64,000 nt of DNA, taken from Coleofasciculus chthonoplastes F2-STO-03 (GTDB lineage: Bacteria > Cyanobacteriota > Cyanobacteriia > Cyanobacteriales > Coleofasciculaceae). The position numbers and the translations under genes are program-made. Location of the stretch: contig JAVJWO010000046.1 of the NCBI GenBank assembly GCA_040222015.1, positions 1 to 64,000 of the forward strand, given 5' to 3'. The notes below the pieces were generated by a model that worked only from the letters and a program-made list of their open reading frames with translations, did no database searches and was not told the origin of the DNA. Positions 1-64,000 of the stretch are shown one piece after another (position 1 is the first letter of the stretch; each line of letters opens with the position of its first letter).

Positions 1-235
1 CGTGCCGAACAAGTTAACAAACTGCCGCCGTACCTGATACTATTGTATAGTATTATTGGGCACTTAACAAGCTATTTTGTTTCGCTAACCCCATCTAAAT
101 CAAAGATTCTAGATAGGGACTGCGCTCAACTTTCGTTCAAACCCGCCCTGACCAAGTTTTGATCGCGTGGAGGGTTGACATTTTATTGATTATATGTGTC
201 GGGTGTGAGGAGGCGATCGCGCTGGATATCATGTC

Positions 236-3200
236 CTAGATTGACTCATTAACGGGAATTTCGATAATAAATTCTGTGCCTTTACCTAAGTCAGAAATAC
301 AGCTAATTTTACCCTGATGTTTTTCTACGATAATCTGGTGACTTATGGCTAACCCTAAACCCGTGCCACTCCCGACAGGTTTGGTGGTGAAAAACGGGTC
401 AAAGATATGCTGAAGCACGTTATCACTCATGCCAATTCCGTTATCGCGAATCCGAATAATTATGGATTGCTCCTGTGTACCTCCAGGTTCTCTATGATTA
501 GAGACTTCAGTGGTGATGGTAATCAATCGAGGTTCGGCTTGAGAGTTGAAGGCTTCAATCGCATTATCAAAGATATTGATAAATACTTGATTTAACTGGC
601 TGGCATAACAAATCACTTTGGGAAGTTGGCTATAGTGTCGAATCACTTGAATTTCTGGGCGATTGCCTTCAGCCCGGAGTAGATGCTGTAACATGAACAG
701 GGTGTTATCAATGCCTTCATGGATATCTACAAGTTTTAACTGAGCTTCATCCAACTTAGAAAAAGATTTGAGCGATCGCACAATTTTCCCGATGCGTTCA
801 ATCCCCACTTCCATCGAGGTGAACAGCTTATCCCAATCCTCAACCAGAAACTCTAAATCGATCTCCTGACTCAGTTGTTCAATTGCGGCGCTGGGTTGGG
901 GATAGGTTTGCTGATACAGTTGCACCAGGTGTAATAGGTCTTGGAAATAGTCACGGGCATAAGTAATATTGCCGTAGATAAAGTTGGCGGGATTGTTGAT
1001 TTCATGGGCAACACCGCCAATCATCCGCCCTAAACTGGACATTTTCTCGGTTTGGATCAATTGGGCTTGGGTGCGTTTTAATGCTTTGAGGGTGTCTTGG
1101 AGCGCCGTGGCTTTTTCCCGTTCCCGGATTTCTGATTCTTGCAACGCCAGTTCGATTTGTTTGCGATCGCTAATATCCCGGTGAGTACCTGTCATCCGCA
1201 GGGGTGAACCGTTTTCATCGTCGGCGACTACTTTCCCGTAGTTGGAAATCCATTTATAGTCTCCGGATTGGGTTTGAAGTCGATAGTCTAATTTGTAGGG
1301 GATGGAGTGATCCTGTAAATGCGCCTGCAATCGTTCCATCACCTCTGGTTTATCATCAGGATGGATTAGTTTTTCCCAAGTGCTGACTTGTCGGGGAAGT
1401 TGATCGCACTCATAGCCCAGCATATCGAACCAGTGACGGGAGAAATACACCTCTCCGGTTTGAATTGTCCAATCCCATAACCCATCCCCGGAAGCTTCTA
1501 ATGCCAGTTGCAAGCGTTCTTCACTTTGGCGTAAGGCGGCTTGCGATCGCATCCGTTCGATGGCAATTTTGGCAAGGTAGAGAATTTGGTCAATTAAGTC
1601 TTGATCTAGGTTAGTTGCAGTTTGCGGTTGGTCATAATACCCGGCAAATGTGCCTAAGATGCTGCCATCACTGGAGACAATGGGGACAGACCAACAGGCT
1701 CGCAACCCATGAGCTAAGGCTAAGTCTTTATAATTTGCCCATAACGGATCAGTGGCAATATCAGTGACAATAACCGTTTCCTTGCGATACGCCGCCGTAC
1801 CACAGGAACCCACGCCCTCACCAATTTCCACACCATCGATCGCTTGATTATAGGCATCAGGTAAACTAGGAGCAGCACCTAAGCGCAGTATTCCCTGTTC
1901 ATCGACTAAGAGAAAAGAACAGCGCAGTTGTCCAGATTGTTCTTCAACGAATCGGGCTAAGGCTGCTAAACTATCCGGCAGAGGCGCATCAGAGGCAATC
2001 TGTTTCAGGAGATGATTTTGCTGTTCGAGCAGCATCTGGGCTTGCTTGCGTTCCGTAATATCCAGAACAGTTCCCATTAGTTTAATCACCTGGTTTTGGG
2101 CGTTCAGGACAGGTTTACCTCGACCTTCTAGATAGCGAACTTCACCATCGGGACGAATAATTCGATATTCAATCGTATAGGATTGAGGCGTCTTGAGCGC
2201 GTTTTTCACCTGTTGGGTAAATAAAGGGCGATCATCGGGATGAATCCAAGTCAGATGTTGCTTATAGGTGAGGGGTTTTGGGTTGGGTTCTAGCCCATAA
2301 ATCCGAAAGAGTTCCGTTGATCCAATAATCTCCCCCGTCAGCCGCTCCGACTCCCAACTACCAACATGGGCAATTTTCTGGGCTTCGGTGAGTCTGGCTT
2401 CAGACAGGCGCAGCTTTTCTGCTGCTGTTTTGCGATCGCTAATGTCAATCGCAGCCCCTAGGGTTTGTCGGGTTGTCCCGTCTGCATTCTGTTTAAACAC
2501 GGTTTCTTGGGCAAATAACCAACGCCATTCCCCGTTTTTGTGGCGCATCCGGTACTCTAACTCAAAGACTTCCCCCACGTTGGCATGTTTAATTCGTTGG
2601 GCATGATCCAAGAGGATAGCAAAATCATCGGGATGCATCAGCCGAGAAAGAACCTGATTCCCCATCTGTTGGATTTCTTCCGGGGTATAGCCTAAAATTT
2701 CATGCATTTCCCGGTTCGCGTAAATATTGCGTTTTTCTACCCAGTCATGAATGTAGATAATATTGGGATTAGCATCATTAATTGCCTGTAGCCAGCGCTG
2801 AGACTCTTGTAGGGCTTGATCCAGTTGCTGGCGTTCAATTCCCACGGCGATTTCATTCGCAACGGAGGCGAGGGTATGCAGAATCGATAGGGATAAGGGA
2901 TGGCGGGCGAACATTGCCATAACCCCCACCAGTTTATCTTTGACGATTAGGGGATAGCCAGCAAAGGATACCATTCCTTCCCCTCGCGCCCAGTCTGGAT
3001 CAGTGATTTCTGGGTCATTGAGGATATCATTGGTGAGGTGGGGTTGGCGTTGGCTAGCAATGTGACCAATTTTTGACTGCTTTAAGGGGACTCTAGCATG
3101 AGCGCCATTAATATGAGTGTACAATCCCGCCGAGGCTTGCAACTCTAAGATATTGTCTTGGGGATTCAGCGTCCAAATTCGGGCAAAGGCGATATCCAGA

Positions 3201-3853
3201 TGGTGAACAAAAGCCTGAGTACAGCGAGACAGCATCGGGGATAACTCACTTTCCTGACTCAAGGCAAATCCGATATCTGAACGCAAGGCTAAGCGCCGCG
3301 CATGTTCCGCTAATTCGGCTTGGGCTTGTTGGCGATCGCGAATTTCTTGGTGCAACTGGGCGTTTTGGTTCTGGAGTTGCTGGGTTAACAATTTGAGATG
3401 CAGGTGAATTTTAACCCGGGCTAACACTTCATCCAGTTGAATCGGTTTACTAATATAGTCAACCGCCCCTAGAGATAACCCTTTGACTTTTGCCTGAGAA
3501 TTTGACGTATCCACCGCCGCCGTCATAAAAATGACTGGGATATCTTTGGTTTTCTCCCACGCCTTCAGATGACGACAGGTTTCAAACCCATCCATGTCCG
3601 GCATCATCACATCCAGTAAGATCAGATCGGGATTCAGTTTCTCTAAGAGTTTCAGCCCTTGCTCACCACTTTTAGCAATCCGCACCTCAAAGCCAGCGTC
3701 TCTCAAGAAATCCGAAACCAGTTTCAGATTCTCTGGCGTATCATCGATGACTAGAATTTGTGCATAGCTTTCAGAATTCTGCATCTCCCCCCAGACGTTC
3801 GTCAACTCGTTTGGGGAATCTGGATGTAACTGAGAGTTTGGATAGAGTGACAT
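236..3853 (-). CDS. Sensor histidine kinase, REC-GAF-PAS-PAS-GAF-PAS-HisKA-HATPase
   Basis: N-terminal receiver (ILVIDD, DLILLDVMMP, YISKP), two GAF-like and three PAS-like segments, H-box GVAHEINNP, G-boxes DNGIG and FFTTKPVGSGTGLGL. Confidence 0.93.
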   Translation of the reverse strand: MSLYPNSQLHPDSPNELTNVWGEMQNSESYAQILVIDDTPENLKLVSDFLRDAGFEVRIAKSGEQGLKLLEKLNPDLILLDVMMPDMDGFETCRHLKAWEKTKDIPVIFMTAAVDTSNSQAKVKGLSLGAVDYISKPIQLDEVLARVKIHLHLKLLTQQLQNQNAQLHQEIRDRQQAQAELAEHARRLALRSDIGFALSQESELSPMLSRCTQAFVHHLDIAFARIWTLNPQDNILELQASAGLYTHINGAHARVPLKQSKIGHIASQRQPHLTNDILNDPEITDPDWARGEGMVSFAGYPLIVKDKLVGVMAMFARHPLSLSILHTLASVANEIAVGIERQQLDQALQESQRWLQAINDANPNIIYIHDWVEKRNIYANREMHEILGYTPEEIQQMGNQVLSRLMHPDDFAILLDHAQRIKHANVGEVFELEYRMRHKNGEWRWLFAQETVFKQNADGTTRQTLGAAIDISDRKTAAEKLRLSEARLTEAQKIAHVGSWESERLTGEIIGSTELFRIYGLEPNPKPLTYKQHLTWIHPDDRPLFTQQVKNALKTPQSYTIEYRIIRPDGEVRYLEGRGKPVLNAQNQVIKLMGTVLDITERKQAQMLLEQQNHLLKQIASDAPLPDSLAALARFVEEQSGQLRCSFLLVDEQGILRLGAAPSLPDAYNQAIDGVEIGEGVGSCGTAAYRKETVIVTDIATDPLWANYKDLALAHGLRACWSVPIVSSDGSILGTFAGYYDQPQTATNLDQDLIDQILYLAKIAIERMRSQAALRQSEERLQLALEASGDGLWDWTIQTGEVYFSRHWFDMLGYECDQLPRQVSTWEKLIHPDDKPEVMERLQAHLQDHSIPYKLDYRLQTQSGDYKWISNYGKVVADDENGSPLRMTGTHRDISDRKQIELALQESEIREREKATALQDTLKALKRTQAQLIQTEKMSSLGRMIGGVAHEINNPANFIYGNITYARDYFQDLLHLVQLYQQTYPQPSAAIEQLSQEIDLEFLVEDWDKLFTSMEVGIERIGKIVRSLKSFSKLDEAQLKLVDIHEGIDNTLFMLQHLLRAEGNRPEIQVIRHYSQLPKVICYASQLNQVFINIFDNAIEAFNSQAEPRLITITTEVSNHREPGGTQEQSIIIRIRDNGIGMSDNVLQHIFDPFFTTKPVGSGTGLGLAISHQIIVEKHQGKISCISDLGKGTEFIIEIPVNESI

Positions 3854-4117
3854 TTTAGCTTAGTTTCCCTTGCCCGGTAATGCTATTCTATTCGCTTGGC
3901 ACAGGATGAGGTAGATAAGGGAGTCTAATTTTACTCAAAATTTAACTTAGCTAGCATCGACGAGACGATCTTCAGTTTCCCGATTACTCTGTCGCCGTTT
4001 TTATCTAGCTCAACGCTATACTAGACCTAGCAGAAAGCTGATCGGGTAAAGAGGGCGGGTTTTGTCTGTTCAATTATCTCAGACGATCAACATTGATCCC
4101 TAAACCCGCCCCTACAT

Positions 4118-4543
4118 TTAACGATTCGGTAAATTTAACCTGCCAGTTTGCCATAACAGTTGACGTTCAAGCAGGCGATCGCGACGATTTAATCGTAGTA
4201 GTCGAATTGTAACTCTACCTTGGGGACTCAATGCGATAAACTCGCCATTATTCCATTTAAAATGTTGATGCCATTGATGGATACGCGGATTATAAAGCGG
4301 TACGATATTATTTGTGTCCGGATCAACTGAAGCAATATCACTCCCTTTATACTTATTACATAGAGTACACGACAGGGCTAAATTTTCTGCAACAGTCTGA
4401 CCCCCATGTTTTTCAGCAATGACATGATCAACTTCATGAGGGGATAACGTAGCCACATCAGGAATCAAACAGTATTCACAACAACCTTGAGCGCGTTCAT
4501 AGACTAGCTTGCGTAAAGCGGCTGTAATGTAGGTTTTACTCAT
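4118..4543 (-). CDS. HNH endonuclease (putative toxin)
   Basis: CEYC...HEVDHVIAEKHGG...NLALSCTLCNKYKG HNH/zinc motif; start overlaps the stop of the upstream gene (ATGA). Confidence 0.88.
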   Translation of the reverse strand: MSKTYITAALRKLVYERAQGCCEYCLIPDVATLSPHEVDHVIAEKHGGQTVAENLALSCTLCNKYKGSDIASVDPDTNNIVPLYNPRIHQWHQHFKWNNGEFIALSPQGRVTIRLLRLNRRDRLLERQLLWQTGRLNLPNR

Positions 4544-4902
4544 GCGCCATTTGCTTCCTTCAATTTCAGCAATGCTCTAGCCTTAGCCATTCGCACCAAA
4601 TGTTCTAAATATTCATAACTTTGCCAAATTTTTTCTTCATCAGGTGTTAACCCGACAGTGCGATTTTTCTCCAACAAGGTTTGAATTTGAGTTTGCAAAG
4701 CTGGCGAGGGGCGCAGGGCAAGAATTTCCTCGGGTGTTGGTAGAGTTGCTAAGAATTCCAACACTTCAGCCATCCCCGAAAAACCAACATGAGTGATGGC
4801 TTCAAATTCTCGTAAACCCAGTTCCAGAATTTGAGGTAAGCAATTCTCCAAAGTGTTAACTCGTTGTGCTACATCGTCAGGAAGATCAAACGTAACTTGC
4901 AT
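4540..4902 (-). CDS. Small hypothetical protein, probable antitoxin-like partner of the HNH gene
   Basis: 120 aa, N-terminal MQVTFDLPDD ribbon-like motif, translationally coupled to the HNH gene. Confidence 0.65.
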   Translation of the reverse strand: MQVTFDLPDDVAQRVNTLENCLPQILELGLREFEAITHVGFSGMAEVLEFLATLPTPEEILALRPSPALQTQIQTLLEKNRTVGLTPDEEKIWQSYEYLEHLVRMAKARALLKLKEANGA

Positions 4903-4935
4903 GGGAAAAATTATCTAGGATATAACGTACTATTT

Positions 4936-5044
4936 TACAGCGCTTTTCAAGTAAGTGAGGTACATAGACAGATCCCCGACGCCCTAGGAGTTGTCGGGGA
5001 TCTTGCTTAGAGACTGTACCGCATCAACCACCAAATCTGCTGTA
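4936..5044. mobile_element. Small MITE-like element with TA ends
   Basis: Ends TACAGC...GCTGTA with imperfect subterminal inverted repeats, and an internal hairpin AGATCCCCGAC...GTCGGGGATCT. Confidence 0.5.
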
Positions 5045-5149
5045 GACTTGCTGAGGGAGAACAAGAAGCAGGAAAGGGAGCATGTCAGGTTCAACCCAAC
5101 CTACAAAGGGGGGGAATGAGGGTGAAAATGACACATGATGAATAACCAA

Positions 5150-8100
5150 TTACCAATCCCCAAAATAATTATCCAATAAATCAACAATTTTGTCATAGTC
5201 AAACTTAGCCGCCATTTCCAAGACTTCGAGGGCAAAGGGAATATAATCCGGATTAATATCTTGGAGTCGCATCGTCTCCTCCTCAACTCCAGCCACATCC
5301 CCCATACTCGCCGCTTCGTAGAGAATCCTTAACTCCTCCTGAGTCGGAATTACACGATCGCCTGATTCCAAATAAGAGTTAGCGGGTTCAACTTTATCTT
5401 GATAAACCCATGATATATTTAAATAGACTTGAACTTTCTGTAACAACTCTTGGGTGGCAATTGGCTTGGTGATAAAATCAGTACAGCCAGCGTCTAAACT
5501 TTCGACTCGGTTATTGGCAAAGGCATTAGCAGACACGGCAATAATGGGTGTTGTTTTAAACTCAGGATATTGGCGTAACTGTTGTGTCATCTGATGTCCG
5601 TTCATCACGGGCATGACAACATCAACTAAAATCAAATCCGGTTGCCATTCCTGGGCTTTGGTTAATCCTTCTTGCCCATTCATGGCTTCTTGAATTTCAA
5701 AGCCAATGGGTTCTAAAACACTCCTGAGAACCGCGCAATTTTCCCAGCGATCATCTACAATCAGGATTTTGCGTGTAGCACCAGCGTACCCCACAATTAT
5801 ATCCATCGGTTTTGCTCGAATAAACGTGGCTGAAGAAGAGACTTCCGGTAAATCCACCTCAAACCAGAATTTACTGCCCACGCCAGGGGTACTCTCAACC
5901 CTAATTTGGCTCCCCATCAAGGCGATGAGTTTCTTTGTAATCGCTAATCCTAATCCAGTACCTTCATGGTGACGAGAACTATCTTTCACTTGCTCAAAGG
6001 GTAAGAAGATTTTGTTTAAGTCTTCGGCACTCATGCCAATTCCCGTATCTTCAACCTGGAAGCGGATTTTGTCTTTTGTACTTTGTCCTTGGTAAATTAT
6101 ACTGATTGTAAAGGTGACACTGCCTTTATCGGTAAATTTAACCGCATTGGAAAGCAGATTCATTAAGACTTGGCGCAGGCGCTTTTCATCCCCGTTAACC
6201 ACTTGCGGCATGGATGTGGGAGCGTTGTAGTTAAAGGCAATGTCTTTTTGAATAGCTTTGAGGCGAAATATTTCACAGAGTCCGACGAGACATGAGGGGA
6301 AATGAAAATCTTCAGCATAGAGTTCCAGTTTTCCTGCTTCCACTTTCGATAGGTCTAAAATATCGTTAATCAGGGTGAGTAAGTGTGTACCGCATTGGTG
6401 AATAATCTCAATTCCGTCATTTTGTTTTTGGGTTAAATTAGGATTATTTTTAAGAATTTGAGCATAGCCTAAAATGCCATTCAAGGGCGTGCGAAGTTCA
6501 TGACTCATTGAGGCTAAGAACGCACTTTTGGCAAGATTCGCGGCTTCGGCGGCGTCTTTGGCTTGGGCTAATTCTATCTCAGTTTTCTTAAGTTCTGTAA
6601 TATCAATTTCAATCCCATCCCAAACCGTGCGTCCATCAGCTAAACGGCGGGGGGCAGAACGTATATAAGACCATTGAATATCACCGATGGGTGTTCGGTT
6701 TCGCATCTGTATTTCAAACACTGAAAGATTACGTCGGGATTCTTCAGTTAATTGATCGCGTCGCTGACGATCTTCTTCAACTGTTAAATCAAATAATACA
6801 TTAGCATCCTGGAGAATCACCTCAGGTTTAATTCCGAGTAAGCGTTCAATTCCGGCGGTGATGTAGGAGAAGTACACCTTGCCAGTAGGTTCTTGAACGA
6901 GTTGGTAAATTACACCATTGGGCAGATTATCGGCTAGAGTACGCAATCGGTATTCGCGCTCTTGTAACGCTAATTCTGCCTGTTTGCGTTCGGTAATATC
7001 TTGACCAATTCCCAAAACAGACCCATCGGGTAAGCGAATATTTGACCAGGTGGTGTCTATCATTTCACCGCTGCGGATTCGAGTCTGAAAATCTCGCCAA
7101 GTGCCATCGGCTTTTAAGAGGAATTCTAACACGGAGGCGCAAGACTCTGGGTCAGGATAAAGCTCGGCTATAATATTATCAATAGTTTGCAATTCTACCA
7201 GTGACCACCCCAATATTTGCTCAAAAGCTGGGTTAATTAACTGGATTTTACCCCTGTCATTCAAGAAACACAACATCACTGGAAGAGCATCAAAAATCGT
7301 CTGGAGAATTTCTTTTTGTTGGCTCAATGCCAGTTCAGCTTGTTTGCGATCGCTAATGTCTCGGAGAATGGCGGTACAGATGATTTCGCCGTTGATCTCA
7401 AGCTTAGAAATTGAGGCTTCTGTGGGAAACTCTGTCCCATCGTGGCGGCGAGCAAAAAGTTCGTTGCGTTCTCCCATTTGTCGTGCTGTACCGACAGATT
7501 CAGCAAAATTAGTGACGTGTTGGTGGTGAATTGTAGCGGCGCGAGGAGGTAAGAGTAAATCCAGAGGTTGACCTAATACTTGATCGGCTTTGTAGCCAAA
7601 CATTTTTTCCGCACCCTGATTAAATAAGGTAATTCGTTGCTGGGCGTCTACGGAAATAATCGCATCATTAGCAATTTCCAGAATACCCGCAAATCGAGCG
7701 TTAGAGGCGGCTAGAGCAAGTTCAGCCTGTTTGCGATCGCTAATATTTCGGGTGAGGGCAATCACTTCATTGTGATTCAGGGGAACTATTCGCGCCTCGA
7801 AGTATTGTTCCCCTTGATTAAGGGGTAAGGAATACTCGATACTCACCAGGGATTCAGTTGTCAAAACTTGCTGAATCGCGGCATAGAATTTTTCTCCTGC
7901 CGTCGGTAATACGTCTTGAATTTTATGGTTTAAAAATGATTCAGGTGAGGTGTATAAGTCCTGATATTTTTTGGTGCGAAAATCTAGAATCGTGCCATCT
8001 GCCGCCAGACGAAACAGGATATCGGGAAACGCATCAAAAATCGCTTGCATTTCCTGATTGGTTTGGCGCAATTGGGTTTCAATTTGTTTGAGTTGGGTGA

Positions 8101-11100
8101 GATTGCGACAATTGACCACAACACCAGAAATCTGCTGATTGCCATCCAGGTAAGGGATATAGGTAACGCTGATAAATTCGTGTTTCCCCCCCGGATAATC
8201 AAACCACTCTTGATAGGTTAACATTTCACCCGCCAGACATCGATCTAAATTGGGTTTAATCACCTGTTCAAATACCTCGTTCCCCATCAAGTCACTCACC
8301 GAATGTCCGACAATCTCGTCATATCGTTTTTGATTCCCATCTAGATAGGCTTGATTGACAATCTGATAGGTGTAATTGCGATCCAGCAAGGAAATGGCAT
8401 CGATTGTTGATGAAACAATCCGTTCATACCGTCGTAATGCTTCCTCGGCTTCTTTGAGTTCAGTAATATCCTGAGAGGTTCCCAAAATCCTAATCACCCG
8501 ATTATTTTCATCCCGCTCAAATACCACTTCCCGTGACAGTAACCAGCGCCACGAACCATCTTTATGACGAAATCGACTCTCAGTGGTTAAAACATCGCTA
8601 TCTGATGCTGTTAGCCAAAATTTTATATTCCGCTCAATCAAGGGTAAGTCATCAGGATGGAGAACATCGAGGAAAAACTCCATTCCCCGCCGTATAATTT
8701 CCTCGGGATTGTAACCCAATATATCCAGAGATTGTCGATTAATATAGAGATCGGTTCCCGCTGTTGGGTCAAACAGGTAGAGCAGTTGTGGCGAAGCATT
8801 AATGATTTTCTCAATAAACCGTTGATTTTCCTTAAGTTGAAGTTCAATCTGTTTGCGATCGCTAATATTCAAGCTCGTGCCAATTAGTCGATAAATGCGG
8901 GAGTTGCTGTCTCGCAGGGGGGTTAAATTACTAATCCACCAAGAGTCTTTTCCCTTCAGGTGCAGCGAATGTTCATAGGTAATTTTTTCTCCCGCCGCCA
9001 GACAACGAAGATACCGTTGACACACCGCCTCAGCAATGTCGGGTGTTAATGCTTCTTGGGGCGTTTTCCCTTTTATTTCTGAGTTGCGAAGACCGGACAT
9101 CAGTTCATGGGTGGGATTAATGCTAACATAGCGAAACTCACCATTTTCCAGAACATCAACGATAAAGACAGCCGCTTCAATGCCTTCGTAAATACTGCGT
9201 AAAAATGCTTCACTTTCTCGTAAGGATTCCTCAGCTTGCTTCCGTTCGGTGATATTCTGGGTGACAACCATCCCGGCGATGATGGTTCCGGCATCATTTC
9301 TCACCGCCGTACTCTGACACAAATAGGTTAAACCTCCGATGCTAATTTCTTGAGTCTGCTCAATTCCAGCCAAAGCAGCATGATAGAGTGGCTCAACGAT
9401 GGCACAAGTGTCTGGCGGTAAAACCTCCCAGAGGGTTTTCCCGTGCAACGCTTCCCAGCTATATCCCCCTTGTGCTAACGCCTGACCATCCGCCACCAGA
9501 TAGCGTAGGTTATGGTCAAACAGGAAAATTGCCCCATTGGGGAAGTTTCTAGCCATAGCGCGATACAGGTATTCACTGGTACGCAGAGCGTCTTCGGCAA
9601 GTTTGCGATCGCTAATATCCCGTGCTACCCATATTACTGCTTGATCAGACAAGAGAGCAATGGAAATAGTGAACCACATTTCGTGGTTATCCAGGGTTAA
9701 ATGATAGTCAAAATAAAGGGTTTGCTGGGTATCCAGTACCTGTTGCACTTGGCTGAACCAAAGTTCCTCCGGGTCTTGAAAAAACTGCTCGATAATTACA
9801 GTAAGCAGGTTACTGTCTTCCGGGGACAAGTACGTTCGCTTCGTCGGTGCAACTTGAACGCTTTTTTGATGATCAATAATCAGGACAATATCGTTAATGG
9901 CTTCAAAAATTGTCCGAATTTGTTGTTCAGAACTATAAAGTTTGCCTTCGAGTAACTGACGCTCCGCCATTTCTCGCTGTAATCGTTCGTTCGCGTCCCT
10001 TAATTCAGCGGTTCGTTGAGCAACGTTGGCTTCTAGAGTCCGATAGTAATTCCGTTGGAGTGCCTCGGCTTGCTTGCGTTCGGTGATATTAAAAAAGGCG
10101 ACAATTGCGCCAATAATTGTCCCCGTTTTATCCAATAGTGGTGTTCCATAGGCTTCCACAGGAATAATCTGATCCGGGTGATGAATTTCCAGATCATCCA
10201 CTATCGTTTGTTCCCCATTAATAGCGCGAACCACGGGCAGATTTTCCACCGGATACAATTGCTTGGTGTCACTATGATAAACCTGATAGGTTACTGCCAA
10301 GTCATCGATTTTGGTATCCGGTAATGTCTCAATTCCCAGTAACTCTTTTGATTTTTCATTCGCATAGGTCAATTGTCCTGTCAGATCATGAACTGATATG
10401 CCCACAGGTATCGCTTCCAGAATTTGAGTCAGGTGATGTTCACTTTGAGTTAAAGCTTGATTGGAGGATTGAAGTTGAGTAAAATACTGTTGCAGTTGAA
10501 CTGCCATAGTCTGGAATGATTCTGCCAGTTGACCGACTTCATCCCCCCGGTTCATGGCTATCGGATATCCCCATTCTCCCCGCGCGATCGCGTCAGCGGC
10601 TAGATTTAACTTCAGAATCGGTTTTGTCACCCAGCGAGCGGTACAAATTCCCACCACAATAGACAGGATTAATGCTGCCACACACAATCCTATCGTGGTG
10701 CGCGTATTGGCATAAACTTCTGCCATAAAGTCCGATTCCGGAACAACGGTGATAATACACCAGTTCAACCCAGATTGCGCCTGAATCGGATTAATATGCA
10801 GGAAATAAGACTTATCGTTAAAATTAAACTTAAATGTTTGATCGTGCTGAATTTGACCCCAGTGATTCACCTGATTCAAGATAACCTTGACGGAGGCTTG
10901 AGTCAATGGATTCCTACTCTGTTGAGCAGGTAGCCGCCAGTCTTGAGGATTTAAGTTTTTAGTATAATCGGAATTTAAATCGGGCTTAAAGGGTATTTCA
11001 CCTGTAGAACTAGCAACCAGTTCTCCTTTTTGATTAACCATGAAAACTTGACCCGTTTTTCCCACCTCCACACCCTCTAGAAACTCAGCCAACTCAGGCA

Positions 11101-11812
11101 GAAAAAAGGTAGCTACCAAAATCCCTTGAAACCTCCCCTCTGAGTCATTAAACGGCAAAAAATTAGCGATCAGCAATAGGGGTTTATCAATGCCCTGGGA
11201 TAAACTAACAAGCGGATGCCAAATTCCTTTACCGGCTTGCTTTGTCGCTTGATACCAAGAATCACCCTCAGGTGGATCAGTGTGGGGATCAAAGTCATAT
11301 CTAACTTGGGTTCGTTTAATTCGCTGACCCTGAAGATTGGCAGTATAGTAGTGAAAGGCGTAGTTCGTCGATTGATCTAAAACACGGATAACTAAAGAAT
11401 CACTTTCTAATAATTTGCCTACATTCAAGAATTCTCGTTCCTCAGTGATGATTGCCATACTACTCACCGTGCCATAAATTTGCAGTTGTTGGGCGAAGTA
11501 GCGTTCTAAACCCGGAAAATTTTTCCAGTCTACAATCCCAGTCTGAATAGAAGCAGCAAGGGTTTGAGTTACCTGGTGAGGACTCTCCAGATAATGGTAC
11601 ACATTTTGCTCGACGCGCTCATCCACCTCATCGATTAACTGATAAGCTAAGTTTTCAACTGACCTTTGACCATTACGATAGGAAAGATACCCCACTAATC
11701 CCACCGTCCCCACAATTTGCAGTACAAAAGGTACAATCAAAACCGTTTGCAGAGGCAGATGCGCCGCCACGTTAGTTAGGATACCGTTGAGAGATTTAAC
11801 AGGGTTTAACAT
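5150..11812 (-). CDS. Hybrid sensor kinase, Cache-HAMP-multi-PAS-HisKA-HATPase-REC
   Basis: Two TM helices around a periplasmic Cache-like domain, HAMP (RGDEVGQLA), about nine PAS-like repeats, H-box [11 protein letters not shown]-terminal REC; start placed at the ATG at 11812 (ORF track gives 11833). Confidence 0.92.
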
Positions 11813-11916
11813 AAAGAAGAAAAGCAACAGCAAACAGGGAATATAGAACAGAGCATTTTTATTTCGTCTAGATCCTATTTAGACTATATCTCAGAAGTTT
11901 AATCGCTCTAAATATG

Positions 11917-14900
11917 CTAATCTTTATTAATTAAATTGACAATTTCTTCATAATTAAAATCTTCAGCCAATTTCATAGCTTGAATGGCAAAGGGAATATA
12001 GTCTGGATTTAAGTCCTGAAGGTTAAAAAGTCCCGCTTCAACTCCTGCTACATCCCCGGAACAAGCGGCTTCGTACAGGTCAACCAGTTGTTCTCGAGGC
12101 GGTATCACCATGTCTGATAAATTTATTTCCTGGTTATCCTGGGTTTCATCTTGGCGATAAACCCAGGATAAGTGTAAGTGATGTTGCAGTTTTGGGTGCA
12201 GTTCATCCCATTGAATCGGCTTAGTCAGGAAATCATTACACCCTGATTCTAAACTCTGACTCTGATTCGTGGCAAAAACATTGGCTGAAATGGCAAGAAT
12301 TGGCGTATCCTGAAACTCAGGAACTTGGCGCAATTGTTGCGTCATTTGATGACCATCCATTACAGGCATCACAATATCCACTAAGATTAAATCAGGTTGA
12401 AACTGGTGGGCTTTGTCTAATCCCTCTTGTCCATTCGTCGCTTCTACGACATTAAAGCCAATCGGTTCCAGCCTATTAACCAGAACGGCACGATTTTCCC
12501 ACCGATCATCAACAATTAAAATCTGGCGTGGCTCTCCCGTATAGCCAATAATCGTCTCTCTCGATTTTATCATCATTGGTTTGACCGCAGCGGAAACGTC
12601 CTGTAACTCGATATCAAACCAAAATCGACTCCCTAAACCTGGGGTACTTTCGACAAAAATTTGGCTATTCATCAGTGAGACAAGTTTCTGACTAATTGCC
12701 AGTCCCAACCCCGTTCCTTCCTCACGCTGTAACGAATGTACCACTTGCTCGAAGGATAAGAATATTTTCTCGATTTGGTCATAATTTATGCCAATTCCTG
12801 TATCTTCAACCTGGAAGCGAATTTTGCTATTTGTCCTTTGTCCTTGGTCAATTCTATTTATGCTAAAGGTAACAATACCTGTATCAGTAAATTTAATTGC
12901 ATTAGATAGCAAATTCATTAAAACTTGGCGCAGTCGTTTTTCATCGGCATAAATAATATCCGGGAGAGAGGGAGACGCCTGATAGGTAAACGTAATATCT
13001 TTTTGTTCGGCTTTGATGCGAAAGATATCAATTAAGCCAATTAGTAATGAAGAGAGATAAAAATATTGGGGATAGAGTTCCAGTTTATTGGCTTCAATCT
13101 TGGACAGGTCTAAAATATCATTAATCAGTGTCAGCAGATGTTGACCACATTTGTAGATAATATCAATCCCTTTCTGTTGTTGGCGGGTGAGGTTAGAATT
13201 TTGGTTGAGAATTTGGGCATACCCTAAAATTCCATTTAACGGGGTGCGGAGTTCATGACTCATATTTGCCAGGAACTGACTTTTTGCCCGGTTCGCGGTT
13301 TCTGCGGCATCTTTTGCCTGTTCTAAAGCGGCTGATGCGAGTTTGCGATCGCTAATATCGGTAAATGAACCAACCATGCGGTAAGGGTTACCATTTTCAT
13401 CGCGCAATGCATTGCCACAAAGGGCAAACCAACCGTAGGTTCCATCTGCCCGTTGGATACGAATTTCTACTTTATAGGGATGGTTGAATTCAAAATGATT
13501 CTGTAAGCTTTGGGTAAATCTATCTTGATCCTCTGGGTGTATTCGTTGAAAAAGTGATTGATAGGCATTCGCTTCTAAAGGTGTGGGAGGCAAACCTAGC
13601 AAACGATAAATTTTTTCTGACCAAACTGATGTATCATCCTGAATAGTCCAGTCCCAAATCCCCTCCGTTGTCGCCTCAATCACTAACCGCAGTCGCTCCT
13701 CACTTTGGCGTAAAGCTTCGGTTCGTTCGGCAATAGTTGCTTCTAAGGTTTGATGATAATTGGCTAAGGCTTGGTTTGAGGATTGCAAATTGGTAAAATA
13801 CTGTTGCAGTTGCACTGCCATAGTTTGGAACGAGGTTGCCAGTTGACCGATTTCATCAAAGCGTTTATTTGGAATCGGTTTATCCCATTCTCCCTTAGCA
13901 ATAGCTTGGGCTGATGTATTTAACTGAAGAATGGGTGTAGTCACCCAACGCACGGTAAGAATACCCATTCCAATGGCAATAGCCAAAGCCCCGATACAGA
14001 GTAAGAGGGTGAGGCGAGTATTAGCATAAATTTGCTGCATAAAATCAGCATCGGAAATAACCACCACAATCAGCCAGTCTAGTCCATAGTCATCCTGAAA
14101 CGGGGTGACTTGAACAAAGTAATTTTCGCTGTTTTGTTCAAAGTTAAGCGATTGGAATTGATTCAGATTGCTTAAATCCCCAAATTTAGCCAGTAAATTT
14201 TGGGTAGTGGCTTGAATGAGCGGATCATTAATTTGAGTCGCGCTAATCCGTTGAGCCGTTTTGGAGGTGTCTTGACCATAAACCGCTAAGGTATCAACTG
14301 AATCGGCAACCATTAATCCGTTTTTTTCGAGAATAAAGATTCTGCCATATTTCCCCACATTTAACGTTTGCAGAAACTCACTGACAGCAGCAAGGGATAA
14401 ATCGGTGGATAAAACGCCTTGGAGCGTTCCGGTTTGATCATAAAACGGATAACTCGCCGCAATTCCTAAACCTAAATCAGCGGGAATATAGAGATAAATC
14501 GGACTCCAGGTTGGTTTGCCTGCTGCCACAGCCGTTTGATAAAAGGGACGTTCTCTGGTATCATAACTATTTTTATTGACTAATGATTTCTGATGATTAC
14601 CCTGGCGATCAACACTATAGACCCGCAAATTTCCTTGGGTAAAATTGTCAGTCAAGGCAACGGAAAACCCGCGTTCATCATTCCCCGTTGAAACCAGTCC
14701 CCCCTGAGAGTTACTGAAATAAATGCGATTGAGAGAGTCAAAGACTTGGATTTGCTGCAAAAAGTGACGTTTTAAGCTACTCTGGTCTGTGATATCGAGT
14801 TGATTCAGACGGATAGCATTAGCGTTCGTAGCATTAATCTGATGCGGGGTTTGCAGGTACGTTTTCAGGCGTTCAGCCACGCGATCGCTAATTTCTGCTT

Positions 14901-15066
14901 CTAACTGAGTTGCCAAGTCACTCACGGCTTCCTCTCCATGGCGATAGGAGAGATATCCCACTAATCCTACGGTTCCTACAATTTGCAGAACAAAGGGGAC
15001 AATCAGAACCGTTCTCAGGGGAAGTTTTGCCGCAAGGTTAGTGAGAACGTTTTTGAGAAATGTCAT
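11917..15066 (-). CDS. Hybrid sensor kinase, Cache-HAMP-PAS-HisKA-HATPase-REC (paralog of the downstream kinase)
   Basis: Same N-terminal [27 protein letters not shown], one [14 protein letters not shown]-terminal REC. Confidence 0.92.
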   Translation of the reverse strand: MTFLKNVLTNLAAKLPLRTVLIVPFVLQIVGTVGLVGYLSYRHGEEAVSDLATQLEAEISDRVAERLKTYLQTPHQINATNANAIRLNQLDITDQSSLKRHFLQQIQVFDSLNRIYFSNSQGGLVSTGNDERGFSVALTDNFTQGNLRVYSVDRQGNHQKSLVNKNSYDTRERPFYQTAVAAGKPTWSPIYLYIPADLGLGIAASYPFYDQTGTLQGVLSTDLSLAAVSEFLQTLNVGKYGRIFILEKNGLMVADSVDTLAVYGQDTSKTAQRISATQINDPLIQATTQNLLAKFGDLSNLNQFQSLNFEQNSENYFVQVTPFQDDYGLDWLIVVVISDADFMQQIYANTRLTLLLCIGALAIAIGMGILTVRWVTTPILQLNTSAQAIAKGEWDKPIPNKRFDEIGQLATSFQTMAVQLQQYFTNLQSSNQALANYHQTLEATIAERTEALRQSEERLRLVIEATTEGIWDWTIQDDTSVWSEKIYRLLGLPPTPLEANAYQSLFQRIHPEDQDRFTQSLQNHFEFNHPYKVEIRIQRADGTYGWFALCGNALRDENGNPYRMVGSFTDISDRKLASAALEQAKDAAETANRAKSQFLANMSHELRTPLNGILGYAQILNQNSNLTRQQQKGIDIIYKCGQHLLTLINDILDLSKIEANKLELYPQYFYLSSLLIGLIDIFRIKAEQKDITFTYQASPSLPDIIYADEKRLRQVLMNLLSNAIKFTDTGIVTFSINRIDQGQRTNSKIRFQVEDTGIGINYDQIEKIFLSFEQVVHSLQREEGTGLGLAISQKLVSLMNSQIFVESTPGLGSRFWFDIELQDVSAAVKPMMIKSRETIIGYTGEPRQILIVDDRWENRAVLVNRLEPIGFNVVEATNGQEGLDKAHQFQPDLILVDIVMPVMDGHQMTQQLRQVPEFQDTPILAISANVFATNQSQSLESGCNDFLTKPIQWDELHPKLQHHLHLSWVYRQDETQDNQEINLSDMVIPPREQLVDLYEAACSGDVAGVEAGLFNLQDLNPDYIPFAIQAMKLAEDFNYEEIVNLINKD

Positions 15067-15247
15067 TTGTCATTTGTTGATTGTTCATTGGTAATCCTCT
15101 TCCCCTGCTCCCAGACTAGGTATGCTACGTCTCTACATTTACATTGCTCCCCCATCTCACCTATCCCTAGCAATCTTGGCGAAAGAAGGCACAGATTAGG
15201 CTTACTATTGGGTAGTTTCCCCTGTTGGGTTCACTACCTTCTGACAC

Positions 15248-16216
15248 ATGACTGAAGGATCACATCGCATTCAGACGAGTCGTCTGATACTATTTACAAC
15301 GCTTTGGCTAACTTTATTTATTCTATCGGTTAAAGTTTCTGCGGCTTGGGCGACGCGATCGCTGAGTCTTATGGCAGAATCGATGCAGACGTTACTGGTT
15401 AGCTTCAGTACCCTGCTAAGTTTATATAAGCTAATCGCCCATGAGCATCCCATCCGGCGATCGGTATATGGTCATGGTAAGTGGGAAACCATGATCCTAT
15501 TCTTACTGATTGGCTTTTTTGGGTTTACCGGATTAAATGTCTGGGGAATGTCAGCTCAACAATTATTGAACCAACCCTCAGACGACTGGCTAACGTTTCC
15601 CGTGCGGGTGAATTTACCCCTGATTCAATTACTCGCTGTTGTGGTAATTACCAATTTAGGATTGGTATTACTTGGACGGTATCAAGGGAAACAACTGAGA
15701 AGTGCTGCCTTAGGGTTTAATGCTCGACAACTGTTTTTGGATGTTTGCCTGACTCTGATTATACTCTTGGGACTTTTGGGCGTCCAGGCGGGGTTAGTAT
15801 GGCTGGATGTGGTGTTAGCCATTGTCCTCGTACCCGTCATCATCAGAAATTGCTGGCAAGTGATCAACTGGCAGTTTCCCCTACTTATTGAGCAAACCGC
15901 GATCGCTCCAGAAATTCTAGCGCAAATTGCTCATCAAGTTGGCGGAATTACACACTGTTATGATATTCAATCACGAGGAGTTGTCGGGCGTTATGTGTAT
16001 ATTCAAATGCACCTGATCATCCATCCTGAATTTGCTGGCGTAACCTCTTTACTGGTGGAACGAATTAAGGGGATGATTGAGGAGGAATATGGCCCAGTAC
16101 AGGTAACGTTTTATATTGATGATGACTTTACGGTAGCGGCAAATCGTCAGAGTTCAGGATTAATGTCTGATCAGAATCATGATAGTCAAAATAATCCTGA
16201 GTTCGGGGATTGGTAA
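15248..16216 (+). CDS. Cation diffusion facilitator (CDF/FieF-like) family transporter
   Basis: About six TM helices, YGHGKWE loop, C-terminal dimerisation-domain-like IQSRG...YIQMHLIIHP. Confidence 0.8.
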   Translation: MTEGSHRIQTSRLILFTTLWLTLFILSVKVSAAWATRSLSLMAESMQTLLVSFSTLLSLYKLIAHEHPIRRSVYGHGKWETMILFLLIGFFGFTGLNVWGMSAQQLLNQPSDDWLTFPVRVNLPLIQLLAVVVITNLGLVLLGRYQGKQLRSAALGFNARQLFLDVCLTLIILLGLLGVQAGLVWLDVVLAIVLVPVIIRNCWQVINWQFPLLIEQTAIAPEILAQIAHQVGGITHCYDIQSRGVVGRYVYIQMHLIIHPEFAGVTSLLVERIKGMIEEEYGPVQVTFYIDDDFTVAANRQSSGLMSDQNHDSQNNPEFGDW

Positions 16217-16276
16217 TTTGTCGTCATTGGTCATTTGTCATTGGTCATTTGTCATTTGCGATAATTGAACGGTTAG

Positions 16277-16373
16277 GTAGGGGCGGGTGTAGGGTGCGTT
16301 AGCGTTCGCGAAGCGTTCCCGCAGGGTAGCGTAACGCACCATTTCAAAAGTTAGTAGTAAAACCCGCCCCTAC
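16277..16373. repeat. Nested GTAG-type REP-like palindromes
   Basis: Outer GTAGGGGCGGGT...ACCCGCCCCTAC enclosing inner GTAGGGTGCGTTA...TAACGCACC. Confidence 0.75.
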
Positions 16374-16429
16374 AAAAGATGTTTCATCGGAACGCCTATT
16401 CTCCCCCTGCTTCCCCTGCTTCCCCTGCT

Positions 16430-16966
16430 TCACCCATTTCCCTTATCTTCCTCATCTTCCTTATCACCCTCATCTTCCTCATCTTCCTCATCCGGAAGAG
16501 TAATATTATACTTTTCTAATTGATCCTGTAACTTGGCTTCCCGTTTCTCCATGTCTTGCTGTTGGAGTTTTAATTCAATTTCCAAGGCTTGAATATTTTC
16601 GCGACGGGCTTCCATTTCAGCCCGCTGACGAGTTAAATCTTGACTTTGTAGCGTCAAATCTTGTCGCCATTGTTCTGTGCGGGTCACTTCTTCCTGTAAG
16701 AACATGGGCGTAATTCCGATAGTTAGATATCGGTGGACGAAGTTTAATACCCACTCCTTAGCAGATTGAATATCCAGAACCTCTTGATTGTCAGAAATGT
16801 CTACCAACACTAACGAGCCTTGATGAAAGGAGTTCGCACCATCCAGCGAAATGCTTTCTGGTGGATTAATGACTGCCCAGCAATCATCAGATTCTTGACG
16901 GGCTAGCAATTGGAGTTCAACTTTGCCGTCCTTGTCGTTGTTTTGCACTTCACCAAGATGTAGCAT
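16430..16966 (-). CDS. Hypothetical coiled-coil protein
   Basis: 178-aa ORF with a C-terminal coiled coil and acidic tail, downstream of valS. Confidence 0.75.
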   Translation of the reverse strand: MLHLGEVQNNDKDGKVELQLLARQESDDCWAVINPPESISLDGANSFHQGSLVLVDISDNQEVLDIQSAKEWVLNFVHRYLTIGITPMFLQEEVTRTEQWRQDLTLQSQDLTRQRAEMEARRENIQALEIELKLQQQDMEKREAKLQDQLEKYNITLPDEEDEEDEGDKEDEEDKGNG

Positions 16967-17034
16967 AGCCTGTTAGTTGTTGGTCGTTAATGAGCAAGGA
17001 ATTGATTTTCACGAAGGAATAATTTATCATCGTT

Positions 17035-19821
17035 TTAAAGTCGCTTGAGGCGATCGCGCAAAATTTCGGCTTGATGCATAGACTCGCTCAATGCATCTTT
17101 AGCACCTTGAACAATATCGGCGGGGGCTTTGTTGACAAAGTTTTTATTCGCCAAACGACTAGACAGAGATTTGACTTCAGCATCGATTTTACTGAGATCT
17201 TTTTCTAACTTAGCGCGAAGTGTTTCGACATCGACTAATCCGGCTAGAGGAATAATCAGTTGAACAGTGCCAATTACACCTGCCATTGTGGTTTTTAGTT
17301 CTTCGGTTAAGGCTGGCACAATCGTCAAGGTATCGACTTTACCTAAGTCTTGCAGGTAGGATTCACCTTTCTGTAAAATCTCCCGTTCATCCGGATTTTC
17401 ACTTTGCAAAATCACCGGGGCTTTTGTCTTCGGTTTTACACCCGCTTCTGCACGCAGGTTACGGATGGTGCGGATTGCACCAATGAGTAACTCGAACTGC
17501 TTTTCTAGGTCTTGATTGATGGGAAATGCACCAAGTTCGGTTTCCAAGTCGGGTAGCGCGGGATAGGGTTGTAGCGCTAAACACTCGTCCATTTTTTGAG
17601 TTAAGGTATGCCAGATTTCTTCGGTAATATGCGGCATAAACGGATGCAACAGTTTCAGGATGCCATCGAGGACATGCGCCAGAGTTTGCTGGGCGATTTG
17701 CCGTGATTGGGTTCCCTGCTGTCGTAACCGTTGTTTAACCAGTTCAATATACCAGTCACAAAAGTCACCCCAGATAAAGTCATAGAGTCCCTTGGCGGCT
17801 TCTCCTAAACCGTAATGATCGAGATCCTGACGGGTTTGAGTGACAACTTGATAAAAGCGAGAGAGAATCCAGCGATCGCTTAATTCTAATGTATCCCGTT
17901 CCTGTGCCAATGGCGAACCCAAAGCTTGGGGCGATTTACCATCCAGGTTCATCATTACAAACCGTGCCGCATTCCACAGTTTATTGGCAAAGTTGCGCGA
18001 GGCTTCTACGGATGCGGATGCATCGGTTTGGCGATTGTACTCTAAACGAATATCTTGACCCGCACCCGCAACTTCTCGGATTAAGGTATAGCGTAGTGCA
18101 TCGGTTCCATATTTCTCGATTAAGATCAGCGGATCAATACCATTATTTGCCGACTTGGACATCTTTTTGTTATTTTCATCCCGAACTAAGCCGTGGATGT
18201 AAACCGTCTGAAATGGCATTTGATCGGTAAAATATCCGCCCATCATTGTCATCCTGGCAACCCAGAAAAAGATGATATCAAAGCCAGTAACCAACACGGT
18301 GGTGGGATAGTACGTCTCTAAATCCTTTGTTTGTTGGGGCCAGCCCATGGTGGAGAAGGGCCACAAGCCGGAGGAAAACCAAGTGTCGAGGACATCGGGG
18401 TCTTGGATGAGTTTGACAGATTCGCCAAATTGTGATTTTGCTTTTTCTAAGGCTTCTGCCTCACTATGAGCCACAATAAACGGTGTCGTATCGGTAATTT
18501 GTCCCCCGGTTTCACTGACGGCATACCAAGCGGGAATTTGATGTCCCCACCAGAGTTGGCGAGAAATGCACCAGTCCTCTAATTTAACTAACCAGTCCCG
18601 GTAAACTTTTGTCCAGCGATCGGGGACAAAATTGGGGGAGTTATGCTGATCCAGCGATTCCAGGGCTTTATCCGCCAGGGGACGAATCTTGACAAACCAT
18701 TGGGTAGATAATAGGGGTTCAACGGGGACTTTGCCGCGATCGCTATAGGGAACGGTATGATGGTAGTCTTCAACTTTAACTAGACATCCATCCGCCTCGA
18801 GGCGCTGCACCACATTTTTCCGTGCCACAAATCGGTCTTGTCCTTGAAACTCGCCCGCATTTTCATTCAGCGTGCCATCTTTATTCAGAATAGTAATAAA
18901 GGGCAAGTCATGGCGTTTACCCATCTCAAAGTCATTGGGATCATGGGCGGGTGTAACTTTGACGCAGCCTGTCCCGAAGCTAGGGTCAACTAACTCATCT
19001 CCAATCACCGGAATCTCTCGCCCCATAATCGGCAAGGTCAAGGTTTTGCCAATTAAATGCTGATAGCGTTCATCCTTCGGATTAACCGCCACCGCCGTAT
19101 CCCCCAGCATGGTTTCCGGGCGAGTTGTCGCCACTTCCACTGACCCATTTCCCTCAGTCAGGGGATAACGAAAATGCCACAGATGACCATTAACCTCCTT
19201 ATTTTCCACCTCCAAATCCGAAACCGCTGACTGGGATTGGGGACACCAATTCACCATATACTCACCCCGGTAAATCAGTCCGGCGTCATAGAGTTGGACA
19301 AAGGCTTCCAGCACAGCATTAGACAAGCCTTCGTCCATGGTGAACCGTTCCCGCGACCAATCCACCGACACACCCAAGCGACGTAGTTGGTTAACAATCC
19401 AACCCCCTGATTCTTCCTTCCATTGCCAAGCGCGATTCAGATAGGTTTCCCGTCCTACATCTTGACGAGTTTTGCCTTCAGCTTTCAGTTGCCGATCTAA
19501 GATTGTGGACACCGCAATACTGGCATGGTCAGTCCCCGGAACCCACAGCGTATTAAACCCCTTCATCCGGTTATAGCGGACGAGGATATCCATAATCGTT
19601 TGTCCCAAGGCGTGACCCATGTGCAGGCTACCTGTGACATTGGGCGGTGGAATCACCATTGAATAGGGTTCACCACCTTGTTCTGGGTGGGCTTGAAAAA
19701 CGCCCTGTTCTTCCCAAAACCGCTGCCATTTGCCTTCAGTGGTCGTGGGATCGTATTGAGTGGGTAGGGAGGAAGTGATTGCTGTCATTAGAGTCTTGGG
19801 TTTTACGTTTAATTTTGCCAT
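17035..19821 (-). CDS. valS: Valine--tRNA ligase
   Basis: [13 protein letters not shown] (HIGH motif), [17 protein letters not shown]-terminal coiled coil. Confidence 0.98.
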
Positions 19822-19984
19822 ACCCGACGACGGGGTTTGGGGTTCACTGAGGTTAAATTTAAAAAATAGATGAATTAAGTTTTGTTATTTTTTCAGACCA
19901 CGATAAGATATAAAAGCCTCATGCCGAGACCCGATTATACAGAAGCAAGAGGCAATTGCCTTTGTGCCACTTTGGGGTTAGCTT

Positions 19985-20503
19985 ATGAAACACACCCTTT
20001 CCGTTTTAGTCGAAGATGAAGCCGGCGTTTTAACTCGCATCGCTGGTTTATTTGCCCGTCGCGGCTTCAATATTGAAAGTCTCGCCGTTGGTCCAGCTGA
20101 AAAAGTTGGGATTTCCCGGATTACGATGGTAGTGCCTGGGGATGAGCGATCGATTGAGCAACTCACCAAGCAACTCTACAAGTTGATCAATGTGATCAAG
20201 GTTCAAGAGATTACCACGACTCCTTGTGTAGAACGGGAATTAATGTTGATCAAAGTCAACGGCACCAGTTCCACGCGATCGGAGATTATTGAACTTGCCC
20301 AAGTATTCCGGGCGCGGGTGGTCGATATTGCCGAAGATTCCCTGACGATTGAAGTTGTGGGAGACCCTGGAAAAATGGTCGCGATCGTCCAGATTTTGAG
20401 CAAGTTTGGACTTCGGGAAGTCGCCCGGACTGGAAAAATTGCCCTGATCCGCGAATCCGGTGTCAATACCGAATATCTCAAGTCCCTAGAAGCCAAAGTA
20501 TAG
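19985..20503 (+). CDS. ilvN: Acetolactate synthase small (regulatory) subunit
   Basis: ACT domain [44 protein letters not shown]. Confidence 0.97.
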
Positions 20504-20792
20504 CTGAAAACCCGAACCCCCACTCAGTTATTGACACCCTTGGGGAGGTGAGAAAGGAGACACCCCCTTTTATTCATCTGTAGGGGTTCATCTGTAGGGG
20601 TTCATCTGTAGGGGCGGGTTTAGGAATTACGTTGTCCGATTAATGATAACCTTTGTTCAAAACCCGCCCTTTCTCAGTTTCCCCAAAGCAGGAAATTGGG
20701 AATTGGGAAATTGGTGATTAGTGACAGGAAAAATCAGGAAAAATTCTCCCCCAGCTTCCCTAGCTCCCCCAGCTCCCCCAGCTCCCCCAGCT

Positions 20793-22280
20793 CTAAGAGT
20801 CCGATTGCTCGATCGCCTGTGCCACCTGCAACGCCTCAATCAGTTGAGCCATAGCATATTCTAAATGAGCGCCAGCATCAACCGCCACCCAACCATCGGT
20901 GGTTTGATGACGCCATTCAAAGTGAAGATGGGGACCCGTGGAAAATCCGGTGCTACCAACCAGCCCAATCACATTACCCTGATCCACCGATTCACCCGGT
21001 TGCACAAAAACTTCTGACAAGTGAGCATAGCGGCTTTCCTGAGTCCCTTCCTCATGGCGCAAAATCACCGTTAGTCCGTAGCCACCTAAGTAATCAGCCG
21101 TAGCCACCTCACCCGGAGCCACCGCCAAAACAGGTGTCCCTGTCGGGGCGGCGATATCGGTACCCGCATGGAAACGAGATGTCCCCGTAATCGGATGGGT
21201 GCGCCACCCGAATGCTGAGCTAATTGCCGACGGAATGGTTAAGGGGAAAATAAAGCTGGCATTACCGACGATAGTACGTCCCTGGGGTCGGTTGGAGAAA
21301 TTATAGTAAGTCAGACCCGTGGGAGTGGTTTTAGATGATGCCGTTGGGGATAGAGAGGAGACAGGAGGACGGCGCGTAAACTGTCTGCCCCCAGAATTGC
21401 CAGACACGGCAACCCGTTGAACTGACCGGACTGGGTGTCTAACATTGGCGTTGACAGCAACTGGAGGTGTAGGGACATTGGCGTTGACAGCAACTGGAGG
21501 TGTAGGGAGTCGAGTTCCGGCTGATGTTGCTCTTTGGGGTTGAGGGGGTTGAGGTTGAATCCGCCCTGCCACTGTTCGTGATGTTGGCCTCGCTTGACCC
21601 CCACAACTCCCACTCGTCAATCGTCCATTGCGTGATACAGTTTGACACCCTGTTGACCGCTCCGTCACAACCACAGTCGGTTTTTCAGTTCCCCGCGTTG
21701 CCCCCAGACTATAGTTCGTCGGATCAATATAGCTATTATTCGGCGCGGCTGGAGTTTGAGTCGCTGTCTGAGCCGGGGAAGGATTAACAATAACTTTTGG
21801 GGGTTTGGCTAAGGTAGTGGGAGCCGGAATGGATAAATTCGGCGCGTTCAGTCTGGGTTTTGCCGCCGGGGGCGTCGCCACTCTCGGTGTGGGTGCAGCC
21901 GGAGCCGGGGCTGGAGGCTTGCTAATAGTAACCGGTGCAGGAGCAGCCGGTTTAGGCGCTGGGGGAGCTGGGGGTCGATAAGCAGGTTTTGGTGCAGGGG
22001 CTGGGGCTGGCGGTGCAACAATAGCTTGTGGTGCAGCCGGTTTAGGCTGGGCGGGAGGGGCTGGGGGGGGCGGGGTAAATTTAATCGCTGGGGGAGCAGG
22101 CGGTGCGGCTGGGGCTGCGCCTGCGTCGATTGGTGCATCAGTTTGAGCAACGACTAAACCACTACTGAGAACACCAAGTCCTCCCATCACACTGATGCCC
22201 TGCTTCAGCCAGGGATACCGATAAAATACGCCCGTTGGGGTGGAATTGGCGACGGTTTGTTTATTCATTTTGCGACTCAC
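20793..22280 (-). CDS. M23 family metallopeptidase with Pro-rich N-terminal region
   Basis: HAGTD, YAHLS and STGPHLHFE motifs; internal 33-bp duplication (PTPPVAVNANV x2). Confidence 0.92.
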   Translation of the reverse strand: MSRKMNKQTVANSTPTGVFYRYPWLKQGISVMGGLGVLSSGLVVAQTDAPIDAGAAPAAPPAPPAIKFTPPPPAPPAQPKPAAPQAIVAPPAPAPAPKPAYRPPAPPAPKPAAPAPVTISKPPAPAPAAPTPRVATPPAAKPRLNAPNLSIPAPTTLAKPPKVIVNPSPAQTATQTPAAPNNSYIDPTNYSLGATRGTEKPTVVVTERSTGCQTVSRNGRLTSGSCGGQARPTSRTVAGRIQPQPPQPQRATSAGTRLPTPPVAVNANVPTPPVAVNANVRHPVRSVQRVAVSGNSGGRQFTRRPPVSSLSPTASSKTTPTGLTYYNFSNRPQGRTIVGNASFIFPLTIPSAISSAFGWRTHPITGTSRFHAGTDIAAPTGTPVLAVAPGEVATADYLGGYGLTVILRHEEGTQESRYAHLSEVFVQPGESVDQGNVIGLVGSTGFSTGPHLHFEWRHQTTDGWVAVDAGAHLEYAMAQLIEALQVAQAIEQSDS

Positions 22281-22413
22281 TCCTCATGGCTCACTCTTAA
22301 TCTAATATCGAGTAAAAATTTTTAGTCAATTTAAGGAAATTTAATTAGGCAAGAACACCGATTCCGTAATTCAAACAACTCATACTCAACCCAGTAACAT
22401 TTAACTTTGGGAC

Positions 22414-23274
22414 TCAAGGCACTTCTTGAGAATAACCCAGACTAATTGTACCGGGCTTGAGGTGAATTTCGGGACTGATGGTGGTATCAGCATTTGTATC
22501 CATTGCCTGTGCTGAGTTTACGCTAACTCTTAGATCACCCGTTGACGTGACGCCTTTAACAATGCCACGATGTCCGTTGACCTGAATCGAGACTCCCTGA
22601 TGAAACAGTAACCCTTGATAGGACAACCGTAAATTATCAATGCCTGATTCTAACCCATAGTGGTATCCCGATCGCAATCCCTGGATCACGATTGCGGCTA
22701 ACCTTTCTAGGGAGGTTACGGATGGACTCATGGATTGAGTCGCAAAAAAGGATTGTAAATTAATCCCTGTGTCTGGCACAGGATTACTCCAGTTAATGCC
22801 TACCCCAATCACCGCTTTAGTAATCTGCCCCTGAGACAGTCGAGTTTCGGTGAGAATCCCCCCCAACTTATCACCCAACAACAGCAGGTCATTATGCCAT
22901 TTAATCAGGACAGGAATACCATAGCATCTTAACGCTGTAGCAATACCCCAAGCACTGCACATCGTTAGCTGGGCGCTATTGGATGCTTCCACATTCGTGG
23001 TTAAAGCCAACGATAAGTATAGCCCACCCTGCTCCGATTGCCATTGTCGTCCCCACTGTCCTCGTCCAGCCGTCTGTTGAGCCGCGATAACAACGGTAGG
23101 AGGTGAGGTTCCTCTATCCAGCAATTCCCAGAGGGTTTGATTAGTAGACGATAGGCTGTCAAATAAGTAGATAGGACAATCCCCGATATCTTGAAGTCCT
23201 GGGAGTCCAGAGTGGGATAGCTGTGGCGTGACGGTTTGCAGGGCTATTTCCAGAGTTTGTTGATTAAGTACCAC
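22414..23274 (-). CDS. birA: Biotin--[acetyl-CoA-carboxylase] ligase
   Basis: SSTN, QTAGRGQWGRQW, IKWHNDL, KLGGILTE, IGVGIN motifs. Confidence 0.93.
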   Translation of the reverse strand: MVLNQQTLEIALQTVTPQLSHSGLPGLQDIGDCPIYLFDSLSSTNQTLWELLDRGTSPPTVVIAAQQTAGRGQWGRQWQSEQGGLYLSLALTTNVEASNSAQLTMCSAWGIATALRCYGIPVLIKWHNDLLLLGDKLGGILTETRLSQGQITKAVIGVGINWSNPVPDTGINLQSFFATQSMSPSVTSLERLAAIVIQGLRSGYHYGLESGIDNLRLSYQGLLFHQGVSIQVNGHRGIVKGVTSTGDLRVSVNSAQAMDTNADTTISPEIHLKPGTISLGYSQEVP

Positions 23275-23391
23275 TACAGCTTAAAGATTAGCTAAGCTAG
23301 CCTATTGTACTCCTGACCTTCCCTTGATGGAATAGTATTTCCTATGTAAATTTTCTGGGACACAGCAGACAATGAACAATGAACCCGTAGC

Positions 23392-24231
23392 TTGCTTGAC
23401 GCTTCGCGATTACCTACCATGAACAATGAACAAAAATCAATGCATACGTGGCACTGGCAAACGTGGGACAACTTACCGTATCTAACCTGTAGTCTTCTAG
23501 AATCTTGGCATCACGGCTTCTTCACCTCAGCTTTCTCACCCCGTACCCCTGACCAAATTGTAGAAGCCCTACAGCCTGAAGCGAATGTTTATCGGGTGCG
23601 CCAAGTTCATGGGAATACTGTCCTCACACCATCTGAAATTGTGGGTTCAGTCAGTCAAAAGGAGACTCAGACACCGGAAAAACCTGCGGCTGATGGTATC
23701 TTCACTGAACACCCCCAGGAAGCTGTCTGGGTTTGCACGGCTGACTGTACGCCTGTGCTGATTGGAGATGAACAAACGGGACGAGTCGCGGCTATTCATG
23801 CGGGATGGCGAGGAACAGCGGCTCGAATTGTGCCAAATACGATCGCACGATTCCTAGAAACAGGTAGCCGCTTAGACAATCTTAGGGTTGCCATGGGACC
23901 TGCGATCGCGCCAGAAGTGTATCAAGTTTCGGAAACCGTCGCCATAGAAGTCGGTTCTAGCATTATTCCTACGGATAAAACAAATACGTCTGAATCGATT
24001 TTGGCTGAATTACAGCAGCTTCCCCATTCCCCAATTTTTGAAGATCCCCATCCAGGGCGAGTACGGTTAGATGTACGGCGGGTGAACGCTATACAACTCG
24101 AACAACTCGGCTTCCAGGATGAACAAGTCGCGATCGCGCCTCACTGTACCTATCAGCAACCGGAGTATTTCTTCTCCTATCGTCGCACTCAGCAAAAAAA
24201 GGTGCAGTGGTCAGGAATTGTCAGCAAGTAA
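23392..24231 (+). CDS. pgeF: PgeF/YfiH family protein
   Basis: QVHG, TADCTPVL, IHAGWRG, GPAI and FFSYRR motifs; true start may be one of the downstream ATGs. Confidence 0.92.
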   Translation: MLDASRLPTMNNEQKSMHTWHWQTWDNLPYLTCSLLESWHHGFFTSAFSPRTPDQIVEALQPEANVYRVRQVHGNTVLTPSEIVGSVSQKETQTPEKPAADGIFTEHPQEAVWVCTADCTPVLIGDEQTGRVAAIHAGWRGTAARIVPNTIARFLETGSRLDNLRVAMGPAIAPEVYQVSETVAIEVGSSIIPTDKTNTSESILAELQQLPHSPIFEDPHPGRVRLDVRRVNAIQLEQLGFQDEQVAIAPHCTYQQPEYFFSYRRTQQKKVQWSGIVSK

Positions 24232-24254
24232 GACTGTAGGGGCGCATAGACGTG

Positions 24255-24520
24255 CATTGGTGTCAATTTAAGGTAGAAAACCAATGCTGGCAAGGTTTTA
24301 ACCTGTGTCTATCTACTCCTCGACATTTTCCCCCTCATCCCCTAACCCCAACTCCGGACCTGGGGAGAAGGGGGATCGGATTCTCTTACTCCCCTCTTGC
24401 TCCCCTCTCCCATGCAACAAAAGTGAAACATCCTTAGTCCTCCCCCCTCTTGTAGGGGGGAACGAGGGGGGTTGGGAGAGGGGCTGGGGGTGAGGGGTTG
24501 AGCTTAAGTTGACACCAATG
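24255..24520. mobile_element. MITE, 266 bp, 18-bp terminal inverted repeats, 9-bp target duplication
   Basis: CATTGGTGTCAATTTAAG ... CTTAAGTTGACACCAATG (1 mismatch), flanked by ATAGACGTG at 24246-24254 and 24521-24529. Confidence 0.88.
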
Positions 24521-24582
24521 ATAGACGTGCGCCCTTACTAGAAAAAACAAATGACCAATGACCAATGACCAATGACCAATAA

Positions 24583-25395
24583 TTACATGTCCGACGCTGT
24601 CGTTTGACCAATGAACGGTGACAGGTAAGCGACTAACGCCCCTAGCGCAAACGCCAAGACATTCCGGAATAAAGGCAACCATTCAGCCGTCCGAGTGACA
24701 ACTGGACCGATTCCGAAAGCAATGAAGAGAATACCCCACAAGGGAGAAAAGATTAACGCCCATTGCCAAGCCACAAGCTGTCCATCTTTGCGCGGAATCG
24801 CGGCAAATCCCAAAACGACACCACCCACCAAAGAGGTAATCAGGGTGAGAATCCACTGCTCTTGAGGCAAGCCCGGAACAACGTTACATCCACCCTGATT
24901 TAGGCAAGTTTTAACGGTGTTTAATGACTGGACAATTGCCTGGTTTTCACCATTCTCGCGCACAAAGTAGAGATTACCAAAGCGTGTCTGTAACTCTACC
25001 CAAAAGGTACGGGGTAGAAATTGATATAAATCGTCACCCACGTTAAAGCCCAACAGGTTACCGCCTCGTGGGTCAGCAATCAGTAAAACACTTTTATCAT
25101 TGAGTCCCCAGTAATCGCGAACAGCTAAACCGGGTGTACGGTCATATTGGGTGAGTACCCGCAGCTTCCAGCCTGTTTGTGCCTCAAAGGTTTCTATGTC
25201 TTGAATTAAGGCTTCTTCCTGAAGCTGGGGGAGCAGGTTCGCCAAGTCAATAATGGGCGTCTGGGTTTTCGGGAGTAGATCCGGGTTGTTATAAGCCTGA
25301 GCGGATGGTGCGATCGCCCAAACAGAGCCAGCCAGACAAAACGCTACCAAGATTACCAAAAATCGTTTAAAAAGATCCAGCATTGCGATACACAA
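24583..25395 (-). CDS. TPM-domain membrane protein
   Basis: Signal-like N-terminus, IIDLANLL...FEAQTGWKLRVLTQ TPM-like segment, three C-terminal TM helices. Confidence 0.8.
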   Translation of the reverse strand: MCIAMLDLFKRFLVILVAFCLAGSVWAIAPSAQAYNNPDLLPKTQTPIIDLANLLPQLQEEALIQDIETFEAQTGWKLRVLTQYDRTPGLAVRDYWGLNDKSVLLIADPRGGNLLGFNVGDDLYQFLPRTFWVELQTRFGNLYFVRENGENQAIVQSLNTVKTCLNQGGCNVVPGLPQEQWILTLITSLVGGVVLGFAAIPRKDGQLVAWQWALIFSPLWGILFIAFGIGPVVTRTAEWLPLFRNVLAFALGALVAYLSPFIGQTTASDM

Positions 25396-25515
25396 AACAA
25401 TGGACAGGGGTGAAATATTTTAAGCGGGAGATAAGATCAGGTTAAGGTACAAGTTTCTTTACACTTGTTTACTTTACTCTAATATTTGGGATTTGTCATT
25501 TGTCAGGGAACAGGG

Positions 25516-25740
25516 AATAGGCAATAGGCAATAGGCAATAGGCAATAGGCAATAGGCAATGGGTAAGGTAGAGTTTTGAGTTAACTTCCTCATCTCCCCC
25601 AGCTCCCCCAGCTCCCTCTGCTCCCTCATCTCCCCCAGCTCCCTCTGCTCCCTCATCTCCCCCAGCTCCCTCTGCTCCCTCATCTCCCCCAGCTCCCTCT
25701 GCTCCCTCATCTCCCCCAGCTCCCTCTGCTCCCCCATCTC
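25516..25740. repeat. Heptamer (CAATAGG)n followed by a 27-bp tandem repeat (CTCCCTCATCTCCCCCAGCTCCCTCTG)n
   Basis: Directly visible intergenic tandem repeats. Confidence 0.9.
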
Positions 25741-26263
25741 ACCCATCGTCCCCTTGCCGAGAAACAGGAGCATTATCCTGAATCTCCTCATATCGCTCAT
25801 ACTCCTGTTCAACCGTATCCGGATCTGTATCCTGTTGTTGCAAATCAAGAGCTTTGCGCTCAGAGGGGGGTAAACGATCAAGGGAATGACGACTCGCCCC
25901 AGGGTTTCTCCAGGTTTTCCAAGCCGCTTTCACACCCGCAACAACGCTACGACTGCTGACTTGGGCTTGTTTCGCCTGATTTTTCGCACCTTTGATACTT
26001 TGATCAACTTGTTGCACGACTTGACCGGCGCTTTTAACGCCCTCATTCATATCGTTGCTCAAGTCACTAATTTCTAAACCCGTCAGACGAATAGACTCTA
26101 AAGTAGGCGGTAATTCTCGCCGCAGCGTATCTGCCAACTTTTCCACACTACGGGCTGCCCGTGCTAATTCTTGGAGCGCGGGTAATGCTGCCACTAAAAC
26201 AGCCGTTAAGCTAACCGCTACTAATAAAATGGAGAGTCCGAGCCAAAATAGAGGATCAATCAC
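25739..26263 (-). CDS. DUF948-like membrane-anchored coiled-coil protein
   Basis: N-terminal TM helix, ELPPTLESIRLTGLEISDL segment, adjacent to a YtxH-like gene. Confidence 0.75.
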   Translation of the reverse strand: MIDPLFWLGLSILLVAVSLTAVLVAALPALQELARAARSVEKLADTLRRELPPTLESIRLTGLEISDLSNDMNEGVKSAGQVVQQVDQSIKGAKNQAKQAQVSSRSVVAGVKAAWKTWRNPGASRHSLDRLPPSERKALDLQQQDTDPDTVEQEYERYEEIQDNAPVSRQGDDG

Positions 26264-26274
26264 CGACAGGTTGC

Positions 26275-26628
26275 CTACACTTGATGATCAGAAACGGACG
26301 CAGGAGATTCAGTCGCCACGTCAGATTGAGTCGAGTTTAGTTCGTCTCGTGTTCTGGCGGAAGCCTCTTGTCCCGCCGCGATCGCGTCTCGTAGTCGGGT
26401 CAAGGTTCCATCCCAGTTGCGTAGGGCTGATTCGGAAAGGCGATCAGCTTGTAGTTGTACAGTCGTTGATAGATCTTCGGCTAAATCAGGTAGAGCATCT
26501 GTAGATTTTTTCAACAACCGTCGCGTATCCCGCCCTGAACGCGGGGCAATCAGCAATCCGGTGAGAGTGCCAATAGCCCCTCCGACAAGTAAACCCCCAA
26601 TAAATACTCCAGCACTCTTTTTTGACAT
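26275..26628 (-). CDS. YtxH domain protein
   Basis: FIGGLLVGGAIGTLTGLLIAPRSGRDTR signature. Confidence 0.88.
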   Translation of the reverse strand: MSKKSAGVFIGGLLVGGAIGTLTGLLIAPRSGRDTRRLLKKSTDALPDLAEDLSTTVQLQADRLSESALRNWDGTLTRLRDAIAAGQEASARTRDELNSTQSDVATESPASVSDHQV

Positions 26629-26837
26629 CGTTTGGTCTCTATCCTTACGCCAATTTTAGGCAGATTTGCCCAGAGAATTTGATGAGAAATCCGTGAAGAC
26701 TCTGCTCAAGAACGCCAATGTCAGCCAGCTTGTGTTCTCGATAGCTACCTTTTAACATAATAGGGGGCAATTGGCTTGACTTCTCCTGGGCATAAATGAC
26801 CGAGGATTCTAAAAGGATACTCCGGAACGGGTAAGGT

Positions 26838-27173
26838 TCAGAGTTGGGAGCGTTTGGCAGGCGATCGCTTTCCCCGACGACGTCGCCTAGACTGATATGT
26901 CTTTTGGATAAAGCCCAACACCATTAAGACTCGCTGTACTCGTTGTAACTGAAACTCTAAATGCTGATAGCGTTTTTTTAATCCGTGGACACCGATTTGT
27001 CCTTTGGAGATGGCTTGAGGAGCGCCATGTAAAACCCTATAGGTACTGCGTTCAGCCCGGGCAACAATATCAGCCGCCGCCCCGATAACCCGTCGTAACT
27101 TCCAAATCCGCCACGCCAGATAAAAACCAAACAGCGATATCAGCAGATTTAAAATGACAACAACAGTTAACAT
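26838..27173 (-). CDS. Hypothetical membrane-anchored protein
   Basis: 111-aa ORF, N-terminal TM helix, basic tail. Confidence 0.7.
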   Translation of the reverse strand: MLTVVVILNLLISLFGFYLAWRIWKLRRVIGAAADIVARAERSTYRVLHGAPQAISKGQIGVHGLKKRYQHLEFQLQRVQRVLMVLGFIQKTYQSRRRRRGKRSPAKRSQL

Positions 27174-27290
27174 GTTTAAGGATCGGACAACGAACTGATA
27201 GCATCGATATCAAATAGATGCACAATGGAATAATTATAGGAGACTAACTGTTCCTGCCTTAATTAATTTATGTAGAATCAGCTTTTAGGA

Positions 27291-27338
27291 ATGCCAGGAG
27301 GCGGACTTGAACCGCCGACACGGGGATTTTCAGTCCCC
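27291..27338 (-). repeat. att site: duplicated 3' part of tRNA-Phe
   Basis: ATGCCAGGAGGCGGACTTGAACCGCCGACACGGGGATTTTCAGTCCCC, identical to 43757-43804. Confidence 0.97.
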
Positions 27339-27430
27339 AACATGACAAGCATAGCATGCAACACGCACTCAAGACAAAACTACATGCCAGGCGTGTATGT
27401 GATAACATCTCATTTTAGTGATAAAATAAC

Positions 27431-27760
27431 ATGCCAGAGCCAACAGTTCCGCAAGTATTCGGTTCAAACGCAAATCAAACAGATTTAATTTTGGAAATTA
27501 AAAAAGCAGATTTAGCAACCGTTGGATTGACCCCAAACGCTAACAATACTGCTGAATCTATGTTTGTGGCTTTACTGCTTTTGAATAGGCAACATTTAAA
27601 TACTGACAATCAAGCAAATGATTCAGATATTCAGATTACAATTCAGGATGGACCGGAAAGCCTAGTGGAGCGGAATGGTACTACGTACCGCCAAAGATTA
27701 TTCTATATTTATTTAGATACCCCAGACTCGCCCGCTACACTTGATCCAAATCAATTCTAA
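27431..27760 (+). CDS. Element hypothetical protein (paralog of the 28527-29003 product)
   Basis: 109 aa, first gene of the coupled operon, GLTPNANNTAES motif. Confidence 0.8.
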   Translation: MPEPTVPQVFGSNANQTDLILEIKKADLATVGLTPNANNTAESMFVALLLLNRQHLNTDNQANDSDIQITIQDGPESLVERNGTTYRQRLFYIYLDTPDSPATLDPNQF

Positions 27761-28527
27761 TGATTGCAACTATTGACCAGAAAAACTTAGTTTCCCTGAC
27801 TCAAGATTTGCTCGTTGACGAAATAAAACTAGCAGCGGCTAAAACTAGCTTGGGAATTCCATTTGATGAGTACACATCGGGAACGGATAAGTACTTAGTA
27901 TTCGAGGTTGTCCAAGACGCCAATGCTGCTTTTGGCAAAATTTACCACCATTGGCAAATACGATTTGACTTACGAATTTATTCTCGCCTCTATTCTGATT
28001 GGGTAGCAGCCAACAAAACCGGACTTGATGACAGCGGTTCTTTTTACCATGACACTCTTAATAATACCGATCCAGTTACACTTTTAACTGTAAATGGGGG
28101 GAGCGAATACCAATTTATTATTTTTTCTCAGGGTAGCATTTTGGTGGTTCTGGGTGGAGTTTACCCAGCAAAAAAACCGGACTGGTGGGATTTATCTAGC
28201 TGGAATTATTATTTTACTCCTGATTACAACGACTATCGACGATTTCGATCAACAGCAAAAAATCCTTTTTCAAATCAATATCATGATGTTTCCTTGAAAA
28301 ATTCCCGAATGGAAACCGCAAATATACACACGGGGCGACGCGATATCCTTCAGGGGATATTATTTTTTACGCAATCGAATCAAGGAATAAGTGGGAAATC
28401 TTCTGATGATTTGGTGAGTTGTTCCGCTGCTGGATCATCCTTAGGGGATGTGATAGAAGTGGTGACGGGGGAACGTTATTTGGTTTTAGACAAAAGTGCT
28501 GGAGGATTGGGAGTTCGTATTGCTTAA
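27760..28527 (+). CDS. Element hypothetical protein, possibly structural
   Basis: 255 aa, aromatic and beta-rich composition, TAATG coupling at both ends. Confidence 0.75.
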   Translation: MIATIDQKNLVSLTQDLLVDEIKLAAAKTSLGIPFDEYTSGTDKYLVFEVVQDANAAFGKIYHHWQIRFDLRIYSRLYSDWVAANKTGLDDSGSFYHDTLNNTDPVTLLTVNGGSEYQFIIFSQGSILVVLGGVYPAKKPDWWDLSSWNYYFTPDYNDYRRFRSTAKNPFSNQYHDVSLKNSRMETANIHTGRRDILQGILFFTQSNQGISGKSSDDLVSCSAAGSSLGDVIEVVTGERYLVLDKSAGGLGVRIA

Positions 28528-29003
28528 TGAATTATACAAGCTCAACTGTTATAAGTGGAAAGCTCAGGCTTATTTCAAGTCTGACCATTAATTCCAGCGT
28601 AAATAGCGGGAAGTATCAAAGTGCCGGAAGGTTAACTGTACAGCTTGCTTTTGTGCAATATGATAGTTTATTTGCCCGTTTATTTGGAATGCAAAGTTGG
28701 CAAGATGGAGACAGTCTATATATTGTAAAATCTGGCTTACCCGGAATAACTCCAGCCGCTAGTAACACGGCTGAATCGTTGCTAGTTTCGTTGTTGATAA
28801 AAGCTTTCTTGGCTGAAAGTAGCGACCTAGGGACATTTTTATTTATAAGCACAGAAGAGGTGAATTTTTTGCAAAGAGCGGGGCGGAAGTGGCGAAGACA
28901 AGCAATCTCAGTGAGGTTCAGAAAAAGGACGGAAGCTATTAATTATAGTTTTCTAGACGCTAGTAAGTTAATCGAGCCAAACGATTATGAGTTATTGCAA
29001 TAA
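28527..29003 (+). CDS. Element hypothetical protein (paralog of the 27431-27760 product)
   Basis: Start reassigned to the ATG in the TAATG overlap (MNYTSS...), GITPAASNTAES motif. Confidence 0.75.
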   Translation: MNYTSSTVISGKLRLISSLTINSSVNSGKYQSAGRLTVQLAFVQYDSLFARLFGMQSWQDGDSLYIVKSGLPGITPAASNTAESLLVSLLIKAFLAESSDLGTFLFISTEEVNFLQRAGRKWRRQAISVRFRKRTEAINYSFLDASKLIEPNDYELLQ

Positions 29004-29607
29004 TAGTGTTAAAGCCTTGGTTACCTATACCTTTAAGGGGGAAAGTAATTCAAAAAAAAGATTTGAAACAAAAAAAACACCAATAGAAGTAGAGGCGGGA
29101 TCTAAGCCAATTCCAGCAGGCGAAAATTATAATGCAGAAGGATTTGAAATTTATTTTTATAGCCCCAATAATAGAAGATGGATACGAAGTATAGTTCAAG
29201 ACTATTTGATTTACCCTATTTCATCCCCTGGACGTTATTCACAGTATAACTATGCAGGTATTGCTATGTGGGGCTGCGGACAAAGTGATTTTCAAAGAGT
29301 TTCAGATGGAACTGTTGTCGGACCTGGAATTGATGTTGACTCTTTACAAATAGACACATCAGTAAAATGTCCTGTACCACCTGTACCAATGGAAAGCATT
29401 TGTCATTTGAAGGTATTGCACCAAGGGATAGTGATTCATCAAGACCAAGGAGAATGCCCGGTTAACTGGACAATTGATTGTGATCCATGCCCACCTAATA
29501 CAATTCGTTGTGTTGAAGGGGGGAAAGTAAGGTGTGTACCGTGTTCTGAGCTTTTAAATCCGCTTAAGCAAATAACATCAAAACTGAAACAGATTAATAA
29601 TGGCTGA
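28987..29607 (+). CDS. Cys-rich element protein
   Basis: 206 aa, C-terminal [19 protein letters not shown]...RCVPCSEL cluster. Confidence 0.75.
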
Positions 29608-31372
29608 TTGTTGTGCAGAATTGAAAAGAGAGATAGCAGCCTTAAAAGGGGAGGTAGCTAAACTTGATGGTAAATTTTTAAAAAAAAGTGAGAGGGGGGG
29701 GATCGTCAAGGACGGCGGAAACTTGGGGAAAAAACTAACCCTCCCACTTGTGGGGGGAATGATCGCGACTCAAGTTAGCCCGGTTAACGCAAAAGCGATC
29801 GCGGCGTTGGAAAAAGCTTTTGCTGCCAGCAGTGCGGCTGGTGCAGCACAAGCAACAGCAGGCAGCGCGTTGGCTAAAATTGGAGCCCTTGTCGCTAAGG
29901 TCGCGGGTTTAGCCGCTGCTATTGCCGGGTTAATCGCTAGTATTGCTGCATTAAAAATTCTTGGCTCTCGAATTGATGCTTTAGAGCGGCGAATTAATTC
30001 CTTAGACTCCGCGATAAGTAAAATTTACAGTTCGATCACGCCAATAAAATCAACGGCTCAACGTGCGTTAGAAACGGCTCGCCAAGCTTTGACCAGGGCA
30101 TTGAAGCCAGGACCTAAAGGTGAGCCGGGGAAAGACGGTAAACCCGGAGTTGATGGTAAACCTGGACCAGCAGGTAAACCTGGACCAGCAGGTACGCCTG
30201 GAAAAGATGGTAAACCTGGATATCCTGGTGAGCCAGGACCAATTGGTAAACCTGGACCAGCAGGTAAACCAGGGGTGGACGGTAAACCTGGACCAGCAGG
30301 AAAAAATGGAAAGGACGGAAAGGACGTGGACGAGAACAGACAAAGGCTAATGGAACAAATGCTTCGGGAAATTCGAGGAAATACAAATTTAATTCCACCA
30401 ATCCCAGCATTAATCAACAAAAATTCTCCATCTGGCGAATTATTTAAGCAGGGCGTGAGTGAAGGCTTTTGTCGAACAACCAAGCCTGGTGGATGTATGA
30501 CCAAAGCATTGAATCCAATCAATAATGGAATTGGGCAAAATGCTAACAAATTGAATGGATTGAATGCTCTGCTTAACGGAGTCCATTTGGGATTCTTAAA
30601 AAGAATCGACAATAAACTTGGCGCACAAATTAAGGGTGGAATTGGCGGGAAGTTAACTAAAATAGGAGAATGGCTGAGAATTCCCCAAGCCTTGAATATT
30701 CTTACTTATATAAATACGCTTGTACAGCTAGCGCATGTAACAAGCGGCTTAGGGCAAATTCTTGGAGAAGCCACAAGTACAGGTCTTGCTGTCCTTGGAT
30801 TCAAAGATGAAAATGGAAGCCAGCTGGACATCAACCAAATTCTTGGTAAACAAGTTTCAGATTTGGCTAGACAAATTCTAGGAAATGATGTCTACGCCGA
30901 CATCTCTACAAAGTGGAAGGCGGCGAACCGTATTTATCAGGCTAGTGCTAATGTTGCAGGAATTGTTACAAATTTAAATAACGATATACTCAATGGCATT
31001 GAGCTTGTCGGTGAGAACACAGGAAAAATTGGGAATTCTTTAAAACGAGCCAGGGTGGTGGCTGAAACGGATTTTAATTGGATGCCGGAACGGGTAAACA
31101 GGGGGACTCTGTTATTTCAGCGGATTGAGAACTTAGATGAAACTGCTAACACTTTGCAGCAAATTTTTCAGGTTCCACTTGATATACAAGAAAGACGCCT
31201 TGAGTTGAGAGAAGCAAATTTAGAATTTGAGAAGACTTTAAAAGAGGAGCTCCCTCGGTTACGCGAAGATAATCAGCCAGTCAAAGAAGCGGTAGAGGCT
31301 GCCAAGACAACTTCTAGAATCGCACTTGACAATATTGGAGAAACTAACACAGAGTCAGGTGATCTTATATAA
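29600..31372 (+). CDS. Collagen-like fibre/spike protein
   Basis: 24 uninterrupted Gly-X-Y triplets (30110-30325), preceded by an Ala-rich hydrophobic helix and coiled coil. Confidence 0.85.
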
Positions 31373-32196
31373 TGGTGTTACCATCAAATTTTTCGCCAGC
31401 AGAACACTTACAGGATTTAATCCGGAAAGTATGGAACAAAAAAGTACGAGAGCATTTTAAGGACCTTGGTGGTGCAGAATGGGAGCCTGACCTTAATTCC
31501 AGTCGAGCGCAGTACAGGGTTGGCTGCACTCATTTAGAAAATGACACGACAGTCATGACTCAGTTGCGAATTGAATTATTAAAGGATATTAAAAGTAGCT
31601 CGGTTGGAAATTATCAATATGTTTTTGGAGTGCCTAAAGACAAGCTTGATGGCGAGGTCGCTTATGTTCCACAGGTAACGCTGTATTTCTGCCAAAAATC
31701 AATAGATGTCGAACCCGGAAAGCATTTTAAAGAAGGGGAAATTACGTTCAGGTGGGTTGAAGAAACAGAAGAATCGATTACATCGGCAAAAATAGAGAAT
31801 TTGGCAAATAAGATTAAATTGAAATTTACCAATCCCACTTATAGGTGGAGTAAGGGGAAAACTTATTATTATTACTATGACAAGCAAAAAGGATATGATT
31901 TTAGGTTGCTGGCGAGAAATATTACAGAAGCCAAACGCATAATTGCAGACACTTTGGATCTGAGAAATGATACTCCCGACTGGAAAAATCACTTGAGATT
32001 TACTGAGGTAGAGAATCCCAGGGAAACTTTTCCGGAGAATGCGGGGACAAAAACAGTCTTGTCAAAATCCAGGAAAAAACCTGTACGGCGTCCAGAGGTT
32101 GACGTTTATTTTCGTTATGCCCTAATCAACATTCCATTGGTCGCAACCATTACGCTTGTCGATCTAACTGGAACCCGTTCTCGTCCAGTTGTTTAA
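31372..32196 (+). CDS. Element hypothetical protein
   Basis: 274 aa, TAATG coupling to the collagen gene. Confidence 0.8.
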   Translation: MVLPSNFSPAEHLQDLIRKVWNKKVREHFKDLGGAEWEPDLNSSRAQYRVGCTHLENDTTVMTQLRIELLKDIKSSSVGNYQYVFGVPKDKLDGEVAYVPQVTLYFCQKSIDVEPGKHFKEGEITFRWVEETEESITSAKIENLANKIKLKFTNPTYRWSKGKTYYYYYDKQKGYDFRLLARNITEAKRIIADTLDLRNDTPDWKNHLRFTEVENPRETFPENAGTKTVLSKSRKKPVRRPEVDVYFRYALINIPLVATITLVDLTGTRSRPVV

Positions 32197-32294
32197 TTGG
32201 GGACAATTTCAATCGGTTCACCATAGTAAACCGACCGCAAAAAACAATAAATTGCGGTGCTATGCTGGAAAAACGACGCACAATTTATTGAATT

Positions 32295-32885
32295 ATGGCA
32301 AGAAGACTATCAAGCTGGATACTTGAACGACGTCTAGAGCAGACTCGTGCCCGCGAACAATATTTGACGAACAAAAACAAGCAAGACGAAACTTTTAACG
32401 GTAATGTTGAAGCTCGACCACTTGTCCGAGTGGGTTACCGGAGTTTATTGCAGCTCATTGGGGCGACTCCAGCACCGGCGATGGTCGCCATTCAAGCGTC
32501 GGAATCAGCTTGCAAATGGTATGAGGGACTTGGCACAACCGGGACGCTGGGAGCTACCCATACAAAGCTTGGCTTAACTTACGGAGATTTAGCGGACTTC
32601 TTAGAAGTTGATAAATTTGACGCCAGTAAGATTATTTCCAAGCTTGGCGGAACCCCCACGGCGGTTCGCACTGCATGGGGATCTAGGTACATTCGATATA
32701 CAAAATCCGGAGAAGGAAATGCAAGGGCTTCGTATACTGCGCCTATCAGCGTTAAAACTGGAGCGGTAACCGTTTCAGCTATAGAGTCCGCAGCTCAAGC
32801 TATAGCAACTGCCGTAGCTACTGATATTGGTAGCAATGGAAGTATTTACTTGGAATTCGAGCAATCTACTAATCGCATTGTTTAA
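32295..32885 (+). CDS. Element protein, candidate major structural protein
   Basis: 196 aa, basic N-terminus, Ala/Gly/Thr-rich, preceded by the only sizeable gap in the operon; function is inference only. Confidence 0.7.
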   Translation: MARRLSSWILERRLEQTRAREQYLTNKNKQDETFNGNVEARPLVRVGYRSLLQLIGATPAPAMVAIQASESACKWYEGLGTTGTLGATHTKLGLTYGDLADFLEVDKFDASKIISKLGGTPTAVRTAWGSRYIRYTKSGEGNARASYTAPISVKTGAVTVSAIESAAQAIATAVATDIGSNGSIYLEFEQSTNRIV

Positions 32886-33115
32886 TGATCGAAATTGATC
32901 CAATTCACAAGCTAATTAGCATTCCTGCTATTTGGGTTCCTGACCCAGATGTACAAATGCAGGAAATTGTCAATATGATTGAGCGATCAAGGGTCGCTCA
33001 ATCATTCCTTAGAGGGGAAATTTCCTTCGATGACTACTTGTGCTTTCTTGCAGAACAAGGATTTGACCCGTTGGAATTTTATGCTATTTGGAATGCTGGA
33101 GGGACGTTTCTATGA
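32885..33115 (+). CDS. Small acidic element protein
   Basis: 76 aa, TAATG and ATGA coupling on both sides. Confidence 0.7.
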   Translation: MIEIDPIHKLISIPAIWVPDPDVQMQEIVNMIERSRVAQSFLRGEISFDDYLCFLAEQGFDPLEFYAIWNAGGTFL

Positions 33116-33636
33116 CTTTGCAGATTAATGTTACTGGTAGTGGCCAATGGGTTCTTGCTTACACAACAGCTAAGCAAGCGCCAGAAGACAGAGTTAAGTT
33201 TCGTAGTCGATATAAGCGACTAATAGATCCATTTGATATCCCTGTAACCTTTGCAAGCCATATAATTGCTATCGGAACAAGATACTTGAAAGCCCCAGCG
33301 ACATGGTACAATGCGGGGCAATTAATTCAGCTCGCAACTGGGGCAACAATTAATGATCCAGATGCTTGGGATGCTGGGTACACAGGAACAGAGCCAATTA
33401 TTGTTAGTCGAAAAAATGTCCGGCTAAATCAATCCTTGGAAATATTTTTCATGCAGCCTGTAGGTTCTGAACTGCAAATCGGTTTCAATCCGCGTCCGTG
33501 GATACCTGAATTCTCTATGGGAATCTATGAATTCATGGGTACTACCCTGGATACTACGGAAGAACTGATAGAAGCGGCTAGGGCGCAATTGACAACTATA
33601 GAAGCAAAAGTTGATGTTATTAATAGCAAGATATAA
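33112..33636 (+). CDS. Element hypothetical protein
   Basis: Start reassigned to the ATGA overlap (MTLQINV...), C-terminal short coiled coil. Confidence 0.75.
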   Translation: MTLQINVTGSGQWVLAYTTAKQAPEDRVKFRSRYKRLIDPFDIPVTFASHIIAIGTRYLKAPATWYNAGQLIQLATGATINDPDAWDAGYTGTEPIIVSRKNVRLNQSLEIFFMQPVGSELQIGFNPRPWIPEFSMGIYEFMGTTLDTTEELIEAARAQLTTIEAKVDVINSKI

Positions 33637-34371
33637 ATGTCTAGCACGCAACATTATCGTTCTTTGAGCTTTGCCTTAAGGTTCAACGGCTCTGTTCCTG
33701 TGTGGAGTCGAGAACTTTACGAGCCAGCTACTATCAATAGCGCCGAAGTTTTCACGGATTATAAATATTCTGGCTTTATTGATCAGCTTCAGGTAATAAG
33801 TTCTATTCGGGGTAACCATCAGTTTAGCATTTGGCTTGACTGGGATGGAGTAGAAACACCGCTAACCAATAAAATAACTCTTACAAGAAACACCCCGCCG
33901 AGAGACTTGCTTCCAATTATTAGTGCAACGGGTATTTTTAAGATTTCCGAGGGATTTAAGTTAAAGATTCAACTGCATACCCCTGACAATTTAATTGAGG
34001 GGGACGTGATTACATTTTTGGGGTTTGCCAGAGAGGAAGGAATTATCACCACTCCAACCGAGCAAGCTCCTACTATAGAAGCTCCGATTCCTTTGACTTT
34101 AGAAGGAGGCTGGACTTTCACGGGAGATTCACCTTATTTACAAAAATATGGAGATTATGTAGAAATCGTTGGACAAGTAAGCCATCCGGGGACACCTGGA
34201 TTTCAAGAAAAAGTGCTAACTTTACCTAGTGGCTATAGACCGCCAAGTCAAATAATTTATTATGGGAGTGTAGATTCAAATCCGCCAAAATTAAGTATTG
34301 AAGCTTCAGGAGAGGTAAAATACTGGTTTGGTGCAACAAGTTTTCCAATTGATTTTATCTTTAAAATATAA
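33637..34371 (+). CDS. Putative receptor-binding/fibre tip protein
   Basis: Pro/Thr linker then LEGGW...LQKYGDYVEIVGQV...VLTLPSGYRP...LSIEASGEV, resembling C-terminal heads of phage tail fibres. Confidence 0.65.
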   Translation: MSSTQHYRSLSFALRFNGSVPVWSRELYEPATINSAEVFTDYKYSGFIDQLQVISSIRGNHQFSIWLDWDGVETPLTNKITLTRNTPPRDLLPIISATGIFKISEGFKLKIQLHTPDNLIEGDVITFLGFAREEGIITTPTEQAPTIEAPIPLTLEGGWTFTGDSPYLQKYGDYVEIVGQVSHPGTPGFQEKVLTLPSGYRPPSQIIYYGSVDSNPPKLSIEASGEVKYWFGATSFPIDFIFKI

Positions 34372-34373
34372 AC

Positions 34374-34766
34374 ATGAGCTATGCATTTTACATACGCATT
34401 AACAAAGGGGGTTTAATAGACGTTACAGGGCGAGCCGCTTTTAGAATTGGTCGAACTAAAAGCAAACTAGAACCCAATAAAATTATCATAGAAGATAGGA
34501 CTATTAGCTCAATTCATTGTACGATTTTGGTGTGTAATGAACCAACTAAGTTACAACCAAACTTTTGGGTTTGGGACGGGGATGGCGTTACAGCATCTAA
34601 AAACAAGACTATAGTTAATGGGACTCGGATTTTAAATGGTGCAAGTCCGCTTGAATCTGAAAAAGGTTGCAAATTATATCATGGTGATTATATCTTGCTG
34701 GGAAAACACGAAATAAGATTCATTATATCAGAAGAAAAAAGCAACAAAAAAAATGGTACAATCTGA
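34374..34766 (+). CDS. FHA domain protein
   Basis: FRIGR, ISSIH, DG...SKNKT.VNG and L.HGD.I.LG FHA motifs. Confidence 0.82.
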   Translation: MSYAFYIRINKGGLIDVTGRAAFRIGRTKSKLEPNKIIIEDRTISSIHCTILVCNEPTKLQPNFWVWDGDGVTASKNKTIVNGTRILNGASPLESEKGCKLYHGDYILLGKHEIRFIISEEKSNKKNGTI

Positions 34767-34768
34767 CA

Positions 34769-35080
34769 ATGGAATTAGTAGAAATAATTGGAGTGGCGAT
34801 AGGAATAATTGGATGCTATTTGTCCTTGCGCGAGGCAATGCTTAAAAAGTTTTCGGAGGCTGAGTCAATAGCACAAAAACTATCCTTCAATAACGACAGG
34901 AGATGTGATGAGGTAGAATCTCTTGGAAGAAGAAACGAGGCTAATATTAAAATGTTATTTTTTCTCTTTGAATTTTTAAATAAACATGAGCAAAGCCAGA
35001 CACCTGAAACACATATTAGAGATATTTCAATACCTACAGGACAAAAAAACGTCGGCGGGAATAATACACAACAAGACTAA
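34769..35080 (+). CDS. Small membrane protein (holin-like architecture possible)
   Basis: N-terminal TM helix IIGVAIGIIGCYLSL followed by a coiled coil. Confidence 0.6.
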   Translation: MELVEIIGVAIGIIGCYLSLREAMLKKFSEAESIAQKLSFNNDRRCDEVESLGRRNEANIKMLFFLFEFLNKHEQSQTPETHIRDISIPTGQKNVGGNNTQQD

Positions 35081-35408
35081 TAATATTGTGTATCGCAATC
35101 CTGCCAGTGAAGTACTTATGGAAAAATGGTACAATCAATTTCCCCAATTCTCCCCGCCCAGAAATACAAGTGAATTGCAGTCAAGCCTACGCATGAATGA
35201 ACTTGCTGCAGAAATAAAGAAACTACGCCCTATTGAGCGATTACCGTCTACTAGCTTTTTTACTAAAGAGTATATCTTGACATTTGAGGGGATTGGGGAC
35301 GTAATTGTAAGAGATAAATTTTACCGTTTTAATTTTGGCTGTCAAGTATACAGGATTTTTGAAAACATCACTAGCTCTATGCCTGCCGCTGTCATTCGCG
35401 GCGATTGA
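34986..35408 (+). CDS. Hypothetical protein, possible degenerate PAS-like fold
   Basis: AGIIHNKTNNIVYRNPASEVL resembles a PAS N-terminal motif; overlaps the upstream gene by 95 bp. Confidence 0.5.
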   Translation: MSKARHLKHILEIFQYLQDKKTSAGIIHNKTNNIVYRNPASEVLMEKWYNQFPQFSPPRNTSELQSSLRMNELAAEIKKLRPIERLPSTSFFTKEYILTFEGIGDVIVRDKFYRFNFGCQVYRIFENITSSMPAAVIRGD

Positions 35409-35655
35409 TACGTTCCACGGCTTTCCACCAGTAATAAGCTTCGGTTTTGCCCGGATCGCTAAATCTGGCTCTAGCGACTAACTTCTCTGCTCTTTCCGCG
35501 CCAACTGCGTTAATTAGCTTATTTTTTAGTTGTGGACTAGGTTCTTGTCGGGGTAAGGCTAACTTCTGAAATGGCGTGGGTTGTTTGTGTCGTTTTTTTG
35601 AATAAATTAAAATTGCTAAACTTGCAACGATAACGAGACAAATAGTTAACCACAT
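35392..35655 (-). CDS. Small membrane-anchored protein
   Basis: N-terminal TM, C-terminal LKNKL...AEKLV...PGKTEAYYWWKAVERINR. Confidence 0.7.
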   Translation of the reverse strand: MWLTICLVIVASLAILIYSKKRHKQPTPFQKLALPRQEPSPQLKNKLINAVGAERAEKLVARARFSDPGKTEAYYWWKAVERINRRE

Positions 35656-35752
35656 ATTAAAAATCGCTAAACTTTGCTCACTATAATTTGAAAGTGACAG
35701 GAGTTCAGCGATCGCAGTACAACTGAAGTATGACCCAAATCAGTGTACTGCC

Positions 35753-36037
35753 ATGATTGTAGCGTTTGTTGGCTTGTGCTTGTTGGTGGCTGGAGCGTTA
35801 ATCGTTTGGTTAGTGATAGTCGCCGGCGAACAGCGTAAGCCTGGATGGAAACCGCCAAAGATAAAAAGGGAGCGGAAGCTAGATCCACAATTGCAGCGAC
35901 GGTTGGAGCTGTTGGCGGGAAGCAAAAAAACGGCGCGGCGGTTGGTGATAGCTACAGCCCGGAGCAATCCTAAGAGAAGCACCCGATGGTGTCAGGAAAA
36001 AACTATCGCGGATTTAGAGCGTGATCGCAGGGTATAG
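35753..36037 (+). CDS. Small membrane-anchored protein (paralog of 35392-35655)
   Basis: N-terminal TM, C-terminal LQRRL...ARRLV...PKRSTRWCQEKTIADLERDRR. Confidence 0.7.
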   Translation: MIVAFVGLCLLVAGALIVWLVIVAGEQRKPGWKPPKIKRERKLDPQLQRRLELLAGSKKTARRLVIATARSNPKRSTRWCQEKTIADLERDRRV

Positions 36038-36045
36038 GGCATGAC

Positions 36046-36510
36046 TTACACGCTGGTAGCGATTATGTACGAAATCACTCCGAGCGTGAGAGCGATCGCC
36101 TCCACCAGTGCGATCGCTCTCCAGGAAGTGTGCGATCGCGCCGCCCCCAATCCTGCCAATATTTTTCGGATGTTTAGCTCATAATCTTCCCCAAATACCA
36201 CCCACTGTATCGAGGTGAGCGAATGGGGAAGTTTAAGTGCTGGGTTAAATACGATTGGCATGATGGGCTTGCGTGTCCACAAAGCTAATCTAAGCTCTTT
36301 CATGCACCATTCACTTTTAAGTGAATGGGCGCTAACAAAAAAGAGAAAATGTTGGCTGGTCAATATCCCACGCCTAATTTCCTGTTCCCACTGGCGACCT
36401 GGTGCAATATCGTCCCAATCTACCCAGCAGTTATAGAATTGGTCTAGATCTTCCACGATTCGACGAACCTTATTCGCATCCTCCCGGGCGTAACTAATGA
36501 ATAACTGCAT
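36046..36510 (-). CDS. TIR domain protein with C-terminal transmembrane helix
   Basis: LFISYARED, WVD..DIAPG..W..EI, S.WCMKEL (catalytic-type Glu), C-terminal AIALVEAIALTLGVISYIIA; start reassigned to MQLFISY. Confidence 0.87.
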   Translation of the reverse strand: MQLFISYAREDANKVRRIVEDLDQFYNCWVDWDDIAPGRQWEQEIRRGILTSQHFLFFVSAHSLKSEWCMKELRLALWTRKPIMPIVFNPALKLPHSLTSIQWVVFGEDYELNIRKILAGLGAARSHTSWRAIALVEAIALTLGVISYIIATSV

Positions 36511-37231
36511 CTTGTCGTCTGCGGTAATTATCATAAGATTGAGGCATTTCACCCCAAATCTTTCCATCTAGTTCTCTCCCTCTAGCTTTTGGAGTTCTAC
36601 CTCCCCACTGCTTAAAGAAAAATGCCACACCAGAAGATTGGCATTGGTCTCGGATACTTTGCGCCCACTCTAGCTTCATCGGACGATATTTATTCCCAGA
36701 TTCGCCACCAACAATGACCCAATGAATGCCGGTTAAATCAAGTTCTAAGTTACCGAGAAGCGGTTCGCAAGAGAGAAAACGCACATTGGCTGGAACTTGT
36801 CGCAGGGAATCAACACGGTGAACATAATCCTGATTTTCAACCGATACCCCCATCCAAATATTGTTATGCCAGTCGAGCTGAGGAGCCAGCTCAGCTAAGC
36901 GCTTGTGCCGCTTGGTCAAAATTTGATAGGTATGCTGACGTGTTTGACCCATCACATCAAACACGTCTTTGAGAAATTCGATGGGCACGCCTTCATGGAA
37001 CAAATCACTCATAGAGTTGACAAAAATGCGACTTGGCTTACGCCAACGCAAGGGTTGTTTTATGCGTTCCCGATGCAGGGTTAAATCAAATCCATTGGGG
37101 AAATTCTGACGAAACCGTTTAGTTAGTGCTTCTGCATAACAATGGGTACAACCTGGACTAACTTTGTTGCAGCCAATTGTGGGGTTCCATGTTCGGTCTG
37201 TCCACTCGATACCTGTATAAGTGCTAGCCAT
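36494..37231 (-). CDS. DUF5131 (phage Gp37/Gp68-like) protein
   Basis: TGIEWTDRTWNPTIGCNKVSPGCTHCYAE, IFVNSMSDLFH, FLSCEPLLG, WVIVGGESG, FFFKQWGG; start reassigned to MASTYTG. Confidence 0.92.
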   Translation of the reverse strand: MASTYTGIEWTDRTWNPTIGCNKVSPGCTHCYAEALTKRFRQNFPNGFDLTLHRERIKQPLRWRKPSRIFVNSMSDLFHEGVPIEFLKDVFDVMGQTRQHTYQILTKRHKRLAELAPQLDWHNNIWMGVSVENQDYVHRVDSLRQVPANVRFLSCEPLLGNLELDLTGIHWVIVGGESGNKYRPMKLEWAQSIRDQCQSSGVAFFFKQWGGRTPKARGRELDGKIWGEMPQSYDNYRRRQDAVIH

Positions 37232-37247
37232 ATTTAATTCTTTGTAT

Positions 37248-37478
37248 TTAAAAAGGTATTTCATCGTACCAATGTGCAGATCTTGAATTCCAGCACGGAG
37301 ATAACATATCCTTGGGAATTTTTGTCGCACACATAAACATTAGGACGACATTCAGGATAATTCGGCACTGGAACGGCAATCTTTTCCAGCGTGTCTCTTT
37401 CAGCACTGCGGGGCAAGGATATTTTAGGTCGTAGGCGAGAGTTCGCCAGAAGGAATAGTTGTGGTCAAAATTGTTCAT
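37248..37478 (-). CDS. Small hypothetical protein
   Basis: Fills the gap in the leftward operon, GGAGG upstream of MNNFDH. Confidence 0.45.
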   Translation of the reverse strand: MNNFDHNYSFWRTLAYDLKYPCPAVLKETRWKRLPFQCRIILNVVLMFMCATKIPKDMLSPCWNSRSAHWYDEIPF

Positions 37479-37480
37479 TT

Positions 37481-37819
37481 TCATTTTGCCTCCAATTTCG
37501 CGATCAGTGCGTCTGCCATCCAAACTGCTTCAGCAGGGCTAAGGCGATGCGCTCCAGTGGCCAATAAGCTCTGGAGCGCGATCGCGGCGAACTGTTCTCG
37601 TTTGGTTAGGTTTTCGCTAAATCCTTTGAGTACGGACTGAAAGGTGGACTCATGCAAAATTTCCGCATCTATGCCGTCTGCATCCAACAAAATCTCCTCA
37701 CAGCCGACGACCATTCGGATGAATCGGGTATCGCCGGCGCCTTCTCTATAGTCCCAATCAATTAGATCTATGCTCGCCAATCTAACTGTGTGAGTTGAAA
37801 AATTAATGAAGTCGTTCAT
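37481..37819 (-). CDS. Phage-type hypothetical protein
   Basis: C-terminal LTKREQFAAIALQSLL...AVWMADALIAKL motif common in small phage proteins; ATGA coupling to the XRE gene. Confidence 0.72.
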   Translation of the reverse strand: MNDFINFSTHTVRLASIDLIDWDYREGAGDTRFIRMVVGCEEILLDADGIDAEILHESTFQSVLKGFSENLTKREQFAAIALQSLLATGAHRLSPAEAVWMADALIAKLEAK

Positions 37820-38067
37820 TTTGGTGGGTCTGGTAAATCGTCAATCGTCATCCCGACCCTTGCCATGAGCTGGTGCAACTTCTTGTACTGCCAAAGTTCT
37901 AGGCGCAAACGGTGGCGCCCTTTTTCGTGGTTTCGCACCGTTTGTTCAGTGACGCCTATAAATTCTCCTAGTTGAGGCTGAGTCCATCCCAGCCGTTTTC
38001 GCAGTACTAGCAAAGTTTTTCCAGTGGGGTTGCAAGGTGAAAGGTTTTCATTTACCATTTTAGACAT
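37816..38067 (-). CDS. XRE-family HTH transcriptional regulator
   Basis: LRKRLGWTQPQLGEFIGVTEQTVRNHEKG; start at the ATG at 38067 or 38058. Confidence 0.88.
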   Translation of the reverse strand: MSKMVNENLSPCNPTGKTLLVLRKRLGWTQPQLGEFIGVTEQTVRNHEKGRHRLRLELWQYKKLHQLMARVGMTIDDLPDPPK

Positions 38068-38068
38068 A

Positions 38069-38089
38069 AACCGAAAAAGTTTTTCGGTT
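38069..38089. promoter_or_regulatory. Candidate operator palindrome
   Basis: AACCGAAAAA-G-TTTTTCGGTT perfect 10-1-10 inverted repeat immediately upstream of the XRE gene. Confidence 0.6.
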
Positions 38090-38396
38090 ATTACAAACCA
38101 CAAGCGCAAGAAAGGAGCTCAATGGCATGGGCACTCCTCTCTTGCGCCCTATAGGATACCGCGTTCTAGGTTCCGGTGAGACGCGATCGCAATAACTTGA
38201 AATGTGTTGAGGTATACAAAATGAAATGAGCGCATCACCCGAAAGCAGGTGAGACTAACTTGGATCTACTGACAACATTGGTTAATGCTCCTTTCTGTTT
38301 CTGACCACTACCTATCGGTGCTTATGACTAAAACACTCGCCCGATAGCTGGCGATACCATGCTCCTCATTGAATGGATGAAATTGTAAAGCCGAAC

Positions 38397-38436
38397 AAAA
38401 AACGGGGGTGGCAGTTTCCTCCCACCCCCGTTTTTT
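38397..38436. terminator. Bidirectional intrinsic terminator-like hairpin
   Basis: AAAAAACGGGGGTGG-10 nt-CCACCCCCGTTTTTT. Confidence 0.75.
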
Positions 38437-38450
38437 ATTTGAGGAAAATA

Positions 38451-38855
38451 ATGGAGAATTTAGAGGAATTTTTTAGGCACGATCAAAAGCTACATGGAGA
38501 AAAAGACGCCCACTTGCCACTCAGGAGGATATTTCATTGGAGGTTGGAAACTCCGAAGGCGTCTAAAGCCTTGATAGATTTACGATATTTTGGTTCGCGA
38601 GCTGTAATCGTTGCTTACAGCCAGCCCGGATATTTTAAGTTTAGTGAAGATTTCCTGTATGCATTTGATCGGTTATGCGGGGACTTTGGACTAGAATCAC
38701 ACAACACAGCCTGTTTCGAGTGGTTTCTGCACAAAGCGGACTTTAATATTTCTTCGGCTAAATACATGCAGTTTCGGCTGACTGCGAACATGGTAACCAG
38801 AGAAATTTTAGAGATAAATGATTTCCGCAGATTTCTAGAGCAACTATCGGAGTAG
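38451..38855 (+). CDS. Element hypothetical protein
   Basis: Start reassigned to MENLEEF, after GAGG RBS and downstream of the hairpin. Confidence 0.65.
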   Translation: MENLEEFFRHDQKLHGEKDAHLPLRRIFHWRLETPKASKALIDLRYFGSRAVIVAYSQPGYFKFSEDFLYAFDRLCGDFGLESHNTACFEWFLHKADFNISSAKYMQFRLTANMVTREILEINDFRRFLEQLSE

Positions 38856-38858
38856 CCA

Positions 38859-39176
38859 ATGGAAGAGAATTTTAAGGAAATAGTTCAATTGGCTATTTTG
38901 GCTTACTGGGCGACACATTCGCGAACAATAAATGATTATTCCGTGCAGCACGCACGGGAAAATGCGAAGATAATCAGCCAAAAATGCTCTCCCTTGTTCA
39001 GCGAGGCGAATGATGGTTACCCAAATGATGGTTGGGAGGGCTGGACCGTTTTTGCTTTGTTATGTGGGGGATTTTGCGCCTTTCGGGGACTCCCGTCTCA
39101 AAGCGAGCTTGAGTCGCTCCTAGATAAAGCAATTTCAATTTTCAATAGAGTTGAAAGCCAAAAACACGAACAATAA
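38859..39176 (+). CDS. Element hypothetical protein
   Basis: 105 aa, GGAG RBS, in the rightward operon. Confidence 0.65.
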   Translation: MEENFKEIVQLAILAYWATHSRTINDYSVQHARENAKIISQKCSPLFSEANDGYPNDGWEGWTVFALLCGGFCAFRGLPSQSELESLLDKAISIFNRVESQKHEQ

Positions 39177-39194
39177 AAAAGGGGCATAGCCCCT

Positions 39195-42100
39195 ATGAGT
39201 ATCATGTCAGAAAGAGTGATTAAAAATTCTCAACTTGACCATTATCTTAGCACACTTCCACCCCAAAATCTAGAGGCAGAAGAATCAGTATTGGGGGGAA
39301 TATTGCTCGACGAAAACGCAATGGCGCGAGTAGTCGAAACATTAACCCCAGAGGCGTTTTACATCAGCGCCCACCAAGAAATCTACCGGGCAGCATTAAC
39401 CCTATACAAACAGGGGGGGCTGACGGATTTCATGACCGTAACCGATTGGTTGTATGCACATAAACTACTGGATAAAATTGGCGGCCAAAACAAGATAGCA
39501 CAGCTTATCGATCGCACAGTTTCAGCCGTCAACATTGACCGTCACGCGGCGCTGGTGATGGATAAGTACCTACGCCGTCAACTCATCCAAGCGGGCAATG
39601 AGATTGCTTCGGTATTTGGGGATACTTTTAACCCAACAGATAAAGCCGTAGAGATAGCCCGAAATAAACTAGAAAACCTTATTCCCTTTTCAGAAAGTCG
39701 AAAGGAACGCGAATACAACAGCCTGATGGAGAAGGCTGAAAAAATAATTCTTTATGAAGACAACCCAGGAAAGCGTTTATGGGACTTACAGGGATTAGCT
39801 AAAAGACATGGCTTATCAGCACAAAAACTGGAAGAAATTTACTACAAGCACCTGCTTCACAAAGACTCTACACCGAGTATGACTTGGGATGAGTTAATCA
39901 AGCATGAATCAGATTCACCCGATTGGGTATATCACGGTTTTATGTTACGCGGCAGTTTGACACTTCTCTATTCAGCTCCTGGCGTGGGGAAAACGCTATT
40001 TTTCTACTTTTTGGCATTCTGTGCGGCAGCAGGAGTCAGCTGGGAGACAAAGATAGGGCAGTTCAGCGCAACTGCAAAACGCCGACGAATTCTATTTGTA
40101 CAATGTGACGAAACACGCCCGGAGATGATAAGAAGCCTAAGAAGATTAGGGTTCGATGCAACTCTGCAATGTCAATACCTGACGGACTGGAACGTAAATG
40201 AGATACCTAAACTAATAAGAGAGATTCAGTCTTTCAAGCCCGACGCAATTATTATCGACAGTCTAAGCTCCGTTGGCGACTGGACAGTAGAGGAAAATAA
40301 CACTAGATTTGCTGTTCCAGTTAATATGCTGCGTCGGCTAGCAGGTTTATTCAACTGCTGGATAGGGCTTACTCATCATGCTAATGCTGAAGGTGGGCTG
40401 AGAGGAACAACTGCTATAGCTGCGTCAGCCTCCACTGTTATCAAAATGGAGCGCATACAAGGACAGCCCCTGAGTTCTTCGCAACGAAAACTCATTTTCC
40501 AGAAGAATCGAGCTGGAACACCTTGGAGCGCTCATTGTCAAGTTAATTTTGAGACGGGCGGGTGGCAAATTTTGGAAGGGGTTGAAGGAACTGGAATTGA
40601 AACAGTAGGAGTACAGGGTAAAATATACTCCTTTCTTAAGGAGAACTCTCCCAAACGATACGAAACCAGGGAGATGGCGGAAATCTTGGCGCAAGCACAG
40701 CCCAGCATTCGTAGGGCGTGCAATCAATTATCGGGTCTTGGTTTGATTTCTAAGGTTCAACTGAATCGCAAATGTCTGTACTTCGTTCAAAGAGATGAGG
40801 ATGAGTGGGATGATGCCTCCCCAGACCCAGGAGGCGATCATGGCGATCATGTCGATCCTGAAGCGATCACGGGGGATGGATCGCATCCAAACTCTTTCCA
40901 GCAGGGAGATTCAGCTAGTAGCGATCATGCGATCGCCCAAAATCAAAAATCAGATGAGCAATTTGAAGATGAAAAAATCGATGATCGGTTGATCGCTTCC
41001 GCTGAAACCACGCTAAATCAGGAAGTTGAATGCGATCCTGCTAGGGTGATCGCTTCAGGATCGCTTCAGGATCGGATCGCGATCGAGAACTATCGGGGGC
41101 TAACTATCAAGCAGCCCCATGCTCAAAGATTTTCCCAAGGTCTGAAGCGGTACGAAGTGAGATCGCGGAAAACGAATTACCGAGGATTAATCCTTATTCA
41201 TTCGTCCAAGGAATATGAAAAAGGATTCGGGATGGATCGGACGCTGGCAGAGGTCGAGTATCCAACGGGAAAAATTTTGGCAGTTGCCGAACTGACCGAT
41301 TGCATCGAAATTACAGAATCTTTCCTGAACGAACAACCAGAAGAGGAGTTATTCGGCGGGTACTGGCAGCTAGGGCAGTGGGCATGGAAATTGGAGAATA
41401 TTCGCCCCGTCCATCCTTACCCTGGTGCAGCGGGTAACTTTATGCTCTGGACGCCACAGATAGATCACTTAGAGGGAGTGGAGATTGGCGATCGAGTGGA
41501 TGTGAATAATGACTCATACGTAGTTCCAGAAATTGTCGGGCTTATTCAGGAGCTTTTAGAAGTCGAAGGGGGAAAGCCATGGGTTACCCTTAGGAACATC
41601 AAGGGATTAAGCAAAAGGCAGCGCAATGAGATCCTTCGCCGCTTGTTGGTGACTGGGCGTGGATATCGCATAATTTGGGATGGGAACAATCCCGACTGGG
41701 GGGTAATTGATCCGGCGCTAATTAAGCGAAAAGAATTGATAGATTTGCGCTCTCCATCGAAGTCATCAAAGAGTGTGTATGCTTTTTGTCAAGGTGAAGA
41801 CGGCTCGACAGAATATTTTGATGTATTCGATGAGTTCTTTTTCCAGGACGATCGCCGCGAAATCCCCAAGCTTTCCGATCGCGAAAAGGCGGAAGCCAAG
41901 CAGAAGGCTTTTGAGAAAGTAATGAAAGCTTTGGGCGAACATGAAGGACCTGGCGCTGAACCCGTAACCGATGATGAAGCTCCTGGCGTTGAACCCGTAA
42001 CCGATGATGAAGCCCCTGGCGTTGAACCCGTAACCGATGATGAAGCCCCTGGCGTTGAACCCGTAACCGATGATGAAGCCTCTGGCGTTGAACCCGTAAC

Positions 42101-42467
42101 CACACCAGATCCAGATATATTTGACCAGATTCAGGTAGGCGATCGCTTGATTTCAAACAATGGTGCTACCTGTATTTGCATCAAGAAAAAGCTCAATCCA
42201 AAACAAATTACAGTCAGGTGGGGCGGGGGGTCCGTAACTGAATTGGATGATGTTTTCATTGAAATCATGCGATTGCAGATTAAAACCCGCCTAAGACCTG
42301 GGCTGCGTGTACGTTATCAACATTGGCATGGACGTTTGAGTTCCAAGCTAAAAAATAATAAATGGTATGTAAACTGGGAGGGATTTTTCGACCAAGGATT
42401 ACGCAAAAAATACGGGGAACCGCCCAAGAGCGCGATCGCACCCCAGGACTTTGAGGTAGTCGAATGA
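39195..42467 (+). CDS. Replication protein: DnaB N-terminal domain, AAA_25/RepA-type helicase, wHTH, ASCH, repeats
   Basis: LPPQNLEAEESVLGGILLD DnaB-N; Walker A SAPGVGKT; Walker B AIIIDSL; HHAN..LRGTTA; ASCH LTIKQP..G.KRYEVRS..TNYRG.ILIH. Confidence 0.85.
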   Translation: MSIMSERVIKNSQLDHYLSTLPPQNLEAEESVLGGILLDENAMARVVETLTPEAFYISAHQEIYRAALTLYKQGGLTDFMTVTDWLYAHKLLDKIGGQNKIAQLIDRTVSAVNIDRHAALVMDKYLRRQLIQAGNEIASVFGDTFNPTDKAVEIARNKLENLIPFSESRKEREYNSLMEKAEKIILYEDNPGKRLWDLQGLAKRHGLSAQKLEEIYYKHLLHKDSTPSMTWDELIKHESDSPDWVYHGFMLRGSLTLLYSAPGVGKTLFFYFLAFCAAAGVSWETKIGQFSATAKRRRILFVQCDETRPEMIRSLRRLGFDATLQCQYLTDWNVNEIPKLIREIQSFKPDAIIIDSLSSVGDWTVEENNTRFAVPVNMLRRLAGLFNCWIGLTHHANAEGGLRGTTAIAASASTVIKMERIQGQPLSSSQRKLIFQKNRAGTPWSAHCQVNFETGGWQILEGVEGTGIETVGVQGKIYSFLKENSPKRYETREMAEILAQAQPSIRRACNQLSGLGLISKVQLNRKCLYFVQRDEDEWDDASPDPGGDHGDHVDPEAITGDGSHPNSFQQGDSASSDHAIAQNQKSDEQFEDEKIDDRLIASAETTLNQEVECDPARVIASGSLQDRIAIENYRGLTIKQPHAQRFSQGLKRYEVRSRKTNYRGLILIHSSKEYEKGFGMDRTLAEVEYPTGKILAVAELTDCIEITESFLNEQPEEELFGGYWQLGQWAWKLENIRPVHPYPGAAGNFMLWTPQIDHLEGVEIGDRVDVNNDSYVVPEIVGLIQELLEVEGGKPWVTLRNIKGLSKRQRNEILRRLLVTGRGYRIIWDGNNPDWGVIDPALIKRKELIDLRSPSKSSKSVYAFCQGEDGSTEYFDVFDEFFFQDDRREIPKLSDREKAEAKQKAFEKVMKALGEHEGPGAEPVTDDEAPGVEPVTDDEAPGVEPVTDDEAPGVEPVTDDEASGVEPVTTPDPDIFDQIQVGDRLISNNGATCICIKKKLNPKQITVRWGGGSVTELDDVFIEIMRLQIKTRLRPGLRVRYQHWHGRLSSKLKNNKWYVNWEGFFDQGLRKKYGEPPKSAIAPQDFEVVE
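41941..42101 (+). repeat. 33-bp in-frame tandem repeat, about five copies (EAPGVEPVTDD)
   Basis: CCTGGCGTTGAACCCGTAACCGATGATGAAGCC repeated inside the replication gene. Confidence 0.93.
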
Positions 42468-43543
42468 GCCGCCGCAACAAGGGAACCGTAGCCATCGAAT
42501 CCGTAAAGGGGCGGTTACGGCTGCGGCTTCCCCGATTTTGCCCCATAAGATATCTATCTCTCAATCTCTCTGACACCGCCCGAAACCGAAAAATAGCTTC
42601 GGCTAAAGCCGGACAAATAGAGTCAGACATCATATTTGAACGGTTTGATATTACGCTCAATCGATATAGAAATCCTTTACAGCTACCCAAGGGTAAAACT
42701 CCACTCTTAGAAATTTGGGATGCTTACGTTCAAACGCGGGTGCAGGTAATCAGTCAGACTACGCTCAATACTGACTATAAACGAGTACGTGATCGATTAA
42801 TCGCTTACCCTACCACCTTAGATAAAACCGTAATTTTTAAAAACTGGCTGACCAAAAACTACAAGCTGGGAAGCGTGAGGCGAATCTTGAGCCAACTTCG
42901 ATCGGCGTGTGAGTGGGCTGTGGAAGAAGGCTTAATCGAATCCAATCCGTTTAAGCAGCTTCCCAAGGCTCAAGTTAGTACATCCGCGCCGGACCCATTC
43001 ACAAAAGAGGAGCGAGACTTAATTATTCGAGGATTTGCGGAAAGTTTCTACTATAAGCATTACACCCCATTTGTGAAGTTTCTGTTCTGGACAGGGTGTC
43101 GAACATCTGAAGCGATCGGGCTTCAGTGGCGACACATCGATCAAGAGCAAAAATTCATAACTTTTGAAGAGGCGCTGGTAAATGGAGTTCGCAAAGACAC
43201 AAAAACTCATAAGCCCCGACGTTTTCCGACAAACCAAGCTATTCGCAATTTACTTGAGGACAGGCAGCCGGAGCCGCCAGATTTCAGGCGATTGGTCTTT
43301 CGATCAAAGCGGGGATTAGCTATAGACTCCCACAATTTCCTGAATCGGGCATGGCGATCGGTGTTGGGGGGATTACCCATCAGATACCGAAAGCAGTATT
43401 GCACCAGGGCGACCTTTATCACTCTTTGCCTTGAAGAAGGCGTCCCAGTAGCACAGGTTGCCGCTTGGGTGGGAAATTCGCCTAAAACTATCTGGCAGCA
43501 TTACGCCGGAATCGTAAGCGCGATCGCAGTGCCAGAACCATAA
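42464..43543 (+). CDS. Tyrosine recombinase/integrase with N-terminal arm-binding domain
   Basis: GRLRLRLP N-terminal domain, TGCRTSE, TKT, YCTRATF, VGNS, HYAG; ATGA coupling to the replication gene. Confidence 0.93.
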   Translation: MSRRNKGTVAIESVKGRLRLRLPRFCPIRYLSLNLSDTARNRKIASAKAGQIESDIIFERFDITLNRYRNPLQLPKGKTPLLEIWDAYVQTRVQVISQTTLNTDYKRVRDRLIAYPTTLDKTVIFKNWLTKNYKLGSVRRILSQLRSACEWAVEEGLIESNPFKQLPKAQVSTSAPDPFTKEERDLIIRGFAESFYYKHYTPFVKFLFWTGCRTSEAIGLQWRHIDQEQKFITFEEALVNGVRKDTKTHKPRRFPTNQAIRNLLEDRQPEPPDFRRLVFRSKRGLAIDSHNFLNRAWRSVLGGLPIRYRKQYCTRATFITLCLEEGVPVAQVAAWVGNSPKTIWQHYAGIVSAIAVPEP

Positions 43544-43705
43544 GCGATCGCCATTCGAGTGCCGGAAAAATTTGCCTAAAGCTACTCGATCTAGCTAGGC
43601 GGTGGGATGCAGAGCCTGACCCAGAGGACAAATAATATCCAAACCATATCCATTTTGGGCAAAAACCTTAAAAATATTTTCAAAACCACGAATAGTACAT
43701 AAACA

Positions 43706-43744
43706 CTAAAAGACGCTACACACTCGCAGTGCAGCGTCTTTTAG
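43706..43744 (-). terminator. Hairpin downstream of tRNA-Phe (inside the element)
   Basis: CTAAAAGACGCT...AGCGTCTTTTAG 12-bp inverted repeat. Confidence 0.7.
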
Positions 43745-43757
43745 GTGGTATACTTGA

Positions 43758-43830
43758 TGCCAGGAGGCGGACTTGAACCGCCGACACGGGGATTTTCAGT
43801 CCCCTGCTCTACCGACTGAGCTATCCCGGC
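43758..43830 (-). tRNA. trnF: tRNA-Phe (GAA)
   Basis: Reverse complement GCCGGGATAGCTCAGTCGGTAGAGCAGGGGACTGAAAATCCCCGTGTCGGCGGTTCAAGTCCGCCTCCTGGCA folds into a cloverleaf with anticodon GAA; CCA not encoded. Confidence 0.97.
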
Positions 43831-44046
43831 TTGTTATCCTTGCGCCTTAACTAAGGTAGCAAACTTAACCAGGTGTTGGCAAGCCTGATCAGGAATAAAT
43901 GTGATTTAGCCTATCAATTGAATCTTGCCATTAGCTGATTATAGACCAATCGATTACAATTCAACAACTAGATTTGAAATTTCTTCGAGTGTCATTTCAG
44001 CTACGCTCCTACCACAGTTTAGCTTAATTGTCAAGGCATACAAGGG

Positions 44047-45963
44047 TTAGCTAATGCCCGTCAAACGCCGATTATAGGTATTCATGAAATTGGTAAAAAT
44101 CTGATTGAGTTGTCCTGTACAGCAATCGGTTTGGGTGAGAACCTTGGGAGAATTGGCAAAAGGTGAAAAAAGCTTGCCGATCGCACCGTGATTCAGGGTG
44201 GGGAAGCGGATGGCAATCTTCTGGTTACTCACGTTTAACACTTGGAACCAAGTGGTTAAGCTGGGTGGGAGTTGAGTACTCAGGCGTAGGGATAAGCTGG
44301 GAGTGGAAAGCGATTGGGCGTAGGCGGGTGTCAAGAAGGGTTTATAACGTTGAGCTTCGGGGGTTAGCTGTTTAATGAAGGCTAAACTCACCCCTCGAAA
44401 CAGCCGACGTAGGGGTTCGGCTTCTTGATCAGTTAGTTCTTTGACCAAAGTACTGCTGGTTACAGCTTCATTGAGACTAGCGCGATCGGTGACACTTAGG
44501 TGAGTTCCCCCTAATGCCACCAGCAGATACTTGAGTCCGCTTAACTGATCAAAAGCCCGAAGTTGGTGTTCCAGAGAGGGAGTAATCGCGTCATCGGTTC
44601 CCGTTAACAGCAACGTGGGAATTTTTATCTCCTCTAGACCCGTGCTACCAAATAAATGTCCCGTGACGGCGTTGAGAGCCATCACCTGAACCACCCGCCG
44701 ATCGCGTAACTGCACATTGTCTTCCTGTAAGTCTGTGGCAGAACATTGAAACCAGTCAGCAGGTGAGCGTTCTAGAGGACTACGCTTTTGACAAAACTCT
44801 TGCAATTCCTCTAGGTCAAGTTGTCCTCCGGCTAAGGCTAAAGCGGTGTAGCCGCCTAGGGAATGACCAATAACGGTAACTTGTTCCGTATTCAATTTGC
44901 CCCGCAATGATCCATAGCCTCGATTAATTCGCGCCAACCGATCTAAGACAAAGCTGACATCCTGAGGACGGTCGATAAACTCCGATGCGGGTAACACCTC
45001 TCCAATGTTACTCCTGAGAGAAACGCCACTGAGCCAGCTAAAATTACTGCCGGGATGTTCTATTGCCACAACGGTTAAACCATTAGACGCGAGATGACGT
45101 GCTAGGTAGGTTAAAAATTTGCGGTCAGACCCAAAGCCGTGGGAAAGAACGACCAAAGGTCCTGAAGTATTGCCCACCCAGTAAACATCCACGGGAATAG
45201 CCCGATCGCGATCGCGATCCCGTAACCTCAGGGTACGTTCCCGGACATATTGATAACCTGTCACTGTTGGATCAAAATCAGCCGTAAAAGTTGGCGTATC
45301 CGCTACCGTGAGTTCCTGTTCCAGGATCGGATTAACCACTTGAGATTGTAAGTAAGGCAGATTCATTTGCAGTATGATCGCGATCGCGGATGAGGCATTG
45401 ATCGTGACCGTCTCTTCTGGGTAAGCTCTTAAAAAACTTAGCACCGACAATCCATTCGCTTGGCGTGCCGCTAAAAATAGAGCCGCTTTTAACTGATCAA
45501 GACTGCTATCCGGGAGTACTTTACCAATTTGATCCAGTAAGCGGGCGCCATCGGTGGACAGTAGCAAATCATTGATAAATTTCTCAGCCAGATTGGGGTC
45601 GAGTTGCAGGCGTCTGTTGAGTACCTGCTGGACTTGGGGGGTGAGTAAGGAACGGTAGGGTGTGAGAGTCGGCGGTAATTGACCCGTCTGTGCCCATTCT
45701 TCTAGATCCGCGATTTCCACCGATTGCTGAAACGGACCTAATTGCAGGGTAACTCGTTCCGCCGCATTCAGGGGAGTGGCGATTCCCCAAGAAATGGCGA
45801 CGCCGAATAAAAAAATGTGGTGTTTAACTTTCTGGATTAGCCCTCTGGACTTCACTCCTTTTCTCGGTTGAGTACACCGAGAGTCTTTGCTATCAAACCG
45901 ATTAACTTGAAACGTCATGATGTAATGATTTGACTGGGGTGGATGGAGGATAAAGAGTTTCAA
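44047..45963 (-). CDS. Alpha/beta hydrolase with N-terminal DUF1400-like domain
   Basis: AAERVTL N-domain, SHGFGS, GHSLGG nucleophile elbow, GTHLS; true start probably downstream of the ORF start. Confidence 0.87.
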   Translation of the reverse strand: MKLFILHPPQSNHYIMTFQVNRFDSKDSRCTQPRKGVKSRGLIQKVKHHIFLFGVAISWGIATPLNAAERVTLQLGPFQQSVEIADLEEWAQTGQLPPTLTPYRSLLTPQVQQVLNRRLQLDPNLAEKFINDLLLSTDGARLLDQIGKVLPDSSLDQLKAALFLAARQANGLSVLSFLRAYPEETVTINASSAIAIILQMNLPYLQSQVVNPILEQELTVADTPTFTADFDPTVTGYQYVRERTLRLRDRDRDRAIPVDVYWVGNTSGPLVVLSHGFGSDRKFLTYLARHLASNGLTVVAIEHPGSNFSWLSGVSLRSNIGEVLPASEFIDRPQDVSFVLDRLARINRGYGSLRGKLNTEQVTVIGHSLGGYTALALAGGQLDLEELQEFCQKRSPLERSPADWFQCSATDLQEDNVQLRDRRVVQVMALNAVTGHLFGSTGLEEIKIPTLLLTGTDDAITPSLEHQLRAFDQLSGLKYLLVALGGTHLSVTDRASLNEAVTSSTLVKELTDQEAEPLRRLFRGVSLAFIKQLTPEAQRYKPFLTPAYAQSLSTPSLSLRLSTQLPPSLTTWFQVLNVSNQKIAIRFPTLNHGAIGKLFSPFANSPKVLTQTDCCTGQLNQIFTNFMNTYNRRLTGIS

Positions 45964-46119
45964 ATAAAGCGACCCAACACCGTATAGATAAGTTTCCCTG
46001 ACATTGTTCCTACTACCGCGAAAAAATACTTATGCTTTTCCTATATATATAAGACATCTAGTCAGGGATGAGAATTGAGAGATAATAATCAAGTGTATGC
46101 TTGCGGAAACTTTCTCCTC

Positions 46120-47043
46120 GTGTGCAAACCTCTCGTCCTCATGGATCATGATGGCGGTGTCGATGATTACTTGGCAACCGTCTTGCTGATGACAATGGAT
46201 CACATCCAACCTTTGGGTATCGTTGTCACCCCAGCTGATTGCTATATTCAACCCGCCGTTAGCGCCACGCGCAAAATTTTAGACCTAATCGGATGTTCTC
46301 ATATCCCCGTTGCCGAGAGTACGGTACGCGGGATTAATCCCTTTCCTCCCCTTTACCGTCGGGATGCGTTTATTGTGGATCATCTGCCGATTCTTAACCA
46401 GAATGACGCCATCCAAACCCCCCTGCTAAAGGAAACGGGTCAAGAGTTTATCGTGCGATCGCTGCGAACGGCTGACCAACCCGTTACCCTAATGGTGACA
46501 GGACCTCTCACCACTGTCGCCACCGCCCTCAACCTCGCCCCGGATAGTGCCGCGAAGATTGAGCAAATCGTCTGGATGGGGGGTGCGATTCACGTTGCTG
46601 GTAATGTGGAAAAAAGTCTAGAACCCGGACAAGACGGTTCAGCCGAATGGAACGCCTACTGGGACCCCCTCGCCGTACATCAGATTTGGCAAACTCAGAT
46701 TCCTATTGTCCTTTGTCCCCTTGACCTCACCAATACTGTCCCCGTTACCTCGGAGTTTGTTTACAAATTGGGGAAACAGCGTCGCTATCCCATTTCAGAT
46801 TTTGCGGGTCAATGTTACGCCTTAGTGATTCCCCAAGACTATTATTTCTGGGACGTTCTCGCCACCACCTATCTCGCCCATCCGGATTTCTTTACCTGGC
46901 AAGAGTTGGAAACCTCGGTAATTCCTCAGGGTTCCAGTCAAGGTCGTATCCAGGTTGAGGCGGGAGGAAAACGGATTCGGGTTCTGGATACCGTCGATAA
47001 GACAGAATACTACTCCTATCTCTTACATCAGTGGGCAAGGTAA
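46120..47043 (+). CDS. Inosine/uridine-preferring nucleoside hydrolase
   Basis: DHDGGVDD, TGPLT, WMGG, AEWNAYWDP, PLDLT motifs; start placed at the GTG at 46120. Confidence 0.92.
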   Translation: MCKPLVLMDHDGGVDDYLATVLLMTMDHIQPLGIVVTPADCYIQPAVSATRKILDLIGCSHIPVAESTVRGINPFPPLYRRDAFIVDHLPILNQNDAIQTPLLKETGQEFIVRSLRTADQPVTLMVTGPLTTVATALNLAPDSAAKIEQIVWMGGAIHVAGNVEKSLEPGQDGSAEWNAYWDPLAVHQIWQTQIPIVLCPLDLTNTVPVTSEFVYKLGKQRRYPISDFAGQCYALVIPQDYYFWDVLATTYLAHPDFFTWQELETSVIPQGSSQGRIQVEAGGKRIRVLDTVDKTEYYSYLLHQWAR

Positions 47044-47512
47044 CATATAAAGTGTGATTTAAGTCACTTTACTCACGCTCAGCCGAGTTGTCTGAGAATC
47101 ATGCCTCCCCCCACCCAATTAACGATTAACCCTTTCCTGGAAGGCGATTGAGGGGTTATCCCCTGCCAGTCTCACCCTTTGGGTGAAAACTAAATGAGAA
47201 TGGTTCATTTCTTTTAATAATTGTGATCATCCTGTATTATGAAAGACAAAAACAGCAAAAATATGACAGAAGCGATTTTTGAGCAGAGTCGTTATCGCAA
47301 CTTGATCCCCTGATTGTCAGGGAGAAGGGTTCAGAGGCAGACTCTGCTCTTTTAGAGTTTCCATATAATATCCGACTTTTTTTAACGCTGAGAGAACGCT
47401 GAGAGGATAAATAATCAGTGCTGATTGACACTCACCTGACTACAGGTGAGACAAATTGGTTTTTTGTATCCTCTCCATTGAAGGGAAATTAGAGTGTAAC
47501 GGGATTTTTACC

Positions 47513-48601
47513 ATGACCTATTCTATCGCATCCACAGAACGTTACGTGTCCCAGCCGAGACCGCGTCAGCGTTCTACTGGTGGCAAACCACCAAACTCGT
47601 CAAAGTCCGACTCGTCAACATCCAACGTTCATTCCTTGGCGGTGCTTTGGGCGAGGAAATACTATACGGCTGTTACCAATCAAGACCAAGATGAGTCAGC
47701 CTCCAGTTTAGCGGCGGCGGATCTCAAGCAAACTGCCTCACTCGAAGCCAGAAAAAGCACGGCAGAGAAAATGATGCAAAAGCTCAACTTTGCCAGCGCC
47801 CAAGCGTGGTCATTGACCGAAACCCTGTTATCTGAGGAAATTCGTCGTCATGGTATTAATCCTGAATTAGTCAATCCCTTAGAAATTGCGGCTGATACCC
47901 GTTATCTGTTTCAAAAGACAGCAAATGCTTATGCTCAACGTGCAACACCCCGACGTTTATCGGTGATTGTCGGCAAAGATTTTGGTCAAGTGCGCCAAAA
48001 ATATACGAGTGTTGACCGCCGTGCGATCGGGTTTGTCAGTATGCAGTTCCACTACACGGGTCAAAAGATACTGGATTGGCTCTCACCAGCGGAACAAAAG
48101 CTGTGGCTTCCCTATTTAAAGGTAATGGATGACCACATGTATATGCCCCTACAAGCGGCGTATGATGCGGCTGCCAACCATCCCTACAATTCTCCGGCGC
48201 TATTAGCGGTGCAGAATCTGTTACCCATCAGCACGAAACTGGCTATTTCCGTTTGTCAACAAGTTTGCCGTCAGAATCCCAATTACGAAACCTACAGTGG
48301 TTCGTTGATGAGCAAAACCGTGAGAATTGCCAGTATCCGCGACGTGGAAATGTTTCAGGTTTATTTGTGTCTGTGTGTTTTAGAAGATGACATTCGGGCG
48401 GTGCAGCGAGAACTGTTTCCCCTGTGCGTCATGCTTTATCCGCGTCTGCGTGTCGGCTGGCGTTTAGTGCAGGATATGCTTAAAGCGATTGGTTGGGAAA
48501 TGTACAATCGTCTATCTCCCGAAAATATGGCAACCTTTTTACCCTATCTGCGGACATTAACGGAGATGTTCTCCTGTGACGTATTTCAAGAGCCAGAATA
48601 G
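47513..48601 (+). CDS. Hypothetical protein with a C-terminal phycobiliprotein-like (globin-fold) domain
   Basis: SIRDVEMF...LEDD...LYPRL...RLSPE..TFLPYL matches allophycocyanin helix spacing; start placed at MTYSIA. Confidence 0.65.
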   Translation: MTYSIASTERYVSQPRPRQRSTGGKPPNSSKSDSSTSNVHSLAVLWARKYYTAVTNQDQDESASSLAAADLKQTASLEARKSTAEKMMQKLNFASAQAWSLTETLLSEEIRRHGINPELVNPLEIAADTRYLFQKTANAYAQRATPRRLSVIVGKDFGQVRQKYTSVDRRAIGFVSMQFHYTGQKILDWLSPAEQKLWLPYLKVMDDHMYMPLQAAYDAAANHPYNSPALLAVQNLLPISTKLAISVCQQVCRQNPNYETYSGSLMSKTVRIASIRDVEMFQVYLCLCVLEDDIRAVQRELFPLCVMLYPRLRVGWRLVQDMLKAIGWEMYNRLSPENMATFLPYLRTLTEMFSCDVFQEPE

Positions 48602-48621
48602 TGTTGTATAGACATAACCTT

Positions 48622-48649
48622 GTAGAGACGTTGCATGCAACGTCTCTAC
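48622..48649. repeat. 28-bp perfect palindrome (GTAG-type REP)
   Basis: GTAGAGACGTTGCATGCAACGTCTCTAC; identical copy at 55610-55637. Confidence 0.9.
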
Positions 48650-49225
48650 AGTCTGGAAAGGAAGAGTTCTATAATTTTCTCGTTAAGCCTGCGTTGAAAA
48701 CTGCGCTTGCGTGAAGAGAAGCTAGTACGACGAATGACGAATGACGAATGACAAACCATAAAGCAACAGCAACTCTCAAAACTAGCTTGCTTGAATGATT
48801 TCCTGTTTAAGTTAATTCTATCTGGAGTTGCACTAAAAATTTAGTTTTGAGTGCTTAATCTCCCTAGTTTACAATTTTAGGAAATCTCAGCAATTTGTTG
48901 AGCGTTGCTGTTACTTGTCAATGAGGAAATAGAGATGAAATTTATCAGTCGGCTTTATACCTCCTAATTTTATTTTGTCAGTTCAACTTCTGTCATTAGT
49001 AAGCCTTTAGGCTTCAATTTCTAATATAATCACCTTTACGGGAAAGCACAAGTAAATGACATAGAAGTTTACGTTTCGATGGTTAAAGGCTGTCGTTTAT
49101 ATTACAAATAATTTACGAATAGGGTTCTAAGCGCCAAATTTACGTAATTCTACGGTAGCGATCGCATTTCTCCATCTGGCTTAATTTGAATATCAGTAGA
49201 AATACGGAGTCTGAGACAGGGTGTC

Positions 49226-52200
49226 ATGGTGAGATTCAGGCAAAGTCAATCACGTCGGGGAATCCGTTTAGCCGCAGGAGTGGCGATCGCGTGGGTTCTA
49301 TCCCATTGGACAACTCCTACCGTTGCCCAAGTTATTCCTGATTCTACTCTAGGGGGGGAAGGCTCTGTGGTGACGCCGGATGTGATCATTGAGGGACTTC
49401 CGGCGGATCAGATTGATGGAGGGGCGATTCGAGGTGCGAATCTGTTTCACAGTTTCTCGGAGTTTAATGTCGGCGCGGGACAACGGGTTTATTTTGCCAA
49501 TCCGACGGGAATTGACACGATTCTCAGCCGGGTTACGGGTACGGATGTTTCGGATATTTTGGGAACCCTGGGGGTTAATGGTAGGGCAAATTTGTTTCTG
49601 ATGAATCCGAATGGGATTGTTTTTGGTAAAAATGCCCAATTGGATGTTCAGGGGGCGTTTGTGGCGTCTACCGCAGAGGGTTGGGTGTTTGAGAATGGCA
49701 CAGAGTTTAGTGCAACGAATCCCCAAGCACCGCCATTACTGACGATTAACCTGACACCGGGATTGCAATATGGGTCGAATTATCAAGGCGCGATCGCAAG
49801 TTCTGGTAGTTTAGCTGTAGGAGGGGATTTGATTCTCGCGGGTCGAACTCTTGACCTAAAGAATCAGGTACAAGCTGGGGGAAATTTGACCCTATTCGCG
49901 ACGGATACGCTGAAGGTGCGCGATAGCGTAGCGAGTCCGTTTATTGCTTCAGCCATGGGTCAATTGTTGGTGCAGGGGAATCAAGCGATCGATATTTTTG
50001 CCTTGAATCATCCCGATAGTGGGTTTTTTTCCGGTGGGGATATGGTATTTCGTTCTGGCAATACGGTTAGTGCAGATGCTCACTTCTGGAGTGGTGGAAA
50101 TTTTCGCATTGAACGATTGGATAGTAGTTTAGGGAATTTGTCAAGTCCTTATGACCCAGTGATTCGAGCTAGTGGGGATGTGAGTTTCAATGATTACACA
50201 GGTCCCTCTTTGCATATTTTGGCTGGGGGGAGTGTCACGATTTCTGGGGATGTTGCCATAGAAGAGGTCGAGGCAAATGCTGATGCGATTAATGGAGATA
50301 CTATCGTCTTATCAGATGGGACAGAAATCACGATTAATGGTTCGACAAGACCAACTTTAGATATCCGTGCGGGAACGACTGATTTTGGCACGCCTAATGC
50401 TGCACCCATTGATAATTTTAATCCCTTTGGTGACTTCGATTCACCGCCGACGATTGACGCTTCAGGTACAGGAACGAGTGCGGATATCAGAATTGCTGGT
50501 TTGATCGATATTCAGGCGGCGGATGGATTGGTGCTTTTAACGAATCAGTATCGCCCCAATCTTTCCTTGTCGGGGGGAGTGATTACTGCGCCATTGATTT
50601 TTACGGATGATTTTCAACGTAGGTTTGTGGGGAACAGTGGTTCTATTTTTATTGATGCTAGAGGCAATATAGAAGTCGGTCAGATTGATACCAGCAGCGT
50701 TTCCGGAAATGGCGGTGAAATCAGGATTATTTCTGACCAAAATATTACCTTTACAGACAATGTTGATTCTTCGGTTCGACCTGATTTTGGCTTAGGGTTT
50801 GGTGTCGGTGGCAATATTACCGTGACGGCTCAAGAAGAAATTATTCTCCCCAGTGCAAATATATCGATTATTAGCGTTACTCAGGGTCAAGGTAAGGGCG
50901 GTGATATTGAGATTAATACTAGGTCGCTGTCCCTCGTAAATGGAGCTGAAATCTTTACAGTTACTCAAAGTGAGGGAGAGGATTCAGGTCAAGGGGGTAA
51001 TCTGACAATTAATGCCAGCGAATCTGTAGAATTAATTGGTGTGGGTATACCTCCAGGTAGCAATCGGGCGAGGAATACCAGATTGTCAGCCAGAACTTTG
51101 GGGGATGGTGATGCTGGCAATTTGACCGTAAATACGAGACAGTTGATTCTGCGAGATGGTGGGATACTATCAACGATTACTTGTGGTACAGGAGCAATGA
51201 CTCGGTGTGGTTCAGCGCAACCAGGTACGTTGAGGGTTAATGCTTCTGATTTTATCGAATTGACGGGTACTCCAAATGTAGATGATGGTGTACTTTTAAC
51301 CAGTGGTTTATTTAGTACGAGTGTGCTTGATGGGGATGGCGGAGATGTTTTTGTTGAAACCGGGCGATTGATTATCCGGGATGGGGCGCAGATTGCTGCG
51401 GCTGCTGAGAGAAGGAGTACAGGTGCGGGTGGAAATATAACAGTAACTGCATCTGATTTAGTAGAATTAAGTGGCACGAGACCTAATGGAATCCCAGGCG
51501 GTTTATATACTTTTGCTGCTGAGGAAAGTTCTGGAGATGCGGGAAATCTGACGGTTAATACAGGACAATTCATTGTTCGGGATGGCGCATCAGTCGCAAG
51601 TAGTACAGATAGTACCGGAAATGCTGGAGATTTGGAAATAAATGCGTCTGAGTCTATGGAAGTCATTAATGCAGAGGTTCGTGCTATAACTACTTTGAAT
51701 GCTGATGATGCGGGTGATGCTGGCAATTTTTTGATTAATACGAACCAATTAATCGTGCGGGAGGGAGGATTAGTTTCAGCTAGAACTTTGGGTCCAGGTG
51801 ATGCTGGAATATTAGATATTAAGACGAATCGGTTAGTGGTTCGAGATGGGGCAAGAGTTTCTGCGGATACCTCTAGCACTGGTGAAGCGGGCAAACTGAA
51901 TGTGATGGCGACTGAATCTGTTGAGGTTATTGGGACAGCATCTGATGGAACCACTCCTAGTAGCTTATTATTTGATTCGTCGGCTTCAGAAATCGGGGGA
52001 AATGCAGGAGAATTAACCATTGATACGAGTCGGTTAATTGTCCAAGATGGAGGATTGGTTTCCGCGACAACGGCGAATACTGGGGAAGCGGGAAAATTAA
52101 CTGTAAATGCGTCTGAATCGGTAGAAGTTGTTGGTACGTCACCGAATGGTCAAACCCCTAGCCTTTTAGTCTTTGATTCGTCTGGTTCCGGTAATGCGGG

Positions 52201-53227
52201 AGAGTTGAAGATTGACACAGAACGATTAGTTCTCCAAGGCGGTGGACAAATATCTGCGACAACCTTTGATTCGGGACAGGGTGGAATTATAGAGGTTAAC
52301 GCTTCAGAATCCGTAGACGTTAACGGTTCAGGAAGTGGCTTATTTTTTGATTCTCGAAGTTTGGCGAATGCGAGAGGAATTACCCTGAATACGGGTCGTT
52401 TAACCGTGGAAAATGGGGGACAATTAACCGTGAGTGGGAGTGGTTCTGGCACGTCTGGGGATTTGGAGATTACGGCGGATTCTATCTTTTTAACTAATCA
52501 AGGACGCCTGCGGGCAACGACGACGGCTAGTGAAGGGGGGAATATTCGTTTAGATGTGACCGATTCTATTATTATGCGCTTCAATAGTGAAATTGCGGCG
52601 GAAGCATTTGGTACGGCAAATGGCGGTAATATTACGATTAATGCTGGGGGAATTATTTGGGCAATTCTCTCGGAAAATAGTGATGTGGTGGCTAATGCCT
52701 TTGCGGGTCAAGGTGGAACCATTTCGGCGACGGCTTTACTAATTGAAGGATTTCGCCAATTTGAAGACCGCCGTACTCCAGAGAGTGACTTTATTGCGAG
52801 TTCTGAATTAGGAATTGATGGAACGGTAGACGTTAATACTGAAACTAGACCTCAACCTGAACCTTTACCCCAGTTACAATCGGTAGACCCAATTGAACCC
52901 AGATGTCAAGTCGGTCAACGGCGTGGAACCAGTGAATTTATTATTTCGGGACGCGGAGGTTTACCACCCAATCCAATAAATAATGCCAGTTATAATCAGG
53001 GTTGGGTTGATTTCCGTGATTCGATAAGTTCGACAGAAAATCGGGTTAATTCTGGAGGAGATAATTCGCAAATGGAGACGAAATCAACTCAGATTATTGA
53101 GGCGCAAGGATGGATTATTAAGGAAAATGGAGAGGTTGAATTGGTGGCGAGAGTCCCGAATCCGACGCTGTATAGTTCCTGGCAAACTCCGATTTGTCCT
53201 GTACCGAATGACGCGATTGTCCCGTAG
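49226..53227 (+). CDS. Filamentous haemagglutinin-family (TpsA-like) exoprotein
   Basis: Signal peptide, NLFHSFSEFNV...LFLMNPNGIVFG secretion domain, many GNAGxLxINT beta-helix repeats, C-terminal SEFIISGRGGLPPNP and IIEAQGW. Confidence 0.92.
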   Translation: MVRFRQSQSRRGIRLAAGVAIAWVLSHWTTPTVAQVIPDSTLGGEGSVVTPDVIIEGLPADQIDGGAIRGANLFHSFSEFNVGAGQRVYFANPTGIDTILSRVTGTDVSDILGTLGVNGRANLFLMNPNGIVFGKNAQLDVQGAFVASTAEGWVFENGTEFSATNPQAPPLLTINLTPGLQYGSNYQGAIASSGSLAVGGDLILAGRTLDLKNQVQAGGNLTLFATDTLKVRDSVASPFIASAMGQLLVQGNQAIDIFALNHPDSGFFSGGDMVFRSGNTVSADAHFWSGGNFRIERLDSSLGNLSSPYDPVIRASGDVSFNDYTGPSLHILAGGSVTISGDVAIEEVEANADAINGDTIVLSDGTEITINGSTRPTLDIRAGTTDFGTPNAAPIDNFNPFGDFDSPPTIDASGTGTSADIRIAGLIDIQAADGLVLLTNQYRPNLSLSGGVITAPLIFTDDFQRRFVGNSGSIFIDARGNIEVGQIDTSSVSGNGGEIRIISDQNITFTDNVDSSVRPDFGLGFGVGGNITVTAQEEIILPSANISIISVTQGQGKGGDIEINTRSLSLVNGAEIFTVTQSEGEDSGQGGNLTINASESVELIGVGIPPGSNRARNTRLSARTLGDGDAGNLTVNTRQLILRDGGILSTITCGTGAMTRCGSAQPGTLRVNASDFIELTGTPNVDDGVLLTSGLFSTSVLDGDGGDVFVETGRLIIRDGAQIAAAAERRSTGAGGNITVTASDLVELSGTRPNGIPGGLYTFAAEESSGDAGNLTVNTGQFIVRDGASVASSTDSTGNAGDLEINASESMEVINAEVRAITTLNADDAGDAGNFLINTNQLIVREGGLVSARTLGPGDAGILDIKTNRLVVRDGARVSADTSSTGEAGKLNVMATESVEVIGTASDGTTPSSLLFDSSASEIGGNAGELTIDTSRLIVQDGGLVSATTANTGEAGKLTVNASESVEVVGTSPNGQTPSLLVFDSSGSGNAGELKIDTERLVLQGGGQISATTFDSGQGGIIEVNASESVDVNGSGSGLFFDSRSLANARGITLNTGRLTVENGGQLTVSGSGSGTSGDLEITADSIFLTNQGRLRATTTASEGGNIRLDVTDSIIMRFNSEIAAEAFGTANGGNITINAGGIIWAILSENSDVVANAFAGQGGTISATALLIEGFRQFEDRRTPESDFIASSELGIDGTVDVNTETRPQPEPLPQLQSVDPIEPRCQVGQRRGTSEFIISGRGGLPPNPINNASYNQGWVDFRDSISSTENRVNSGGDNSQMETKSTQIIEAQGWIIKENGEVELVARVPNPTLYSSWQTPICPVPNDAIVP

Positions 53228-53574
53228 GGGCGCACCGACGTGCGCCCTGCACCGACGTGTCGGAAAGATAAACGTAGGACTTACGCAAAGGATCTATATG
53301 TAGGGTGTGTTAGCGTAGCGTAACGCACCTTTGCAACTTAGGACTTAAGCACGATAATATCAAGGGCACGATAATATCGTGCCCCTACAGGTAGCTTGAA
53401 GGGTTAACTTCTTTCTCTTTCCCCATCGCAATTCCACTTTTATTGGTGGTAAGCTGTATCTTGGTCTGTCGCTATTGGGGGGAAAGCGTGACGATGAACT
53501 GGCGCTAAAGCGCAACTACGAGCGCAATTACGAGCGCAACTACGAACAAGGGTGAATGATTTTTATTATAAATT

Positions 53575-56500
53575 ATGACTAAATTCCCATTTTTATGGCG
53601 TCATCTGAAATTATTCTTTAAATATGGGGTTATCGCTGTCTGTTTTACTCTATTGATTGGCTTGGGTCAAACTTATCTGACTCGTCAATCGGCACTGAGT
53701 ACCGAACCCCCGCCAATTATTAGCCAAACTCCTATTGTTGATATCAATGGGTTAGTTCAACAAGGTCAAGGTTATTATAAAAATGGACAATTTACAGAGG
53801 CGGTAAGTCTCTGGCAAGAAGCGGCATCTCAATTGGCTGATGAAGGGAATCAACTTCAACAAGCGCGAGTCTTAAGTTATCTGGCTTTGGCTTTTCAAGA
53901 ATTGGGAAAATGGCAGGAGGCAAAAGACGCGATCGCGAAAAGTTTAAACCAACTCCAATCGAGTCCAGATTCCCCGGACAAAAGCCTAATTCTGGCTCAA
54001 GTTCTTAATAATCAAGGACACCTACAACTTTCTCTGGGAAATGCGGCTGATGCTCTGACAACCTGGGAAACTGTATATCGCCTCTACCGTCGCTTAGGAG
54101 ATGAAACGGGCAGTATTGGTAGCTTGATTAATCAAGCCCAAGCGTTGCAGGATCTAGGGCAGTTACGGGAGGCATTTAAAACGTTAACTCAGGCAACGTT
54201 ACATCTGAAAAGCAAACCAGACTCGTTGCTTAAATTCACGGCTTGGTCTCATTTAGGAGAATTGGTACGAGTTGTGGGTAACTCTAATTTATCAGACCCC
54301 AATTGGTTGCCCGTCAAACAATCCTTTCAGTTAAATAATTTAACCAACTTAGAGCAATCCAAGCACCTGTTAGATCAAAGCTTAATTCTGGCACAAGCTC
54401 TGAATAATCAAGAAGCAATTGCTGAAGCGTATTTCCGGTTAGGGAACTGGGGAAACGATGCCTATAATTATCAGCGCAGTTTATACGCCAGAACTCGCCC
54501 CTCTCAACAGGACATACAACCAGTTCTGGATGCTGCTGCTCAAGCTGCTGATTATTATCAACAGGCAATTACATTATCAAATACGCCATTTATTCCCCTT
54601 GAATCTCAGCTAAACTATCTGAGTCTTTTATTCAATACCCAATACTGGTTACTTAAGCAGCGGCACTGGTCAAATGCTCAAACATGGTGGCAGGAAAAAG
54701 TTGTACCGCAACTGCCGAATTTAACCCAAATTCAAGCCAACATCACCGCATTACCCACCAGTCACACTGCCATTGATTGCCAAATTCAGTTTGCTCAACT
54801 TCTGGTTAGCTTAAAAGGAGTTCAGGAAACCGTTAATCAAAATACAGCAAACGTTCCCAATATTTACCGTCACCGGATTTGGACAGAATTAGACGGTTTA
54901 TTAACCACAACTTTTGACAAAAATAAACAGATTATCCAACAATCTCACGAGTTAGAGGATCGGCGTAGTGAGGCTTATGCGACGGGGATTAGTGGTAAAC
55001 TTTATGAATCGAATCAGAACCTGGAAAATGCTCAAGAGTTAACCCATCAAGCCATTCAAATTAGCCAATCCATTCAGGCGTGGGATATTGCCTATCAATG
55101 GCAATGGCAACTGGGGCGCTTGCGGAAAGCCCAGGGAAATATTGAAGGAGAATCGGGCGCGATACGTTCTGAAAGAACACGCTCCGCGATACGTTCTGAG
55201 AGAACACGCTCTGCGATCGCAGCCTATCAAGCGGCGGTGAATACACTCAATACGATTCGCCAAGATTTAGCCACCTTTAACCCCGATGTTCGTTTTTCCT
55301 TTCGAGATGAAATTGAGCCGATTTATCGAGAATTGATTGATTTACTTTTGCGAGAAGAAACCCCGTCACCGCAAAATTTAATCCAAGCCAGAGAGGTTTT
55401 AGCCCAACTGCAATTAGCCGAATTAGAGAACTACTTACAAGAAGCCTGTGCGTCATCAACCCCTGCTTTAATTGACCAAATTGTAGATAAACACGCCCCG
55501 AATACGGCGGTTATTTATACGATTCTTTTAGATGATCGTTTAGAGGTCATTCTTAAACTACCCCAACCAGCAGAATTTAACGAGGTTACCGACTACAACT
55601 GTCAACACGGTAGAGACGTTGCATGCAACGTCTCTACACCATGGCGATCGAAAATTAATCCCAGTCATCCTAAATCTGGAACCCAAGTAACTTTACAACA
55701 CCATCGCGTCACGATTTCCCTCCGTCAGGTGGAAGAAATAGTTGATCAACTCCGCACTCAACTCACTAATCCCCAACGTACTTCTCGCTATACTCAAGCG
55801 ATTCAAAATACCTCTCAACCGATCTATAATTGGTTAGTTTCTCCCTTTGAATCTCAGCTTAAAGCGAATGGTATAAATACCTTAGTGTTTGTCCTCGATG
55901 GTGCCTTACAAACCGTTCCTATGGGAGTGCTTTGGGATGGGAATCAGTATCTGATTGAAAAATATGCGATCGCGCTGAATCGAGAACCTCAGTTACTCGC
56001 CCCTGTACCTCTCTCCCAGCAGCCCTTACAGACGCTGGCGTTTGGACTATCTCAGGTACGCTCCGATTTCGCCCCTCATCAAAGCTTTTCACCCCTCGCC
56101 AATGTTGAAATCGAACTATCACAAATTCCCTCAGATGTAAAGCTACTCAATCAGGCATTTACCAGTCAAGCTCTGCAAACTCAAATCAACGCCCGCCCCT
56201 TTTCCATTGTTCACTTTGCCACCCACGGACAATTTAGTTCTAATCCTAATGAAACCTTTATTTTAGCCTGGGATAAACGGATTCAGGTGAATGAATTAAG
56301 TCACTATCTCAAAAGTCGCGAGGAAAGTTTACCTGATCCGATTGAACTGTTAGTGTTGAGTGCTTGTCAAACTGCTAATGGGGATAATCGGGCGACATTA
56401 GGGCTGGCGGGAATAACGGTTCGTGCTGGGGCGCGGAGTACGATTGGAACGTTATGGGAAGTGAGTGATAAATCAACGACTGATTTTATTCGGTTGCTCT

Positions 56501-56655
56501 ATGAACAGTTGACTAATTCCACGGAACCGATGAGCAAAGCGGAAGCGATACAACGGGTTCAGAAGGAATTTTTAGGGCATCCGAATTATCGGCATCCTTA
56601 TTATTGGGCACCTTTTGTTTTAATCGGTAATTGGCTCTCGTTGTTTCAAGGATAA
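53575..56655 (+). CDS. TPR plus CHAT (caspase-like) domain protein
   Basis: TPR-like helices, HFATHGQF (His), LVLSACQT (Cys), HPYYWAPFVLIGNW. Confidence 0.93.
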   Translation: MTKFPFLWRHLKLFFKYGVIAVCFTLLIGLGQTYLTRQSALSTEPPPIISQTPIVDINGLVQQGQGYYKNGQFTEAVSLWQEAASQLADEGNQLQQARVLSYLALAFQELGKWQEAKDAIAKSLNQLQSSPDSPDKSLILAQVLNNQGHLQLSLGNAADALTTWETVYRLYRRLGDETGSIGSLINQAQALQDLGQLREAFKTLTQATLHLKSKPDSLLKFTAWSHLGELVRVVGNSNLSDPNWLPVKQSFQLNNLTNLEQSKHLLDQSLILAQALNNQEAIAEAYFRLGNWGNDAYNYQRSLYARTRPSQQDIQPVLDAAAQAADYYQQAITLSNTPFIPLESQLNYLSLLFNTQYWLLKQRHWSNAQTWWQEKVVPQLPNLTQIQANITALPTSHTAIDCQIQFAQLLVSLKGVQETVNQNTANVPNIYRHRIWTELDGLLTTTFDKNKQIIQQSHELEDRRSEAYATGISGKLYESNQNLENAQELTHQAIQISQSIQAWDIAYQWQWQLGRLRKAQGNIEGESGAIRSERTRSAIRSERTRSAIAAYQAAVNTLNTIRQDLATFNPDVRFSFRDEIEPIYRELIDLLLREETPSPQNLIQAREVLAQLQLAELENYLQEACASSTPALIDQIVDKHAPNTAVIYTILLDDRLEVILKLPQPAEFNEVTDYNCQHGRDVACNVSTPWRSKINPSHPKSGTQVTLQHHRVTISLRQVEEIVDQLRTQLTNPQRTSRYTQAIQNTSQPIYNWLVSPFESQLKANGINTLVFVLDGALQTVPMGVLWDGNQYLIEKYAIALNREPQLLAPVPLSQQPLQTLAFGLSQVRSDFAPHQSFSPLANVEIELSQIPSDVKLLNQAFTSQALQTQINARPFSIVHFATHGQFSSNPNETFILAWDKRIQVNELSHYLKSREESLPDPIELLVLSACQTANGDNRATLGLAGITVRAGARSTIGTLWEVSDKSTTDFIRLLYEQLTNSTEPMSKAEAIQRVQKEFLGHPNYRHPYYWAPFVLIGNWLSLFQG

Positions 56656-56799
56656 ATTTGTCCCTAGATCAGGGCACGATAGTATCGTGCCCCTACCTAA
56701 TCAAATTAATGATCTCTACCCTTTGGTAGGGGCATGGCATTGCCATGCCCTATGATCACTACATTTTGCGTTTTAACTTTGAATAGCAGGTAGCCCACT

Positions 56800-57120
56800 A
56801 TGCAACTCGAAGACTATTTTAATATTCTCGCTCCCAATGATATTCGGCTTAAGGGTTCGCGGATTGGAATTGAGACAATTTTGTATGAGTACATTTATCG
56901 CGCTCGTACTCCAGAAGAAATTGCCAAAATTTATATCACTCTTTCTTTAGAACAAGTTTATGCCACAATCCTTTATTATCTGCATCATCAAGAAAAAATT
57001 AGTAACTATATGGAAGATTGGTTAGAGTGGGGGCAAAAAATGCGGCACGAACAACGACGTAATCCATCACCTGTCGTGAGCAAGCTCATGCAATTAAAGG
57101 CGGAAAGCGAGGCAATTTAA
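56800..57120 (+). CDS. DUF433 domain protein
   Basis: IRLKGSRIGIETIL...TPEEIA...LSLEQVYATILYY. Confidence 0.87.
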   Translation: MQLEDYFNILAPNDIRLKGSRIGIETILYEYIYRARTPEEIAKIYITLSLEQVYATILYYLHHQEKISNYMEDWLEWGQKMRHEQRRNPSPVVSKLMQLKAESEAI

Positions 57121-57341
57121 ACCTGACAATACTCATCACTTCCCTAAAGTTCTACTCTCCTAGTTATTTATATTAGAATTATGTTTTTTGAATGCAGAGG
57201 TACGCAGAGAGAGTTTGTAGTTATTGTGTAGGGGCGGGTTTCACGATTATCTTTTCGGTTGCACCCAGATGTAACTAAACCCGCCCAGACGCGCCATGGC
57301 TCTACAATAGTTTTAAGACTTCCCGTGAAAAGTCAGAACAG

Positions 57342-58082
57342 CTACTGTTTTTCTAGGGTGCAGCAGGGTATAATTGGTGTTTTCGTAAGTTGTTCCCAAC
57401 CGATAGATTCTAGTAAGTTTGCCCAGGCTGTCTCGGTTTCTTGGGGTGTTTGGCGGTGCAGGTTGGCTAATTCGGTGACGGTATCAAACCATAAACCGTT
57501 TTGAGCATAAATGACTACTTTTTCTGGGGAAGTATTACCATTTAACGGCGTCTCAACCTGTACCCGTTTAATCCAGCCATCGACAAAGAAATTAGGCGCT
57601 GATGCTGGAGTCTGGCAATAGAGTTTCAGTGACCAATAATACCATTTGCCGGGTTCCAGTGGGGGTTCATTGGTGGGTATGGCTAGGTTAATAATTCCGG
57701 GAGTTTGGGGTAGATTGAATTGAAAGTTGGCTTGATAATCGGCTTCATTTTCGATGCTAAATTGGGCGACTTGAGCTGAGGTGGCTGTGGCTGGAAGATA
57801 AAACCAAAATGTCGGATGTTGACTCTGGGTTAATCCCCAAACATGAGTTTCTGATAAGCTGATTCCGGTTTTTTCAATGGCGGGGACAATGGCGACTAAT
57901 TGATTATCGGTTTCGGCGGGTTGGGCGTCACAGGGTCCACGGGTTCCTGAATCCGATTGTTGTCCCGGTGTGTCTTTATCCGGTGGGGGTGGCGGTTGGT
58001 TGAAGATGAGGGCGTCGAGGGGCGATCGCTGGGCGATGATCAGAAGGGGTATGATGGCAAGGTTGAATAGTTTGTTGGTCAT
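57342..58082 (-). CDS. DUF928 domain protein
   Basis: PPPP...GTRGPC, GLTQSQHPTFWFYLP, LEPGKWYYW, YAQNGLWFD; start placed at MTNKLF. Confidence 0.87.
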   Translation of the reverse strand: MTNKLFNLAIIPLLIIAQRSPLDALIFNQPPPPPDKDTPGQQSDSGTRGPCDAQPAETDNQLVAIVPAIEKTGISLSETHVWGLTQSQHPTFWFYLPATATSAQVAQFSIENEADYQANFQFNLPQTPGIINLAIPTNEPPLEPGKWYYWSLKLYCQTPASAPNFFVDGWIKRVQVETPLNGNTSPEKVVIYAQNGLWFDTVTELANLHRQTPQETETAWANLLESIGWEQLTKTPIIPCCTLEKQ

Positions 58083-58099
58083 TTGTTGTTTGTCCTTTG

Positions 58100-60559
58100 T
58101 CATTTGTCATTTGTTCTATTAATTACGAATAATAAAGGGCTAAAGCCCTTACTACAAACATTACTACAAACAATTAAGGCGATCGCAGAGGGTACTAGGG
58201 GTATCCAATACCCGTTAATTAATAAAATTAAACTGAGTCCTGATAATAGGATTAATGCTGTACTGATGGATAGAATTTGGTATCGGCGTTTGGGGATGAA
58301 TTGAACCAATAGTCCGCCAATTAAGGAGCATCCCCCAATCCACAATATATCACTCCAGAAATGCCCAGGTTGAATTAAGGGACGTTGATCGAGTACCGCG
58401 CTGAGAATCTGACTCACCCCATGCGCCTGAATTTCTAATCCTCGCATTTCTCCGTAAGGGGTATGGAAGCTATCTTTGATACTGGTGGCGGTAACTCCAA
58501 TTAATATTACCCGATTTTTGACCCATTGGGGATTAATTTTACCTTGGAGAACCTCGGTTAATGTCACGGATTGGGCGATGGGTTGAACCGCACGGTAATT
58601 AAGGAGGATTTGTTGACCTCTGGGATCATACCGTTGATATCCGCCAGCACGGGGTTTTAAATCGGCAAAAATAGTATCTCCAAGCTGCAAGTTGCCGTTT
58701 TTGGCGGTAAAGGTAGGTACTATAGTCTCGGCGGCTAAATAGCGAAAGGCGAGTTGAACGTTAAGGGCGTAGGGGGTGGGACAAGGTGAGGTTGAAGGGA
58801 CTTTTTGATATAATAGCTGGCGGCGTAATAGACCAATTTCTGTGTTTTGGCTGTCCACTAATACATTGCTAAAGCCGAGAGTTTGCCAGGGAAGATTGAG
58901 GAAAGAAGCGGTTCCTTGATCGCTTTCACTGCTAACCTTACAGATATGAATTACTCGATTGGTTTGGTGCAAATAGGTGGGTAAATCCAGGGAAGATTCT
59001 CGCTGTGTGTCGCGATAGTGAATGGGGTTATCTCGATAGATATCTAAGCCGATTACTCGCGGTTGCATTGATTCTAGTTTCTGCAATAATTTGACTAGCA
59101 CGTCATCAGATAACGGATAGCGGTAGTTGTTGATATCGGCTTCGGTTATTTTCACTAGTAATAGGCGCGAGTCTAAGGCTTCGGCTGGGCGCAACCGGAT
59201 TAATCCATCCAAGGCTTGCAATTCTAACCCTTGCAATAAACCGAGCGATCGCACTCCAATCACCGCAATGCTGACAACCCCACTGAGGATCGGAATTGTC
59301 CAAGCTGGGGTCTTGACAGAATGGTCGTTTTGTGATGGAAGTTGAGCGTTGACCCATTGGCGATTAAAGATGGATTGGTAGATGGGGTTATGAACTCTCA
59401 GTTTACCCTGACGCTGAATCACTAATCCTGAGAGTAGCAATTCCTGTTGGGCGTGACTTTCATCGGCGGGGATTTCCCCCTGGTGTAAGATTTGTTGATA
59501 GAGGCGGAGTAATGGGATAGCGCTATGATGACTGAGGAGGATGCGATCGCGTATAGTTCTTAGATGTTCGGGATGATCCGTGAATTCCCAGTTTAGCAGA
59601 ATCTGCGATCGCACGATTTGTGTCACGAATTCCCGTTCATTGTTGTCGCGATGGATTTTACCCGTAAGGCTTCTCGATAAAACCCTTAACGGAACGAAAC
59701 CCACCCTACTGAGAGTTTTCCCTATAAAATTATCGCAGTAATCGATAACTCGATTCACCCTACTCTTGTTGATAATTGGGTCTAACTGAGACTCACAGGA
59801 CAGTTGCACCAACTGACACAATTTTTGGGTGAGAAAGGGTTGACCCGCTGTCCAATATAATATCGCTTCCAGCACCTTTCGCGGATGCTTAACCCTTCCG
59901 GCAAACCCTTGGGCTAAAACCAATGCTTCATCCAGTTTAAATCCCTGTAATTCAATCGCTTTACCAATATTAAATGGTGTTTTGATTTTATCTTGGATTA
60001 AATCATACGGGCTGGCTACTCCTAACAAAGCAAAGGTTAAACGTTGATAGCGTTCATGGGTATCTCGTCCATTATAGTAGGCTCGAATTAAGGCAAAAAA
60101 GTCATCGGTTGGAAAGGATAAACTCAGCGTACTATCAATTTCATCGATAAAAATGACTAAATTTTGAGGAATAATATCCAGCACAACCGCTTCAATAAAC
60201 TCCCCTAAACGCTGCACAGGCGATAAGGAGTCCTGCTCATCCCACCACAGTTTCCATTTGACACGAGTTGCTAGTTGTAATTCACTGACTAAACGATAAG
60301 CAATTCCCTTATACCATTGTTGTTCATTCGCCTGACGCCCAATGCGAGTTAAATCAACTACCGCACAGGCAATTCCTTCAGCTTCCAAACGTTTTTTTGT
60401 TTGTACTCGTAAGCTTGATTTACCCATTTGCCGGGAATTTAGGACATAGCAAAATTCTCCGGATTTTAATCCTTCATAGAGTTGTTGATCCGCCGAACGC
60501 ATTACATAACTGGTTGCATTCGGTGGTAAACTTCCGCCCACATGGTAGTCATTTGTCAT
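58100..60559 (-). CDS. AAA_35 ATPase fused to CHASE2 sensor with TM helices
   Basis: YVMRSAD...LNSRQMGKSS, IFIDEID, TPFNIG; then LELQALD..IRLRP.E..D.R, VIGLDIYRD, GLEIQAH..SQILSA and three TM helices. Confidence 0.9.
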   Translation of the reverse strand: MTNDYHVGGSLPPNATSYVMRSADQQLYEGLKSGEFCYVLNSRQMGKSSLRVQTKKRLEAEGIACAVVDLTRIGRQANEQQWYKGIAYRLVSELQLATRVKWKLWWDEQDSLSPVQRLGEFIEAVVLDIIPQNLVIFIDEIDSTLSLSFPTDDFFALIRAYYNGRDTHERYQRLTFALLGVASPYDLIQDKIKTPFNIGKAIELQGFKLDEALVLAQGFAGRVKHPRKVLEAILYWTAGQPFLTQKLCQLVQLSCESQLDPIINKSRVNRVIDYCDNFIGKTLSRVGFVPLRVLSRSLTGKIHRDNNEREFVTQIVRSQILLNWEFTDHPEHLRTIRDRILLSHHSAIPLLRLYQQILHQGEIPADESHAQQELLLSGLVIQRQGKLRVHNPIYQSIFNRQWVNAQLPSQNDHSVKTPAWTIPILSGVVSIAVIGVRSLGLLQGLELQALDGLIRLRPAEALDSRLLLVKITEADINNYRYPLSDDVLVKLLQKLESMQPRVIGLDIYRDNPIHYRDTQRESSLDLPTYLHQTNRVIHICKVSSESDQGTASFLNLPWQTLGFSNVLVDSQNTEIGLLRRQLLYQKVPSTSPCPTPYALNVQLAFRYLAAETIVPTFTAKNGNLQLGDTIFADLKPRAGGYQRYDPRGQQILLNYRAVQPIAQSVTLTEVLQGKINPQWVKNRVILIGVTATSIKDSFHTPYGEMRGLEIQAHGVSQILSAVLDQRPLIQPGHFWSDILWIGGCSLIGGLLVQFIPKRRYQILSISTALILLSGLSLILLINGYWIPLVPSAIALIVCSNVCSKGFSPLLFVINRTNDK

Positions 60560-60624
60560 TTGTCATTCGTCATTTGTCATTTGTCATTTGTCATTTGTCA
60601 TTCGTCATTCGTCATTCGTCATTC
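60548..60624. repeat. Heptamer STRR-like tandem repeat (GTCATTT/GTCATTC)n
   Basis: About 11 copies visible; related tracts near 15062, 16223, 24551, 48733 and 58078. Confidence 0.9.
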
Positions 60625-60747
60625 TCGTTCCCAGATATACCGTAGGGTGGGCATTGCCCACCAGACTTAAGTCAATGACATTCCTCTTAAGGGAATGCTA
60701 TTGGGGAGGCTACGCCTCCCGTCAAAGGCTAAAGCCATTACTACGAA

Positions 60748-62085
60748 CTACGAAACCTCCCCAAAATTCGCCAAGCGAGAACCAAAATAGTCACGATAAA
60801 GCTCGCATCGAATCATTACCTTATTTCCCGTTAAATTCACCAGTCCCAAACTTTCTAGCTGATAAGCAAGTTTAGAAGCTAATTCCACACTCTGGCTTGC
60901 CTCCAGCACTTTTTTCAGCGCCGGAATCAAGGCTGGATTGTCCTGCAATTCGCGCCAAATCTTTCGTAAATCATTCCCATAAATCCCTGAATCCGTCGCC
61001 GCTTCATTCAATAGCTGGGTTAAGGTCATCGTTCCAACAGTTTGTAGTCCAACCAAGGCTTGTTTAATTAAACCCGGATTTCCTCCCACCCGATTCATTA
61101 ATAAATTAACATCAGCCTGACTTAATCCCTGTCCATGCTTTTGGGCTAACTCAGTCACCTGTTCGGCTGTAAATTCGGGCAGAGCAATCGTTAATCCCAC
61201 ATTAAACGGTGAGTGATTGATATCCAGCGGAATATAAGCTTCCGTCGAATGAGACACAATTAATCGCAGTTTTTGCCAATTATCAATGATTTTACTATCT
61301 TCATGCCATGCCCGCAGCATACCAAAGAAATCTTGGGCAATAGGCAAATGCGAGAAAAGGCGATCAACTGTATCCAAACCTAAAACGAGGGGGCAATCAA
61401 TTTGTTCTAATAAATAGTCCTGAAAATAAGCCGAACAGTTATCATTACTACTGAGATCCACATCCCAATAGTCCTGGAGTTGTAGCGGTTTTTGTAGCTG
61501 ACGACTGACACTGATACACAACCAACGCAAAAATTGATCTAGATCTTGCACCACCGATTCTTCCGGTTGGCACAAATTTAAATAGACTTTGTGATAGCCT
61601 TGTTGTTGAACGGAATTCAAAACTCTTGCCATTAACTCCGTCTTCCCCATTTGTCGTGATGCTTTAATCCGGATCAACGCACCGGGTTCAAAAAGTTTTT
61701 TATAGCACAGCGATTCAAGCGGGGGACGTTCAACATAAGGAGAATTGGCGATTGGATAGGGATGACTTCCCGCCGTTTTGTTCATCCATAGAGTGCTATT
61801 CCCTTGACAGAGAATATACCCCTTTTTTAACCAATCTCTGACCATCTTAAATTTTCCCTTTTTATCGGTACTTAGCCGAGGACAACTGGTGACTAAATGA
61901 GTATACACTCCCTTTCCCAGTCGCCGTTGCAGTGTCACTTCACTAATATTCAAATCCTGTGCTACCTGAATATCAGAACGGGGTAAATTCCGCTCATTAA
62001 ACCGAACTAAGAAAGCTTGTCGCTCATCTTCTTCAAACAAATCATGAGCATCAGCGACTCGTTTTAGAAATGCATCCCACAACAT
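60748..62085 (-). CDS. HTH plus AAA_35 domain protein
   Basis: N-terminal VAQDLNISEVTLQRRL HTH, YVERPPLE, IKASRQMGKT, SPFNVG. Confidence 0.87.
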   Translation of the reverse strand: MLWDAFLKRVADAHDLFEEDERQAFLVRFNERNLPRSDIQVAQDLNISEVTLQRRLGKGVYTHLVTSCPRLSTDKKGKFKMVRDWLKKGYILCQGNSTLWMNKTAGSHPYPIANSPYVERPPLESLCYKKLFEPGALIRIKASRQMGKTELMARVLNSVQQQGYHKVYLNLCQPEESVVQDLDQFLRWLCISVSRQLQKPLQLQDYWDVDLSSNDNCSAYFQDYLLEQIDCPLVLGLDTVDRLFSHLPIAQDFFGMLRAWHEDSKIIDNWQKLRLIVSHSTEAYIPLDINHSPFNVGLTIALPEFTAEQVTELAQKHGQGLSQADVNLLMNRVGGNPGLIKQALVGLQTVGTMTLTQLLNEAATDSGIYGNDLRKIWRELQDNPALIPALKKVLEASQSVELASKLAYQLESLGLVNLTGNKVMIRCELYRDYFGSRLANFGEVS

Positions 62086-62186
62086 ATAGCCATTTCCCTG
62101 TAATAATCGGTAGGCGCGAGTTTAGTCTATACCTAGAGGATACCACCGATAACTTTTCCACAAAACCCGCCCTGACTCAAAACGGT

Positions 62187-62235
62187 GATACCTTTTGATA
62201 CCTTTTGATACTTTTCGATACCTTTTGATACTTTC
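62187..62235. promoter_or_regulatory. 10-bp direct repeat x5 (GATACCTTTT) in a divergent promoter region
   Basis: GATACCTTTT GATACCTTTT GATACTTTTC GATACCTTTT GATACTTTC. Confidence 0.55.
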
Positions 62236-62753
62236 TGCAAATTTCCGTGCTATAGGTTAGCGGGAAAATTGATAGGTTGCGGGGGGTTAAGGTGAGTCAG
62301 TCTGTTCTTTAATAAGGATAGTCAGAACATCCACGAATTGGATCTAGGCAAGCCTAATCACGCCGGATTTCCCATTTTCCAAGGACAAAGGCAAAATGAC
62401 ATAAGACGAACCTGAGTTTGTATCAGTTTATAAATAAAACGCACCCCTTTATACACGATGCAGTATTCTAGTCGTAGGGTGCGTTAGCAAAGCGTAACGC
62501 ACCGCATCAGACTTGAGTTTTCAGGGAAGTAGCCGTGCTAAATTTAGTGCCTTAACTTAGCTGACAATGGTGACATCCTAGGACTAGGTTACAGAAAGCA
62601 GGCAACATCCAAGCTAACCCGATTTTGATTTCGTTCCAAGGGATTAACCGACTTACGTTGATAGGCTAAAGCTCTGACTACAGCCACGCCATAAAACCTA
62701 ACAAAATTTAGGGCTAAGGTTCCCTGACTCCATAACAGTTTAAGGAGAAAGCT

Positions 62754-63686
62754 ATGTCTAATCGTAATACAGTATTAATTAGCGCAAAACTGATTAGTTT
62801 AACCGCTGCAATGGGCTTAATTTTTCCCACAGGAGAAGCCGCAAAAGCCGCCACCTTTCGAGCGTTAAATGAAGGAGCTACTATAAATGTCTTTGAAGAA
62901 TGTCTCAACGATGGCGGCGTAATTGATATCGACAAAAAACCCAGACCAAAACCTAGTGATGACGCCCCCTGGGATCATAGTCCAGATTCCCCTAATGATG
63001 GCGTTGATGGCAATATCATTGGTGGCAAAGATAATCGCTATGAACTCTACGGGATGTCTGTCAAAGAAACCGTTGATAGCATTTTGGTTGTCCTCAATGG
63101 CAATATGCCTTTAACTGGTGTGGATGGAACGGGTGCAGATGACGCTAATACGGGTTGGGGTGATTTATTCATCAACTTGACGAATCAAGACTTTACCACC
63201 GCCAGTGACGCGGGTGATTTATTTGCCGTTCGTTTCTCTCCCAACAGTGATTCCGGCGCACCCCAAGTGGGTTTATACGCCAATGTCACCGCCAAAAGTG
63301 TTACCGGAGAAAACAATGGTTTTGGCAGTATAGCAGCCTATAATAATGCTGTGGTTACCCGAGACTGTATTCCCGGTTTATGTGAACCCAGTTTCGGGGA
63401 TTTACCCGCCACAACAACCTATTTTGACCAAGCCCAAAGTCTCAACTCTATTGCATCGGGAGAGTTTATTGCCGATATTATGTATCTGAGTGACTCTGAT
63501 TTAATAACGGCGGGGTATGACTTAGATCAGTTTGATGGCAACCACAATATTGCCTTTAAGTTTGACAAATCCGGTATTTGTGAACGAGATTACTGTGAAT
63601 CTGTACCTGAGCCAGGTACCGTCTTTGGGTTAGCCACCTTCGGCTTAATTTTTGCTAGTCAAATCCGCAAGCGTCGTCGGATGTAA
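62754..63686 (+). CDS. PEP-CTERM (exosortase-dependent) surface protein
   Basis: Signal peptide, acidic body, C-terminal VPEPGTVFGLATFGLIFASQIRKRRR. Confidence 0.9.
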   Translation: MSNRNTVLISAKLISLTAAMGLIFPTGEAAKAATFRALNEGATINVFEECLNDGGVIDIDKKPRPKPSDDAPWDHSPDSPNDGVDGNIIGGKDNRYELYGMSVKETVDSILVVLNGNMPLTGVDGTGADDANTGWGDLFINLTNQDFTTASDAGDLFAVRFSPNSDSGAPQVGLYANVTAKSVTGENNGFGSIAAYNNAVVTRDCIPGLCEPSFGDLPATTTYFDQAQSLNSIASGEFIADIMYLSDSDLITAGYDLDQFDGNHNIAFKFDKSGICERDYCESVPEPGTVFGLATFGLIFASQIRKRRRM

Positions 63687-64000
63687 AGTCAGGGATTCTT
63701 GAGCCTTAGTTTTTAGAGTATGTGGCACAACGAAGGGAAGTAAGTTAGTTGAGTAGGAGATAATGTAGGGGCGGGTTTCACTACATCCGTGTCAACTTAA
63801 GCCAAAACCCTTGTCAATTCTGGTTTACAGCTATTCAAGAGAAGCATAGCCTCAACCGAGACATTTCCTTACAGCACTTTCCGCTCTTATGAGATACGTT
63901 TGATCCCCCTAAATCCCCCATGCAAAAAAAGCTCTCGTATCCTCTGTCCTCCGGAACGAGGGGGGGGTTGGGGGACTTTAACGGTAGCAGGGTGTGTTAA

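What the first reader, a model, noticed from the sequence alone, without database searches (positions are those of the whole stretch)
27291..43804. Intact-looking 16.5-kb tRNA-Phe-integrated element with virion-like genes but no recognisable packaging or capsid hallmark genes
Seen: a perfect 48-bp att duplication, an intact integrase, a replication gene, an XRE switch, and about 13 co-oriented genes mostly joined by TAATG/ATGA overlaps, including a collagen fibre and a tail-fibre-like tip. No obvious frameshifted remnants. I find no terminase, portal, HK97 capsid, tape measure, Zot/FtsK/A32 packaging ATPase or conjugation genes, and the only Walker A motif I can see is in the replication protein. 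Inference: too small and too different for a tailed prophage, and not a typical inovirus or PICI. It is a candidate new family of small temperate cyanobacterial virus (tailless or membrane-containing), or a satellite carrying its own adsorption module.
Basis: partly seen in the sequence, partly recalled or inferred. Interest (0 to 1): 0.93.

Follow-up and report, generated by a model that had tools for sequence, protein, structure and literature searches.

The report
New cyanobacterial virus-like integrated element family
A 16.5-kb mobile element sits in a tRNA gene of a filamentous cyanobacterium and belongs to a large, undescribed family that looks like a small temperate virus but has none of the known capsid or DNA-packaging genes.

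Summary
A perfect 48-bp repeat (27291-27338 / 43757-43804) made from the 3' part of tRNA-Phe brackets a 16,466-bp insertion. Five of seven same-genus genomes examined have the intact tRNA directly against the left flank. The element carries an integrase, a DnaB-N/AAA_25/ASCH replication protein, an XRE regulator, TIR and DUF5131 cargo, and a tight 13-gene operon.

The operon core (g1-g9) has no Pfam, PHROG, NCBIfam or PDB match. It is nevertheless syntenic in many cyanobacteria: g6 is found in 68 of 301 genomes of the order. Relatives are 8-15 kb, use other tRNA sites, swap integrase and replication modules, and sometimes add endolysins and receptor-binding-like proteins. One relative is a 10,255-bp circular metagenome contig; others lie on plasmids. 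CRISPR spacers target this element, including one in the host's own genome.

AlphaFold models of the two most widespread core proteins (g6, g7) are confident but show no HK97 or jelly-roll fold.

Best reading (about 0.5): a new lineage of small non-tailed temperate viruses with unrecognised virion proteins. The rivals are a satellite or a non-viral element. No particle, excision or expression data exist.

The parts
27291..27338 (.). attL: 48-bp copy of the 3' part of tRNA-Phe
   Evidence: 100% identical direct repeat. Empty sites in same-genus genomes end exactly here.
27431..27760 (+). g1, 109 aa; small core protein, paralogous to the C-terminal half of g3
   Evidence: BLASTP g1 vs g3 E 5e-7. 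The g1/g3 family gave 19 ORF matches, the window's own included, among the window and 32 loci. No Pfam, PHROG or NCBIfam hit.
27760..28527 (+). g2, 255 aa; facultative module protein
   Evidence: Homologues lie at the same position in L030, L046, L062 and L048. No family hit.
28527..29003 (+). g3, 158 aa; second member of the g1 family
28987..29607 (+). g4, 206 aa; Cys-rich C-terminus
   Evidence: Family of 14 ORF matches. No family hit.
29600..31372 (+). g5, 590 aa; long fibrous protein. It has an N-terminal coiled coil with a hydrophobic Ala/Gly-rich segment (res. 90-123), a collagen rod (res. about 170-245) and a conserved helical C-terminal domain.
   Evidence: Pfam Collagen 7.5e-15. A hydrophobic segment is present in 19 of 31 homologues. 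Both ends are conserved and the middle is variable and repetitive.
31372..32196 (+). g6, 274 aa; the most conserved core protein. It has an N-terminal three-helix part and a 2H-phosphoesterase-like alpha/beta domain without catalytic His.
   Evidence: AF2 pLDDT 85.6. VIA Z 5.3 and 5.0 to 2H enzymes. BFVD hits to an RNA ligase and an HXTX phosphoesterase. No conserved His. Found in 68 of 301 genomes and 692 clusters. dN/dS 0.11.
32234..32258 (+). Hairpin (ACCGCAA...TTGCGGT) in the 98-nt g6-g7 spacer
   Evidence: Read from the sequence. A spacer of about 100 nt with a local palindrome recurs in relatives, but its sequence is not conserved.
32295..32885 (+). g7, 196 aa; basic N-terminal helix plus an alpha+beta domain with no structural match; highly variable
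   Evidence: AF2 pLDDT 82.4, pTM 0.71. Foldseek best E 0.64. VIA best Z 2.9. 28 ORF matches. Mean column identity 24%.
32885..33115 (+). g8, 76 aa; small acidic core protein
   Evidence: 21 ORF matches. It co-varies with g7 as a cassette.
33112..33636 (+). g9, 174 aa; core protein with conserved Trp residues and a C-terminal coiled coil
   Evidence: 31 ORF matches. 56 homologues, all named ones cyanobacterial 'hypothetical'. dN/dS 0.21. Not folded.
33637..34371 (+). g10, 244 aa; occupies the variable slot that holds receptor-binding-like proteins in relatives
   Evidence: Weak PHROG hits. The same slot holds a tail-fibre-like protein in L015, a collagen protein in L050 and a beta-helix protein in L147.
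34374..34766 (+). g11, 130 aa; FHA-domain protein
   Evidence: Pfam FHA 1.2e-10. FHA proteins occur at the same position in L029 and L147.
34769..35408 (+). g12 (N-terminal transmembrane segment plus coiled coil) and g13; possible lysis or exit genes
   Evidence: TM segment 1-21. By position they correspond to the lysis genes of relatives. No hydrolase domain was found here.
35392..36037 (.). g14 (minus strand) and g15 (plus strand); small basic proteins with one N-terminal transmembrane segment
   Evidence: Homologues lie next to elements L026, L040 and L044. A spacer in G315 matches 35748-35778.
36046..37330 (-). Cargo: TIR-domain protein with a C-terminal TM segment, and a DUF5131 protein
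   Evidence: TIR_2 2.2e-26 and DUF5131 4.8e-101. PADLOC candidate systems PDC-M41B/M30B 3e-109 and ThsB-like TIR.
37481..38109 (-). g18 and the XRE-type regulator; g18 carries the protospacer 37597-37631
   Evidence: HTH_31 5.8e-7. An own-genome CRISPR spacer matches 35 of 36 nt with no mismatch.
38373..39176 (+). g20 and g21; early genes of unknown function, divergent from the regulator
   Evidence: ORFs. No family hit.
39195..42467 (+). Replication protein, 1090 aa: DnaB N-terminal domain, AAA_25 ATPase, ASCH, and an acidic 11-residue repeat
   Evidence: Pfam. PHROG DnaB-like helicase 7.4e-34. 33-bp repeats at 41936-42100.
42464..43543 (+). Tyrosine integrase, 359 aa
   Evidence: PHROG integrase 2.9e-44. 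Pfam 5.1e-9. Spacers of G300 and of the own genome match this gene.
43757..43830 (-). attR (43757-43804) within the intact tRNA-Phe(gaa) (43758-43830)

Best explanation
The insertion is an intact temperate mobile element of a large family, undescribed in the searches made, that is found so far only in cyanobacteria. It is most likely a small non-tailed virus.

Shown:
- It integrated by tyrosine-recombinase crossover in the 3' 48 bp of tRNA-Phe.
- Same-genus relatives have the empty site.
- CRISPR systems of its own host and of two congeners hold spacers against it.
- Its 13-gene operon contains a core (g1, g4-g9) that is syntenic across many cyanobacterial genera. This core is combined with different integrases, replication proteins and tRNA targets.
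- A relative exists as a 10.3-kb circle.

Inferred:
- The XRE regulator holds the element silent.
- On induction the integrase excises a 16.5-kb circle, and the DnaB-N/AAA_25 protein replicates it.
- The g1-g13 operon then builds particles. g6 is the main building block: it is universal, the most conserved, and under purifying selection. Its fold is 2H-like without catalytic residues, so it may bind nucleic acid.
- g7-g8 form a variable, exchangeable surface cassette.
- g5 is a long coiled-coil/collagen fibre with a hydrophobic segment, for adsorption or DNA delivery.
- g9 and the variable slot after it (g10) act in receptor binding.
- Exit is by lysis. Relatives show this with endolysin plus a membrane-anchored coiled-coil protein. 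In this element only the membrane proteins g12, g14 and g15 are visible.
- No packaging ATPase exists, so the genome would be enclosed by co-assembly rather than pumped.
- TIR and DUF5131 are cargo that may protect the lysogen.
For: Boundaries and mobility:
- Perfect att repeat at a tRNA and empty sites in same-genus genomes.
- Relatives are flanked by repeats derived from tRNA-Lys (9,931 bp), tRNA-Phe (13,306 bp), tRNA-Ser (14,538 bp) and tRNA-Leu (14,499 bp).
- GC is 39-43% in g1-g13 against about 49% in the flanks.

Family:
- g6 is found in 68 of 301 genomes of the order and 43 of 119 genera.
- It falls in 692 clusters at 50% identity at E<=1e-3.
- Of 50 loci in the species collection, 46 carry cyanobacterial names and 4 are labelled 'uncultured bacterium'.
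- Among the window and 32 loci chosen by their g6 hit, ORF matches (window's own included) were: g5 32, g9 31, g7 28, g8 21, g1/g3 19, g4 14, g2 6.
- dN/dS is 0.11 for g6 and 0.21 for g9 between two copies in one genome.

Virus-like traits:
- Peptidoglycan hydrolases lie just after the core in 8 of 32 loci: Peptidase_M15 in L019 and L029; Phage_lysozyme in L020, L021, L036, L038, L041 and L042. L018 has a C39-like peptidase. The L042 lysozyme hits PHROG endolysin at 4e-61.
- In 7 loci a protein with an N-terminal TM segment and a coiled coil lies beside the hydrolase gene.
- Receptor-binding-like proteins fill the variable slots: collagen, tail-fibre or minor-tail PHROGs, a 'virion structural protein' PHROG at 3.5e-8, a right-handed beta-helix, and a weak discoidin match.
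- Replication modules are exchanged: DnaB-N/AAA_25, VapE-like, SF3-like, D5-like.

Extrachromosomal forms:
- Contig L052 has an exact 123-bp terminal overlap, giving a 10,255-bp circle. The 728-aa g5 ORF runs across the junction.
- The module is also on plasmids pHT582-1 and pHT582-2.

CRISPR:
- An own-genome spacer matches 35 of 36 nt with no mismatch at 37597-37631, and the next spacer matches 31 of 36 nt in the integrase gene.
- Spacers of G300 and G315 also match the element.
Against: - No capsid fold was recognised. The g6 and g7 models are confident but match neither HK97 nor jelly-roll proteins. g9, g1-g4 and g5 were not folded.
- No packaging ATPase, portal, or any P-loop domain exists outside the replication protein.
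- No g6 or g2 relative was found in IMG/VR by three pattern-limited scans. No g6 relative was found in 50,697 phage records by tblastn. So no member is known from a virion or from a set of predicted viruses.
- Plasmid pHT582-2 keeps g5-g6 with ParA/ParB but lacks detectable g8 and g9. This fits a plasmid-compatible, non-virion role as well.
- This element itself has no recognisable endolysin.
- g7 is far more variable than a typical major capsid protein.
- CRISPR targeting and circles fit plasmids as well as viruses.
Confidence: 0.5

Rival explanations
1. A non-viral integrative, plasmid-like element. The g1-g9 block would serve another purpose, such as a surface fibre, a cell-cell transfer device or a maintenance function. 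Spread would be by an unrecognised route or by hitch-hiking in vesicles.
For: No capsid or packaging homologue or fold was found. g5-g6 sit on a ParA/ParB plasmid without g8 or g9. The full module lies inside a 37-kb plasmid. No g2/g6 relative was found in IMG/VR, nor a g6 relative in phage records.
Against: Endolysins with a membrane-anchored partner follow the module in 8 of 32 loci. Variable slots are filled with phage-fibre-like, beta-helix and collagen proteins. There are no conjugation, relaxase or secretion ATPase genes. In the smallest members (about 8-10 kb) the block is most of the element, so it should be what moves the element.
Confidence: 0.23
2. A phage satellite. It would integrate, excise and replicate on its own but be packaged in the capsid of a helper cyanophage. 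The g1-g9 block would supply adsorption or tail-tip parts and capsid-redirecting factors.
For: The size (8-16 kb), the integrase, regulator and replication layout, and the lack of capsid, portal and terminase are what satellites show. The recognisable virion-like parts are all fibre or receptor-binding-like.
Against: No small terminase, capsid-size or helper-interference gene was recognised. Some members carry their own lysis genes. A 6-8 kb conserved block of nine or more genes is much more than known satellites spend on hijacking (known-satellite gene content is recalled, not tested here). No helper was identified.
Confidence: 0.17
3. A very diverged member of a known non-tailed phage lineage, such as a jelly-roll virus. 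Its capsid protein would be one of the unfolded proteins (g9, g2, g4), and the packaging ATPase would have been lost or replaced.
For: g9 is universal and about the size of single jelly-roll proteins, but it was not folded. Its nearest language-model neighbours are three unnamed viral clusters at scores of 0.81-0.82, a range that shuffled proteins also reach.
Against: No sequence match to any capsid family was found. There is no FtsK/HerA-type ATPase. The only universal proteins long enough for a double jelly roll are g5 and g6. The g6 model has no jelly roll: its best matches are helical chains and 2H phosphoesterases.
Confidence: 0.08
4. A decayed remnant of a tailed prophage that kept only its integrase, replication and fibre genes.
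For: Collagen and fibre-like PHROG hits.
Against: The att repeat is perfect and there are no frameshifted ORFs. The same compact architecture is conserved in 43 of 119 genera with purifying selection. Complete members of 9.9-14.5 kb are bounded by att repeats, and a 10.3-kb circle exists.
Confidence: 0.02

Closest known systems
PM2-like (corticovirus-type) prophages and other small tailless temperate phages of aquatic bacteria
   Same: Genome of about 10-16 kb, temperate and integrated, with a compact co-oriented structural operon, exchangeable replication and integration modules, and lysis genes in some members. The properties of the known group are recalled, not tested.
   Different: No double jelly-roll capsid protein or FtsK/HerA-type packaging ATPase was detected by sequence. 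The two folded universal proteins are not jelly rolls.
Phage-inducible chromosomal islands and other phage satellites
   Same: Size, tRNA or site-specific integration, an integrase-regulator-replication layout, lack of capsid and terminase genes, and defence cargo.
   Different: It has a conserved 6-8 kb block of nine ORFan genes, its own endolysins in relatives, and no recognisable packaging-hijack genes. Helper dependence is untested.
Plasmaviridae (Acholeplasma phage L2) and pleomorphic capsid-less viruses
   Same: A small temperate DNA element with an integrase and no recognisable capsid or packaging genes (L2 properties are recalled).
   Different: The host here is a Gram-negative-type cyanobacterium. 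Relatives carry endolysins, which implies lysis rather than budding. tblastn of g6 against 50,697 phage records found nothing; no other protein was tried.
Charybdis elements (bioRxiv 10.1101/2025.08.03.668216; abstract and outline seen)
   Same: A widespread family of circular or integrating elements with a conserved putative structural module, variable receptor-binding-like proteins, and no virus, plasmid or transposon hallmark genes.
   Different: Charybdis elements are about 4.6 kb, marine and linked to archaea. No sequence relation was tested or is expected. The resemblance is one of kind, not of family.
Tycheposons of marine picocyanobacteria (recalled, not tested)
   Same: Cyanobacterial elements that integrate at tRNA genes by tyrosine recombinases and carry replication modules and cargo.
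   Different: The g1-g9 block is not a feature I recall of tycheposons. No comparison was run.

Membership tests
tRNA-integrating tyrosine-recombinase element | Direct repeat formed by the 3' part of a tRNA gene, bracketing the element | tested here: met
   A 48-nt perfect repeat, with one copy inside tRNA-Phe.
tRNA-integrating tyrosine-recombinase element | Tyrosine integrase next to one end | tested here: met
   A 359-aa ORF at 42464-43543. PHROG integrase 2.9e-44; Pfam Phage_integrase 5.1e-9.
tRNA-integrating tyrosine-recombinase element | Empty site in related genomes | tested here: met
   In 4 of 7 same-genus genomes examined, left flank, tRNA and right flank are contiguous. One more shows the intact tRNA against the left flank.
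Tailed phages (Caudoviricetes) | Large terminase and portal | tested here: not met
   No hit in Pfam, PHROGs or NCBIfam for 23 window proteins, nor in PHROGs for 71 ORFs of four complete relatives.
Tailed phages (Caudoviricetes) | HK97-fold major capsid protein | tested here: inconclusive
   The g6 and g7 models gave no capsid match. The other core proteins were not folded.
Small tailless jelly-roll phages (Corticoviridae, Autolykiviridae, Tectiviridae) | [quoted passage not shown] | tested here: inconclusive
   No sequence hit. The g6 and g7 models are not jelly rolls. g9, g2 and g4 were not folded.
Small tailless jelly-roll phages (Corticoviridae, Autolykiviridae, Tectiviridae) | FtsK/HerA-type (A32-like) packaging ATPase | tested here: not met
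   The only ATPase domain is AAA_25 in the replication protein. No strict Walker A occurs in any of the six frames. The loose motif in g2 is not conserved.
Filamentous phages (Inoviridae and relatives) | Zot/pI-type morphogenesis ATPase and a rolling-circle (HUH) initiator | tested here: not met
   No such family in Pfam, PHROGs or NCBIfam.
Phage satellites (PICI-type) | Integrase, regulator and own replication module in an island of about 10-15 kb | tested here: met
Phage satellites (PICI-type) | Genes that redirect helper packaging (small terminase, capsid-size factors) and dependence on a helper | not testable with these tools
   No such gene was recognised, but these genes are often ORFans. 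Helper dependence needs an experiment.
2H phosphoesterase / LigT superfamily (g6 C-terminal domain) | Two-lobed alpha/beta fold | tested here: inconclusive
   VIA gave Z 5.3 (2d4g, 123 aligned, rmsd 6.4) and Z 5.0 (5v1m, 114 aligned, rmsd 4.3), within the noise range named by the tool. BFVD gave an unnamed protein at E 2.1e-4, an RNA ligase at 5.6e-3 and an HXTX phosphoesterase at 0.079.
2H phosphoesterase / LigT superfamily (g6 C-terminal domain) | Two catalytic H-x-T/S motifs | tested here: not met
   No invariant or nearly invariant His among 51 sequences.

The most novel reading that the evidence does not exclude
The family is a new, realm-level lineage of bacterial viruses. It would be temperate and confined to cyanobacteria. 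Its 8-16 kb genomes would be enclosed without a packaging ATPase, in particles built from proteins with folds never seen in capsids: g6, an inactivated 2H-phosphoesterase-like protein, and/or g7, an alpha+beta fold with no structural neighbour. The particles would be armed with a long coiled-coil/collagen fibre.
Probability: 0.3. Interest if true: 0.95.

Novelty: categorically new. Interest (0 to 1): 0.82.

Why it matters
Temperate viruses of filamentous and benthic cyanobacteria are barely known, and current virus-finding pipelines depend on hallmark genes. This family was found in about a quarter of the sampled genomes of a major cyanobacterial order. It is targeted by CRISPR and carries defence cargo. 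Yet no relative of its g6 or g2 proteins was found in the collection of predicted viruses (IMG/VR), nor of g6 in 50,697 phage records.

If the family makes particles, it adds a new capsid architecture and an ATPase-free way of enclosing a 10-16 kb genome. It would also give bloom- and mat-forming cyanobacteria a previously uncounted class of lysogens.

If it does not make particles, the conserved nine-gene block is an unknown machine of a very successful mobile element.

Either way it can be tested directly, because culturable strains carry members (for example Leptolyngbya boryana NIES-2135, Calothrix parasitica NIES-267, Calothrix sp. PCC 7716, Leptolyngbya sp. PCC 7375).

Tried and rejected
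- **Complex prediction of g6 with g7**: no verdict; it says nothing either way.
- **Public sequencing runs** for 27291-37290: none was listed and no RNA holder was listed, so excision and expression could not be examined.
- **IMG/VR scans** with g6, g2 and a 12-sequence g6 alignment: no relative. These scans depend on short exact peptide patterns. The 51-sequence alignment was too diverse for the tool (error), so a smaller one was made.
- **ESM Atlas**: no structure is held for g7 or g9. g7 had no usable hit. g9 had only low-score viral clusters (0.81-0.82), which the tool says shuffled proteins also reach.
- **PDB sequence-profile searches** for g6, g7, g9, g5, g10 and g2: only chance-level or coiled-coil hits.
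- **hhalign of the g5 profile** against the two roughly 520-aa proteins of the second lineage: no relation.
- **Promoter and terminator scans**: not above the shuffled expectation (39 vs 30.8±5.5; 19 vs 17.1±4.2).
- **Circularity test on nine further whole contigs**: no terminal overlap. L033 has a 171-bp terminal repeat at 161/171 identity. I leave it unexplained: it could be att-like or a mixed population.
- **Own-genome CRISPR arrays against all fetched family loci**: only the one spacer against this element; none against relatives' g1-g9 blocks.
- **Earlier notes of this scan**: nothing to show.
- **Literature**: four full-text searches listed no description of this family. I saw only listings, apart from passages of PMC13626063 and the abstract and outline of 10.1101/2025.08.03.668216. 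No supplements were read.
- **Rejected idea, g5 as a tape measure with g6-g9 as a siphophage tail tip**: the g6 and g7 models resemble no solved tail protein, and no tube, chaperone or hub family was hit.
- **Rejected idea, g2 as a hidden ATPase**: its GISGKS string is not conserved.

Full report
**1. The observation**

ARAGORN finds one tRNA in the window, tRNA-Phe(gaa) at 43758-43830 on the minus strand. A 48-nt direct repeat, 100% identical, lies at 27291-27338 and 43757-43804, 16,466 bp apart. The right copy is the 3' part of the tRNA.

Between the copies lie 23 ORFs that I treat as genes. Thirteen co-oriented ones (27431-35408) are joined by:
- four 1-nt TAATG overlaps
- one ATGA overlap
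- overlaps of 8, 17 and 95 nt
- three gaps of 0-2 nt
- a single 98-nt spacer between g6 and g7

The boundaries were checked independently. The 1.3 kb left of attL is present in all 8 other genomes of the genus. I examined loci of 7 of them; the 1.7-kb contig L142 was left out. The results:
- In 4 genomes, left flank, intact tRNA-Phe and right flank are contiguous.
- In 1, the intact tRNA follows the left flank up to the end of the locus.
- In 1 (G201), a different element occupies the site.
- In 1, the locus did not reach the junction.

GC is 39-43% across g1-g13 against about 49% in the flanks. The insertion is therefore real, precisely bounded and foreign.

**2. What is recognisable**

Pfam, PHROGs, NCBIfam and PADLOC identify:
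- a tyrosine integrase
- a 1090-aa replication protein (DnaB N-terminal domain, AAA_25, ASCH)
- an XRE-type regulator divergent from two small early genes
- an FHA protein (g11)
- a collagen stretch in g5
- a cargo pair on the other strand: a TIR protein with a C-terminal membrane segment, and a DUF5131 protein that matches the PADLOC candidate systems PDC-M41B/M30B at 3e-109

Thirteen of the 23 proteins have no Pfam family even at E 0.1, among them g1-g4 and g6-g10. No terminase, portal, capsid, tape measure, Zot/FtsK/A32 ATPase, relaxase or secretion family is hit.

The strict Walker A pattern occurs in none of the six frames. The replication protein has APGVGKT in its AAA_25 domain. A loose match in g2 is not conserved in 8 homologues.

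**3. The element belongs to a large family**

The 274-aa g6 was searched in 301 genomes of the host's order. It is found in 68 of them, in 43 of 119 genera, often more than once per genome.

Other searches with g6:
- A profile of 51 g6 sequences finds 692 clusters (50% identity) at E<=1e-3 and 404 at E<=1e-30 among 1.84 billion representatives.
- A word-indexed search gave 47 proteins. Every one that carries a name is called 'hypothetical'. The closest named one comes from Coleofasciculus sp. G2-EDA-02 (88% identity), which suggests the host genus.
- In the one-genome-per-species collection, 50 loci were confirmed. 46 carry cyanobacterial names (Nodosilinea, Leptolyngbya, Nostoc, Calothrix, Anabaena, Pseudanabaena, Chamaesiphon and others) and 4 are 'uncultured bacterium'. 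That scan used one peptide pattern, so the range may be wider.

**4. Synteny**

I fetched 32 loci around g6 hits, called ORFs and built family HMMs by iteration. The loci were chosen by their g6 hit, so its presence there is by construction.

ORF matches, the window's own included, were:

| Family | ORF matches |
|---|---|
| g5 | 32 |
| g9 | 31 |
| g7 | 28 |
| integrase | 26 |
| g8 | 21 |
| g1/g3 | 19 |
| g4 | 14 |
| g2 | 6 |
| replication protein | 6 |

The order g1-(g2-g3)-g4-g5-g6-[about 100-nt spacer]-g7-g8-g9 is kept. g1 and g3 are paralogues.

Between two copies in one genome, dN/dS is 0.11 for g6 and 0.21 for g9. Most other pairs are saturated at synonymous sites. g7-g8 behave as an exchangeable cassette.

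Most relatives are smaller than this element. att-like repeats derived from tRNAs bound elements of 9,931 bp (tRNA-Lys), 13,306 bp (tRNA-Phe; the closest architecture to ours), 14,538 bp (tRNA-Ser) and 14,499 bp (tRNA-Leu).

The core is combined with several other modules:
- a 194-aa or a roughly 470-aa integrase
- DnaB-N/AAA_25, VapE-like, SF3-like or D5-like replication proteins
- a DdrB-like single-strand-binding protein

**5. Virus-like traits in relatives**

- Just downstream of g9, 8 of 32 loci have a peptidoglycan hydrolase: Peptidase_M15 in 2 and Phage_lysozyme in 6. One more has a C39-like peptidase.
- The L042 lysozyme hits PHROG endolysin at 4e-61.
- In 7 loci a protein with an N-terminal membrane segment and a coiled coil lies beside the hydrolase gene.
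- The slot after g9 and the slot between g1 and g4 hold variable proteins with fibre or receptor-binding character. These include collagen, minor-tail or tail-fibre PHROGs (1e-7), a 'virion structural protein' PHROG (3.5e-8; phrog_10080 at 2.4e-20), a right-handed beta-helix, and a weak discoidin match.
- An FHA protein follows that slot in this element, in L029 and in L147.
- Across 71 ORFs of four complete members (9.9, 13.3 and 14.5 kb, and the circle), PHROGs recognise only integrase, helicase/primase, endolysin, that one structural-like protein and a few families of unknown function.

**6. Free forms**

A metagenome contig of 10,378 bp (L052) has an exact 123-bp terminal overlap, that is, a 10,255-bp circle. 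The 728-aa g5 gene runs across the ends of the linear contig, so the circle is not an integrated copy.

In PLSDB, two circular plasmids of Nostocales HT-58-2 carry the module:
- The 37-kb plasmid holds a complete g1-g9 set next to a small integrase.
- The 15.6-kb plasmid holds g5-g6 with ParA/ParB, an integrase and a 1690-aa ORF, but no detectable g8 or g9.

tblastn of g6 against 50,697 phage records found nothing. Three pattern-based scans of IMG/VR found no relative of g6 or g2.

**7. CRISPR**

A DNA search of the family's genomes with the element returned short perfect hits. All lie inside CRISPR arrays.
- In the host's own genome (contig C216), a 36-nt spacer matches 35 nt without mismatch at 37597-37631, inside g18.
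- The neighbouring spacer matches 31 of 36 nt at 42524-42559, in the integrase gene.
- A spacer of G300 matches 29 of 33 nt at 43073-43101.
- A spacer of G315 matches 30 of 31 aligned nt at 35748-35778.

Of 22 array-like regions in the own genome, only this one holds a match to the element or to the fetched relatives. The lineage has therefore met this element as an invader, and the lysogen carries a self-targeting spacer. No claim here rests on the unpublished genome G304 that one search flagged.

**8. Structures**

g6 (alignment of 51 sequences) folds with mean pLDDT 85.6. It has three N-terminal helices, a disordered linker and an alpha/beta domain at residues 100-266.
- Foldseek against the PDB gives nothing at E<=1e-3.
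- The Foldseek-independent search gives helical noise for the N-terminus (best Z 6.0). For the C-domain it gives two 2H phosphoesterases: 2d4g (Z 5.3, rmsd 6.4, 123 aligned) and 5v1m (Z 5.0, rmsd 4.3, 114 aligned). Both are within the range the tool calls common.
- BFVD gives an unnamed viral protein (E 2.1e-4, TM 0.36), a phage RNA ligase (5.6e-3) and an HXTX phosphoesterase (0.079).
- Taken together this suggests a 2H-like fold. No His is conserved among the 51 sequences, so it is not an active member.

g7 (alignment of 28 sequences) folds with pLDDT 82.4 and pTM 0.71. It has a basic N-terminal helix and an alpha+beta domain. It has no neighbour at all: Foldseek best E 0.64 and VIA best Z 2.9.

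Neither model is a jelly roll or an HK97 fold.

**9. Reading**

The following points fit a virus morphogenesis and adsorption module better than anything else:
- The block is conserved while replication and integration modules are exchanged.
- It fills most of the smallest members.
- It is accompanied by lysis genes and fibre or receptor-binding-like proteins.
- It occurs in a free circle.
- It is targeted by CRISPR.

I put that reading at 0.5.

Against it:
- No capsid fold and no packaging ATPase were found.
- No relative was found in the virus collections with the proteins searched (g6, g2).
- g5-g6 sit on a ParAB plasmid.
- There are no particle, excision or expression data.

The rivals are a non-viral plasmid-like element (0.23), a satellite (0.17), a very diverged member of a known jelly-roll lineage (0.08) and a prophage remnant (0.02).

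**10. Comparison and novelty**

The element works like a small temperate tailless phage or a satellite. It fails the testable defining features of tailed phages (terminase, portal), of jelly-roll tailless phages (packaging ATPase) and of inoviruses (Zot-type ATPase, HUH initiator).

Four full-text searches listed no description of the family. The nearest thing in print that I saw is of the same kind, not the same family: the 4.6-kb archaeal 'Charybdis elements', which also lack hallmarks (abstract). Statements about PM2-like prophages, Acholeplasma phage L2, satellites and tycheposons come from recall.

Whatever the block does, it is a conserved machine of unknown kind in a very successful element. 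I therefore rate the finding categorically new, with the caveat that one unfolded protein could still turn out to be a diverged jelly roll.

Noticed in passing
G000 contig C216:87468-87502 (locus L083:1469-1504); target at window 37597-37631: The host's own CRISPR array (37-nt repeat GTTTCAATCCCTAGTAGGGATTATAGAGGATTTTGAC) holds a spacer identical over 35 of 36 nt to g18 of the integrated element. The next spacer matches the integrase gene at 31 of 36 nt. This self-targeting is tolerated by unknown means.
   Followed up: yes
window 25474-25881: Just left of the element there is a run of 9-bp units (CTCCC[CT]C[AT]G type, about 25 units, 25558-25782), preceded by 7-nt AGGCAAT/AGGGAAT units (25505-25560). 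ORFs are open on the minus strand across it.
   Followed up: no
window 41936-42100: Four to five 33-bp repeats inside the replication gene encode an acidic repeat (EPVTDDEAPGV) between the ASCH region and the C-terminal part.
   Followed up: no
window 36543-37234; G000 contig C149:16745-17436: The DUF5131 cargo gene has a second copy in the same genome at 92% DNA identity. Copies at 89-90% occur in six other genomes of the genus, so the gene moves between the element and the chromosome or other elements.
   Followed up: partly
window 39258-39606: The DnaB N-terminal part of the replication gene is 66-78% identical at DNA level to a locus present in most genomes of the family. That locus is presumably the host dnaB; this was not checked.
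   Followed up: no
L147 (G201:C160), L148, L149, L150: A second, related lineage exists. A protein of about 507-524 aa carries the g6 C-terminal domain behind an extra 320 residues. It is preceded by a roughly 500-aa ORFan in place of g5 and followed by a g9-like protein. In G201 this lineage occupies the same tRNA-Phe site and carries a beta-helix protein followed by an FHA protein.
   Followed up: partly
L042:1115-1169, 5084-5138, 9111-9165, 12533-12587; L032 six sites: Relatives carry element-specific palindromic motifs (e.g. ACGTGACAC...GTGTCACGT) repeated at the borders of gene blocks. They may be operators or terminators. No such repeated motif was seen in the window's element.
   Followed up: no
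L020 vs L021 (two copies in genome G126): g6 and g9 are close (dN 0.07 and 0.13), but g7, g8, g1 and g4 are almost unrelated (dN 0.7-1.1). g7-g8 of L020 resemble those of L042, and those of L021 resemble L038. This indicates cassette exchange inside the module.
   Followed up: partly
L033 (whole contig G276:C38, 10,665 bp): The first and last 171 bp are direct repeats at 161/171 identity, with the mismatches clustered at positions 99-119. It could be a circle assembled from a mixed population or an att-flanked copy; this is unresolved.
   Followed up: partly
L046:10133-11450: In genome G230 a Cas2 gene and an 11-repeat CRISPR array lie directly downstream of the element's module.
   Followed up: no
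window 32197-32294 and the same spacer in relatives: The only sizeable gap in the operon (98 nt between g6 and g7) recurs in nearly all relatives. It holds a local hairpin in each, but the sequence is not conserved. It may set different expression levels for the genes on either side.
   Followed up: partly

Follow-up and report, generated by a model that had tools for sequence, protein, structure and literature searches.

The 64,000-nucleotide stretch of DNA analyzed here (the window) encodes P0001, a 1090-aa protein in a single open frame with no internal stop. We consider it, with a probability of about 70%, to be the all-in-one, primase-less initiator-helicase of an integrated, prophage-like element of 16.5 kb that recruits the DnaG primase of its host, and we propose that it is the sole replication initiator of this element. 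Its winged helix would bind short GATC-containing repeats within its own gene, the AT-rich patch between the two repeat groups would open, and the RepA-type motor would assemble as a ring on the single-stranded DNA. The DnaB-type N-domains would form a collar on which host DnaG docks via its C-terminal domain, so that no primase of the element's own would be needed. The DnaB domain occupies the slot that is filled by a primase in sister proteins. The captured N-domain would be kept under protein-level selection, presumably for its fit with the DnaG of that host, and the ASCH and tail modules would be exchangeable accessories.

Anatomy of the gene and of its element

The open frame is real and intact (Table 1). 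A preliminary description of the window had likened the first ~140 residues to DnaB's N-terminal domain, followed by a RepA/AAA_25-like motor and a winged helix-turn-helix, and this order of domains was recovered. Pfam matched the DnaB N-terminal domain at aa 22-122 (E 3e-28) and AAA_25 at aa 230-399 (E 2.7e-22), a profile search matched DnaB structures of the PDB at profile positions 17-167, and the host dnaB, located on contig C56, encodes a protein that resembles P0001 at aa 4-168 only (59%). An AlphaFold model of aa 19-540, built from a 33-row alignment (mean pLDDT 87, pTM 0.67), has an N-terminal domain and a linker that are both helical, a RecA core, and a winged helix built of three helices and two strands. 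Pfam matches to the winged helix are weak and were obtained in relatives; our own profile found it in 117 of 126 DnaB-type family members. The motor carries K266, D305-E306, D355, H394-H395, R403-G404 and K437-x-R439, which we take to include Walker A (K266), Walker B (D355) and the HH, RG and K-x-R motifs. Across 127 rows, conservation reaches 100% for K266 and D305, 98% for D355 and 94% for R439. Judging from its family, the motor would form hexamers and unwind DNA in the 5'-3' direction. Since the helical linker also occurs in some relatives without a DnaB domain, we place the junction of the fusion before it.

The two short beta-rich C-terminal modules that had been described can be aligned across six close relatives and look SH3/KOW-like by eye; they have no Pfam match, and the C-terminal third of the protein has no match in the Atlas. 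Acidic repeats of 33 bp are present in tandem near the end of the gene; part of the 'acidic' linker, the low-complexity stretch between the winged helix and the ASCH domain, is better read as a DNA array of GATC sites. The ASCH domain, previously placed at ~41091-41455 and regarded as an unusual fusion, was matched by Pfam at aa 636-746 (E 7.6e-5; 23.8 bits for a cut-off of 21.2), with its start at ~41088-41100. Its octapeptide, kept in 8 aligned rows, together with this profile match assigns it to the GKER group of the ASCH superfamily. From the sequences, it is a real but rare and sporadic accessory (2/126 DnaB-type members) and does not typify the family. Visual inspection suggests an ASCH-like tail in P0012 and P0211 too; these were left out of this count because they match phrog_11705 only and not Pfam ASCH.

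The gene is part of an element of 16,466 bp that has inserted into tRNA-Phe. Perfect 48-bp attachment repeats, an intact integrase and an empty site in a relative, where a contig of run X1 joins position 27290 to 43757, identify it as an integrated mobile element. It should be noted that the preliminary description mentioned neither the element boundaries nor the GATC array. It is very improbable that P0001 arose through misassembly or a spurious frameshift, or that it is a remnant no longer functional. No sequencing run was found that covers the element (the two DNA runs examined cover little of it), and the related locus L113, which has neither array nor ASCH, appears to have lost both. Against this, the attachment repeats and the integrase are undamaged, and independent intact relatives carry the same fusion including ASCH (P0002, P0005 and P0007-P0009), P0002 being a 952-aa protein with the same domains.

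Among the 24 ORFs of the element, no terminase, portal or HK97 capsid was matched in PHROG or NCBIfam. The 196-aa protein, the only protein of the conserved module to be folded, gave a good model (pLDDT 82, pTM 0.72) that had no structural match (BFVD best E 0.68; PDB best Z 3.3, rmsd 3.1, 57 aligned), from which neither a capsid nor a new fold can be concluded. The 274-aa protein had no match in phage records, and the Atlas returned only leads below 0.9 (unnamed clusters, and tail-terminator look-alikes at 0.82-0.83). Lysin, tail-collar and tail-repeat genes are found near some relatives of the helicase, and the marker gene of the prophage-like family was found in 44 of 401 cyanobacterial genomes. 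A promoter scan gave 8 candidates where 7.9 are expected by chance. The element was seen as integrated DNA.

Table 1 Features of the element and of the initiator-helicase gene (positions in the window)
Feature	Position	Strand	Remarks
Left attachment repeat	27291..27338	+	48 bp, copy of the tRNA-Phe 3' end
Conserved module of uncharacterised, probably virion genes	27431..34371	+	collagen-like 590 aa, 274 aa, 196 aa, 76 aa, 182 aa, others
XRE-type HTH repressor candidate	37816..38109	-	
Initiator-helicase gene P0001	39195..42467	+	1090 aa
DnaB N-terminal domain and helical hairpin	39249..39689	+	aa 19-165; 69% identity with host DnaB (aligned domain)
Helical linker	39690..39875	+	aa 166-227
RepA/AAA_25 RecA-fold motor	39876..40589	+	aa 228-465
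Winged helix, presumed origin-binding domain	40602..40799	+	aa 470-535; model topology
Putative in-gene replication origin	40836..41084		15 GATC sites in two groups
ASCH domain, accessory	41088..41474	+	glutamate-type octapeptide (G649, K651, E654, R656)
Module patchily common to close relatives	41490..41939	+	74% with P0005 and P0009; absent from P0002
Acidic tandem repeats	41936..42100	+	33-bp
Two short beta-rich C-terminal modules	42120..42464	+	SH3/KOW-like by eye
Tyrosine integrase	42464..43543	+	overlaps helicase stop codon
Right attachment repeat	43757..43804	+	inside tRNA-Phe (43758-43830, minus strand)

A DnaB domain in the primase slot

P0001 belongs to a large cyanobacterial family in which 126 of the 150 best representatives carry the DnaB domain together with the motor, and sister motors hold a primase in the same N-terminal slot. 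A survey of 401 genomes and 8 named loci yielded 79 motor frames, 35 of which carry the DnaB domain. Of 39 other N-parts, 17 match primase families (9 in Pfam above the cut-off, 8 in PHROG) and 17 contain no recognisable primase; five further primase labels rest on inspection by eye and our own profiles only. The DnaB domain and a primase were never found in one protein of the survey, nor in any of the 126 DnaB-type representatives. At least five changes between the two states were counted on a 48-row motor tree, a quick tree like all our motor trees. A clade without recognised primase (L102, L124 and L125) is nested among the DnaB-type motors; this clade and the other primase-less N-parts lacking a DnaB domain indicate that AAA_25 motors can exist with neither module. 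Elements sharing the same conserved module otherwise encode DUF3854+VapE/D5, Prim-Pol+DUF3987 or weak-Toprim+AAA_25 proteins.

The proposal that the element has no primase of its own gains indirect support. None was found among its 24 ORFs (20 of them in the Pfam scan) by searches that detect recognised folds and that a primase of new fold would escape. Likewise, a scan of the 218 ORFs of 150 aa or more that lie up to 7 kb from 28 related helicases detected none; as many of these loci are cut off where a contig stops, a primase farther away may have been missed. The accompanying proposal, recruitment of DnaG through a captured DnaB domain, is supported indirectly, by the mutual exclusion in one slot, by these negative searches, and by the grouping with host DnaB and the modelling described below.

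The motor, used as a single-protein query, had no relative among viral contigs, and no phage or plasmid record covers 80% of the helicase core. The novelty of the fusion cannot be upheld in full, since the pairing of a DnaB N-domain with AAA_25 is already common in databases, where it is annotated automatically, and occurs outside cyanobacteria (on a Streptomyces plasmid); we found no paper describing this architecture.

It could be argued that P0001 is a diverged whole DnaB paralog and not a chimera, as the model of aa 19-540 aligns end-to-end with DnaB structures, its best matches in the PDB (E 1e-20, TM 0.3-0.45). This reading, to which we give very little weight, is largely refuted. Similarity to host DnaB is confined to the N-terminal part and does not extend over the full length, no DnaB_C motor was matched, and TIGR00665 scores 138 bits for a cut-off of 385, at aa 21-185 only. 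In addition, the motor is placed among primase-fused AAA_25 motors, and P0007-P0009 are 61-65% identical to P0001 in their N-domains but 27-29% in their motors.

Host matching, DnaG and the GATC array

The N-domains of these elements resemble the DnaB of their own hosts. In 18 of 27 element-host pairs, the own host was among the three best of 26 (median rank 2; permutation p 5e-5), a result that holds with one element per family (n=12); three of the 27 do not match their host (L160, rank 14; L131, rank 13; L008, rank 11). Of 686 host-minority residues, 237 are shared, with 63 expected. Lineage by lineage, the N-domain falls together with the DnaB of the host, and a single clade of element N-domains was rejected (AU p=0.00027) in a test on 50 of 91 rows and 133 columns, with paralogs, near-duplicates and long branches dropped and a bootstrap that had not settled. 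The N-domain trees exclude L011, an element fragment, and six dnaB paralogs. Together, the match to the own host and the rejection of one clade point to repeated capture of the N-domain from the dnaB of the resident host. A recent capture at the DNA level was rejected: synonymous sites are saturated between element and host, and only 13 of 43 four-fold sites are identical for 69% amino-acid identity, which argues for protein-level selection and not for fresh copying.

In a complex prediction, the N-domain and the C-terminal domain of host DnaG, a pairing that had been suggested as a check, passed weakly, with a score of 0.46 compared to 0.02 for the best of three controls, contacts agreeing to at least 91% and a partner pLDDT of 78. 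Among solved complexes, 116 of 157 attain the pass mark, as do 2 of 215 mismatches; passes at 0.60 or under comprise 18 of the 157 solved complexes but both passing mismatches. As DnaB-DnaG complexes have already been solved (7t22), the pass may reflect likeness, and it lends weak support to binding of host DnaG. According to the available text of PMC5872134, primase docks on the DnaB N-domains, and a figure legend there also shows contact with DnaA; these domains moreover form a trimer-of-dimers collar (PMC8216460). Host matching therefore does not single out DnaG. We found no paper listing the DnaG-contact residues and accordingly make no claim at the level of residues.

These contacts with DnaA and within the collar lend some plausibility to the idea that the N-domain serves a different purpose towards the host (ring collar, or binding of DnaA, of a loader, or of host DnaB within mixed rings), with priming solved otherwise, as do the 17 of 39 sister N-parts with neither primase nor DnaB domain. 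We consider this unlikely. It leaves unexplained why the DnaB domain replaces a primase and never stands beside one; a collar with only a structural role would have no need to resemble the DnaB of the host; and the dimerising hairpin is the least host-like part, identity to the own host being 0.52-0.83 before aa 120 and 0.24-0.50 beyond it. The host matching and the weak complex pass would fit equally well with a decoy that slows host replication during induction, by binding DnaG of the host or by poisoning its DnaB rings. However, the motor to which the domain is fused has near-invariant catalytic residues, and no other primase was found in the element, which makes a decoy quite improbable.

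A candidate origin lies inside the gene. Its 15 GATC sites in 249 bp form the densest cluster of the genome (the next densest place has 9), arranged around a 40-mer of 78% AT (~40939-40978) and including a 38-bp inverted repeat (40853-40890/41026-41063). At least 8 GATC sites directly follow the winged helix in 23 of 29 DnaB-type relatives but in 1 of 16 primase-type ones. The count exceeds that of synonymous recoding in 24 of 30. On the opposing side, the sites are biased in frame (225/82/48), and the array is missing in 6 of the 29 DnaB-type relatives, most of which have another repeat motif. Iteron motifs covary with the winged helix (rho 0.29) much as with the motor (rho 0.27), which does not separate the two. 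Given the dense cluster around an AT-rich patch and its counterparts in relatives, the array is probably a replication origin within the initiator gene, and the winged helix would bind its GATC-containing repeats.

A more far-reaching reading is doubtful at present. Under it, small prophages of this kind would make up a widespread but so far undescribed class in cyanobacteria, with virion proteins whose folds are not recognised. Their initiator would keep re-capturing the 5' end of the resident dnaB to fit the DnaG of that host, and would thus set the host range at the level of the replisome. Adenine methylation by the host would gate the GATC origin within the gene, with the winged helix as its reader or, in proteins that have one, the ASCH domain.

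Relation to known replication systems

A one-domain swap, made several times on one motor family, would switch an element between bringing its own primase and borrowing that of the host. The paired element and host domains of many cyanobacteria provide natural variants for testing the species specificity of DnaB-DnaG binding. If the gene is both initiator and origin, it would constitute a one-gene replicon and a possible vector for filamentous cyanobacteria with predictable host range. The analysis also opens a common, unannotated prophage-like family in cyanobacteria.

In the origin of phage P4, an AT-rich patch is flanked by short iterons that occur in either orientation, a layout that the array of the element resembles, although its repeats, unlike those of P4, lie inside the initiator gene. 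In the available text of PMC4889955, P4 alpha likewise combines a helicase and a C-terminal winged helix that binds the origin in one polypeptide. The P4 protein brings a DnaG-type primase of its own, and its motor is of the SF3 (D5) type; P0001 has the C-terminal winged helix but neither of these, and carries a RecA-fold AAA_25 motor with the DnaB N-domain in the primase slot. Phage SPP1 requires its DnaB-family helicase G40P and host DnaG for replication (PMC3561973, available part), the partnership proposed here for P0001. G40P, however, is a whole DnaB homolog that needs a separate origin-binding protein, G38P, and a loader, G39P, whereas in P0001 only the N-domain is DnaB-derived, the motor is of RepA type and the winged helix is its own.

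The ASCH domain shares the G-x-K-x-x-E-x-R octapeptide with TthASCH, EOLA1, TRIP4 and ZmASCH. The Lys/Glu pair of this motif is required for tRNA ac4C removal (bioRxiv 10.64898/2026.02.27.708502, in the part available), and ASCH domains have been predicted to read modified DNA (PMC7641849, likewise). Unlike those proteins, the domain of the element is fused behind a replication helicase. The available parts of PMC5512222 and bioRxiv 10.1101/2023.04.12.536658 have no bearing on the helicase family.

The Streptomyces mobaraensis plasmid protein WP_242879963.1, for which we found no study, also has a DnaB N-domain followed by an AAA_25-like motor. It is plasmid-borne, ~440 aa long and 24% identical to P0001, our profile did not detect a winged helix in it, and its architecture probably arose independently. 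Comparable motors are those of the SF4 helicases of the RSF1010 RepA and BFK20 gp43 type (AAA_25), with which P0001 shares the family and the motifs: RecA core, Walker A and B, HH, RG and K-x-R are all present, and the RSF1010 RepA structure 1g8y matches the motor (E 5e-4). In many cases an AAA_25 SF4 motor is joined to an AEP primase (PMC4889955); in P0001, the primase is replaced by a DnaB N-domain matched to the host.

Domain architecture and tail of the protein

The frame of P0001, the putative initiator-helicase, is open throughout its 1090 codons. As proposed in the preliminary description, it unites a DnaB N-terminal domain (NTD), an AAA_25 motor, a winged helix and an ASCH domain, which Pfam, an AlphaFold model and the unbroken frame confirm. 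The region modelled confidently (aa 19-540, pLDDT 87) comprises the NTD, a helical linker, the RecA core and the winged helix, and the motor's catalytic residues are near-invariant across 127 aligned rows. The host dnaB is intact at a separate locus, its similarity to P0001 being confined to aa 4-168. The relatives of P0001 and of host DnaB that bear a name come from Coleofasciculus, which is probably the host's genus.

Features of the helicase protein and of the element that carries it
Feature	Position	Basis
Element integrated in tRNA-Phe, both 48-bp repeats included	27291-43804
Module of unknown genes	27431-34371
Gene for 196-aa protein	32295-32885
FHA-domain gene	34374-34766
TIR_2 and DUF5131 genes	36046-37330
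P0001 frame	39195-42467 (+)	Translation of window
NTD	aa 22-122	Pfam
AAA_25 motor	aa 230-399	Pfam
GATC array	40836-41084 (codons 548-630)
ASCH domain	aa 636-746	Pfam

A first search returned 30 near-full-length matches, including P0003, a truncated call of P0001 itself. Among the 150 profile-search representatives listed (50% clustering), 126 combine NTD and motor, and 117 of these 126 have the winged helix. In databases this architecture is thus common, under automatic names, which the preliminary description had listed as a point against its own reading. The motor was found in 63/401 genomes of the host's order, and a Streptomyces plasmid protein (L203:7989-9314) with the same two-domain plan, DnaB-N and AAA_25, suggests that this solution arose in actinomycetes too. 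A full-text search, mostly of papers outside subscription, found none on the protein or element family; the helicase domain plans set out in Figure 2 and supplements of PMC4889955 could include the architecture.

The ASCH domain retains the glutamate-type octapeptide. It occurs in P0001, five close relatives (P0002, P0005, P0007-P0009) and L133, in 2/126 NTD representatives among the matches listed (P0160 and P0212) and in the N-truncated match P0247; L008 and L282 carry it as a separate gene. Its bearers lie on different motor branches, which makes repeated gain probable. The C-terminal tail is a mosaic: P0009 and P0001 are 27% identical in the motor and 74-85% in three tail modules. Given this tail and its sporadic presence, ASCH is best regarded as an accessory, presumably a nucleic-acid binder or deacetylase. 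The fusion described earlier as unusual is thus genuine and rare, but outside the core mechanism. Further tail accessories are a MutS_I-like domain (P0188 aa 670-726) and phrog_11705, ASCH-like by eye (C-termini of P0012 and P0211). The main points of interest are not ASCH but the exchange between primase and NTD, the match of the NTD to its host and the putative in-gene origin.

Primase or host-like domain in the N-terminal slot

The slot before the motor holds an NTD in 35 of 79 motor frames. A further 39 N-parts have more than 60 aa: Prim-Pol or PriCT_2 exceeded the Pfam cut-off in 9, PHROG primase families were matched by 8 more, 5 were classed as primase-like by eye and our own profiles only, and 17 had no family assignment. 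No protein among these N-parts or the 126 NTD representatives listed carries both primase and NTD. A quick motor tree of 48 rows requires at least five changes between the two states, counted irrespective of direction, and a small clade nested among NTD-type motors has neither module. In two motor groups (L102, L124, L125; L148, L150, L154, L159, L161, L167, L171) the primase slot holds unassigned N-terminal domains, which may be primases in decay or different domains that recruit host factors.

Within the AAA_25 motor family, module genes lie close to 14/28 NTD loci versus 0/23 primase loci. Elements picked by the module's 274-aa marker gene (20 kb fetched each) showed a replication protein in 10/20 cases: DUF3854 with VapE or D5 (4), VapE fragments (3), Prim-Pol with DUF3987 (1), weak Toprim with AAA_25 (1) and a broken NTD with AAA_25 (1). 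The replication slot is therefore normally filled by primase plus helicase. DpdA (deazapurine-in-DNA) genes adjoin two related helicases (L006:3360-4109, L115:1226-2236).

The preliminary description held that the element lacks a primase and may recruit host DnaG. Its first part gains indirect support: no primase was recognised among the element's 24 ORFs, and the 218 ORFs scanned up to 7 kb from 28 NTD helicases, several of these loci stopping at contig ends, matched no primase family except for 19 residues, below cut-off, in a tail-repeat protein. Evidence on recruitment includes a predicted complex of two NTD copies with the C-terminal domain of DnaG (encoded on host contig C93), for which no PDB relative was found by sequence. 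It scored 0.46 versus 0.02 for the best control, with contact agreement of at least 91% between runs and a partner pLDDT of 78. The score mark is reached by 116/157 solved complexes and 2/215 mismatches, but scores up to 0.60 that reach it include only 18/157 solved complexes and both mismatches. The prediction weakly supports the complex, and its pass may reflect likeness, because DnaB-DnaG complexes have already been solved.

Own-host DnaB ranked within the top 3 of 26 for 18/27 element-host pairs (median 2, p = 5e-5), rising to 20/27 once row and column means were removed. The ranking persists when each family contributes a single element (n=12; for six named Nostocales genomes the family was assigned by us); L160, L131 and L008 fail to match. 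Host-minority residues, which depart from the consensus, are shared by the host's own element at 237/686 positions versus 63 expected. In a careful tree (50 of 91 rows), five single element NTDs pair with their own host on starred branches, others nest among Nostocales hosts, and a single clade of element NTDs is rejected (AU p=0.00027), so that the phylogeny places element NTDs with hosts, as the proposed capture of a host domain implied. The P0001 NTD is unresolved there, falls with its own genus in a quick tree and ranks its own host first. Against the host NTD, its four-fold sites agree at chance (13/43) and its amino acids are 69% identical; the match is therefore old and selected. Repeated capture from hosts is the simpler reading; related elements do not count as independent cases, and parallel adaptation could contribute to the pattern. 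Six further loci (L013, L014, L032, L078, L193, L195) encode a second-copy DnaB-like helicase that joins a host-like N-domain to a diverged C-part, and such matching may extend to mobile elements of cyanobacteria in general.

Putative origin, element and known systems

Between winged helix and ASCH, 15 GATC sites within 249 bp form the densest cluster of the 7.7-Mb genome, which averages 1.1 sites per 300 bp and whose second-densest place has 9. This genome-wide count controls for the cyanobacterial HIP1 repeat, which the motif overlaps. The sites form two groups flanking a 78% AT 40-mer, and a 38-bp inverted repeat is present. At least 8 GATC occur at the equivalent place in 23/29 NTD relatives, 1/16 primase forms and 2/16 others; the extended motif is particular to each element, in both orientations, and some elements use a non-GATC motif. 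Synonymous redrawing with the protein kept gave fewer sites in 24/30 genes (P0001: 17 observed, mean 5.5, maximum 12), so constraint acts on the DNA. The layout is that of an iteron origin, like the P4 origin, and marks a putative origin; the lambda O and N15 repA genes contain origins. A motif search found two Dam-like methyltransferase frames in the host, and methylation control is speculation. A close relative, L113:8946-11609, has neither array nor ASCH and is probably a deletion derivative.

The helicase gene, whose stop codon is overlapped by a tyrosine integrase gene, lies inside a 16,466-bp element, at whose borders 48 bp of the tRNA-Phe 3' end are perfectly repeated; a contig of sequencing run X1 connects both flanks, an empty site in a close relative. 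The module, which includes a collagen-like protein, fills the left half and, with its marker in 44/401 cyanobacterial genomes, marks widespread small integrated elements with interchangeable replication genes. Family scans of the element's 24 ORFs recognised neither terminase nor portal nor capsid. Lysin, tail-collar and tail-repeat genes adjoin some relatives' helicases, which suggests a virus. The 196-aa protein, conserved in the element family (26-row alignment), has a confidently predicted fold with no match in BFVD or PDB, and is a candidate virion protein of unrecognised fold. Possible defence or modification cargo comprises a small TIR_2 protein, which has a hydrophobic helix at its C-terminus, and a DUF5131 gene with 89% identity to a copy on host contig C149. 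The FHA-domain gene has a counterpart in L113.

P0001 belongs to none of the P4 alpha, SPP1 G40P or DnaB families. It probably resembles P4 alpha in its working, but with the primase outsourced, and the manner of that outsourcing would resemble SPP1 G40P.
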